A DNA stretch of 64,000 nucleotides, from assembly GCA_002633005.1 (NCBI GenBank), contig NMRA01000228.1, forward strand, positions 484,120-548,119, in the 5' to 3' direction. Numbering within the stretch: the stretch's first letter is position 1; each line of letters begins with the position of its first letter. Below, piece by piece: positions 1 through 64,000 of this stretch. The stretch comes from Phoronis australis (lineage: Eukaryota > Animalia > Phoronida). The position numbers and the translations under genes were made by a program. The notes below the pieces were generated by a model. That model was not told the origin of the DNA and did no database searches. It saw only the letters and a program-made list of their open reading frames with translations.

Positions 1-608
1 AATAAAATTGCCACTAGGGGGCACACTGGTAGTCGGATCCGTCCAAAAGTCAATTTCGTAAAGATACTGCGACTGAACGGTTTAGGAGATACAGCCATAG
101 GCGCAAAAATAAAACTGCCACTAGGAGGCGCCACAGTAGTCGAGATCGTCGGAAAATCATCGTCAACCGTCCTCTACATAGTAAGCATATACATGCCAAT
201 TTTCACAATCATCCTTTGAGCGGTTTGGTTGATAGAGAAAAGAGACTCGAAAACACTAAAAATGGCCACTAGGTGGCGCAAACTATGTCGAATCCACCTG
301 AAAACGGGAGGATACCGTCATCTCACTAATAGGTGCCTACATACCAAATTTCATGAAAATCCGTTCACGACTTTTGAAGATACAAAGGTAAGCGTAAAAA
401 ACTAAAATTGTCACTAGGGAGCACACCGGTAGTCGGATCCGTCCGAAAGTTCGCACATGCCGTCCCATTTATGAATGTAACATATGAACGTATGTCAAAG
501 GCTGGGAGTAATTATAGTCCTAGGTCAAAGGGTTTTGGAGATAAAGCAGCGGACGCCCGGAGATGACGGGATAATGCGTCCACATATAAATATGTGGGCG
601 CATAAAAA
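1..608 (-). mobile_element. HINE/DINE-1-like (Helentron-type) non-autonomous element, family 1, truncated by the window start
   Basis: Terminal GCGTCCACATATAAATATGTGGGCGCATAAAAA hairpin end and 400-bp internal period (motif at 11 recurs at 411). Nearly identical to 52179-52718. Confidence 0.8.
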
Positions 609-2299
609 TGAAGTAATTTTCTTCATTGCACAGTGGAGGAGACGACGGAAACGGAGTCGTAGTGCCCAGCGCCACTGCCGCGGTCACCCGAGATATCGCG
701 GGAGAGCATAGATACTTATCATAGTTCCGTTACGATTGCGCCGTGTTCCGAATTTGACACTTGAAATTGGATCTGAGCTCCCCCAAACATTAAAACTGCA
801 CATATTTAAATCTTGTTTCAGTCGTATAATCTTAATTACCGGGGTTAATTTATAAACTCAACATTTCCCTACGATCTTGCTGTTCAATTTTTTTTTGTGG
901 CAGCCAAAGGGGAGGGGGGGCACTAAATCCGCCTATGAAGGCAGTTGTAAATAATACTGATGGATGCAATTAAAGTTAATACAACATAAAAAGAATCAAA
1001 TTCCGAAGTATTAAAACATTCTTTCCAGAAGAAAGGACTCGCCGAGAAAGCTTACGAGGGAGAACAGCACGCCATTCGTGCAAGTGGTTAAAAAATAATT
1101 TGTCTTAAGAGCTACCATGGGCAACAAAAATGCTCATCAAAATACTCAGGGCATTATATCATAGCATTTGCATGCAACTGCGTTCAAAACAAAAGAGGAA
1201 AGAGTACCCATGGTCATGAAAGAGAGGTTCTTAAGCACTTCTTGTCAGTGTGCGAGTTATTTCCAGAGGCACCCACTTTAAATTAGGCCCGAGTCCAAGA
1301 ATCGAACTTTTGATTTAGACGGCTATAACATTGGTCTTAAATTGTTCCTCACTAAGTGGACAAGTTATTTCTGGGTTTGCCAAGAAGTGATATTTAATGC
1401 CTATGTCATTTCCCAAGATATTGCTCGGTACATACTATGTCACCCCACGACAAGCCAAATTGAAGAGCTTTGTCTCCAGCAATAACCAATGGTCAGTTAT
1501 TTTGACGCCCTCAAATCACTTGTAAATTGTTAAAGGCACAATTTGAGAACAGTTTCATGGCGTTAAGTTGCCTGAATTAGCAGTTGTTCTTGTGCTAGAA
1601 GATGGGTTATTATTTTAAGTAATGGGACGGAAGACTAGATGTAGTGAAAATAGACATAAAAATTATTGTTCAGTCTATCAAGTTGTCCAGAGACTAGTCA
1701 GTCACAGAACTGAGTAACCAAGAAAAGCACCCAACTGCATCACACTTTCAGTCTATTGGACCAGAAAATGCTCATGCCCCACGGTACTTTATCAAGACAG
1801 CCGTCACCAGAATTATGGTATTACTGCCTGGCCTGTCAAAAAAGACACATAATTTTTCTGATAAAAAAGTCAACAAGTCAAGAAAACAACACTAATCCAC
1901 AAAAAGAGGTTTGTATTATCAGCCTCATAACAGTAACTATGCAAATTAAAAAAGCATGCGGCTAAAATCTACCTAGCTTTGGATAGTAACGGTAAGGAAC
2001 AATTCAATTCTTGAAAACTACTACAACATCATACATATACCAGAACATCAATATTTTGGTGTCTGAAGGCTTTCATATCATTTGAGATTAGACTCCCAGA
2101 GGAACTGAACCATACTCCAAGATAGTCAAGCTGAAATAAAACTGGTACCATCGCTGAGCAAGAATACTTTCTGTAGAACAACAGAAATTAAATAAATAAC
2201 TAAGCACCTTTGTAACACAGGACTAGATGTTGAGAACTTATGTCATGACATACAATTACACATTTTTTATAAAATCAATGTAAAATGAATATCCAAGGA

Positions 2300-2305
2300 T
2301 TTATT
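2300..2305 (-). terminator. Candidate polyadenylation signal (AATAAA) for the distal isoform
   Basis: TTTATT on the plus strand about 265 nt past the stop codon. The hexamer is common in AT-rich DNA. Confidence 0.35.
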
Positions 2306-2570
2306 CATGGATAAATTTGGCATTTTGATTTCCGATAGCCCCAGAACTGTAAAAACACTTTAGGATATGGCACTTCTGTAGTCTGTCAGCGTATTTGAGT
2401 AAACAACTTGGGATTTCAACGCCTGAGTACAAACCCAAGAAACAGCAGTTCGACTGTTGGCCTGTTGACAGTAAACTAAGCAAAGAAGAACTTCCAACAA
2501 GGGAAGAATGAAGACAAAATGTAAAACTGTAGCCCTGACGTGCTAGTATATTGAGACGATGTTTCAACAA

Positions 2571-2621
2571 TCAGTTGTCGTCACCATCACGATCCTGATC
2601 CTGGTTATCTGATGTCCACAG
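2571..2621 (-). CDS. 14-3-3zeta: 14-3-3 distal terminal exon 5: [16 protein letters not shown]
   Basis: Acceptor CATTTCAG, LWTSD start, acidic tail, and TGA at 2573-2571. Confidence 0.93.
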   Translation of the reverse strand: MWTSDNQDQDRDGDDN

Positions 2622-5600
2622 CTGAAATGAACAAAAAAAAGTCATAAACACACGGTTGGCATCAACTCAACATTCAATTGGTGTATTAAACAATTTAGGC
2701 ATCTGTTTCTGATTAGGTATCAATGGTAAATATTCTCCAATTCGGGACACCTATAGTCCAGAAAAAATGATTTTTTTGTTCTGAAGATTGGGACATGGAC
2801 TATTTTGCTGTTCATTGTATTTCTCAAATTTCTGACACTGTGTTTTGTATCAACAGTCTTAAAATAATAGACTTTGCAACCCTTCAGATAAGTTGGATTT
2901 CACTCAGATAAAATTGCTCAGGCCAGTGGTATCCATCTTATCAGTTTTACTGTATATATCTGTTAAAGTTTTTGCTGTGACCTTGCAAAATGACGTCATG
3001 GTTGCTAAATTCGACTGACACCAGGAGATGCCTCACATGCCAACCACATATGAAATTTCCTTTTCAAGATATTGCAACATTTTGCAAGTCAAATTCATAA
3101 AATTTCTATTATGAACTTGAAAACAAGGATAAGGCCAAAAAATCGACTGGCCTGGAGTTACTTCACCTAAACCTCGGTATAAAATACTAACAAAATGAAA
3201 AGCTTCCTTCTTGACAAATCTAATTCGAACTCTTAAATTCCTCTTTACTGCCTTGTTTTCAAGGTCAAGGTTGCTACACTCCACTAGTTATGTTGGAGAT
3301 ATGCTAACTATACCTTGGAATAAAATAAAAAACAAGAGCAATGCGGAGCATTGAAATGCGCCCACGAGTGCATCGCAAATGGTGTGCTTTTAGGGTTATT
3401 TATTTGTATCATAAAAATGGCTCCTAGGTGGCACAAAAACGTACAATCCATCCAAAAAACGGGAACATGCCATATTTCATAAATATCTGTCAAGGAACTT
3501 CAGAGAAACAAAAAACAGGACAAAGTGAAATTGCCACAAGTGGGCACAGAATCCATTGGATCCGCCTGAAAGTAGTCATACTCTGTTGTTATCTTAATAC
3601 AGCTATGGGCGCGAAACGAAACAAAACAAAACAACTACTAGGAGGGGCCACAGTAGTCAGTCGCCATCATCAAACGTCCTCTTCACACTGAGAACATTTC
3701 AATTTTCAAAACCATCCCTAGAAGGATTTGGTTGACAGAGGGGTGGATGCCAAAAACCAGGGTTTGAGAACACCAAAAATGGCCACTATGTGGCGCAAAA
3801 TACCTCGATTCCATCCCAAAACAGGAGCAAAGCGTTAGGACAATCTGTTGAGGACCTTTGAAGATACAGAGGTAAAAAACCACTAAAATTGCCACTAGGG
3901 GGCACACCAGTGGTCAGATCCATCTGAAAGTCGTCGTTGTCCGTAGTCAACATCATAAATTAAGTAAAGATCTTGCAAACTGTTTAGGAAATACAGCCAT
4001 GAACGTAAAACAAAACTGCCAACAGGAGGCGTCACAGTAGTCGAAGTCGTCGAAAAAACCTTCGTCAGCCGTCCACTTCATAGTTAAAACATACATGCCC
4101 ATTTTCACAATTATCTTGAAAGCGGTTTGGTTGATAGACGAGTGGACGCCAAAAAAACAGACTGGAAAACAGTAAAAATGGCCACTAGGTGGCGCAAACA
4201 AGGTCGAATCCATCTGAAAATGGAGAGATAGCATCACATCATTAACAGATGCCTGTATGCCAAATTTTATGAAAATACGTTGAGGACCTTTGAAGATACA
4301 GGGGTAAACGTAAAAATAAAATTGCCACTATGTGGCACACCAGTAGTCAGACCTGTCCTAAAGTCGTCGTCCTGCATTATTAACATCATATAAATACACT
4401 TCCTAAATTTGATAAAGATCCTGCAAACGATTTAGGAGATACAGCCATAGGCGCAAAAAACAAAATTGCCACTAGGAGGCGCCACTGTAGTTGAAGTCGG
4501 AAAAGCATCGTCAGCTATCCACTTAATTTTCACAATCATCCTTTGAGCGGTTTGGTTGATGGAGGGACCGACGCCCAAAAACAGACTCGTAAACAACAAA
4601 AATGGCTACTAGGTGGCACAAAATACCTTGAATCCCTCCAAAAATGAAAGGATAGCGTCACCTCATTAATAGATGCCCATGTGCCAAATTTCATGAAAAT
4701 CGGTCAAGGACCTCTGAAGATACAGAGGCAAACGTAAAAAACTAAAATTGCCACTAGGGGGCACAGCGGTATATGGGTCGGTCGGAAACTCGTCGCCCTG
4801 TCGTCAACCCCATAGGAACACACTTGCCAAATTTCAATAAGATCCTACAGGGATTTAGGAGATACAGCCGCGGATGCCCTGACAGAGATGACAGCAATAT
4901 GCACCCACATATAAATAAGTGGGCGCATAAAAATCTAAAACTCCCTTCTGTAGACATTGTGGCAAACAAATTTTCCCATGTCAAAACTAGATTTTCTCTG
5001 TAATGATGTCAACATCACCAAAATCGACAGGCACCTGTGTTAACCACCTACATCTCAGTACAAAACAGAAACATCACTTAAAGCTCCATTTAGAAAAATC
5101 ATTTTCCCAACAGAAATGTACACGACTGCTCCCCCATGGCAAATTCCTTGGAGTTATTAAGATCTTTCTGGTTAGTGGTGGTGTGCACAAGCCAAGGACT
5201 CCATTGTCTTGCTCAGGCAGGTTACATAATGGAGGTTGGGACATAACACACAGTTGCAATGCCCATTATTTAAAATTCTCCAAGTATTTTTTGTTCACAC
5301 GCTACAGGTCGCATTTCCTATCCAATCAACATGAAACTTACAAACATTGAGTGCATTTTGAATTTGTCAAAGCCCATTGTTTTTGGCAGAAATCGGATTC
5401 AAGATAGCACTGTGTCATCCATTTTGCAAAACGTTATGCTCCTGCTCTGTGGGGGTGAGTTTCCCAATTTAGCTGATCGGGAACTCAGGTTACAACCATG
5501 TCGTTATCAGTTTGACAGTGATAGCAAAATACATGACAAAAAAATCCATGTATTCTCATCAGAAACAGATGTCACATTTCATGAACATCTATCAAGGAAT

Positions 5601-8600
5601 CCAGTGCCCGGTTGCATGAAACAGCCCAACAGAAACTCAACTTTGTTCTCTAAATTTTCAACACATTTGTGGAAGTTGTTAAGTCACTGAGGTTCTTGGA
5701 TGTTTAGTGATGACGGATTTGCCACTGATATGGTGAGATTTTGAGCCAAAAATACGAATAGAAATGCACAGTCACAACACATTTTCAAAAAATTTGCAGG
5801 TCATGGATTAGCTTCCAATTCAGGTAACCAGATAATTTTCAAAGAGCTTACTAATTTACAGCGCTTTGTAAATATGGTGTAATTATCATTGTTCTGTTTA
5901 ATTTTGACATTTTAAATGTCTGACTGGGTCCAAAACGTCACCCACCCACACATCCACCATTCATGCATAATAGTGACACTCTGCACAGACACAGGCAGAG
6001 AAACACCAGGTGGTTACTTCAAGTAAGATACAGGACACTAAGTACAATACAACATTCCCTTGTGGATGGACATTTTGTCAAAAAATCTGATGGTGAGAAA
6101 AAAATTAAAAATGTCTCTACCACACCAAAATCTAATTTTCTCTTAATTCAAAGCAAGAATTTCAAAAATAAATCTATCACTGGCAAGCTGGGTTCAAACC
6201 ATGCAAAATGGTTTAAAGAAAACGAGTGATAACCTACACAATTGAATAACACATTTACTTATTATAATCATGTATCTGCCATTTCTTTTATCCACTCTTC
6301 CACAAAATATTCTGTTTACTCTACGTTCCACGCATTTTTGACCGCAGAATCGCATTATTTGTCACCGTGACTTTATACCAAATGCAGACGTCATTTATGA
6401 ACCAAGCTATTCCAGTCACAGGCGCTTGAATTTATTACTTGGCGTCAAGTATGTTGGTCTGACGAGAATTTTTTTTTTGTTTGTTCGCCCTCTACAGGTC
6501 GCAATTTTGGTCCGATTTTCACGAAATTTGCACACAATGTGTAGATCGGGAACTGCTAGAACGCTATTGTTTTTGGTCATGATCGGATACAAAATGGCGG
6601 ACGTGGCGGCCATTTTGTATGTGATTTCACAGTCAAATACTCGTAGAGGCCGCATTTTTCGACCTACATGGCTGAAAATCGGTACGAATATACTAGAACG
6701 CATGTGCTACAATTGTGCAGAAAATCGTTGACTTCCGGTTAAAGATGGCGGAAATATTGGACGTGGCGCATGCGCACCCCGAAATAGGGCTAAAAACGTT
6801 TTCTCCTGTAGAGGGCGCAATTGCAAACCAATCACTTTCAAACTGGTCACGTGTTCGTTGAGTTTAATAAGCTTTTATAAAAAATTATTGAACCGGAAGT
6901 CACCTTCAAGATGGCGGCTGTGGGGCATGTTCACACGGTTTCAATCGCTCTGCTGTCGCATTTTTTATGGGAAGAGCAAATGACGTGAATTTTTGCATGT
7001 GGATTCCTTGAAGTATGGCCTTTCAAAAAGTCTGCGAGAGCGTATTTCTCAGACTTACCGTTTTCGAGTTATTTGACTTTGAATTTCAAAAAAAACCGGC
7101 AAATTTTCAATTTTCTCGAAAAATTTTTGGATTTTTGCCAAACTATCACATTAGATAGAGATTTGAACGGGCTTTCAGAGGATACTTTCCATTTTGCGCT
7201 ACGACGTCTACTTTTTGAATTATTCGAGATTTTCGGATACCGTTGTCCCTATGCAACGCGCAGGTGGCTGGCTTTCAGTTCACTTTGTTTTGGTTATGCC
7301 TAGTTGACCCAGACTGACCCAGCCAGCACTGTTCTACTGTAGACTGGACCGTCATGTTGCGCCATCTATTGTTCTTTATTGTAGTTCATTATATGCTCTC
7401 TATTTGATTTCTTCGCTAGTCACATGAATGTTATCGTGTTATTCATAATTGCCGCTTTGATCGTCATAGTTGTCGTCGTCCTCCCCATCGTCGTCTTTTC
7501 GATTAATTTCGCCAAGTTTCGCTCCTCCGAGCGCTCTTGTTTGTTCCTCGATTGCCGCTGATATCACTCACTACTAAGAAAACATGTTTCTTATATATGG
7601 TTACGAGTCATCGGCAAATTCGAGCGCCTGTGATCCGCAAGTACAATTTCCTTCCTCCAAAGCATAAAGAGCAGTTTCCGCTTTTCGAGTCGTCAGCAAC
7701 GCTGCAGTAAAATCAATTTGCCGCGATAATTTTATGGCAAATCCGATTTTTTCCGCGGAAATATAACGAAAATACGCGGAGGGAATAAAAGAAAAAAGCG
7801 AAAATCCACGTTTCCGCGGAAAATTCCATGCCTTGAAGAATATAACCAATAACCTGCGCCATCCTCAGTGGGTGGAATGCTTTACATTTGTTGATCAATT
7901 ATACAATTATAGTGAACTTCTTTACAACCCATTCACAGCCAAGTTCAGCGAACTACTCATTCACTGCCAAATGTGGCAAGTTGGCCACTACCTCAATCTT
8001 GACCTAGTTAATTCTAAATTGGATGGGAGATAGCTACAGTTTAACGAAACACCTGATCGCTTACTTGTCAAATTGTGTCTGATCCAAAAGTCTCTCTAAC
8101 TATTGACTGTTGAAGTTTTACCGACACAGATTCAAAATCATTCTGATTTGGAATCCAAGTTTGAAATCTCTGACATGAGACAACATTATGTACTAACGCA
8201 AACAGGGTATGTACATCAACCAATACCTGGCAAATACCTGTTTCATATTGTATGGCATCATAATTTTAAAATATCATGATACAATGTAAGGTGCATCCTA
8301 CCAAGATAACAATTTACCAGAATTTTACATTGCGCTATGTTTCTATGCAGCCTCAAAAATTAATGGGCACTTGGAAATGCAGTTTAAAAATGGCAGTGAT
8401 TGAGTTAAGCAAGAAAGAGAATGATCCAACGTACGGTCAAGTTATCTCTAAGCAGCTGCATTATGAGAGTGCTGTCTTTGTATGAGTCTTCTTGAAGGTT
8501 GTCCAAATCAGCAATAGCTTCGTCAAATGCCTACAACACACACAAGTTCATGTCGATAACAAGCTGAAACATACAGTCATACTCGCAACAACTGCATACA

Positions 8601-11600
8601 ATGAAACTAACTACCTAGCGATTACCAGCATTAACTCTTGCTATGTCAAGAACTCTCTGTCCATTGTCCACCTTTACAACACACCCATGCACTACGTGGG
8701 TCTTTTTCAACATAAATCACCAATTAAACATTAAGTAACAAGTTATCTGGTTTACGAAGTCCCTGATGTCTTGAGAACTCTTTACAAACACCTAAAATAC
8801 AACTCCTTAACATTGCAACTTTTGCTTCACCCAATTACAAATTCTGGCGGAGAGTTTATGAGGAAGAAATGAAATGGCTTACGGCAATAATTTCACTTAC
8901 TGACATTTTTCAAGACCCTTGACAGTTTTGGGTAAATCAGTTTCTATCTCTGAAAATTATCTCGCAGGTCAAAAGTTAGTTTTAAAACTAAAACAAGATA
9001 TCCCACTGCCTTAAATTTTCATCCAAGCCGCAGATGAGTGTAGGCAGCCCTAAACATTGTTCACCAGATATCCCACCATCAACTTGCAACAGTTTATTTC
9101 AAGTTGTTGAGGCTATATCTCCAAGACGACTATTTCCCGAACTTGATGAATACTGGTCAACAGGCAAACACCATCTGGCCAAAGATAGATGACATCAGCA
9201 TCCGAGCTGAATTAGCAAGAGACTGGGGCAACATTTCCAGTGACCGAGTTCATTGTATTCATATCTTCCCACAACACAGAGATAAGATGTTTTCCAGGTC
9301 AAAAAAAATTTCTAGATGAGTCACTGTGACACCTCTGTCAATTTACATGTTTGTGCATTGTTTACACAACCTATATATCAATACACTACATGGAATTCCC
9401 TAATGGGGCTATTTGGAAAATCTACAATAACTAGAGGGCGTGCGTGTACTAGTGGTGATAGATTAACAGCCTCGATTTCGCGGGCCCTTTAAATACATGG
9501 TGAAATGGCTTGCAGCCGTGCCAACTGAATCTGAGATTGCGTAAAAAGGGTGAGAGGGATGAGAGGAAGTAAGCGCGACCTCATACAAAGGTAAGGATTG
9601 TGATTATTTTAACGATTATTCCATGGTTATTCCACTGATGCCTGTTAACTGAGGCACTCGCCGATGTCGACTTCGCGGCAGTCAGTCGCCAGCCAGAGTC
9701 TGGTTAATCTTTGTATGTTGTGATATGTGATACGATACTTGACGTAGCAATCGGGACCTTTTCGTACATCAAAGCATTATTATTGTTTGGAATGATTTCT
9801 AAAAGTTTATCAGTGACAGTTACATCAATCAATGCTGAATGTTTATGCTGTCAACTCGATACAGGTTAATGAGTTAAGATTACAATCCAATCCCAATGGC
9901 AAAGGGTACGTGAGTGATAAATATCCATTGCATTAGACTATTTGTTTACTCCCTATCATATGTCTTCTGGAAATCTATTACACGTTGAAATGGAAATCTA
10001 TCACGTCAGTTTTCACGTAACCTTTGGTTTTTAGGTTTGAAGGCTTGTACCGTGCAGAGGAGATATGCATCGCTTCTGCACCGTCCCTGAATGGACAAAA
10101 ATTGGTTTTTAGCATTTGACTGCAGCTAACCAACAAGATCTTCCCATCCAGTGCAGATCTGTTGTCAAAGCCTACTTTCAATATTGGAGACAACGAACAA
10201 AGCCTTTGAAAAGGAACAGCTATTTTTAAAGTCATTTTGTTAAATTACTTATTCAGGTCCCGAGGGGGGATTGGCATGGGGGGTTGTAATATTTGGTACA
10301 ACTGAATGTGTGGAAATAACAGGTAATACATGTTTGGGGAAAAGAGCATGGTGAGGTAATTCTTAACCTTCACGAAGTCCCTTCAAGTTGATTTCATGAA
10401 ACTGTTTTGCTACTTGTATCAATTGTAAAACCACGAAAATATATTACATTTTCCGAATTCACAGTGACTGAATAGTCTTAACTCATGCCTTGAAATGTTG
10501 CAAGTCGTTATAAATTCAAATGACTGCCATTTTTGTGAAAATTGCATTTTTGATGGTGCCTTACGATTTGTAATTACTCTTAAACAACAGAAAGATTATC
10601 CATCATTTTTAAATGACCCAAGTCTTCATATCTTCTATTAGAAGAAAAACGGTTCCCTCAACCTTAGGCTAGAAGTATGCTTGACAGACCCATGAACCTG
10701 TAATCTGAGTTTAAAATTGCTGAAAGTATCAAAATTAAAAAGGCTTGAAAATGGGTAACAAAGGTTTGAAGTTGTCTCAAAAAACTTGTATATTTTACAG
10801 ACAAGTGATGCGTTTAAAGAATTGTTATGGCTAGGGATAAAAAATAAAGACACAGTTTTATGCAATACTCATTATATACACCCTTGGTTTCTGAAAATAG
10901 TAATTATTTACTTTTATGTGAAACTGTAGACCAATCACCATATATTTTTGAAAAACAGGGATAACATTTTTGATCCAATCTGGAGTACTTAATTATTCAT
11001 ATTTCAATATTTGTTCCAGGTTCAGTGACATTTTAAGGCCACTTCAAGCTGTATCATAGACAAGCTTTGTTACTCCGTTCTCTTCCCACAGCACTTCCAC
11101 ACACCAGCAGTGCTGCATGGCACAATGTGCAAGTCAGTGGCCCTGGAGAAATGTGAATCGCAGTACTAAGTTACCATAAGACAATGTGCCAGTGGAGTGT
11201 CTGTGTATCCAGACGAACTATATCTGACTGCTACACAAATAAGCCTTGTTGGTGAGGATGCCCTTTCATAGGCAATGAGTCATGTGTGGACAATAGCTTA
11301 TTTCCTTTCCTGGAAGAAACATGAGGGACTGAAGCTAAAGAAGACCTAGTCACACTCTGGTCTAGTTCAGAGTCTGATTTTGGGCTCAAAACGATTCAAG
11401 TGATATGCTGCTGTGTTTACCTTCAAGGGTCTAATTGTGGATGTTATTGAGGCTGAATGAGGTTACATGAAAGAAAGCCACGTGTTGAAACTGGACCTTT
11501 TTTACAAGCGCTTCTATAGGCCATTGAAACTAGAATCCAGTGAAATGAAAGCCAAAAGCTGAGTGACATTAAATTTTCCTTTCAGAAGAAAGGCTTTATA

Positions 11601-14600
11601 CTATTGGTAAAAACTTTTCAATTTGGTACAGATTATGGGGAAATGACATTCAGTGACTGCATCGATTGTCTTATTGTATGTTTTCAATTGTAGCTAGCTG
11701 GATAAGAATCTGCTATGCACAAGATTCGAGAATAAACAATTATCAGTGTATTTAAAAACAAATGGCAAACTGAAAAAGCACAGAAAGAAACAACATTGCG
11801 AGGGAGTCCATAATCAGGCATATCAGGTGCTGAATTTCTGAATTACGTTCAATTCTCTCAGGTTATTGCTGAAGGATTGCTTTTCACTTTGTCCAACGGT
11901 GAAATAGATGGTCAGGCGGTTGGTTTCAGTTGTTTTTTCTTGCCTGTAACAGAATAGAAATATTAGCAAATTGTAAAAGAAAAGACAAGACAAAACTACT
12001 TTTGTAAGGCAGAACATACTTGACATTTCATCTTCATGTTTATGTGTAGAAACTAATAACCTTTGTACCCAAGTCTTATTTAATATCTGAATTAAAATAT
12101 GTGAAACAGGCTAAAAGTGATTTAACAATGTGTATTTTTCATGACACTTAAAATGTGCTTCTGATCTCAACAAGTAAAATTCATTCTAGGTGTCAATTTT
12201 TTTCCAATGCAATGTTACGACATTTACTGAATTAAGGCTTATTCATGTTAATTCGATAACTGAGCTGGTGGTCCTGGGGGTGGGGTCCACGATAAAATAA
12301 GGAAACTCACTCATCTAGAGAATTTTATTGGAAACAGCATAGTTTTGAAGAGAAACTGCTGTGAAAAAGTCACTCTTGACTTCTGTGCATCACGTACCAT
12401 ACACCTCTTATTTTGGGAGCACTCCCACCCAGGACAATATGAATATGTGCTGCTAGCCTACCCGGCATCGGGTGAGTTTCCAAAAAGAAACACTTAGTTC
12501 CACTCAATAAAACTGTTATTCAGTGGGGTAACTGGTGGGGATAACATCACCGAACGATGTTGATAGAAACTGATTGCTAAAAACTTACCAAGTAATGTTG
12601 TGTAGTCTCCGAATGGAACTGCATAGTCACTCATAGACATAGAGCACACAAGGGGCTTCAGCATCCACACACTTTTTGTCAGTTAGTTGACCCTGTTGAC
12701 CGCAGTTGTCCACGAATATAGAAACCTTAGGTCTTTTACGAATTTGTGGCCACCTGTCGAAGACTTGCACCAGGGAAATTAGCAGTAATAAGGCTTAGCG
12801 CGACGACGTATTTTGATAAAAATTCCATCTTTTACCGTTATTTACATGCAGACAGCCACGCATGCGCAATTCAATCACCACTAGTACAGCAGCGACACCG
12901 CGAGGAGAATTCTCCGAATAGCCCCATTAGCCATAAGGCAGCCGGATCAATCCTGCCAGCACTGTATAAAAAATTTTAAGCATCAGTGTAATGAGGGCAC
13001 ACTCTCAAAATTATCCTTGGAATGTAATAAATCATTCTTAGATAGCCTTCTGTGCTGCTCTTGATGTCTTTACATCTTTTGGTGCCCCCCCCCCCCAACC
13101 CAAACACGTGTTTTTTCATCAAATGCAAGAGCAACTATCTAAGACTAAAATACAATGCAAGCAATTTCGGATCACAGCAAATGACATCTGCAGACTTTCC
13201 AATGGAAGGATTATGGACTAAACACAAAGCAACAATTGATAGGCCAACAGAGTAGGAAAGGTAAAAATTCACATCACTTTACAGTAACTGATGTATTGTC
13301 ACCCACGTTTATACATAAAGGTTTTAATACTTACTTTTTTAGCCAACTGACAAGCATGTTCCGGAGAGTTGAGAATTTCATAAAAAAATACGGAGAAGTT
13401 CAGTGCCAGCCCTAGACGGATGGGGTGAGTGGTGAACATGTGTAATTGTGCCAGATCTTGTGCACTTTCATAGGCCTTCTTTGATTTCTCAATTATTTCT
13501 AAAAGGAAAGTGCAAAATATGAACTTCATTATACAAGTAAAGCACACAATCATTTCTACAAATTATTGGGTGCAGGTTCCTGGGCATCTAACTGGAGAGC
13601 ACAAATAATACAAAGAAGAATCATTTTTAATGCACACATTCAACTCAATAACAATAATTCTTGATCTCACTCCGAAGCACTCGATAGATCTTTCCAGAAG
13701 ACAGCATATTATAAAAGAACAAGAATACAAACAAGACAGAGCATTGATTTCTACCAACCATGTGCAGCGCACACAGCACAAATAAAGAGAATGATCATTA
13801 CTTTAAACATGACGAATATAGGAACCAATACCATTAAAATCAAAATAGCCTCAAGAGGGTGCAAAACAATTCAGCACTGCTCTCCTCAGTAGGGACACAG
13901 CTGCCACCTTTATTATGACTCTTGATGCAGGTTGGAAGATAGCAATGCAGGCGACAAATAGACATAAAAATAATGAAATCAACAGCAGAAGAATGGAACA
14001 AGACGATCAAGGCAGCGACACCATATGTAACCATGACAGCTTCTCAGGAACACACCTGCCAAATTTCAATAAGATCTTGCAGCAGGCGCCATACTCGAGA
14101 AAGACATGACAACAATATACACATAAAAAATAAGTGGTCGCATAAAAATGATAAGTTTGTTTTGCAAAACAATCTTATCCAATCCAATACTTTATGTTGC
14201 TGACAGCATTCAATGTACTTGCCAATTGGCTCCGTTCTTGGTGGACTGTCCCACTATTTGATTTTTTCGTCATCCCACCACGCCATCAAAATGTCTTGCT
14301 TTTGACACACGGCGAAACTGACACATTATCATATACTATTGTAATTTCCCAAGTGATACAGCCCTATTTCCTCGCTGGACTAAAAAGAAAAAACGTGTCA
14401 TTTCAATTTTTATGGCACAAGTTATCCATTTGACTAAAGAACATAAAAACACCGTCGGGCACGGTTGGGTGTTACATTTCCCATTTGACAAAAAATGCCG
14501 TTGGGATGTTTTTGTATGTTGCGGCGAACATTTCACCCCTGTGTTTTGGCTTAGACCCAGCTGTTCTGCTTTTCATCTCGAAGTCCCGTTATTCAATCTA

Positions 14601-17600
14601 GTTGTCTCGTTTTTTAATTCTCAAATGTTGATAGTGACAAGTATGTAACAGGTGTTCAAAATAATATTGTCTCTCCAGTAAAGTCCACTTTCTTAAGTAA
14701 CAACTTCGTAAAAATGTGTAACACACAGTACATGTATCAGGATCACTAATTTTTACTTTCTGAAGAAATGAGTACTTCTAAATTTCTATGGAAAGTCCTA
14801 CACTGCAACCAATGTAATGAGCTTTCTGCAGTACATTTCAAAGCTACATAAAAGATGTCTGCCCATTTTCATCTATCAGGGAATTTTGGATAGACCATTG
14901 AAGTAATTCATTCATCATATTCTTTGTAAATGTCACTGTATTATGAATTTTATTGAAAAATGTAGATGTATGAAACAGCACCAAAGATCCAATTAATATA
15001 TCAGGATGTAAAATTTTAGAAGAACGGCCGACTAAATTCTAAAATCATTGTCTTCATAGGGTAGAAAATCTTTGAACCACTGAAATAATTTCCCAACTGG
15101 TTTAACTAGTCATTTATATAAATTCTCTTGTTCATTTCCCATTTCATGTTGCTATTACACCCTCCTATTTTTCGCATTTTGGTAAAACTATTAAAATATT
15201 TTTAAACTAGTCAGGCATGCAAAATGATTATTATTTATGAATTAAATTATTTTTCTTTTGCTTCTGGTATAAAAATACACCAACAGAAACTGATAAAGGG
15301 CTTTCTATGATATGAGTCTATGCAATTCAGTTGAGAAACGGAAAAGGTTAAAGTTTTAGAGACAGTAAATTCCATAGCAAGAACCAACCCTGGAAAGAAT
15401 GACTGCACACATGCGCCGTGCAACCTCAGCAGTGCGAGATCAAAGTTGGCATTCTTGGGTTAGAGTTCTATGGTGTGAGCAACACCAGTGACTTACAAAA
15501 TTCTAATGCCATATGGAACTACTTACCCCCCTAAAGCCCAAAATGTGCTCAGGTTAGTGCCCATGTCAGATTCCTAAGATGCTTGTAATGACAGCAATAG
15601 TAAGGGTGTCAAAATTGGAAACGAAGAACTTAAAATTTTGCAATATGCAGACGACACGTTGTTCTGTTTGAACAGCTCAAATGAGTCTTTGAAAAGCTCT
15701 CTTGATCTTCTAGACCAATTTTATAAATTTTCCAGTCTCAAACCAAATATTGAAAAGATGCATTGTGTGTGGATTGGCATAAAAAAGTTGATGCCCAAAT
15801 ATTAAACTTTCTTGGCTAATGTCACACTTCATCTTGTTGGGAATTAATTTTAGTGTCGATCTATCTCAAATTGTCAAGCTAAACAATAACGAAAAACATG
15901 ATGAAATTGAAATAGAAATGACCTTTGTCTAGAGGATCGTCAACTCCTCTTGGCAGAATTACCATAATTGTCTTTCTTGTAACCTAGGATGGTTCATTTG
16001 TTCCTTGTTTTTCAACCGCCATCAAGACAGTCAATTAAACAACTTGAATTAACATTTTGCAGCGTTGTTTGGCGTGCAAAAAATTACAGAATTCAGGGAA
16101 CTGAAACGATACAAAATTTTACACAAGTAGGTTGTAAAATGATTCACACTGAATATTTCATAAAATGACTTAAACTATTCTGGTTACACGGAGTATTTCA
16201 ACTAAATGCTTCTTGGAAAGAATTGCTGTTGGTGGTGCTTTTTACGATAAATGACGAATTTATTTTGATCTGCAACGTTTGCTTACTTTGCCTTAATTCG
16301 CGACACTGACAAGGATGAAGAGTATAATTATCAGTCAATCTGATATTCAAAATTAATTCGGCAATTGCCTTTTGTAAGTGTTGATGTAAAGATGTATTGC
16401 TCATATCTATGTTTTGCTGAACTCATTGTCTTATGCATCATTTTGTAACAGTTATGGTTCCCCTTCATCATTTATGATTTTTTATTGACTTATGCAAGCA
16501 ATTTTTCTTTTTAATGATTACAGAAATATTAAGTTTTGTGCAAGCCTTCCAATAAATCTTTATATTACTAATTAATTGAAGGCATTTACAAATAACCAAC
16601 ACTAACTGAAGCGGAGTCACAAATTAATGTGATTCATGTGAATGGTGGAGGGAACTGTATGCTTGCTCCCTTAATTTTAATGAGGATTTGAGACTTAGTT
16701 TCAGATTGTTTTCTTCATGGAATTGTCATCACAAATGACTTTCAGTGGTGTCCAAGAGTCAGATCATTCCATGTTTCGTTAGAGACATCTTTCCTGACAT
16801 TGTAACATGACAAAAACGTTCTGGTCTGCTCTAATTCAATGATTATTTCCAAATCCCAAAATGTACTTATTCTCAGATTGTTCTAAAGCTCCCTTGGCCC
16901 TCACACCCCACGACCCCCTCAACCATCGACCTAGTCTACTCAAGCTCGACTTGATCTGAACATAAAACAAGTGCTAACTTGCAGGACCAACGCCGGGCCA
17001 TGAGCTTGACTGGCTTTTCCCTGTTTTTTGCAAGAGAGTAGATTCAGAAAGTTTGAAAGCCAAAAACAGAAAAAAAAAACAATGCAACCAAATCAAATCA
17101 AAGACCTACTGACATTACAAATACCGTTCCCTGCAAAGTGTACTCATCTCGTCTGCTCTTCAGTCAATGGCAGTTTCAAGCTTTTCATGTGAGAGTGCAA
17201 GGAAACAACAAATATGTAAATAGTTTGAAAAAGAAACTGTTAAGTAAAAAGTATATCAATATTACATGCAGTATATTGTAAATGAGTATACAACAAAAAG
17301 AAAATAATAAAAATGTGAAATTATGTCCGTTCAAGTTAACGTACTCTCTCCTTAAGTTAAGTAGAAACTGGCAGCCGCTTGTGGAACTATTTCCATGACA
17401 ACAGTAGCACGCTCACAATTCGCTATTTCAGATAGTGTTCTTATGCAACTTTGTGTTTTCAACCACCACATGAGTCAGAGCAGATTTGTGTGTAAGTCTT
17501 ATGGGAACGTCATTCAGTGACGTAATATGAGTGCAGATACATGTAATGCCACAGGTCACGGGGTTGTGAGTCGTGGCGGTTATGGGTCTAGGGGGTTGTG

Positions 17601-20600
17601 AGTCGAGGGGGTCGTAGGGGTTTAGAACAATTCCTTATTATCTCAACAGATGTTTTCTTTGGTAAACTACATACTGTACTCGTCTGGGTTACGGCCCATG
17701 TTCGGCTTACCACAAACCCCCAATTTTTCATGATTGATACTTCCTTAAAAGTGTCTGTGCTTCTGTGAACATTCGTCGCACAAAATTAAGATTCTAAAAC
17801 ATGTGCAACTTGCTTACCTTTCTGTGACAATCGATCAGTTTTAGTGGAACCAGGACCTTGCCTTAATATGGCAGTAAAATACCTGTATTCTCATGCCCTT
17901 TACTGAAGGAGATGTAATTGTTGGATTTGGCTCATGCGTGGAACATGTGTCTGCATGTACTGATCTTTGAGACAGCGCTTGTCGAATGTATTTCATTTGC
18001 TGTGAAAGAACCACCAAACGATTCTTGACAGAAATTTCACGTCCGTGGCCTACCTTTCTGTGATTCCCTGTGACAGTATATGAAACACAACCAGCCTGAG
18101 CATTGATTGAAATAAGAAGACATGGTCCATTACGACAAGCCGTGTCACTGTTCCCCATCTTGGTTAAACGCATGTTTTTAAAGACTTTCACTCCTGACAC
18201 CAAAATGGAAGCGCCCAACCAAAAGCAATAGCGCAAAAAATCAACTTCGCATTAAGCGCAAAGCGAATATTCTGTCCACATCCACATGGTCAAAACTTTT
18301 GATTTGCCAGATGACTTTTTGCATGATGTTTTTTGCTTCAATATTTTGCCAGCAGACAGAGAACCAAGTGGCGTTGGCTTTGATCTCAAAAAAGAAAATA
18401 ATGTATATAAAATGTTACATTGTTCAAAGTATTCAGTAAGAAGGGCTGTCAATCATTAGCACATGTTTGGTTCAAAGTATTCAGTACCGCTGAAGAAGAC
18501 CTGTCAATCACTAGCAGGTGCTTGGTTGCCAAAGTGTCCAGGGGAAACAAAAATCTTTACACAATCAAGTGCTTCCTTAGAAATACACCCTGAACTAGCA
18601 GTCTTGTTTGATCAGTCTTTTCTCTCAAGAAACTTGCCCTACTGAACGCACGCCTACCTGTAGGAACACCTTAGTTCTAAGAGATGACGAGCAGCGACCG
18701 AGGTACATAAAAACCCAATCACGCTAGGGATCACGACACCACTGTATCGTCTGCGCTATTCCATTTCTGGCCGTTGAAGTCCATTACTTCAATACTCCGA
18801 TCTATATTTTAACTGATATGCTTGAAGTCCGAAGTCAGTGCAGCTCTGTGATGGTAAAATCGGTCCTCTGTGCAGTAAGCAACAACTCACGACTTTTCAA
18901 AAATTTCAATTTTAACCACCCATGCTCGGCTTACCACCCACCCCGTTGTCTTAGATTCCCAATTTAAGCACCCTGGGCAGTAACACAGACGAGTACGGTA
19001 GATCAGATATAACTAATGTACACAATTGTTTGGGAAAGTATCACATATTACACCTTCAATTTACTTTTAGAAAGGAATACTACCAAATCGAAAAATCTAT
19101 TGATGTCGGAAACCATGAATATGAAAATCTAGTTTAAGATGGCCGCCTTGTCTCTTCTATTTTTCTGATTCTTAGCTAATGTTACATTTAGTATCTGGTC
19201 TCTAAGTGTGATTGTGTGCGTGAGAGTGTAAAATAATCACTCTCTTATATATACATAAGTGTCAATAAAAATTACAAAGAAAAATTCTTGTAATAGAGCC
19301 AGGTCAAGTTGACAGTACAAGGAATGTTGTGTTTACCTCCTATTTCTTACTTTGCAGCTAAAAGTGCCAAAATATGATCGTGGTGTTATAGCAAACATCT
19401 AAGCCCTCACACTTAGATGTTCTTCTATTCCACTCAAACACTGCAATCATTTGGATCTCTTGGTTTCATGACATGAACACATCCACTACCACAAGAAACT
19501 GTAGGAACACCACATTTATCCACCTTCACTCTTATCAGGCTTCTTTTGAGAGTCAGCATGTGTGAATAATTGGCTGATAAGCCACCTATGGAACTACTTT
19601 TGGCTGAATGGATGACCAGGCCATAAAATGATAATTAGTCAAGACCAGTTAACTAATGCAACACAGAATAATGTGGTAGCATCACCTAGCCTTAGTGGAA
19701 AGCTGTATACTGTACTGGCTCTAATAAATGCTTTCATTTCACGGGGAGGGGACGCTTATTGTAGCCTAAGGCAGTTAAAACCCGCTTTCCGAAATGGGTA
19801 AAATCGGAAGTTAGGATTCATCGAATTTAAGCTCTGTGACGTATTTGAAGCCTATGACAGTCTTTCCACAAAATTGTGGTGCATTGCTATAAAGCTCCGT
19901 TGTTAAATTACAATCATTTTTCAAAAAATTGTTCTGAAATCCTAGGGCGAAAACTTGCCAACTGATACGTCGCTGAATCGCGAACGTCAATAGGAAAACT
20001 TGAATTTTTGAATAAAAATACAGTTTCGACTCAACAAATTACCTGAAATCTTCCTTATGTTTTACAATTTTTAAAGTTCATGTGAAGTCCAGATTAATTG
20101 CGATTAAGTCCAACTCTCCGCTACATCGTACCCCACAACACGAGAAAAATCTCTGGATGAACACACATGTTGTTGTCACGTGAAGTTTGTTTTGAAGTTC
20201 GTCTGCGTATGAGAGTGAGTGCGCGTGCGGGTCATCGACGACAGACTTTTTTGTTACAAAAGGAAGATTATGCAAGAAAATGGCATTTGAGAGAGAGAGA
20301 GAGAGGTTGTTTATTGCACTTGGAGCTAAGCTCATTTGTACATATTACATTGCAACATTTGGTATAGGTGGCAATTTCACGTCCGGGTATTCAATACATA
20401 TATACATATTTACACGTTACAATGTTAGAGTTTCCTGTCTAATACCATAAGCCTTTAATATAAATAAGGATAGTCTTTTCAAAAGATTTCCAGAGTTTGT
20501 TTTGAATAAGTATTTGACGTTTTCGATGTCTGTATGCTGTCGGGATATTTCTGGTAAAAAATTCTTTCTAATGTCGTTAAATACGGGGCAGTTAAGTAAT

Positions 20601-23600
20601 AAGTGTATTTCGTCTTCAATTTCTGAACGGTTGCAAATTTCGCAAAGTCTATCTTCCTTTGGAATGTCATGGTGCCTACCAGTTTCTATTTTCAGTTGGT
20701 GTCCAGAGCACCTGAATTTGGCTAAAATTCTACGTAGAGTTGGTGGTAGACTGTAAAGATATTCTTCACAAGATAAATCTGTTTTGATAATAGAGTAAAA
20801 TGAGCACTTGCTAGAGCTCTGCACTGATGTCCTCCATTCTTGGGCACCACAATCCAACAATCTTTGCTTAAATTCTGATATAAATAAATCAAAGTTACCC
20901 GGTCCACTTATCCATACCTCCCCAAACCCGTATCTGAACAAAATATCTTTAACTGCACTGGCCCAATTTGCTCGTCCTTTTTCACAGTCTTCCCGCAGCA
21001 TCCTGTAACTTTTCTTTGGGTATCTGGGGTTATTCATCTGTAGAATTTTGGTCCAGTAGATTATTGGTCTGCACAAGTATTTCACAGATAATAAATGCCT
21101 GCCGCATTCTCCTCTGGCCATAACGTTACTTGTTTTCTTTGGGACACCAGCAACCCATTTACAGAAATCATTGTGAACACTTTCTATGTCTTTCGAATAT
21201 ACTGTACCCCATATCTCAGCACCATATAACAATATAGGAGCTACCATACTATCAAACAATTTAAAACATACATGCGGGGATTTACAATTCACTTAAGTTA
21301 AACATGCTTTTAACATGTTCATTGCTTTTCTAGCTTGTAAAGCTGATATTCTACAATTTTCATTCCATTTTAATCTGCAAGAAAATGTCACACCAAGGTA
21401 CTTGTAATAAGATTTCGTTTCTACCTATTTCTTATTGTAGAACCACCGTTCTTGGCATTTACTAGATTGTTTTTCACTAAAACAGCTGCAATGTGCAAGG
21501 TGAGTGCCGGTTAACTCACAGATTTTGTGTGCACAGGCCGACGGTCGTTAGCTCTACCGTGGAGTAAAACATTAATAGTCCAAGGCTCGATCTACATGTT
21601 GTGGATGAGGTGACTAAGTGAACTACCCAGGCTGTGTGAAATTTCTGGGTCTAATGGAGACCCTGACGCAGTGGTCAGCCAGCTTGCTGTATCAAGACTA
21701 TAGTCAAAATCCAAATTCATTTTGTCGTGTTCCTGTCAATAATAATGGCATGCTAAATTTTCTTAATGTTTGTAATTCAGGAACATAACATCACGTGTTT
21801 TGTACACATACGCGCACGCCGCAGATCACATCTCGGAAATTTCCGATTTGACGGATGACAATGAATGAGCACAATGAAATTAAACGTCGTTTTATAGCTT
21901 GTAAGATTCATAATAAACGTATTTTGAATATTGCGATGCATGTGTTCCAAAATCTAAATAACTTGGGTCCTACATTTTTGTATTTGTTTGCGCCGAATGA
22001 AAGTAATCGTGAGTGTTGCTGTGTTGCAAAATCTCTTATCCTCGGCCGATTTGAAAAATTCAAAGTTGTACTCGTATTTGTTTTCGCTCCTTTCAAATAT
22101 TACAGTAAAAATTACGTAAAACTCTCTCCATAAAAAGTACAGTCTGCTACGCTAGATTGTAATCAGCTGATCATATCCGTATGAGTGAAGCCAATTATCC
22201 TCGCTCGTGACTCGATGAATAGAGCAGCTTGGCGGCATCCCTTTGATCGTGAGCCGAGCGCGACTCAGCCAAGGTGAATAAATATGGTCTAGTTCAATCT
22301 GCCAACCCCCCCCATTTACCCTGATAGGCGGGGTTTGGGCCAATCTTATTTAGTGGGAATGTTTATAGCATGTTTTGCTATGCCCATCATGTGTCCATGA
22401 CTTTTTCTCATAGTTTGCACGATTTAATTTAGAGTCCAACAGTTTGTGTGTACCCTTAGAATCTTAAAACATTTGCATCTATATCAAAACAATAACTCAT
22501 ACATGCTATAAACATTCCCACTAAATAAGATTGGTCCTAACCCCGCTTGTCAAGGTAAACGGTGGGGTTTGGAAAATTGAACTAGACCGCATTTATCCAC
22601 CTTGGTCGAGTCGCGCTCGGCTCACGATCAAAGGGATGCCGCCAAGCTGCTCTATTATCGAGTCACGAGCGAGGATAATTGGCTTCGCTCATGCGGATAT
22701 GATCAGTCGGCAAGTTTTCGCCGTGATGAGCACAATTTTTTGAAAAATTATCGTAATTTAACAACGGAAGTTGATAGCAATGCACAACAATTTTGTAGAA
22801 AGACTGTCATAGGCTACAAATACGTCACAGAGCGTAAATTTGATGAATCCTAGCTTCCGATTTTACCCGTTTGGGAAACTGGGTTTCAACTGCCGTAGGC
22901 TACAATAAGTGTCCCCTCCCTGTGAGATGAATTTTTCTAAGCATTTATTAGAGCCAATACAGTATACAGCTTTCCACTAAGGCTAGGTGATGCTACCACA
23001 TTATTCTTTGTTGCATTAGTCAACTGGTCTTGACTAATTATCATTTTATGGCCTGGTCATCCATTCAGTCAAAAGTAGTTCCAGAGGTGGCTAATCAGCC
23101 AATTATTCACGCATGCTGACTCACAATAGAAGCCTGATAAGAGTGATGGTGGATAAATGTGGTGTTCCTACAGTTTCTTGTGGTAGTGGATGCGTTCATG
23201 ACATGTAATTCTATGATTTACTAGAAACATTTATTTAATTTAGAGTCCCGCTTCTTGTTGCATTTACAGGGCCATTGTCATTTTCACAACCACAACATAC
23301 CTTATTGGATTATGGGATAAACTTTTTGAAGTTATTAGCTTTGACCAGAGCTATAAAACCACAAAATCCAGTTTTGTGACTTTATTACAGAATGCCAATT
23401 CTAGACATTGTCTGCCAGAATTTGCGTGTTGCTTTACCAGTGAAATGTGCTTAAGATGTTCCATCTACTACATTGACTTAATTAGGAGAACACTTTTATT
23501 GTTTGAGATGACTTAATTAGGAGAACAGCTTTATTGTCTGAGATTAAGAGGTTATGGTGCTTGATAAACTGGATCACAAGGGCAAACGACCAGTTTCATA

Positions 23601-26600
23601 AGTATGTACATTGTTTACAATGGGACATGCCACATTTCAAATACTTGCCATGCATTACACTGCAATCCAATACTCCATGCTCATGGAGGGTGGCACCAAT
23701 GCAAAATGTTAAGCAGGGCAATTTGGCCACTTGGCCTATTGTTCATTCTAACAAAGGTTCTTTATGTAGAAGTGTGATAATTAGCCAATATGTGGAATAT
23801 GCCTATGGATTATCCTACCATTTAGCTGAGCAGTGGTATGCAGTAAAGCATTTTTGAAGATGGGATGAAAACCACAAATTTTGATGTATGAATCAATTTT
23901 ATCTTTTCACAAAAATGTAAATCAAGAATCAAAGGAAAAGGCATGCAAAATTGCAAAATTTTAAAACAGTAAAAATACAAAGCTCAGTGTTAATGCTTAA
24001 GGCATTCAACTCTACTGGTAGTATTATGAGAATTACATTAACAAAACCTGACTAGAGTGATCAATACATACATCTGATCAATAGTGCCGTTCCTACACAA
24101 AAATTGCCTGAAATAATCCCAAAGTTAGCGTCAACTTTCATTGGAAACATTTTTGAACTGGAATAAAAATTTACCAGGATTCTGAGTTTCACCAAACAAC
24201 ACAAGCTAAATAGTCGGGAAAATTTATTTGTGAGGAAACTTTGTTATTCAATTAAAATTCCAAGACAGACTGCTCTGGACTAATGACATTACTGCAGACT
24301 ACCTCACAATATTAATTCAGTTAACTAAAACTCATGTTATCAGTATCACAGGTGCCTTTTCAAAGCCTGACATGGGCAACAGAACTTGCTGGGATTCGTA
24401 ATTCTGTGGGGACACAACTGATTGTAGGAAACAATTCATGTAACAAGATTCCTGTGAAATTTCTCGTATTCTGAAACACAAGGGAACCCTACTAATGGGA
24501 CCGCTTACTTGACCACAAAGTGTACTTTTGCTGATGATTCCTCTAAACTAGGGCATGTGTAATTGCAGGAACTCAGGACAGATTTATTGAGCACATAATA
24601 GAATGAAAAGACATCACAGGACAAGGTGAAAACAAAATTTGATAACGTTCTTCAACAAAAAAATCTTGACTTTAAAGACTGATCTCCAAAAAACAATCAG
24701 GTCTTGGAATGACCAATGACAAAAAACGCGGAAACTTTTACGGCCCAAAACATGCGCGCTATTCAGCCTTGAAATAGTCGATGTGCACCTTTCGCCGACA
24801 AAATTCAGTAGGATTAAAAAAAAAAAGTTACCACCATCAGTAGCATGCGTCTGCGTCTATTTATCTCGTCCATCCACTCCTCCACTCCCACCCCCACACA
24901 TTTTTGGCTGTAGAGCCGTAGTATTTGTCACCGCGGTTTACACTCACATGAGACGCCATTAAAAATCCCACCATGCTATCCCAGATGCCCCGGCAATGTT
25001 GACAATTTACGTTCCTCCGAAACATAAAGAGCAACTTCCACTTTTCGAAGTGAACATCGTCGGCAACGCCGCGGTAAGAAAGGAATTTGCCGCGGAAATT
25101 TTATATCAAATCCGATTTTTTTACGCGGAAATATAATAAAATGCGCGGACAGAACACTTGAAAAAAGCGGAAATCAGCGTTTCCGCGGAAAATTTCAAGC
25201 CCTGAATAATGGCACACGGTTGAGAAAAAAAATTCAAGGCTTAAATGACCAGTTGTTAATAAATACTAATTAATGCATCCATTCACAACTTTTCATTTTG
25301 AGTATTCTTTTAACTTATTGATACAACATTGAACTTGTAAAGCATGTAGCCTGATCAGACAGTCACGATTATTGTACTTGTATGCTCAATGCAATGACAA
25401 TATACAGACATATATGATTTAGCATCAGAAAAAACAAGTTGAACAGCAACATTGGAGAGACACATCTAGTTTTCCAGTATAAGTCCCTCCAGATGGTGTC
25501 CATTTCTCTCCACCTCAAACTACAATTTCAGGTCATAATATGCTTTAGCTGTAAGTAGTCTAGGTGAAAGCACACTATTTCTCTTGTATTTTCATGATGC
25601 TTTTTCAGCATCACCACCATCTTCATCCTCAAAGTTTGATGAAGTCCAAAGCTGAAACATGCATAGAAAGCTTTCAGATAAACTGATTAGCTTAAAAAAA
25701 AGAATTACGGTAAGCAAATGGAAAACATAATGGTCAATTTATAACATCATTGTTTCTTCATGGATAAAAAAATCTGATTTGAAAAAATATACATTATAGC
25801 TCACTAAATAAAAAATAATTGCAGGTGGTCTGGTACACGTTGTTAACACTGTGCTGGTGTTGGGGATGGTAGATTATGAACTACTAGCTGCTACCAGTAG
25901 TTCAGGTCGTTGGAAAATCGTCAGCTCTCCTATTCACATTAGGGACATACATGCCAATTTTCACAATTATCCGTAGAGTGGTTTGGTTGACAGAGAGGCA
26001 GAGGCCAAAAAAAACCTCAAAAACAGTAAAAACAGCAACGTGGAGCTTTGAAATGTGCCTGCGAATGCATCGCAAATGGTGTGCTTTTAGGGTTGTTTAT
26101 TTGTATCATCAAAATGGCCACTAGATGGCGCAAAATACATCAAATCCATCTGAAAACGAAAGGACAGCGTCACCTCATTAATAGATGCATACTGTATTCG
26201 CCATAATAACCGCCCAAGGTGCTTAGAAAAGTTCATTTCAGGGGGGCGCTTATTATAACCCAAGGCCGTTGAAACCCGGTGAAACCGGGTGAAATCGGAA
26301 GCTAAGATTCATCATATTTACGCTCTGTGACGTATCTGTAATCTATGAAAAACTTTCTACAAAACCGTGGTGCATTGCTATCAAACTTTGCTGCTAAATT
26401 ACGACCATTTTACAGAAAATTGTGCTGAAATCACAGGGTGAAAAGTCGCCGACTGCCTGCCTCGCAATCGTCGATATAAAGACTTGAATGCTTGAATAAA
26501 AATACAGTTTCGACTCAAGCAAATTACCTGAAATCCACCTTAAGTTTCCAAGTAGCGTCCCTAAGATTTTTAAGTACCCATGGAGTCGGGATCACGGCAG

Positions 26601-29600
26601 GTTTAAGTACAAATGTGTGCTACATCGTGCCATCTACATGTATGATCGGCAACANNNNNNNNNNNNNNNNNNNNNNNNNNNNNNNNNNNNNNNNNNNNNN
26701 NNNNNNNNNNNNNNNNNNNNNNNNNNNNNNNNNNNNNNNNNNNNNNNNNNNNNNNNNNNNNNNNNNNNNNNNNNNNNNNNNNNNNNNNNNNNNNNNNNNN
26801 NNNNNNNNNNNNNNNNNNNNNNNNNNNNNNNNNNNNNNNNNNNNNNNNNNNNNNNNNNNNNNNNNNNNNNNNNNNNNNNNNNNNNNNNNNNNNNNNNNNN
26901 NNNNNNNNNNNNNNNNNNNNNNNNNNNNNNNNNNNNNNNNNNNNNNNNNNNNNNNNNNNNNNNNNNNNNNNNNNNNNNNNNNNNNNNNNNNNNNNNNNNN
27001 NNNNNNNNNNNNNNNNNNNNNNNNNNNNNNNNNNNNNNNNNNNNNNNNNNNNNNNNNNNNNNNNNNNNNNNNNNNNNNNNNNNNNNNNNNNNNNNNNNNN
27101 NNNNNNNNNNNNNNNNNNNNNNNNNNNNNNNNNNNNNNNNNNNNNNNNNNNNNNNNNNNNNNNNNNNNNNNNNNNNNNNNNNNNNNNNNNNNNNNNNNNN
27201 NNNNNNNNNNNNNNNNNNNNNNNNNNNNNNNNNNNNNNNNNNNNNNNNNNNNNNNNNNNNNNNNNNNNNNNNNNNNNNNNNNNNNNNNNNNNNNNNNNNN
27301 NNNNNNNNNNNNNNNNNNNNNNNNNNNNNNNNNNNNNNNNNNNNNNNNNNNNNNNNNNNNNNNNNNNNNNNNNNNNNNNNNNNNNNNNNNNNTTTTATTT
27401 CTGCTGCCGTCCCCCCCCTCCCACACGGATTTTACTGGAACAGCCCTTAATCAAACAATTCATCTTAAAAATAACGCAAACATTTTTTATAGTATTAGAA
27501 ACTGTCAGAAATTAGTGCCAATATTCATTTCTTGCCGATGCTATGCTACCTGTTTCATGAATGGATAGTTCCCGACATGTCTTTGATGACAGGTTCCTGT
27601 ATGTAGCCCGTGCTTCCTGGCCACGTGCTTTTAACACTGGCCAAGCTTTTTATTAGTCTTCGATTTGCGGTTTTCACGAGTAGGCCTACCAAGAAATTTT
27701 GGATTCCTGTTGAAAGCGGGAAATATCTACAAAACAATCCCGTAGACAAGTACACTACTTCTGTTCTGAAAGGCCAGACCATAGGTCCTCGCAATATCAG
27801 CAGAACTTTTGTGTTCGTTTTGAGGCATGGCGGAACTTTGAAGTGTATAGTCACGGCTAAATACCGACATAGTGGCGAGGCTCGTGGTCTACAAATTGTG
27901 CGCACAATGTTTTTTTTCAGGACTGTAAGATATTATTGATAAATTGAAGACGTTACTGTAGAATTTTAGGACTGTAGGTATGGCATTTTTTCCGCGTACA
28001 CGTTCATGGACTGGGCGCTTATTTTAGCAAAGTCTGAAAATGCGTGGGGGGCGCTTATAGGGGCATGGGCGGTTGTTACAGCGAATACGGTATGTGCCAT
28101 AAAAATTAACTTTAGGCAGTGATTTTGGTTCAAAATAAGAGAAGAATTACCAAATGACTCAACAACTGGCAAAACACTACAGAGTGCAATTTTTGGCTAA
28201 CTAATAAGCTAGGACACAAAACGATGTGAAAGAATTTTGATGAACTACAGAACAAATTTCAAATTCAACTTGATCTGAATAAAGCATATTTTTCATACAA
28301 AATACAGAGCTTTCCATACTTCTGTACTTTCAATGGAAATCTGTAAAAGATATGGACAATCCATACTAGCAGACATCTCTGTTTTCAATGAATTAAGCAA
28401 TAAGTATATACTTACACTTAGGTTGTCCCGAAGAAGTTGCATTATCAAGGTGCTATCTTTAAACGACACGTCTTCCATATCTCCAACGTTATTCAGAGCT
28501 TGTAGGGCATCATCAAACGCCTAAGGATATTAAAACAAAGGGAAATTAACAATCTGTAGATAGTTTGGATGAGCATTAAAGTTAACAAAGATGGTGCAAT
28601 CTCCACTGCCCCAATGATTTCTGGAGTGTCAAAGTCAGAGAATGGAATAATTCGACAAAAGGCTTGGAGCGAAGGTTTTTCACTTAGTCATAAGCTGAGT
28701 TAACAGGAAATCTTCCGTGCAGAATATTTGCTAGACATTGTTAGAGCATTACCAGATCATTTGGGAAAGTGTAAAACAAAGTCCCATAGTGAAAGAATAT
28801 ACAACCAGGAACGAAAAGGAAACCACGCTGATTGCAACACAAGGTTTTACTGGTTGGGGCATATGGTGCATATGTTTGCTTAGTATGGAAGTCACATTTA
28901 AACCAGTAATAGAAACTGTGGACTTCCGAAGTAATGTTCTGCCTCTTAAAGAGATCCAATTATAAACTTAAATCCTTCATAATTAAAAACTTTAAAAAAT
29001 TGCCACAAGAGGCAGTTGATTTGTGGTGTTCTGAGAGTCGTCCACATTGACAGCTAAGATTTTATTACAGAGTAATAACATTGTCGAAGTCCCAAATTTT
29101 CCCCAATATCATGGATGTGCTGGTGTGTCTCTAGAATATACTATAATGATATTGAGTAATATCGAAACGTCGATATGAAACACAGCATCTTGTTTTTATT
29201 ATTTAATGTTGTACTCGCCATCTGACCAAGAACTGATATATATTATCTACATTCTCAATTGTAGTACATAACAAAAGCAATCGGACAGAATAGTATTTCC
29301 TCTTCAGTAGCCAAAATGACTGACAATAAGAACTGATGTGGCATAATTCTAAATCCAGAATGATTTAGTCACAGTACTATCTTGTGGATTCCCCTTCATT
29401 CTTGGTCATGAGGGAAAACTATTCTGATGACAAATCAAGGGCATTTTGTTTCAATACGTGTATTGAATGTTTGGGTTGTATGTCAGCTCTCAATTCATCA
29501 TGTATAAGATATCCAAATAAAACATGCCTTCAACCTTAAATGTATTTAAATAAGAAAAGACAACTAGCTGGAGCAGCTTACGCCTGTGATACCAGTTACT

Positions 29601-32600
29601 TATTTTGAAGGTTTTATCCACAAGGCTACGACAACCATTTGATATGCTGCGACTACTGTGTTGTTTCGCTATCACCAACCCAGTTAAAATGATAGTAAAA
29701 AAGCTAAACAGAAATGCTTACCTTCTTTGCAAAGTCACAAGCCTCCTTGGTTTGGTCCATTATTTCGAACAAGAACACAGAATAATTGAGTGCGAGTCCA
29801 AGGCGAATTGGGTGACAAGCTACCAGTTTTTCCTCTGCTATTCCTTGCGATTCCTTGTACACCTCACTGGCCTTCTCTTGTATGCCTAAAAAGTAGGAAA
29901 TGATGTGCAGGGTATACGACCAACAATTTGAAGGCTATGAGCTGACAGCACAGTACCAGTATCAAGTGAAGACAACGATAAATGACTGAAAACACCTTAG
30001 GGTCATGTAGAAACTCATCAAAAAATCTATGTATTTTAAGAAAATATCAACAAAACTATAGATTTAAACTCAGTAAAATTACATATTTTTTGAAAGCAGC
30101 AAGCCTTCTGAGGAATTTTGATTCATTCTAACTTTTCACCAATCTGGCGGGAAAGCATGGTACATTGATAGTAACACAATGATACCAATAAAATGTAAAT
30201 TTCATTCAAAATAAATGTTCACGATGAAATCTCAAACACGCTGTTACAGTATTCTAAATTCTTATTTATGGAACTATTTAGAGTTGTTTCAGGAACATTG
30301 TGAGTCCTATTTTTGACGGCCTCTCATGCAAAAGTGGGAAATATTAAAAACAATTTGGAAAACAATGCAAGAAGCTTATCATCTGAAAGTTTCATATGAA
30401 TCCAAACAGCCATTTCTGAGATATCATGTTCTGCACTGAGCCAAATTTGGACATTTTCTAGGATCCTACATAACCTTAAATTGAGTTGTACTGCATACAG
30501 ATAGGTTATTGATGGATTAGTAAGACAAAGAACTATGGTGAATACAATAACAGCACATAAAAGTGTTTTAGCATTAGGCAAGGACAACAAATGTTAAAAT
30601 GTAGTTTGCTTGAAAGGAAAAAAATTAGCAAAACATGGACACACTATTACATTGCCACTTTAGCAGTTCTAAAAGTGAAACAGTCATTTGGTGGTTAACT
30701 GCTACCAAAATTTCAGCACAAGAGTCAATATCACATGCTCCCCAGGTCCAGGATTAGTGACACAGAGAAAAGGAAAGCATTACTCAATAAGCATAACACT
30801 GCAGGTTATGATAAACATCAAATGTCCTAAGTGACTGAACAGAAAATTGTAGAGGTAATATTGTTATCATTCACCGAGTTCAGGAAAACAAATCGTTCAA
30901 GGATCTTGAGCATTTCTGATGTTTTTTTTAAGCACTCAAACTCAGATCAAGTTTTTTGAATAGTTCTTTATGAAACATCAGACAGAAGCCCTATTGAGAA
31001 ATGCGCCAGCATCTGACAAGAGCAATACAGGGGGAATTGATATCGGCCTACCATGTGCATCACAGAACGAAAATACACCGGAGGCTCATTGTTTCAAACA
31101 TTTCCACACACAAGGGTAACACTACTGAACTTAAAATTGATTCTAAGGGTTGCAATGCATCATCCTAAAACTGGCAAATGCAAACCTGATAGATATTGAG
31201 ATTGCCCCCAATTACTAAAATTACCGATAGAGGGAACTGCAGCGGTTGCATCCATCCATTGGTCAACGCCACTTATGCTCACCCTATTCATACGTGCACC
31301 CAGAGGGACTCGGGGGGGGGCTAAAATGAGCCCCCCATTTGGCGAAGTGCGCAAAAAGGTCCGCCCCTGAGAAACAAAATGTCCGAAAAACTAAAAAACA
31401 GACAAAAGTCTGCTAAAAAGGCAGGAACTACCAAAATTTGGCAAAAATTAATCTCATTCTGGTTTCCATCATGACAAATATAAGAAAAAAATCTAACGAT
31501 TTACTTAACAGGAACAGTACAACAGCCAAATTCCAAGACGACCATCTAAAAGAACTTGATCGAAAGTGAGGCAGGCACAAAAAACTGCCATTAGGAGGGA
31601 TAGCAGCAGTCAAATTCATCTGAAAATCACCCAGTCACTAGAAAATGTGTCAAATTTCATGATTATCCTTCACCGTCAAATTTGGTAGAAAATGAAGCAG
31701 ATGTGAAACACTAAAATAGCAACTAGGGGGCATAGCGGTATTGGGATGTATCCAAACATCGAAGTCAGTCAAATTCTTGTCAATTAAATCTCAAAATATC
31801 TGGGAGGCAGTTGTATGCCATAAATGCTACAATTGCCATATGGGGGCAGAGCTGTAGTCGACACAGCTAATATCGAAAAACCTCAACTTGCCTTATACAC
31901 ATAAATGAAAACGTGCATAGTGACTAGATTTCCAAGCAGGGTTGTCCCTGAGCAAAAATTGACGTTTTCTTGTGTTTTAAACCAATATTGTGCCCCGTTA
32001 AGCTGGCTCTAAAACAAAAAGCCAATTAGACCTTTTACTATCCTCAAATTGATCTCATAACATTCCTTAATGCAATAGGATTTTCTTTATATGAGGGTAA
32101 AATCTCACTAATTTAGAACAGGATACAGTCAACAAATAGATATATGTACCGTAAACGTTCGGGTTAACGCTCTGGGCGGTTAAATTGGCAAANNNNNNNN
32201 NNNNNNNNNNNNNNNNNNNNNNTAAACAGACATGGGCATGGGCACTTAAACGTGAATTTTCAAGAAATCGCGGGTGGGCCGTTAACCGAACATGGGCACT
32301 TATTACGACAGACAACCGTAGTTGGAACGCGTGGCACATTTCAGAGCTTTATCGCCTCGTCGCCAAATGACGGTAAAAATGTCACAACAGCGGATGATCC
32401 CAACAAAGGTTCTGTTAATCATTTCAGTTAAATTTACAAAATTACTGAGTAATAGCTCATGTCGTCCTGCGGACTTGTTAGACCTGTACCTGTAGAGCGC
32501 AGACGTCCAGTGACTATGCAGTGCTGCATAGGTCACAGCAGAGTAATGTGGGAGCTGTCATATTCTGAGTTAGAGAGCAGTTCTAAGTTATATGTAATTA

Positions 32601-35600
32601 AAGTTTGAAAAACTAATTCAGGTGTTTGGGATGCTTATGTTCGAGACTCCGTGATTCAATGACATTTTCAACGTAAGGTTCTGCCGCTATTTCTTGTTAA
32701 AATGATGTTTTTACTTAAAACCAAATAAAAATTGAAACAAAATAGAACTAAAATGAATCTGTAAAATAATTTTTATCTTAAGCAACTACTCTAGCTTACT
32801 ACACATCTTATCATGCTAAGCTTCCACAGTGAAAATATCGTCTGCTAAAGTAGGTTACCATTGGTTACTGAGTTTAATGTCCAAGTCAAAGCATCCCGAC
32901 CACATGTTACTCGCATTCAAACTGGAGATTGATGATTTACAAGTGAGAGAAAATGATTAATTTTACTGGATTAAAGATGTCATTTTTACTGAAATTGTGC
33001 GCCTTATTTTTCATAACGTATAATTGTTGGTACAATGCCGTTTGTTGAACACGCGATTGTTGCGCGTGTTCATTTAAGTATTCTATGTTCATGCTTGATG
33101 ACATTAGCCGCTGAGACGTGCAGTGGTAAAGTCAGCCCGAATTTCTTGCGGACTGGGTTCATAACTGGCCTGGGTTTCCCGCCAAAATGTTATTTAACCC
33201 CGTTAGAAAACTAAATGGGTTATTTAACGGTTGTATTGACCATTCGAGGCTGATATTGTGGTATGATAAATAATAATGGAGTATACCATAGCTAGCATCA
33301 AAAGCGAATCTGTGGGGAGATCATAGCATGGATAGCATATGAAAACTGAAAAAAGTCAATTTTGAGAATTATTTTTGAACAAAATTGGTGAGATTTCACT
33401 GTACCAACTCAAGCCACAAGCAATACACTTTTGAATTTACAATTTTAGAGGTGGCCTACACCAATTAACTCTGAAGTGTTTTCCCCAGTCACCGATAGTT
33501 ATGATGTTGTGGCCTGTCACTTGCCTATTCAGTTCCCAGAGCATTAAGTTGGTAACAGAAATAGTATCCTGTCACAGTTAAGCAATGTTATGAGATGCAA
33601 TTCATGAGAGTAACAGCTAAACAGAGCAAAATGCAGCTTCAATTCACAAGAACACCAATGCACATTAAATCATTTTTAATGCAAAAAAATAGAAGTGAGT
33701 ACCCCTATGCAGTCCTATTTTTGTTAATCAGAAAAAACAGGAGTTTCAAGCATGACTCAAGACTGTGGTGCAAAACAGTTCAAATATGGTGCGGCACAAT
33801 TCGCATACTTTGTTCAGATGAGTATTTTCAATTCTTGGTTTACAGGTCAGACAAAGGCAAAGGTGGACAGGGAAGGTAAACATTGTAAACAAGTAATAAA
33901 TCAAGAATGGGGAAAAGTTTGACAAGGCATTCACTGGCCAACAGTTGTTCTGAATCTTTGAGTTGCACTTGAGTTGCTGTAAACCTCCACAAGAACCTGG
34001 ATAAATTTCCAGTTGCGGAGCCCATGTTTCACTCACCAAACAAAATTTTACAGAAAATCACACATTGGTTAATACTATTTCCACTAATGTTCTATTGTAC
34101 TAACTGAGCCAGACGCTAAGCAAACAAATTTTTGTCAATTGCTTGGTTATTGCATGAAATCAGTAAAGTAAAATATGGATTTTCGGTAATTTCCTTGGTA
34201 TTATTAATTAAAGTGTCAATAAACCCAACCTATATCATAAAAACTTTTGATTAAGACCACAAACTGCAATGAATTCAAAGTGATTACAAGGGATTCAAAA
34301 GAACAAATACTTCATAAATGGTTGAGATCAGGCTTGTCACATCGTGTCATTTTGTGCTCTGAGCGAGGTCTCAAAGAAAAAGTAACAGTCAGTTCTTTGC
34401 AAACCCCAAAAATTACTCCTCATCTGAGTGTCAAACCAGTCGAGACCAATTCAGATTTCGACACTATGCACTGAAACGTCAACTCACAAATGACAGTTAC
34501 CTACATTCAAAACTTAAAAAATGAGACATCTAAATTGAAAAAGCGGGCCCAATAACAAGGCGCAAGGGAGAAATATCCCTTGCGACACTCGAAAATGCCC
34601 TGGCAGCATTTTTCATCAAGTTGAACGGACAATTAGCAATAAATCGCACGCACAATAACTGCCGACTTGTCGATAAGTTCTTACCGGCAGAGGAAGCAGA
34701 TGACAGAGCACATTGTTTATGCATAGGTCTTGGACTGGCCCTTCACTTTTTGCCAACAACTCCAGACTCATTATTTACGGTAAAAATTCTCCAATTTAGA
34801 ACAGTTCATAGAATTTGGGACACAGAAACTCCTCCAAAAAATAGATTTTTTTTCATTCTTTAATTTGGGACAAAGGCAATTATGGCATAGACCATATTTC
34901 TCAAATTTCAGACACTGTGCTTTCAATATACAGAGTAGGTAATTTTGTCATCCTTCTGGTGGTTCTTTAATTAGGGAAGACCCATATTGCCTTTTTCTAG
35001 AATTTGGGACAAGCACCGATCTTGAGCAAACTAATGAATTTTTTACTGTCCCACATTGGAGAACTTTTACTGAACTTAATCTTCTAAGGATGACAGAACA
35101 GATTCGAATATATAGAACTCGCTGTTACCCATGCTTTTGCACAGGTTGCAGCTAGTGCCAAATGCAGAGGGAAATAGATAATTAGACTAAGAGTGAACAT
35201 TAGTGTTCATCGCAAGGGACAGGAATACTTCTTGAAAAGGCCGTGTTCAAAGCTTCAAGAGGAATTTCAGTCACTGTCAGATTTTAGTAGGCAACGTGTG
35301 TGTTCCCCAGACATTCTTTAAAGTGAAAACTAAGAATGCATTTAAAATACTGTGTAGTACACAAAGTATATAGATGTATTTACAAAAGTTGCATCAAAAA
35401 TGTACATACTGAGGTAGAAAGCCAGCTAGCTGTATGAAGACTATCGTCAACATACAGCTAGGTAGAGCTCCGTTAGAGACCGAAATTTCACCGAACTCCG
35501 GTGCTCAGCTTGTCACCTCGTCGTGAAACTTAGAGTTAACAATCTACTGGGGTGCATGCAGAATCTGGGAATGAACCGACATTCACCTTGCCCGTTACAG

Positions 35601-38600
35601 CCATTTACAGAAGTAATGAACGTTATTTTTCGTAATTCTCCGCCCTTTGTAACAAAGGAAATCTGTCAGTGTGGTCGTTTTGAAAACAGTGCATACTTGT
35701 GGCACCCACACGTATGCGCCATTTCCGAAAATTTTGCGATATCTCTCAAGTTTTTTCTGAAATTGGGTTTTCTGATCATAAAATAGTAAAACCTTGTAAA
35801 GAAATGAAACCACTTGCAATTGTTATGACATGTACGCAACCTGACATTTGATTGAATAACATGGAAATTGGCCAACAGGTGACGCAATGACGCCCAAAGA
35901 GCGCATCGCAATTTTAGCAGCAGAATAACTGAAGAACGCCAATTTTCCAACACCAGGGTAAATAATTTAGTTTACCCAAGAAAGAGTAAGGATTTTTTAA
36001 TGAGGCAGGCCCGGTGAGTTATATACGCGACAGAAGCCGGAGGGAGTAAAATTAAGCCGACGTGACGTCACCCAGACCATTGAGCCGACGAACTGACGTC
36101 ACCAAGACCAGTACGAAACTGGCCATCCTCCCTTCGCGTCTTCGAAAAAACGGCCCGCAAGAAAAAAATAGAACACCTCGAATCCAAATAGGGGGCCGGT
36201 GCAATACCTGGGACCAAGGGGGTGCCTAAACGGGCACAACGAAGGTCTGTAGTGGAGCGGGGGAGACGGAGTTTGATTATGGACCAAAGGCATTGTATTG
36301 GAGAAAAATACTTAGATGTCATCACCAATTTCAAAGTGAATTACAGGTGAATTCTTATTCAATTGTGTGCCATTTCTTTTGACTAGATTGCTACTTGCGG
36401 AATGTCTGCGACTTTTTTACAAAGTTGTCATAATGTTACAAAAAATCTGAGGTTGCAAGTTGCAGGTAACCAAATTCAGCCCTGAATCTTATAGCAGTGT
36501 ATGGTCTTAATCAAGTTTGCTTCTTATATGACGGAACGTGGATTTATAGCTAATTGAATAACTTCATGAGAAAAAATTGAAGAGGACATTTCATTTTAAT
36601 GAGGCATTTTGGGAATTTTTTGGTACCTCCATAGTCAGGGTCAGGGGGTCTGTAAACCAAGAAGTAAAAAATACAAACCTTATTTGTTACTTCATTTTAC
36701 AAGAAAAAATATTTCATGCAAGAAAATCATAACCTAAGCCACTAAGATAGGTTGCAAAACAAACAGTAACACAACATATAAAGAATGAAAATTTACCTGA
36801 TCAGCAACAGAAACATCCACCAATTCCAACCACCATAAAGAGAGATTGCGCAAAGAGACGACACAGTGCATAACAACTTTGAGAAACGAAATGACTGCAG
36901 TTGTTAAGTGATAGGCTTCCACTAGTTGTACTGAGCTGAAATTCTCACCACGGGTTTTTGAGACTAGCAGCTCACCCCACCCTTCCTGAATCATTCACAA
37001 AACTTTTAGAGTGCACCAGACATTATCACTCACTGACAGGTATAAATAATGACAGGTAGAATAGCAAGAGTAAGGCTGAGCTTTGAAATTTGCCCACAGT
37101 TGCATCGCAAAGGGAAGGCTTCTAGGTCTGCTTATTAGTGTAATAAAAATTGTCATTAGATGGCACAGAATACGTTGAACATTTAAGATTCAGAAGTGAA
37201 CATAAAACTAAAATTGCCACTAGGGGGCACAGGGTAGTTCAGAAGTTGTGGGCAGCCATTGACACAATTATAGGGCAACACCTGTAAAATTTCACAAACA
37301 TTAGCAAAGGATTAAAGGAGATAGAGCCATAGACTACAAGAAAACAAAATCACCATAAGGGGGCACCATAGTTCTCAGACTCATCCAAATACCTCTGTCA
37401 GCCATGGTCTTCTCGTCAACAACTCATTTTCTAAATTCTAAAGATGATCGTTTGATTGGTTAGGCTGATTAAGACTCAAATGACAAAATATGGACTCAAA
37501 AAAACAAAATTGGCCACTAGGTGGTGCAAAACATATCAAATACATGAATGTCCACCGCAACACTGTGAAGATACAGAGGTAAGCATAAATAAATTAAAAT
37601 TGGCACTAGGAGCCAAGATTAGTCTGAAACTTGCCGTCATCTGTGGTCAGCTATATAGGAACACATCCACCAAATTTAACAAACATCCTACAAAGGATAT
37701 ACAGCCGTCAACGCAAAAAAGCAAAAATCATCACTAGGAAGAATACCAAGTACAAAAACTTCCGAAAATCAATGTTAGTCACAGTTTTCTCGTCAGAAAA
37801 ACATCTGCCAATTTTCACAATGACAATTTTCACAATGATCCTTTGTGCCGTTTGGCGAATAGAGAGACAGATGCAAAAAAAAACGGATTCAGTGTTCTCC
37901 ACGACCACTTTTAACGTGTCGCAGTGTCCTGTTTGGCCGAGCGCGCATCTTGTTTAAATGTCCCGCGTCCTGTTTAAAATCCAGCGTCCTGTTTAAAAAT
38001 CCCGCGACCAGTTTAAAAATATAGGGACTACTTTGTAAAAAAGGCGTCATGGTCGTTAATAAGTTCTTCACTGGTTCAAATTATGTTTGACAGCAACTGG
38101 CCATAGCCCATTGAAACTGAACAAAGGCCAAGCCTAAGGAAGTCGGTGCTCCGTAGTGGACAGCCTAATCACCGGACTCACTCAAGCGGCAGACCGGGCC
38201 ACAAGTCTATTTATGACGTAACGCGGCGTGTAAATAATCTCTCGATTATCTTTTCAATTCATCCCGAACAACTAGTCAATTTAAACAAAGGCCCAGTGCT
38301 ACCTATACGCCTAATCCACTACCTGCTCACTGGAGGTGCAGTCTGGCACGAAAGTCGCTGATCATTGCGTTAGGCCTTTTCACTTTTGTAGTCACCTTTT
38401 TGTGCTCGGCGGAGAACTAATCATATTACCCATTGAAAATAAAATAATTAAGCCTCGGTGGTTAGTTCTGCAAAGTATATGTTGTCAGCAAAGACACCAT
38501 TGCACAGCACTTTATGCAACGGCCGTCTTCTGGGAGGCCAGAATTTTGGTTTTCGTAGCACATTTTTCAATATTCCGTGGGACCCACGACAGACTTTACT

Positions 38601-41600
38601 GATGCCAGTCTCAAAAACATTTGCATGAAACTGCCTTTGATGGTTCTCATTGGTTGTTGTTTGTGTATTTCTCACTTAGATGAATATTATTGGTTACTTT
38701 TTGTGCCACCGGCCCATCTCGTTGCCTTTTAAGGAGTTTCGTTTTCAGCATGAACATTATGTTTGTGGCGCATACTCCCTCTAAAAATCTGCTGAGCCGT
38801 TCGCAAACTCAACTTCGATAGTGGCTTTGACGTTTGCGGTTTCGGGGGAGTATTCCGAGAATTGGGACAGCGGGTGACGTCACTGAGTAAAGTTCAAAGT
38901 ATATGTGTTTCGCGCTGAGAAATTGCAGCCAAAATTACGTGCTCTCGTTGAAATCAAGCGGTAATATCTCGCGTAATCTCGCAGAGTTTTGTTTACCCAG
39001 CTTGGTCCTTACGTTAGTGAATCCTATCCTGACTTCCGTTACCAATTGACATGCGCATTCTACATACTTAGAAATGTCGTCTGCCGCGTGAAAGCGAAGC
39101 GCCGCTAAACCTAAGGATTATTTTAAAAACCGAGAGATGTTTCAGATACTGACGTTGACTCAGATGCAGATACGACAGATAATCCAGGGCTGGATGGTGG
39201 TGATATTGCCGGGCTCAGTCAACGAATCGAAGATATCCGTGTCACAAACGTTGAACCGAATTTTTGCCGACAACGTCAGACATCGGCAACACAAATGAAT
39301 ACAATTCGCTCTAACATGAGAATAGATGGTTTTCATCTGGAAGAATGAGTTTGTGACAATCCAGAAAATTGTGGGAATTCCATAGTTGCAAGCGTTTGAT
39401 AATTTAGTTGATATCTTTTTGGAAATATTGGTTGTCATCAACAGGCCTGACACTCCCGTCCAAGTAGGCCTAGATGGAAAACGCAAGTGAATTGTTTTGT
39501 TTACCCTACCTAATTTGCATTCAAGGGTGACTCGCGTATTGTGCACTTTTTACAAGAGTTCTGGTAGTGCAAAAGTGCAAAATGTTGTTCCAGCTTCAGA
39601 ACATCGAATTCAGACTGTAAGAATGTGCAAGATATTACATGTACAGACTGCTATCAAGACATAAAAATGTGACTGACTTAACAAAGACACTTCACTTGGA
39701 CTGTCTACGTCATAGGAAAGGTTTACTTCTGTGTTTGTACTTAGTTGACATTGACATCATTATTGAGTAGCCTAAAACATTTCCCCATACTGTATCAAAC
39801 ACTCTGTAGACTTCCATTTCAAAGTCATTGACTAAACAAATGGGTTATGACATATGTGATATGTTTGTAAATAAGTCCAACTTTTAAAAATAAAAATAAA
39901 AAGTTGAATACACACAGTTATTTGTTTGCACTACTGTGCATTACTATTAAAATGTGTGGGTAAAAATAAGGTGCACAAAAAACTGCACACTACCTTATGG
40001 AGAACGTTGACCGCCACGCGGTTCCGGCACGTTGCAGTTTTTACGCGTGCGACCTGTTTAGATTTTCAGATGTGGAGAACACTGGAATTAAATATTTTAA
40101 AAGTGCCCACTAGGGGGCAGAGAATCAAATATATCCGAAATTCAAAAGGTGTTGTGACCTCCTTAATAGCTACCTATTTGTTAAATTTCATAAAAAAACA
40201 ATCCAGGAACTCCAAAGATACAGAAGCAAACTTAAACAAGAGCAACGCAGAGCGTTGAAATGCGCCCATGAATGCATTGCAAATGGTGTGCTTTTAGGGT
40301 TATTTATTTATATCATAAAAATGGCCACTAGATGGCGCAAAAACGTACAGTCCATCCAAAAACAGGAACATGCCATATTTCATAAAAATCTGTCAAGGAA
40401 CTTCAGAGAAGCAAAGGAAAACAGAATAAAATGAAATTGCCACTAGTGGGCACAGTGTCCGTTGGATCTGCCTGAAAGTTGTCGTCGTCGTCGTCGTCTG
40501 TTGTTATCTTCATATAAAAACACTTACTAAATTTAATAAAGATCCTGCAGTGGGTTTAGGAGAAACAGCTAAGACTATGGGCGCAAAACAAAACAAAACT
40601 ACCACTAGGAGGCGCCAGAGTAGTCAGTCCCCATCATCAAGTGTCCTCTTCACACTGAGAACATTTACGCCAATTTTCAAAACCATCCCTAGAATGATTT
40701 GGTTGATACAGGGGTGGACGCCAAAAACAAGATTTGAAAACAGCAAAAATGGCCACTAGGTGGTGCAAAATACCTAGATTCCATCCAAGAACAGGAAGAT
40801 AGCGTCATCACACCAATGGATGCCCGTATTTAAAATTCTATGAAAATCTATTGAGGACCTTTGAAGATACAGAGTTAAACGTAAAAAACTAAAATTGCCA
40901 CTAGGGGCACACCAGTAGTCAGATCTGTCCGAAAGTCGTCGTCATCCGTAGTCAACATCATATAAATACAAAAAAACTGCCACTAGGAGGCACCTCAGTA
41001 GTCAAAGTCGTCAGAAAATCATCGTCACTCGTCCACTTCATAGTAAAAACATACATGCCAATTTTCACAATTACCCTGAAAACCGTTTGGTTGATAGATG
41101 AGTGGACGTCAAAAAACAAACTCGAAAACAGTAAAAATGGCCACTAGGTGGCGCAAACTACGTCGAATTCATCTGAAAACGGAGAGATAGCCTCACCTCA
41201 TTAAAAGATGCTTATACGCCAAATTTTATAAAAATATGTTGAGGAGCTTTGAAGATGCAAAGGTAAACGTAAAAAAACTAAAATGGCCACTAGATGGCAC
41301 ATCAGTAGTCAGGTAAGTCCGAAAGTCATCGCCATCTGTTGTTAACATCATATAAATATACTTACTAAATTTCGTAAAGATCCTGCGAATAGTTTAGGAG
41401 ATACAGCCATAGATGCAAAAAAACAAAACTGCCACTAGGAAGCGCCACAGTAGTCGAAGTCATCGGGAAATAATCGTCAGACGTCCACTTTATAGTAAGA
41501 ACATATGTGTCAATTTTCACAATCATCATTTGAGCGGTTTGGTTGACAGAGGGGTGGACGCAAAAAAACATACTCAAGAACAGTAGAAACGGCCACTAGG

Positions 41601-44600
41601 TGGTGCAAACTATGTTGAATCCATCCGAAAACGGGAGGATAGTGTCATCTCACTAATAAGTGCCTACATACTAAATTTCATGAAAATCCATTAGGGACTT
41701 TTGAAGATACAAATGTAAGCATAAAAAACTAAAATTGCCACTAGGGGGCACACCGGTTGTCGGATCCGTCCGAAAGTTCGCTCATGCCGTCCTATTCACG
41801 GAGGGAACATATGTGCAAAATTTCACGAACATACCTCAAGGGGTTTTGGAGATAGAGCAGCGGACGCCAGACGGACGGACGCAGATGACGGCATGTGTCC
41901 ACATAAACATGTGGGCGCATAAAAACTAAAATTGCCACAAGGGCACACAGTAGTACTCTGATCAGAAGTCATCTGTTATCAGCTTCCTAGGAACACTTCT
42001 GCCAAATCTCATTAAGATCCGGCAACGGGTTTAAGAAATACAGCAGTGGACACCCGATGCCAAAATGTTGGCAATATGCACCCACATATAAATATGTGGG
42101 CGCATAATAAAAGGTGATGAATCTCATACCCTGTTCATTAACTGGCTAAAATGAAAGCGTTTCCGTTAGCACTTTTGCTAGAAGTGAAAATGCTAGTAAT
42201 GTAAACGGTGACAATGAAAATTGTCAAAAATGCAGCAAAACAATTTAATAATCCTGTAAACCGAAGTACTGGCGGTGCTCAAACTTTAAAAAGTATTTTG
42301 CTACTTTAAAGTACTGGGTTTACTTTTAAACCATTCTAAAACAAGACACTCACAACAGCAACATCCCCTGCCGAAGGTCTGAGAAGGGACTGCACACAGA
42401 AAAGCAATTCCTCAGATGGATTTGTGAATTGGCAAAAATTTAAGAAAACACAGCCAAATGATGATTTGCACTGGGGTACTTGGTAAGGATACCAGTTTAA
42501 GAGGTTTGGTGGAAATCAGAAAAATGTAGGAGAGTTGTGCACAGTTATATGGATGCATGGAAATAAAAAAATGGGCTAAAATTCAAGAAAATTCAGTCAA
42601 ACCGCAAAATGCTGAAGATGTGTACCATAGCACTTCGAAAAGAAACGTGTTTGAAAATTAGGTCGAAATCTCCTGCCAAATCCAGGAGAGCGGCCAAAAT
42701 TCAGGAAATTATGGTCAAAGCACATATTAGTGCAATGATACCCACTATGGTGCCTCCCAAGTATACTTTTTGAAATATGGTTAAAAGTGGCGCACAGAAT
42801 AAGAGTATTATCCTCTGCATGGACTCCTAGCGCTACTACATCCCCTTGACCTTCTCCTAGTAAGGTAGTCCAAGAATTCATACCCTTACAAATAGATGAT
42901 TTTTTGAAGACAGTCATTTCGTAAGACAAACAACTGTAGACTAAATTTTCTAGAACTCCATCAAGCAGTATGAACAAATATCATTAGATAACCAAGCATA
43001 GACAGTTAAGTTAAAACTGTTGAAAGTAGGGTAAGCTGCAGTAGGAGCCATTTCAAAATTGACATCTGAGAGTAATTTGTGCCAAAGTTGAAAAGAAAGA
43101 TATACAATGTAATACCATAGATCAGGCAAGCAAGTAGCTGATGTTTGCCCACTTGATGAAAAGCTACAAAGGGTGCTCATTATTTCAAACATTGTCACTT
43201 GAAGGAATTCAAACTAGGGCTAAAAGTACCTCCTGTGAGGGCAGCACTAAACAATGCTTATATGCAAAAACAGGTGGGGTCTAGTGCAGTGTTCTGCATA
43301 ACCTGATGCGATTCGTTGTGGCAGCAAGTCTGGATTTTGCTGTTATGAGTTTGGCTTGCCTGTGTCAAGTTGGAGAGACAATGCCACAAGTGTGAACTCA
43401 TAAGGAGATCTGTAATCTCTTCAGCAAAATGGACCACTTTGGATGTTTGACACCAGTTTCAAGGCTTTGAATACAAACATATCATCAGAGTTAGAACACA
43501 ATCTTTGAACATGTTGACTTAATGAACTGTACTGTTGTTGAGTTTGTATTTTCTGTATCTTTTTTCCATAAAAAGAAGACAACATGAATTTTATGAATTT
43601 CAACTAATAGTTTTAGCACATGATATCAAGCAGCTCATCAGAAAAAAGCGAACACCAAATAAGTCACTAATACTGCAAATCAGAGGAACAGCACAAAACA
43701 ACATCATAAGAGCAATTTTTTATATTAAAAATTACATATATAGAACATTTCCGCAATGCCACCTTGCAATGAATTCCATGACCCAAGCATAACCCAGAGA
43801 TAAATTCAACACCAGCTAAGTATCAAAGCTGGTGAGAAAGCTTAAGTTAATTTTACATCGAGGCTTCTCTGTAACCAGAATTAACTTGGTAAAAACTGGC
43901 CTGCAGATGCAGACCCCCAGCACAGAACAGCAATGGCTGCATCCAAGAGAAAATCAAAACCAGCCATGTTCTTGCAGGTGGAAAAATATCGGTCAAGTTT
44001 CATGATAAAACGAGACATAGAGACAACGCTAATCCACTGGGTAAAAGACAGCAGCAATATGTTCCCACAGGGGTACATGTTTGTGAGAGCATCGAAATTA
44101 CAATTATTAAAGTTCACTGCTAATCCACAATTAGATATGGATCAGATCAAAAAAGGATATGATAATAGAGGTTATAAGAACAAGTTTTTGAGAAAACACA
44201 GTGTTAAATTGTAAGCCTATTAACAAAAAGTAATCCCATCAAAGGAGAGATGAGTTATTCATAAATACATAATACAAATAACCATGGAGCAAGACATTTT
44301 ATGCTTGCTGCAATGCAGAAAATAAAATCCTTTAAACAACTCACCAGTTTTCTTGTCACCAGCAGCAACTTCAGCCAAATACCTGAAGTAGTCCCCTTTC
44401 ATTTTGAGGTAGAACACCTGACTTTCAGCATTTGCATTAGTAACTTTGACATCTTGCTTAAATATCAGGTATGTAGTGAGTAAATCCTGTGGAAATAAAA
44501 CCCAACTTTTTAGGGAGCGTAGCAACAGTCATATTCAAAATTCATCTGAAAACCAACGTCAGCCATGCAAAACTAAAACACACTTGGTATCTAATATTAA

Positions 44601-47600
44601 CATGTAAATATCAAACATATCTTTTAAATTTTACCCCAATGTTTAACCAAACTTGAAAGATACTGAGACAGGCACAACAAATAAAACTGCCATAATGTGC
44701 ATTGGGATGAGTCTGACACTAAACATCTGCCATGCTCATGACACCAGGAACATATCTCAAAAATTTCACTTTGATGAGGACTTCAAACCCATTGGCAAAT
44801 AGAGAACCTATAATCAAAACATAACACCAGAATACTCAAATTGCTACAAGGGGATGCAGCAGCAGTCAGCTCAGCCCAAAAATTTATGGATGGTATAATC
44901 TCTTTAATAGGAACACATTTGTGAAATTTCATAGATTCAACAAGTGTTATAAACTAAAATTGCCATTAAGTGGTACAGCAGTAGTCCGATCTGTCCAAAC
45001 GTCATCTACATCCGTCATCACGCTCGTAGAAAAACACTTGCCAATTTTGCCAAGAAGAAAAATCCTTTTTACAACACGAGCAATGCTAATGCTGGATTCA
45101 GATTTTTGAAAACGTTTAAGTCTGTGGAGAAATGACAAAATTAAAATTTCATTTGTTTGTCGTAATGTGGGCAAAAGAGCGTCATTTTGTTAATACCACG
45201 TCTAGAAGCAAATAAAAATGCAGATTTTTGACAGAAGTTATCATTGTGGCAGATATTAGGTCTATTTACATGGATGATCGCTATTTTAATCGTCATTTTA
45301 ATCGTCATTTCAACATACCGGGTAATATCCAACTTTAATCGTCATTACATTATCCGTTAAAAACATTGGATTTTACTCAGCAAATGCTAAGCAAAATCTG
45401 ACAATTGCATTAAATCACTTGGGCCGCCTACAGATACTGGACGTAGGTCATCAAACGCATGCGTGGGTCACCAAACGCATGCACATTTCATGACATTGCT
45501 TTGAGCCATCTGACTTCATTCCGGAAATGTGGTCAGAGGTACATTGCAAGGTTCCAATCGGTCTACAGGGATGTCGAAATCCAAGGCATTCTCTCAGTGA
45601 CCAAGAAAGATAGCTTTGGTGTTTGCTTGGCGCCCGCATACAAAAGGATTTGGACGTAATATTTACACCTTGCTATGATGTTATCGTTTGCCTGGTCAAG
45701 CCGCATCGGTGTCTTGCCCAGAATGACAACTGCCTAGCAGTCTTAACTTAGGAGTAATATGAACTGATTATCCTAGGTTTCGTGTGATGTTGGTTTGGTG
45801 TCCATTTTGGTTTGGTGTCCATTTGTTTTGTAGTAAAATACCAGAGAAATAAAAATCATCATGTAAGCAGTCACTGGTTACCATCTCAAAGTAAGCGTAA
45901 GAATAGCAAAGAAATAGCACAAACAATTTCCGCATGTAAATGCTGCTAGTGAGTTCAAAACCAAATGTATTTATTAAATTTTGTATCATAAATGCAAGAT
46001 GAGGAGGTAAATATTCACAGGAACTGCACACCAAATGCTTGTCTGTCTGAAAAACCAGAGTAACTCTTCTTGGCAAACTTTCCCCGTCTTTGAACACTTC
46101 AGACAAGCAGCATAATGTTGAGATTTTACACAGGTATGTAAAACATTAACTCCCTACCCCCAGCACTAAATTTTCTGGGCATTTGGAAAAGGCCACTGAC
46201 CATGGAGCACGCTTTTAAAGGGCCATAAATATATTTAAAACCTGAGCACACACAGTAACCAACGCCCTCTTTAAATGTTAGATACAGCAACTTTATTATG
46301 CCTAACAAACGCCTGTCTTGTGAGCACCTACATTGCCTGGAACACAGGACTGGCTACACCATCATGCATGTTGGTGACTCATTCTTATAGGTGCAGTTTA
46401 AAATAGAAACCATCCAAGCTGAAGCTATATTTAGATGTGACAACAGGCAATAAAATGAGGCCAGAACAGGAACAAGTGTACAGACTGTGCAATGCTGCAT
46501 GGGCTTGTAATATTGATTTCTATCACACTATTCCTCAAGTCCACATGCTGTACTGACATGGGTTGTCTACCAATAGAAGCAAAAGATGTTACAATACTAG
46601 AACTGCCAATTGATACCATATGGGAAAAATATTGATAACAAGAAACACAAATAAGTAACATGTTTCAAGGTCTTCTCTATATTAACGGGGAACCATAGAT
46701 GATTTCCCTCACACCAGGTGCTGCAACAAAGTCAGATACATGTCACAGTATAAGCCCAAGCAGCAGGCCTTCATGCAGCCTATGTCCTGAGCTCCCTGGC
46801 AAGGACGCCCAATCTATCATTTGGACGCCCACTGTCAATAGGAACCTTTCAAGTTTGGACTCACACACTGTAATGAATACTAGGAAGCCTCTGAAGGCTC
46901 ACAGTGGGAGCTCTTTTTTCAAAGCAGGAAGAAATATACAATGTATATACAACAGATATGCATTGTTGCTATTTTGACACTTGATTGACAGCAATGTAAG
47001 TCTTGGTCTACACAGTTTTTTTTAGTAAAAATGCTCACCATAGAAGACTGTTTTGTGAACTTAGATGTAAAAACCTTGATCTATGCATTTTTTGAAAAAA
47101 AATCTGTGTGCTTGGGGGTATTGATGGGGGTGGGGGGTTACGCGTCGGAATCATGGACGCCCTGGAATATTGGGAACCCTATTTTGGACACCCTATTTTC
47201 AAAATCCTGGATAAAGGCCTGCCAAGCAGCTGTGAACGGTGACAAAATGGCATCAACTTGATTCTGTTCTGTTACCGAAAATGAGGAATGAACGGCATCA
47301 TAGCAGGGATAATCTTAGGATCGCGCCCCGCATCACTGACACACCCTGATTGGTTAACGTCTTCAGGTCGACCTTAAAAATTTACATATTATAGACAAGC
47401 AGTCAAACCAGAAATGGCTCAGTTCCCAATATCGGTAACTGAACACTATTTAAAATGAGATGTCGAATGCGGCAGCATTTGTTCGAGCTAGGATTTGTAG
47501 ACTCCAAGTACCTCCAAATGTGTCCATCTACACTTTTATAAGGTAAATGTAGTAATTTAACCACGGTTCAACTTGACGAGCTGCAGGTTGCATTTGCGAC

Positions 47601-50600
47601 CTCAAATTTAGAAATTCGAAATGAGATTTTGGCGAGCTCGTACCAAGTCGCAAAATGCGACCTGGAATTTCCAATGTACGTATGCGAGCTGAGTTTTTAC
47701 ACTACTCGACGGATAGCTGTCAAATATAAAGCAACTCGTCTTACTTCGGCCGTTACTTGGTTGTTGCCAAATCAAGTTCAAAAGAACACTAACACAGAAA
47801 AGTCTTCCCAATGACTTCTAAACATGTCCCATAAACATGGGATAATGCAGACGTGTTTCATTGTATAATATTTTCTGTTTTTTTTTGCAAATTTCTGGAT
47901 GTGACAAAGAAAGTTTCGGACCACGGAATAACACGAGATAAAGCGTAACATAGTAGTGGTATTTATAAGAATTCTTAAACGATCCACTTTTCAAACTTAG
48001 TGGTAGAAAAACATATTTATTTTTTAATGTAAGATGTCCTTATAATCAAATTACAGCAACAAGCATGACACTATCCTTGATATTGCACTGCCGCACTGGT
48101 CTGTTCCACTGCGCGCAACCAGACAATTGTGACTAGAAAATGTGCATCTCGATTTTTACGCAAAAGACAGCAAACTTGAAAATGACAACACAATTAAACG
48201 CCAAATGACAGCCATGCCTTTACTTTCAGCAAAGTAGTTTTGAGTCGCCAAGAAATTCTCAAGCACTCCACTAGTTTCTGGATCTACATACGCAACATGT
48301 GAGTCAACCATCACACACAAGGTAAAATGGAGGCCTACTCCAGCTATTCAAGAGCATGAACTTATGCATGCACACAACTCCAAGCTGCACATCTAAAGAG
48401 AACAGCGATAGCACTAAATGAAAGAGTATACAAGCATGGCTCCGTTAGGCGCCCGGGTGCCAATGCTTTATTACAAAGTTAACTCCCGGCGATTATTGGA
48501 GACCCGATGCTTTACGATATTCCCCGGGACAGATGTAGTCAAAACTGATATTTTCCTGTTTCAATGTTCCCTGGGGTCGATTTTAACTAGGCCCGAAGGT
48601 TCTATGTCAGTAGCCAGCTATTGCAACTAAACATGTAGACGCAAAATTTTGGTTAACTTTTATTCTTCTCCTCATACACTGACCAACCTATTATTCACTA
48701 CCCTCATTAAGACGTAAATTTTCCACACTCGCATACAAAGAATATTGTTCCGGCTGAAGGAGGCAATTAAAAACAAAATTAAAAGGCCCTTTCATACTAA
48801 AATCGACGCGAAAGGAAGTTTGCACTCAAGAGTTATCTATCTTTGGATCTTTAACGACTTTGATGATAGTCCAATAGCAGGTCAATCCTACAAGTCACAG
48901 ATAATTTTTCAACGAGTATTTTCTCCTTTTTCACATTCCACACTTAGCTAAATGAATGCATGTCGGTTAGAGAGCACTGATTCAACTTTCAATTCGGCAA
49001 CTAGCCTTGCCCTCCAGAGCCTTTCACTGAATGGTAGTAAACAACGGAAACATCGTTCATACATGTAAGAACTCAATTTTGTGGCCTGAAATTAGTGAGT
49101 ATTTAACACAAGTAAGAGCATAATTAAGCATTTTCTCGATGACCTAAAAATTAATTTTGGGGCGTAAAATGGCAAGACAATTTTGCGACCTGGAATGCAA
49201 GCTGAACTTTGAAAATGGGATCTGGGATTTTGGCTAGGTTGCAAATTTTTTGGGATATGGCGATTTTCATAGCATCGAGCCCTCTAAACATCAAAAGTTA
49301 AGCCAGCATAATTTGCAGAAGAGTGTGAGCCGGTGCCTAGCCTAGCGCGAGCCCTAGACATACAGCAAACGCTCAGCTTTGCACCATGTCCACGAGCAAA
49401 GCCATTTGCACATATCGGATATAGGGGTCTCTGACTTAGAGAATCAAGATTTATCCACTGAATAATGGGTCAGTTATTACTTGGTGAAAAAGTTCTCCAA
49501 AGCATTTGCTTTGTCATTAAATTTGTTTATTTGTTCTCACCTACAGGTTGCATTTTTTGTCCAGAGTGGAAATTACAAGTAACATGTGTCTTGTGAATGG
49601 CACGGAAATTGTGGTAGAAATCAGCAGCAAGATGGCATTGTGGTAGCCATTTTTCACTATTTTGATTTGACACAACAGTTGGAGGAAAAAATGCTGCTGC
49701 GATTGGTTGTCCTGATTCTTCATAGCCTGTATAAACCAGTAAGTACTCATCACTCGAGATCAGCAACGTAACATCTCGTCAGACAGTGTTTGCAGGTGTT
49801 CTAATTTGACAGCTAATTGACTAGTAGTAGGGTTGCTGTTTTGATGTTTTGGTGAATTTTGATATGGAAATGGTGGTTTTAAGCACTTGATGGTTTATCA
49901 TTTACTATGCGTTGTTGGTGTAACACTGTAATAGGTGTCAGGGTTGTGGTCGTTAATGTTCTTGTTTTCATCGTCGATTTCATAGTTTATTCAGTTTCGC
50001 CCAAGTGTAGCTAATCAGAGCGTTTTCATTTGCCTGGTTCTCTATATCAGGGCTAGGCAATTACATTGTCCTGGATGCCGCAGAATTTGTAAACAATGGC
50101 TTAGAGCAATCAGATCATTCAGAATCTGTCACATGATCACTTCTCTCAAACTGCAAAACTCGAGTCACAAAATAGAACACAAAAAATGTCAAAATAAATT
50201 GAAGTACACAAAAGGCAATTTAAAACACATTGCAGTAACGAAAATAGCATTTTGTATCCCGTTTCGGCGGCACATAGAAAATCGCACTCAGGCAGTAAGG
50301 CCTCGCTTAGCAGCCAACGGCAACTGGCGTGCATGTGGGATCAAACAAAAGAATTCCATACATCACTCACATCTCACGATTCCAATCCAACGAATAACCG
50401 GTTACGGTTGAATTTCCTTTCAGGAAAAAATTGTTATATCTAGTGTTTCATCGTTTTCAGTCGGTCCTCTGACTCCAACTTAGTCCAAGGCGACTCGCCC
50501 ACACACTCCATAATTGTTCCTCTCTCAAAGTTTACAGAGCACAAACCTCAACTTATGTTGTTTATGAAGACATTGACCGTTTCTTTTATCCACCTTTTCC

Positions 50601-53600
50601 AGGAAATATTCTGTCTACTCCACAGTCCACGCATTTTTTACCACAGAATCGCACTATTTGTCACTGCGATTTGATACCATTGATGAACCACGCTATCCCA
50701 GCCATAGGCACTTGAATTTATCTGTTACTCGATTGCCTCTGACGTCACTCACTACTAAGAAAACATGTTTCTTATATATGGTTACGAGTAATCGGGAAAT
50801 TCGAGCGCCTGTGATCCGCAATTACAATTTTCGTTCCTCCGAAACATAAAGAGCAGTTTCCGCTTTTCGAGTCGTCGGCAAGGCCGCGGTGAGAAACCAA
50901 TTTGCCTCGACAATTTTAAGGCAAATCTAATTTTTCCACGGAAGTATAACGAAAATATGCAGAGGGAATAAAAGAAAAAAGCAGAAATCCGCGTTTCTGT
51001 GATAAATTCCAAGCCTTGCTTAAGTCTGGAGACAATTCAGTCAAGATAACTCGAACAAATCAAAAATCTGTCGCGGTTTACTAGAGTTTCTCCTACCAGG
51101 TGCCATTTTGAGGAAGTTACGTGAAATCACGCATGTTGACGAATAAAAAGTCCAAGGGACACAAATCTTACAAATTTCACCTGATACCTTTCCATGCTAT
51201 TTTGCAAGTGTCACGCGCTAGCGTCAGAGCTTTATGCAGGATTTCGAAAATAGGGTTTCCAAAACAGGGTTCCCAATATTCCAGGGCGTCCGTGATTCCA
51301 ACCACGCATTACCCCCACTCCCGCCTCGCCCCCACACAGTGAGACTTTTTACAAACAAGAGCAACGTAGAGCGTTGAAATGCGCCCACAATTGCACCGTA
51401 TACGGTATCCTTCTATGGTTGTTTATTGGTACCATAAAGTGGCCAGTAGAGGGCATATATGTAGTATGTTGTACTTTGCAAAATGGAAAGGCATGGTCAT
51501 TGTCTCCTCAATAGGCTAGGTTTCAAAATGTGAGTGATCTTCATAATACAAGCACATCCTATGCATCAGTTGCTTAAAGCACCACAGAAACATAGAATTA
51601 AAAACAAATTTACCAACATACGAGATTAGCACAGCATTAGAATGCCAGAAACAAATTTCTACTTGGAACTTTTCCTTCATAGTCACGAAGTAACACAAAG
51701 TATACACCTGAAGACCTATGAAAATACAGAGGTCAATGTNNNNNNNNNNNNNNNNNNNNNNNNNNNNNNNNNNNNNNNNNNNNNNNNNNNNNNNNNNNNN
51801 NNNNNNNNNNNNNNNNNNNNNNNNNNNNNNNNNNNNNNNNNNNNNNNNNNNNNNNNNNNNNNNNNNNNNNNNNNNNNNNNNNNNNNNNNNNNNNNNNNNN
51901 NNNNNNNNNNNNNNNNNNNNNNNNNNNNNNNNNNNNNNNNNNNNNNNNNNNNNNNNNNNNNNNNNNNNNNNNNNNNNNNNNNNNNNNNNNNNNNNNNNNN
52001 NNNNNNNNNNNNNNNNNNNNNNNNNNNNNNNNNNNNNNNNNNNNNNNNNNNNNNNNNNNNNNNNNNNNNNNNNNNNNNNNNNNNNNNNNNNNNNNNNNNN
52101 NNNNNNNNNNNNNNNNNNNNNNNNNNNNNNNNNNNNNNNNNNNNNNNNNNNNNNNNNNNNNNNNNNNNNNNNNNNNNNAAAACAAAACTGCCACTAGGAG
52201 GCGCCACAGTAGTCGAAATCGTCGGAAAATCATCGTCAACCGTCCTCTACATAGTAAGCATATACATGCCAATTTTCACAATCATCCTTTGAGCGGTTTG
52301 GTTGATAGAGGGGTGGACGCACAAAAACACACTCGAAAACACTAAAAATGGCCACTAGGTGGCGCAAACTATGTCGAATCCATCTGAAAACGGGAGGATA
52401 GCGTTATCTCACTAATAAGTGCTTACATAGCAAATTTCATGAAAATCCGTTCAGGACTTTTGAAGATACAAAGGTAAGCGTAAAAAACTAAAATTGCCAC
52501 TAGGGGGCGGACCGGTAGTCGGATCCGTCCGAAAGTTTGCACATGCCGTCCCATTCATGAATGGAACATATGTGCCAAATTTCATGAACATATATCAAAG
52601 GGTTTTGGAGATAGAGCAGCGGACGCCGAACGCCAGACGCCGGACAGACGCCGCCCGTACGGACGGACGGAGATGACGGCATAATGCGTCCACATATAAA
52701 TATGTGGGCGCATAAAAATGCATTGAACAAGGCTTTTACACCTAAGTTTACAAAAACAGCTCTCTTTTAGTGAGCTTTTTACTGAAAAAACTGTGTGGAT
52801 CAAGACTTTTACGTCTAAATTAACATAAACAGCCAAACAGCTTACCAAACAGGTATTACACATATTGGTTGAACGATGAGTGCAAATTGCTGTTATAAAG
52901 TTTATCATATCATCTTAACTAGCTTTATATTCAGTACAAAGAGCCATCAAAGCTGCAGTTACCAACACAAGAAATATGCACAGATGATGTGTGGTTTACA
53001 TTTTGGCAACAGGAGTCACTCCTGCTCCATATTAAGACGCACATAGAAAAGCACGAAACGGGCGCAAACTCAAAACATTTTAAATGGGGATATTCTTGTG
53101 GCACATCATATTATTAAAATAATGACATTTATTTTGCTCCTAATGTTTTTTAAAAAAGATGAAACTACACCTCTGAAACACCAGTTTGGAGTTAACCAAG
53201 GTTGGTGTCCATGTATAAAATACTGAATTGCAGTGAGATATAAGACCACTGAAAGCAGAGACACTCTGGCAACCAAACCCTGCTAATTATTGACAGGTCT
53301 ACTAAATACTTTGAAAATAGTTTGAATATTGCAACATTTTATATACATTGTATATTTATTTCTGAGCTGAAAGGGCCAACTTCTCTCTTTCATTAACTGG
53401 GAGTCCTAGTAATCGTACAATGTGGGTGTCCAAAGCAGAGAAATTCTGATCGACAGGGCGTCCAAATGATACATTGGGCGGCCTTGCCAGGGTGTCCAGA
53501 TTAGTGCCAGGACCAATGCTGCATGAAGGCCTGCCTCCCGTTCAGTAACGCTAGGACCTCCCTAAAAAGCAAGACTTCACGAGATTACGTGAGATGTTGC

Positions 53601-55189
53601 CGTGCATTTTAAATGAGAACACGTGACTTTGACTAGGTTTTAGCTAGGTCCTAGCGTAGGTAATCGCGTCTACTGAACGCACGCCAGGCTAGCGTCACGC
53701 GCTTCACTGCCTCGCTCTAGCCTTTGCCTGACTCACGTCACTCAGTTGACATACTTTGTGGTTATCGTGCACGTAGTGCTGCAAAAGTTAACAGCAACCA
53801 AAAAAGTGAAGTTCTCACAATTAAGCTTCATCAAAGATATTTCTAGAAGTAGAAAGGACCAATGAAGAAAGTAAGCGCTTTTTTAAAGTGATAGTTTTAA
53901 GTGTGGAATGTATTTTTGACAAGGTAAAAACTCAAAATCGGTGGCCGGATTTGGCCTACCGTCCGTTTAGGTAATTGTTTATAATAAGACGACATTGACT
54001 TACACATGATTTTGGTATTGTTGGATTCCTTGCAACGTTATCTTTCCAAAAATACACAGAAATTTTTCCTACCCCGCTCCCTTAGTATTTTATAGTGAAA
54101 TTTCTTCTCGCACTATTTCCTGGTTCTCGGTAGTAATACCGCCATGTTGAATGGAAGGAGTCACCTGGTGGTCAAAAACCAAACTAATCTAGACTTCTGT
54201 AGATAGTCGCTTTTCATAAGTTCAAACTGACTGAGACCCGTCTATCCCCTGCCCGAGTTACAGTCCCAAGGGTTCGAATTCAATTCTATGGTGACCCTGG
54301 TATGCATCTTCTAGCAAGAATTTGCGAAAAAGCGGAGGTTGTTTTTGAGGTCCAAATTGGTGAAAAGGGTACCACTTCAGACAATTTCGTGGAAAAACGG
54401 ACAAATGGGCAAATTTCTAATAAAAAATTGAAAGGTGAAATACTGCTCACTTGTTCCTCCATATGTTGAGGAAAACTTAAGCAGGAATCTCGCATGGGCA
54501 AACACCACTCACATTCAATGATGCTGTTTCATTCATTAACAACAGGTGTCGCTGTAATCTTGAGTTATGGTGGTGTCAACCAGGAAATAGTGGGAACCAA
54601 AATTCGACAATAAAATACAGAGGTAATGCGGTAGGGATACATTCATATATTTCTGGAAAGATAATTTGCGTGGAATCGAATGATAACAAAATCATGTGCG
54701 TAGGTCAATATCGTCATATTGTAAACAATTAACCCCGTTTAAAATACATGGAACGAAATGAGTACAGAAAGCGATGGGAAGTATTGTATCCTCTAACCAG
54801 CCAACCGAGGCCGAGGGGCTCCGTGTTGCCTATATCAGGGACAGCTATCTCGGCTATTTCAGACGGTGAAGCTGTCAATGCCTTACCAAAACATCGTTAC
54901 AAATGTCGGTGAGCTCTTTTTCGATCTTCTCTTTGTATCTTTTGGCCATTTCCTTCTTTTTGTCATTACTTTCGTTTTTCTGTTCGATGCTTGAAATAAC
55001 CCTCCACGACGAACGCCGAGCACCGACAACATTTTTGTAGGCAACAGAGAGCAGATTTCTTTCCTCGTTTTCAAGCATTTTTTTATGTTTGGTAACTTCT
55101 TTCATGGCATTCGCCATATCTTCATATCGCTCTGCTTGCTCAGCTAACTTTGCTCGCTGAACCATAAGCTCGTCTGAAGACGCATCCAT
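2571..55189 (-). CDS. 14-3-3zeta: 14-3-3 gene A (non-epsilon, zeta-like), multi-exon. Isoform 1: 54887-55189, 44345-44486, 13335-13498, 8435-8530, 2571-2621 (251 aa). Isoform 2: same first two exons plus 29722-29885, 28416-28520, 25592-25651 (257 aa)
   Basis: Manual translation gives the 14-3-3 signatures [33 protein letters not shown] and [17 protein letters not shown]. All junctions are GT-AG with phases 0/1/0/0. Exon 3 (164 nt) and exon 4 (96 nt) match the vertebrate zeta/beta/theta exon sizes as I recall them. Confidence 0.95.
3331..4933 (-). mobile_element. HINE family 1, full-length copy with internal tandem array
   Basis: One end is AACAAGAG plus a stem-loop plus ATGCGCCCA, and the other is TGGGCGCATAAAAA (subterminal inverted repeat). 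Inserted in an A/T run with no TSD. Confidence 0.85.
6285..7835. mobile_element. hAT-like MITE family (terminus CA(A/G)GGC(A/T)TG(G/A)AATTTTCCGCGG); other copies at about 24698-25204 and 50585-51017
   Basis: Three dispersed homologous copies. The 24698-25204 copy has imperfect TIRs (CAGGTCTTGGAAT / ATTTCAAGCCCTG). No clear TSD. Confidence 0.6.
6433..7541 (+). mobile_element. HINE family 2, full-length, inserted in a hAT-like MITE
   Basis: 5' end TATTACTTGGCG. 3' end CGCCAAGT plus stem-loop CGCTC-CTCC-GAGCG plus CTCTTGTT. The flanks join seamlessly in the uninterrupted host copy at about 50585-51017. Confidence 0.75.
8435..8530 (-). CDS. 14-3-3zeta: 14-3-3 distal exon 4: [32 protein letters not shown]
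   Basis: Acceptor TTGTAG and donor GTACGT. 96 nt, containing 14-3-3 signature 2. Confidence 0.96.
13335..13498 (-). CDS. 14-3-3zeta: 14-3-3 distal (canonical) exon 3: (E)[54 protein letters not shown]
   Basis: Acceptor TTCCTTTTAG and donor AAA|GTAAGT. 164 nt, phase-compatible with exon 2. Confidence 0.96.
16877..17634. mobile_element. Old MITE-like insertion within the L1-like remnant
   Basis: Imperfect inverted ends ATTGTTCTAAA / TTTAGAACAAT with C-rich and G-rich subterminal repeats. Confidence 0.4.
17674..18998. mobile_element. Non-autonomous Tc1/pogo-like DNA transposon with TA TSD
   Basis: TIRs CTGTACTCGTCTGGGTTACGGCCCA / TGGGCAGTAACACAGACGAGTACGG, with TA on both sides. Confidence 0.8.
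20289..21452 (-). mobile_element. 5'-truncated non-LTR retrotransposon (RTEX-like ORF2 C-terminus) with (CT)n tail and 8-bp TSD
   Basis: ORF 20417-21292 has [18 protein letters not shown] and IETGR...RLCEIC...[11 protein letters not shown]. The upstream frame has YKYLG and two stops. AATAAA is followed by (CT)n, and the TSD TGGCATTT lies at 20281-20288 and 21453-21460. The clade call is from memory. Confidence 0.88.
22167..22706. mobile_element. Foldback/MITE with about 205-bp inverted arms (22167-22373 and 22501-22706)
   Basis: The arms are reverse complements. The ORF track shows near-identical peptides on opposite strands (22152-22343 - and 22531-22743 +). Confidence 0.8.
25592..25651 (-). 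CDS. 14-3-3 proximal terminal exon 5: [19 protein letters not shown]
   Basis: Acceptor TTTCAG, LWTS start, acidic tail, and TGA at 25594-25592. Confidence 0.9.
   Translation of the reverse strand, partial: LWTSSNFEDEDGGDAEKAS
26192..28090. mobile_element. Non-autonomous Tc1/pogo-like element with TA TSD, spanning an assembly gap and inserted into a HINE fragment
   Basis: TIRs CTGTATTCGCCATAATAACCGCCCA / TGGGCGGTTGTTACAGCGAATACGG with flanking TA. The host sequence AGATGCA-TA-TGTGCC rejoins as in the HINE copy near 4671. Confidence 0.8.
26655..27392. other. Assembly gap (N run); other gaps at 32193-32222, 51740-52178 and 56083-56125
   Basis: Runs of N in the sequence. Confidence 0.99.
28416..28520 (-). 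CDS. 14-3-3 proximal exon 4: [35 protein letters not shown]
   Basis: Acceptor CCTTAG and donor GTAAGT. 105 nt (3 codons longer than the distal copy), with the [14 protein letters not shown] signature. Confidence 0.94.
29722..29885 (-). CDS. 14-3-3 proximal (divergent) exon 3: (G)[54 protein letters not shown]
   Basis: Acceptor CTTTTTAG and donor AAG|GTAAGC. 164 nt, phase 1 in and phase 0 out, no stops. Not present in the ORF track. Confidence 0.93.
34776..35074. mobile_element. Tc1/pogo-like MITE; related fragment at about 2722-2890
   Basis: Imperfect TIRs TACGGTAAAAATTCTCCAATTTAGAACAG / CTGTCCCACATTGGAGAACTTTTACTGAA. Confidence 0.6.
37060..37890 (-). mobile_element. Degenerate HINE family 1 copy; further fragments at about 13990-14150, 25880-26190, 31560-31870 and 44540-45060
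   Basis: Recurrent AAAATTGCCACTAGGGGGCAC-type motifs in the same unit order as the full copies. Confidence 0.7.
37915..38020. repeat. Short minisatellite, about 19-20-bp unit (TTTAAAATCCCGCGTCCTG-like), about 4 copies
   Basis: Read directly from the sequence. Confidence 0.6.
40235..41925 (-). mobile_element. HINE family 1 full-length copy nested in an older copy of the same family (about 40080-42110)
   Basis: Both termini are present. The flanks GATACAGAAGCAAACTTA and CTAAAATTGCCAC rejoin into the family unit, and a second terminus occurs at about 42107. Confidence 0.85.
44345..44486 (-). CDS. 14-3-3zeta: 14-3-3 gene A exon 2 ([47 protein letters not shown]), 142 nt
   Basis: Acceptor TTCCACAG and donor G|GTGAGT (phase 1). 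Contains the [10 protein letters not shown] motif. Confidence 0.96.
46764..47221. mobile_element. hAT-type MITE, 458 bp, with a perfect 8-bp TSD
   Basis: TIRs CAGGCCTTCATGCAG / CTGGATAAAGGCCTG, and TSD CCAAGCAG at 46756-46763 and 47222-47229. Confidence 0.88.
51225..53533. mobile_element. Longer inverted copy of the same hAT element, interrupted by a HINE
   Basis: Both ends and 52716-52810 are reverse-complement homologs of 46764-47221. Confidence 0.7.
51354..52718 (-). mobile_element. HINE family 1 copy (spans an assembly gap) in gene A intron 1
   Basis: Both termini are present, with a (GACG)n-like microsatellite near 52620-52670. The empty site is visible in the hAT copy at about 47085-47105. 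Confidence 0.85.
53965..54742. mobile_element. MITE-like element with about 160-bp degenerate inverted arms, about 145 bp into gene A intron 1
   Basis: 53970-54125 is an imperfect reverse complement of 54577-54735 (for example CACTATTTCCTGGTT / AACCAGGAAATAGTG). Confidence 0.6.
54887..55189 (-). CDS. 14-3-3zeta: 14-3-3 gene A coding exon 1 ([25 protein letters not shown]...[10 protein letters not shown]), 101 codons
   Basis: ATG at 55189-55187 and donor GTAAGG after 54887 (phase 0). Contains the [20 protein letters not shown] signature. Confidence 0.97.
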
Positions 55190-55499
55190 TTCGCTAGTGA
55201 ATAACGAAAAGCACCCCTCCAAATTTTCAGGAATCGAGACCGGACAGATTTCCACTGCGCACTAATATTCGCGCATTCTCACGAGACGGTGTGTTTTTCA
55301 AAAACGCCAGACGTCTCGCTACGCGCTTAGTCTCAAACCCAGCGTCTAAAATGATAAAAGACGGAGTAATTTGGCGGACAGAAACATAACATAAATAATT
55401 GAAACCAATAATTTATTTAGCTTCTTACTCAATTTAGAGGATTAGCCTGAAATTTATATTGAATATGAAAAGGAGACAAACATCGCTGTCACAGCGCTA

Positions 55500-55790
55500 C
55501 CTATTCGCTCGCTGGTTCCCTGCGTGCCGCTAGCCAGCGTGCTGGCTAGGCACTGTAGTAGGGGACCAGCGAGTAGCTATTCGTAGCAACAAAGACTACT
55601 CGCTGGTTACCTGCGTGCCGCTTGGTGGTAGCCAGCACGTGATGGCTAGGCACGTACGTAGGGAACCAGCGAACAAAGGCTAATGAACATTTATCCCATT
55701 GGCCAACGATGGTCTTTGGCAGCGGCACGCAGTGAGCGCTGATCGAGGCCGCCTCCCGACCTCCCGCCAATTCGGCCGGGTGCTATGCGC
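55500..55790 (-). promoter_or_regulatory. CpG-rich upstream region of gene A with two tandem hairpin elements, an E-box (CACGTG 55636-55641) and a CCAAT box (about 55700)
   Basis: CpG enrichment 300-600 bp upstream of the ATG, with the motifs read directly. The promoter role is inferred. Confidence 0.4.
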
Positions 55791-58700
55791 ATCTACAATC
55801 GTGGTTCAGTTTGCGCAAATGCTTACAGCCGGACAAAATGTTGGGCCCCCCTTGTGATATCAGTCCTAGATCCACCACTGCAGGGGGTTCAAACCCCCCC
55901 CGGGACAGGATCAGAAATAAAAATTGAAAAAATTCACCAGAAAAAAACGAAATCAGCTACTAAAAACTACAAAAAAAATCTTACACGGGAGGGGGTAACT
56001 CTCCCGACCCAGTTCCCGTTCAGCGCGCGGCGCTATGCGCCGCCTCCGATTCGCTCGAATGATTTTTATCCCCCCCCCCCCCNNNNNNNNNNNNNNNNNN
56101 NNNNNNNNNNNNNNNNNNNNNNNNNCCCCCCCCCCCCCTTACTGAAAATGTAGATCTGCCACTGTTACATTCTGGCGTGTATGGTTGGAGGGCCAGCTCT
56201 CTTTTGTTGATAATTTGCTCAAATCTCCAATAAGATCGTAAGCCTGACTGGGCTGTGCTGTTAGATAAGTTAAGTTATAACATGTTTGAACATAAACCAA
56301 GAGCATTTCTGAAATGCTCCTCAAAAGGTGATGAGGTTTAATTTTTGAGTCTCCAAAATCACCCAACTACAACCGAAGTTACGACAATTCTTTCACTGAC
56401 AACCCTCTACATCTGGTAAAGTCACTGAACGGGAAAACCCCGTCATGTTCGGCCTCGTGGTACGCTACACCAAACATTGATATGAAGTTACAGTTAATGC
56501 ATCAGCTCCTGGCTTAGAAAAGAGCCTTAAAAATAATGACAATGAACTAACACTACTTTCCTGATACAAATCTGATTTTCAAATTATTAAAAATATCAGT
56601 CTACTTGATACATCCTACCCTACTTGAAAATATTGAATTTATTTTTACACAAAACCTTCCACATTATGCCTATATATGATCAGTATTTAAAAAATTGCAA
56701 GCACGATAACCGAAAGAGTAAAAAATTCTCGTTCACCAGATTTTTAGAAAACTGTTCTGTTATCCCACAACAAACCATGGCCGTAGGAAGCGAGGTGGGG
56801 ACGCACGGGCCCCCCAAAAAAATTTCAGGCATCAGGGTTAAACCGTGACAACCGACATAGGCGTGGGGGCGAGGACAGCCGAAAAAAGAAAGACTGCGAA
56901 ATATGGATAAGAGAGAAAATTCAAGAGAACATTTAACAACTCTGCATCAGTGCATGGTTTACCTTCTGTGGACCCTGGCCAGGACATTGTCGTTAGGGTC
57001 TCCGCTTTTGCAGCACAGGTCGACTAAACGCACTTGAAAACGCGTACGAAATCAATCATACATATATTTCGAAAAATCGAGAAAATTTGTAAAGCGAAGC
57101 TTTCGCGGAGCGCACTAATTTACTGGATTTTAAATTTCAATAAGTCAATTTTGCGAATGCAAAACTATATTTTCCAGATGCCTTTCTCAGGCAAGGGATA
57201 AAGGAGACAACTTTTGCTTTATTTCTCTCTCGAAACTGTATATTATTTGAGAAAAAAATGATGACCTGACATGTAACATCAATTGCTGCGCATTTCTAGC
57301 CAGCCAGCTAGCTGTCTGAAGACTGTCGTCAAAATATATTTAGTATACAGCTTTGTACCAAGACTAGCGCATTTCCTGATATTTGAGAATGTAGATATTT
57401 TCATATTTAGGGGCCCCGCCCTTGAAGGAGACCATTGGTGACCTTTTTGGGTTTTTATTGACAAATTCCTAAGAGGCCGCTCACGGAGAGAGGTCCCAAT
57501 GTTGGAATCGATTACCTCTATTTTCCTGCTTTTTGTGAAATCGTGCAACCGGCTTTCATGTTGAAGGAGGTCACTCCCTGCCTCGTTTTGGGACCACACG
57601 ACGGTGGAATGCACTGTCACCCTTTTTCAAAGCTTAATGATGTTTAGCCTTTCATCTATTGTCCCATTTTAGACGGTACCCTCTCCATCTGTGGAGCAGT
57701 TCGGGGAAATTCCCTTTGCCCCTTTATACATGTAAATCCGACACTGCCAAGTATTCACGGTAGAAACTGAGATTCCAAATTCATCAAAAAACAAAACATT
57801 CGTGCACAGCACAGACATTCGACCCAAACAACTAAAAATGTGAAAAAAATACAGTAGGATTGCCGCCATCAATGAGGGTGGCATGTTGAAGAATGTGAAG
57901 ACCACTATTTGTGAATAACACAAAAGGTCTTCCGATCGTGAGTTATAAAGTAGTGTTTCTGTTACCCGTAGTACCAAGAGAATAGTATATCTTTTAAAGA
58001 TGGTTACTAATAGTCATTTATAAAGAATTCTCGCATGTGCAAAACACAAGGCTACTATTTGTGATGAAAGTGTACATGTCGAAAAGGAGTACTCAAAGAA
58101 CTCTCGCAATCATCAACAAAGATTTCAGCGTTAACCTCGTGACCCGTTACAGGCACCTATAAAATGACCAGAATACACCTTAATACGAATGCCCCATCTC
58201 CCATTCACTCGGTTACCCGTCAAAAGTGTGCAAGTATGCATGCGGAAATTGCTTTTAGCATTTCGATTTCATAAACAAATTCGTTGGTTTCTGATGTTTA
58301 TGCATTAATGAAAATCGATAGGTTCATAAATGATTTTTGACAATCAGAAGCTAATTTTGTAAGAATTGATGATGTTTCAGTGAATGTAATTGCAGTCTGA
58401 AGTTGGAAAAACTCTATAATCCGATCCCCAAATAGTAAAGTACACTTATAGACGATTTTTGGATATCTAAAATAACTCTCAAAGATTGATGAAATTCGGA
58501 TTCACAAACCGTAGATAGAAAAAACGTTTTAAAAATCCTCAAATAAATAAAATCAAACTCATTGCTTGGAAAGATTGTCTTTGCAATTCCTTGGTGTATT
58601 TAGTTTCCATTAGTATTAAGCAATGAATTTTTGTTCTTCAAAATGTAATTGATTGCTTGTCTTGATTTGCGTGCACGTCATGACTGACGTACCCACGCTA

Positions 58701-59427
58701 AAAATAAGATGCACCCTGCTGTAAGCCCGGCGCGCAGAATCTCAGTGATCCATGGGAACTGCATTTGAATTCCAGGCGTTCAGGAAGTGTGACAGGGACA
58801 CACTATCCTTTTCTCCAGCCACCACAAACTGGATTACCGGTCGTGTTTCAACTAGGCATTTTGAAACAGTCCCAAAGGCACTATACCAGGGGCTTCGGGA
58901 CCTCACCGTTTCAAAAAAACTCCTTCAAAGAATGGCCATAATAAAATATTTTTTCCCGAAACTGGATCACAATAAAACGAATCTTGACTGTAGAGCGAGC
59001 GCAGACGACCGGTACGAGCTGCCTGTCTCAAGTGAATCACAGCTGAGCTGACCAACAACTATAGCTTTAATTCATCGAGAATTTCGTATTTTCACAGCTA
59101 TGGTGAGTCTTCGCTACCAGTTAGTGTACTAGTCCTGGGCCCTTTCTTACTCTCCGTGTTAGTTCACGGTTACTCAACTCTTGATGCCTTCATCCCCGCG
59201 GGATTGCCCCAGGGGCGAACAGCAGGATTTTGAGTTGGGGGGCGCCGGGGGGGGGGGGGGGGNGCAGGGCAGAGTATGATCCACAAGGGAGTTTATCCGT
59301 CAGAAATTCGCACCCTCGAACTGCAAACAAATGGAATCTGGGAGAATTTTACGGGGGTCATGGCCCCTTGGCCATCCCTAAATCCGTCACTGTGCCACCC
59401 ACAGCCGCTAGGGTGGTCGTGTGTTCT

Positions 59428-59580
59428 CTACCACCTAGTGACACGCAGGGAACCAGCGAGCTTGACTACCAGCGTGCCCAACCCGTCGTATGCCACGTGA
59501 CTTGTTATTATGTGCAGCGCTACCTTTTGGCGGTAAAGCCTTCTTTTGCAAGCTAAGAACAGCTCTGATTGGTTGTCAAT
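59428..59580 (+). promoter_or_regulatory. Upstream region of gene B with a 33-bp element shared with gene A, an E-box (59494-59499) and an inverted CCAAT (about 59568-59572)
   Basis: Motifs read directly. The region may lie inside a 5' intron if the 59102 donor is used. Confidence 0.35.
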
Positions 59581-59793
59581 CAAATGTGCGACAACGGTTA
59601 TTCGCTAGCAGCAGCAGCAGCAGCCTTTCTCATTCATATGGTAATGAATGCAATCTGTACGAGAACGCTTGACCCGTTTATTGTAAGCACAGCGAATTCC
59701 CGGGCTTTTAGTCACAGGTGTGGTTGATATAGTCGAAAGATTGTCATCCTTACTGAAGTGTTCATTTTTTCCGTGTGATAGTTTCAACTAAAG

Positions 59794-60081
59794 ATGGAAG
59801 ATATTCTTGTAACCAGAGCAAAATTCGCAGAACAGACTGAACGTTACAATGACATGTCGAAATTTATGAGAGAGTTGGTCAACAAGAAACCCGACTTGAG
59901 CGAAGATGGAAGGAATTTGCTTTCTGTCGCATATAAAAATGTTGTAGGAAGTAAACGGTCTGCTTGGAGAATTTTACAAGCGGCTGGCAGTAAGGAACAC
60001 GAGCCACCCAAGAAGGAAGTTCTCGAGGAATATACCAAAGCGGTCGAGGCAGAATTGGTTAAAGTCTGTGAAGAAATATTG
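59794..60081 (+). CDS. 14-3-3 gene B (divergent paralog) main first coding exon (MEDILVTRAKFAEQTERYNDM...ELVKVCEEIL), 96 codons. Later exons are not in the window
   Basis: [13 protein letters not shown] signature. Donor TTG|GTAGGG lies at the same homologous phase-0 position as gene A exon 1. About 47% aa identity to gene A exon 1 by hand alignment. Confidence 0.93.
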
Positions 60082-61866
60082 GTAGGGCTATGACTATTTG
60101 CCGAGTGATATTGATGTATGACTGCTATGTTGATCTGTTTTATTGATCTTATTTTCGTTTCAGAGTCGCTGGTTAATGTCATTCATGTGTAGGTCCCTCT
60201 TTTATTTATCAAAGACTTGCCATTCTTCTGGCTCTACTAAAATTAACGTGTATTTGATAATAAGATAGGCCTACATGTCATCCTGGGTAATTTATCTGTT
60301 GAATTATTCAATAAGTCTCCCCATCACATGATTAGTAGGCCTATTCATAGCATGATAGACGTTTTTGTCTTTTGACTTACACAGCTCTGCTATGTTCTTA
60401 TTCTGTTTCAAGGACATTCGGGGTTTTTTAAAGGGGAAAACAAGCTTTAGCAGTGTCCTCTTTTGATTAAATTATGATTTTCTGGTAATGTTAGAGATAA
60501 ATTAATTAAAATCCTCTGGGTTCTTATCAATGACAGTTGTCACTAAAAAATGTCCCATTATTCAGTGGAAAAGGTTATCAAATTGCAGGGCCCCTTTAAG
60601 TGCTGGCGTCCACTGATGATTGAATACCCCATAAATACTTGCTCATTTCAAAATACAGCGAATATAGTCAACTGAAGCATGTATATACATACACAGCTAG
60701 CTGTATGAAGACTATTGTATTTAGTATACTGCTTTGCGCCAAGGCTAATACATACACTGAGCTATCACATACCATGACGCTAGAGACAATTCTGGTATTC
60801 CGCACTCCTCTTCTTCGCGGCAGTGAAGTAAAATTGTACTTGTAGCAAGTGTTGCCAGATCACTCCACTCAGTTTCTTGTTGTGGCCTAACTGGCGTGAT
60901 CTCAACTGAAATACTTCTGGTTATCATGCGCAGTGAAGAAGATAACGGTGACCAAAAAGGTAGAGATGAAATTCTTGGCCAAAGTAATCTTAGTAGAGAT
61001 GCTTCATAGTAGATATGAATAGAACCAGAAAGGATCGCTGAAGAATGTGTACACTTTTTGTAAGTGACAATTTTTAATGAAAAGTATATTTTTGATGAGG
61101 TGAAAACCTCTTATTTGGTGGCTAGAGTTGGGCTACTGCAATACTCCTCATTTAAAATACATGGGTATGAGAATAGTACAAAAACCAATGGGGAGCATTG
61201 TTGCCCCTGTACAGCCAGCAGAGATAGTATGTGTTGCGCATGTAGACAGTACTAGTGTCTCAACTGGCTCTAATATACAGTAACCATCCCATAGGGCCGC
61301 CCTACACCGGAAGCTTATCGGCCATTTATTCCTCATACTAATTAAACCCTCGGTTTTGTTGCTATAAGTATATTTTGTGCATAGAGTAACACCTTAGGAG
61401 GCCTTTGATGTCTTTAACTCTTCCCAGCTTGAACAAATAAGTAGTTATCAAACTTTTTTGAACAGTCCTTCGTTCAGTTGCCCAAATTGGCATGTACAAA
61501 AGTGTTCCAAACAGGCCAGTTTGTGAATTACTTGCGTGTTTCCAAAAAATAAATCATCTCTACATCAAATTTGTTTTCATATATCAGTGCTCTGCACGAC
61601 CTGTTTTGACTCGTGGCACTTAGCCCCTGAGAATTTAGTTACCTTGTTTGAATCATCATGCATGGAGGTAAGAGTCAATTCAGCTCTCCTGTAACAAAGA
61701 AGGCATCGGAATTTTCACATTTGCAACAGGTTTTGTTTGTGTGTGGCTATTTTAACCAAGTTCCATGATTAATGGTCATGAAATTTTTACAAATAATTTT
61801 ATCAAAAAGGTAGCAGCACTTGCTTCCTTTCGGATGGTTCTGAGTTATGCTGTGCTTGCAGTGGCC

Positions 61867-63581
61867 TTTTTATGTGCTCACTTATTTATATGTGGTCGCA
61901 TATTGCCGTCATCCCTGTCTGGGCGTCCGTCGTCCGGCATCCATAGTTGTATCTCCTAAACCCCTCGCAGGATCTTGATGAGATATGTCAGATATGTTCC
62001 TATCAAGCTGACGACGGATGACAACGAATTTCGTACCTCTCCGACTACTGATGTGCCCCCTATTGGCAATTTCAGTTTTTTAAGCTTCGGGTGTCCTTGA
62101 CGGATTTTCATAAAATTTGGCAGTTAGACATTTATTAGTGAGATGATGCCATCCTCTCGTTTTTGGATGGATTTGAGCTACTTGGCGCCACTTAGTGGCC
62201 ATTTTTTATTGTTTTCTAGTCATCCACCCTTTTATCATCCAAACTGCTCTAGGGATGATTTTGAAAATTTGCATTTAAAATCAGTTCTTACTGTGAAGAC
62301 GGTGGCTGATGATGATTTTCCGCCGACTTCGACTACTGTGGCGCCTCCTAGTGGCAGTTTTGTTTTTTGCGCCCATGACTGTATCTCCTAAACTGCTGGA
62401 TCTTTACTAAATGTAGCAAGTATATTTATATGATGTTGACAATGGACGATGACGACTTTCGCACAGATCGGACTTCTTGTGTGTACCCTAGTGACAATTT
62501 AATTTTTTACATTTACCGTATCTTCAAAGGTCCTCAACATGAAATTTGGCATATAGGCATCTATTAGTGAGGTGACGATATTCTCCCGTTTTCAGATGGA
62601 TTCGAAGTAATTTGCACCACCTAGTGGCCATTTTTACTGTTTTCGAGTCTGTTTTTGCCATACACCCCTCTATCAACCAAACCACTCTAAGGATGATTGT
62701 GAAAATTTGCATGTATGCTCTTACTGTGAAGAAGATGGCTGACGATGATTTTCCTACTACTTCGAGTACTGTGGCGCCTCCTAGTGGCAGTTTTTTTTTT
62801 GCCCATGACTATATATCTCCTAAACTGTTTGCAGGATCTTTACTAAATGTAGCAAGTATTTTTATATGATGGTGACGACTTTCGCATGTATCTGACTTCC
62901 AGTGTGCCTCCTAGTGGCAATTTTAAATTTTTTTTACGTTTACCTCTGTATATTTAAAGGTCCCCAACGGAGTTTCACAAAATTTGGAATATAGGCATCT
63001 GTTGGTGAGATGACGCTATTCTCCTGTTTTTGGATTGATGGGAAGTATTTTGCATCACCTAGTGTCCATTTTTACTGTTTTCAAATCTGTTTTTTGGCGT
63101 ACACCCCTCTATCAACAAACCATTCTAAGGATGATTTTGAAAATCTGTATATATGTTCTCAGTGTGAAGAGGACGGTTGACAATGATGACTTAGACTACT
63201 GTGGCTCCTCCTAGTGGTAATTTTGTGTTGTTTTGTGCCCATAGCTGTAAACTCACTGCAGAATCTTTATTAAATATTAATAGTAAGTGTATTTATATGC
63301 AACTTACAATAGACGACTTTCAGGCAGACGCTGTGCTCCCTAGTGGCAATTTCATTTTTTCCGTTTTCCTTTGTATCTCTGACAATGATTGACAGATTTT
63401 TATGAAATTTTGGTAAATTAGAGCTTTCTATTAACGAAGCGATGGAATGTTCCGTTTTCAGATGGATTGAATGTTTTGCACCATCTAGTGGTCATATTTA
63501 TGATACAAATGAACAACTCTAGAAACCAACCATTTGCGGTGCATTCGTGGACGCATTTCAACGCTCCACGTTGCTCTTGTT
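61867..63581 (+). mobile_element. HINE family 1 full-length copy, opposite in orientation to all other copies, in gene B intron
   Basis: Starts TTTTTATGTGCTCAC plus hairpin and ends GGACGCATTTCAACGCTCCACGTTGCTCTTGTT. The internal array reads GCC(T/A/C)CCTAGTGG. Confidence 0.87.
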
Positions 63582-64000
63582 ATATATTACATGATACTAG
63601 TAAACATCGCTTTTATCAGGGCTTCATTTGGTGACTTGTAGGTTAATTGCCTGAATGCAATCTCAGATTTTGGATGACTACCTGGTAAAAATCCCAGGTC
63701 ATCTCAAAGTTGCCACACATACACCCAAGTATGCTCTCAAAATACTACAAGAAGTAAACTGATGGATGTAAGAACCGTTGGCAAAAATGGAATGTCCCAA
63801 GTATGAGTCGTGCATCGGTAACATGTGCCGACCTTCTATTTGCTCTTTCGGAAGATACTGTAGTCTGCGCGATATATTTTGGGTCCGACAGGTGGGTATT
63901 GGTTGTTGTGGAATGCGCGGGACACTTCCGTTCAACTTAAGTTAGGTACAGGTGATCTCGTAGCAAAAAGCTCCCCGGTTTTTCTCTTAAGGTACGCTTT

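What the first reader, a model, noticed from the sequence alone, without database searches (positions are those of the whole stretch)
2571..29885. One 14-3-3 gene with two alternative three-exon C-terminal halves
Seen: a single exon 1 and exon 2 are followed by two complete exon 3-4-5 sets. Both sets have canonical splice sites, matching phases, no stops and their own stop codon. I found no exon 1 or 2 between the sets, and 13498-25592 has no gap, so the distal set can only be reached by skipping the whole proximal set. The two exon 3 copies are only about 48% identical in protein (26/54 by hand) and their adjacent introns are unalike, yet the groove motifs [10 protein letters not shown] and [14 protein letters not shown] are kept in both. 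Established: insect 14-3-3zeta has single mutually exclusive exons. Inference: here the entire helix 6-9, tail and 3'UTR module is swapped through coupled splice-acceptor and polyadenylation choice, giving a common dimerisation half with two client-binding halves. I do not know of a description of this for 14-3-3.
Basis: partly seen in the sequence, partly recalled or inferred. Interest (0 to 1): 0.88.

Follow-up and report, generated by a model that had tools for sequence, protein, structure and literature searches.

The report
14-3-3 gene with two back halves
An animal 14-3-3 signalling-adaptor gene splices one shared front half onto either of two long-diverged, three-exon back halves, a conserved major one and a highly divergent minor one that is broken by a stop codon in one of the samples; this layout is known from other genes but was not found described for 14-3-3.

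Summary
Confirmed by RNA. Exons 1-2 (minus strand) are followed by two intact exon 3-4-5 sets. Reads join exon 2 to the proximal set (6, 9 and 3 reads in three runs) and to the distal set (162 and 138 reads in two runs; not among the rows shown for the third). The proximal form is about 4-6% of output. The sets are old duplicates: synonymous sites are saturated, yet the proximal set keeps 37 of 43 near-invariant columns and ranks as the most divergent C-half of 138 compared. Corrections: the phosphate pocket (K49, R56, R127, Y128) lies in the shared half, and both sets keep the groove asparagines, so the swap changes outer surface, helix 8-9 loop and tail. Against a vital role: one run carries a premature stop in proximal exon 4 in 13 of 13 reads, and 0 of 5 coding variants are synonymous. 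Poly(A) sites and hybrid junctions were not observed. Tandem multi-exon 3' cassettes are a known class (GNAO1, Drosophila CG42235); this scan noted the layout in other genes, not in 14-3-3. New member of a known kind.

The parts
54887..55189 (-). shared coding exon 1 (helices 1-4; dimer interface, K49 and R56 equivalents)
   Evidence: spliced to exon 2 in 186 (X2) and 174 (X3) reads as loose ends equal to its last 30 nt
44345..44486 (-). shared exon 2 (helix 5; R127 and Y128 equivalents); its donor is the branch point
   Evidence: depth 227-272, 222-247, 55-59 in X2, X3, X4
29722..29885 (-). proximal exon 3 (helices 6-7, start of 8), divergent
   Evidence: joint from exon 2 in 6, 9, 3 reads; depth 14-15; Pfam 14-3-3
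28416..28520 (-). proximal exon 4 (helices 8-9, 3-aa insertion in the loop); nonsense variant at 28502 in run X4
   Evidence: joint from proximal exon 3 in 3, 15, 13 reads; 28502 variant 13 of 13 reads in X4, 0 of 6 and 0 of 20 in X2, X3
25592..25651 (-). proximal exon 5, coding part to TGA; 3' UTR transcribed to at least 25359
   Evidence: read depth 2-8 at 25432-25486 and an X1 contig at 25359-25517; the exon 4-5 joint was not among the rows shown
13335..13498 (-). distal exon 3, conserved; major splice partner of exon 2
   Evidence: loose ends at 44345 equal to its first 30 nt in 162 (X2) and 138 (X3) reads, agreement 1
8435..8530 (-). distal exon 4, conserved
   Evidence: no reads laid here
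2571..2621 (-). distal exon 5, coding part to TGA; AATAAA at 2305
   Evidence: no reads laid here
36797..36876 (-). cryptic donor at 36797 in intron 2 spliced to proximal exon 3; the start at 36876 is only a candidate acceptor (80 nt, would shift the frame)
   Evidence: 5 reads in X4, 0 in X2 and X3

Best explanation
One zeta-type 14-3-3 gene splices its exon 2 either to a distal, conserved exon 3-5 set (the major mRNA) or to a proximal, strongly diverged exon 3-5 set (about 4-6% of output), which likely arose by an old tandem duplication of the gene's 3' half and is likely dispensable today. Shown: both junctions from exon 2, the proximal exon 3-4 junction, the strand, the ratio in two runs, the divergence pattern and the variants. 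Inferred: use of the proximal acceptor is coupled to cleavage behind proximal exon 5 (no AATAAA nearer than 24588, only variant hexamers at 25319-25297, which would favour read-through to the distal set); the two proteins share the dimer interface and phosphate pocket and so would form mixed dimers; the minor form would bind phosphopeptides but differ in secondary contacts (helix 8-9 loop, loss of the S184-P185 equivalent, tail). Selection kept the fold for a long time, but a stop codon in all reads of one sample suggests it is relaxed now, at least in some animals.
For: Junction reads: 6/9/3 to proximal, 162/138 to distal, all on the minus strand, GT..AG ends. An independent study's contig (X1, depth 25) carries proximal exon 3 behind about 30 upstream letters, as a de Bruijn fork at a shared exon would give (inference). 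Age and constraint: pS 0.95 (saturated), dN 0.34, 30 of 47 identical residues use different codons; proximal keeps 37 of 43 columns conserved at >=95% but 11 of 54 columns below 80% (Fisher p 6e-11). Dispensability: Q210stop in 13 of 13 X4 reads (p 2e-4 if heterozygous with equal expression), 0 of 5 coding variants synonymous, none in exon 2.
Against: No 3' end, hybrid junction or proximal exon 4-5 joint was displayed (18 of 103 loose-end rows shown). The four missense variants lie at variable columns and five variants are few; 0 of 5 synonymous fits neutrality but is not proof. The stop is seen in RNA of one sample without DNA. Three of four runs are from one study and their tissues are unknown, so a tissue where the proximal form dominates is not excluded. 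No orthologue of the proximal set was found (best 69% identity), so conservation across species is untested.
Confidence: 0.65

Rival explanations
1. The proximal set is a fully functional, tissue- or stage-restricted isoform under continuing selection; X4 is a rare null, an inbred animal or a separate lineage.
For: Intact frame and splice sites despite saturated synonymous sites; groove residues kept. Proximal depth stays at 14-15 while exon 2 depth falls fourfold in X4, so the ratio varies between samples.
Against: 13 of 13 reads with the stop, 0 of 5 synonymous variants, and 5 of 8 upstream joints in X4 come from a cryptic donor.
Confidence: 0.22
2. The proximal set is the 3' half of the neighbouring divergent paralogue (plus-strand exon 1 at 59794-60081), moved into intron 2 by inversions or transposition and captured by exon 2.
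For: That exon 1 and the proximal set are similarly divergent (45/101 to exon 1; 26/54 and 21/35 to the distal exons). No exon 2 for it lies in the remaining 3.9 kb of the window.
Against: Intron 1 of the main gene is 10.4 kb, so the rest of the paralogue may simply lie beyond the window; tandem full-length 14-3-3 copies are common in animal gene models (P0005-P0007, P0010-P0012). Two rearrangements are needed against one duplication. No joint or fork pointing to another exon 2 was seen.
Confidence: 0.1
3. Assembly artefact: two separate genes or haplotypes joined across gaps, with a hidden exon 1-2.
For: Five N runs, one inside proximal intron 4 and one between exon 2 and the proximal set.
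Against: Spliced reads join the same exon 2 to both sets across the gaps; low minus-strand intronic depth runs through 28-29 of 30 bins; the sets are far too diverged for alleles and the proximal set has its own heterozygous site.
Confidence: 0.02

Closest known systems
Tandem-duplicated multi-exon 3' cassettes: human GNAO1 (last two coding exons swapped), NECTIN2, ZFP64 (PMC8373072, passages); Drosophila CG42235 and PGRP-LC 3' variable regions (PMC6191721, passages)
   Same: Shared 5' exons; homologous multi-exon 3' sets, each with its own stop and UTR; one donor choosing between acceptors, described as coupled with alternative poly(A) use.
   Different: Different gene family; the swap covers four of nine helices of one compact domain; 20:1 bias; one set polymorphic for a stop. 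No RNA pairing was shown here.
Drosophila 14-3-3zeta (leonardo): cluster of 3 mutually exclusive internal exons, three isoforms (PMC6071210 and PMC3795638, passages)
   Same: Same family, isoforms made from duplicated exons. Tandem copies of the exon-3 equivalent also appear in arthropod-type database fragments (P0191, named as an ostracod; P0179, P0183-P0186 unnamed).
   Different: There one internal exon is swapped, near-identical between copies, with a shared C-terminus and docking-site RNA pairing; here three exons, stop and UTR are swapped and the copies are about half identical.
Gene model OWF44887.1, '14-3-3 protein epsilon', Mizuhopecten yessoensis (P0182)
   Same: Two C-terminal halves in tandem (70/109 identical), each starting at the same motif in helix 5, without a normal N-terminus: possibly a parallel case.
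   Different: Epsilon type, different boundary, an automatic model; it may be two mis-annotated tandem genes. Not tested.

Membership tests
14-3-3 proteins (PF00244) | Pfam match of the exons in order along the profile | tested here: met
   7 of 7 exon translations match PF00244; proximal exon 4 alone scores 26.2 bits, under the 33.2 whole-protein cut-off
14-3-3 proteins (PF00244) | Phosphate pocket K49, R56, R127, Y128 and backbone-binding N173, N224 (zeta numbering) | tested here: met
   Residue list from PMC9523730; shared half keeps 57 of 57 columns conserved at >=80%; N173 and N224 equivalents are in both sets
14-3-3 proteins (PF00244) | Dimerises and binds phosphopeptides (proximal form) | not testable with these tools
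   No fold or binding job was run on the spliced protein
Tandem-duplicated alternative 3' cassettes | Homologous exon sets in tandem with matching phases and own stops | tested here: met
Tandem-duplicated alternative 3' cassettes | One upstream donor spliced to each set | tested here: met
Tandem-duplicated alternative 3' cassettes | Separate poly(A) site behind each set | tested here: inconclusive
Tandem-duplicated alternative 3' cassettes | Sets used as whole units, no hybrids | tested here: inconclusive
   Proximal 3-4 joint seen; hybrids would be loose ends, and 85 of 103 such rows were not shown
Docking-site/selector mutually exclusive exons (insect 14-3-3zeta type) | Single internal exon swapped, common downstream exons | tested here: not met
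   Each set has its own terminal exon and stop
Docking-site/selector mutually exclusive exons (insect 14-3-3zeta type) | Conserved competing RNA pairings | tested here: inconclusive
   Best duplexes -30.9 and -25.4 kcal/mol; 3 of 25 and 11 of 25 random intron windows do as well; no related genomes to test conservation

The most novel reading that the evidence does not exclude
A single 14-3-3 gene makes a second, functional, tissue-restricted subunit with the same dimer interface and phosphate pocket but a rebuilt helix 6-9 surface, giving asymmetric mixed dimers with different secondary client contacts; whole-half swapping has arisen more than once in animal 14-3-3 genes (cf. the scallop epsilon model), and natural null animals exist to test it.
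Probability: 0.2. Interest if true: 0.68.

Novelty: new member of a known kind. Interest (0 to 1): 0.45.

Why it matters
14-3-3 proteins are among the most conserved signalling hubs, and how isoforms gain client specificity is open. This locus is a natural chimera experiment: identical N-terminal half, two C-terminal halves, one as conserved as any 14-3-3 and one more diverged than all 136 homologues compared. It isolates the contribution of helices 6-9, the helix 8-9 loop and the tail. A sample with an apparent null allele makes function testable and may show an old alternative cassette being lost. The splicing architecture itself is known.

Tried and rejected
No whole genome is held, so the region beyond the window, including the rest of the plus-strand paralogue, could not be read. 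The first read lay at 90% likeness was crowded by repeats (15 of 386 joints shown, none exonic); the second at 98% was used for counts. Three protein searches with single exons and one library-wide search returned no protein of this organism and no orthologue of the proximal set. Among 124 of 178 fetched proteins that could be split in halves, no pair had an identical N-half with a diverged C-half. Competing RNA pairing: no signal above random intron controls; only two short inverted arms (45-50 nt, 78-80%) flank the proximal set. TAA read as Gln was considered for the stop variant and rejected: 19 of 19 Gln codons in the exons are CAA/CAG. RNA editing is unlikely because a second change of another kind travels with it in 12 of 12 reads, but needs DNA. 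Uncollapsed haplotypes rejected. Look-ups of earlier findings by place and by sequence were empty. Paper searches for a 14-3-3 with alternative multi-exon C-halves (listings only) found none; subscription journals are largely missing from that library. No supplements were read. No structure or complex was predicted.

Full report
Observation. A six-frame motif scan and direct reading place eight 14-3-3 exons on the minus strand exactly as reported. All have AG/GT ends and matching phases; exon 1-2 plus either set gives an open frame of 257 (proximal) or 251 aa (distal), each ending in TGA. The exon 3 copies are 26/54 identical, the exon 4 copies 21/35 with a 3-residue insertion, the exon 5 copies 10/21. 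tblastn at E<=5 finds no other exon 1 or 2 between or near the sets; its only extra hit is a second, divergent exon 1 on the plus strand at 59794-60081 (45/101), head to head with the gene. The window has five N runs, one of 30 between exon 2 and the proximal set and one of 738 inside proximal intron 4, so a misjoin had to be excluded with reads.

RNA test. One contig set (X1, study P1) and three raw RNA runs (X2-X4, study P2) were listed; about 18-19% of each raw run was read. At 98% likeness on 28300-44600, the joint exon 2 to proximal exon 3 appears in 6, 9 and 3 reads, and proximal exon 3 to 4 in 3, 15 and 13 reads, with GT..AG ends, all on the strand expected for a minus-strand RNA. Loose ends at 44345 in 162 (X2) and 138 (X3) reads, agreement 1, equal the first 30 nt of distal exon 3, and loose ends at the other side of exon 2 (186, 174) equal the end of exon 1. 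For X4 the distal loose end was not among the 6 rows shown (lowest shown 43 reads; exon 2 depth is only 55-59 there). The proximal share is 6 of 168 (3.6%, interval 1.3-7.6) and 9 of 147 (6.1%, 2.8-11.3); joints and loose ends have different detection limits, but depths agree (14-15 against 222-272). In X1 a 398-nt contig of depth 25 holds proximal exon 3 at letters 32-195, the pattern of a fork at the end of a shared exon (inference, its other pieces were not shown).

Age and selection. Between the sets pS is 0.95 (saturated) and dN 0.34; the introns share only repeats. Against 136 full-length homologues (136 of 178 fetched passed the length and motif filter), the distal half keeps 51 of 51 columns conserved at >=80%. 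The proximal half keeps 37 of 43 columns at >=95%, 5 of 8 at 80-95% and 11 of 54 below that, and ranks lowest of 138 in identity to the majority residue (Fisher p 6e-11). This is long purifying selection on the fold with fast change elsewhere. The homologue set came from searches with these exons and is not an even sample.

Variants tell against present constraint. Five coding variants lie in proximal exons 3-4: G163R and V221L (X1 contig), S155N (7 of 14 and 8 of 15 reads in X2, X3), E219K (12 of 12 in X4) and Q210stop (13 of 13 in X4; 0 of 6 and 0 of 20 in X2, X3). None is synonymous; exon 2 has no variant above 3 reads in over 200. The missense changes are at variable columns. The stop removes most of helix 8 and all of helix 9 and lies 84 nt before the last junction. 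X4 also uses a cryptic donor at 36797 in 5 of its 8 upstream joints; with the nearest candidate acceptor this would shift the frame. No DNA of the same animal was available.

How it works. Shown: one donor, two acceptors 14.5 and 30.8 kb downstream, the far one preferred about 20:1. Inferred: choosing the near acceptor defines exon 3p-4p-5p and ends the transcript behind exon 5p; otherwise polymerase runs on and the whole set is removed as intron. The distal UTR has AATAAA 266 nt after the stop; the proximal one has only variants (25319, 25297) before an AATAAA 1 kb away, which would fit the bias. A scan for docking-site pairing gave nothing above controls. At protein level the groove is formed by helices 3, 5, 7 and 9, the phosphate is held by K49, R56, R127 and Y128, the backbone by N173 and N224, and the helix 8-9 loop makes secondary contacts such as with AANAT (PMC9523730, passages). 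With offsets from solved structures, the first four residues are in the shared exons and both asparagines are in both sets. The proximal set departs at nine conserved columns, among them the equivalents of T163, Y179 and Y211, adds three residues to the loop and loses the S184-P185 pair (zeta residue letters and the role of S184 as a kinase site are recalled). So the swap would change secondary specificity and regulation more than the core binding site.

Comparison. [quoted passage not shown] In 14-3-3 the described case is the three-exon internal cluster of Drosophila 14-3-3zeta (PMC6071210, PMC3795638, passages). Seven searches listed no 14-3-3 with swapped multi-exon halves; the library lacks most subscription journals. 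A scallop epsilon gene model with two tandem C-halves is an untested lead for a parallel case. Earlier notes of this scan describe the same layout in other genes and genomes, none in 14-3-3.

Verdict. The finding is real and RNA-confirmed. It is a new member of a known architecture in a family where it was not found described. Its interest depends on whether the minor form still works; the old constraint says it did, the stop allele says it may no longer be needed. Interest 0.45.

Noticed in passing
window 59794-60081 (+): Exon 1 of a second, divergent 14-3-3 gene, head to head with the main gene (45/101 identical, GT donor at 60082, PF00244 match); its exon 2 is not in the window.
   Followed up: partly
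window 36797 (-): Cryptic donor in intron 2 spliced to proximal exon 3 in 5 reads of X4 only; no reading frame; poison exon or alternative start.
   Followed up: partly
window 21292-20420 (-): 291-codon open frame without a Pfam match that resembles the C-terminal part of a non-LTR retroelement protein (recalled resemblance), between the arms of a 511-nt inverted repeat (19464-19966 and 22702-23208, 90%).
   Followed up: no
window 3330-4940, 40234-42110, 52179-52720, 61864-63588: Copies of a dispersed repeat family with an internal unit of about 440 nt; matched by hundreds of RNA reads at 90-95% likeness from other loci.
   Followed up: no
window 43939-43915 with 30441-30406 and 13895-13871 (-): One 25-nt intron 2 stretch gave the best duplex with the regions upstream of both acceptors (-30.9, -25.4 kcal/mol), but it is G-rich and random intron windows reach similar values.
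   Followed up: yes
P0182 (OWF44887.1): Scallop 14-3-3 epsilon model with two tandem C-terminal halves, 70/109 identical; possible parallel case.
   Followed up: partly
P0179, P0183-P0186, P0191: Database fragments with two tandem copies of the exon-3 equivalent read through an intron, consistent with the arthropod mutually exclusive exon.
   Followed up: partly
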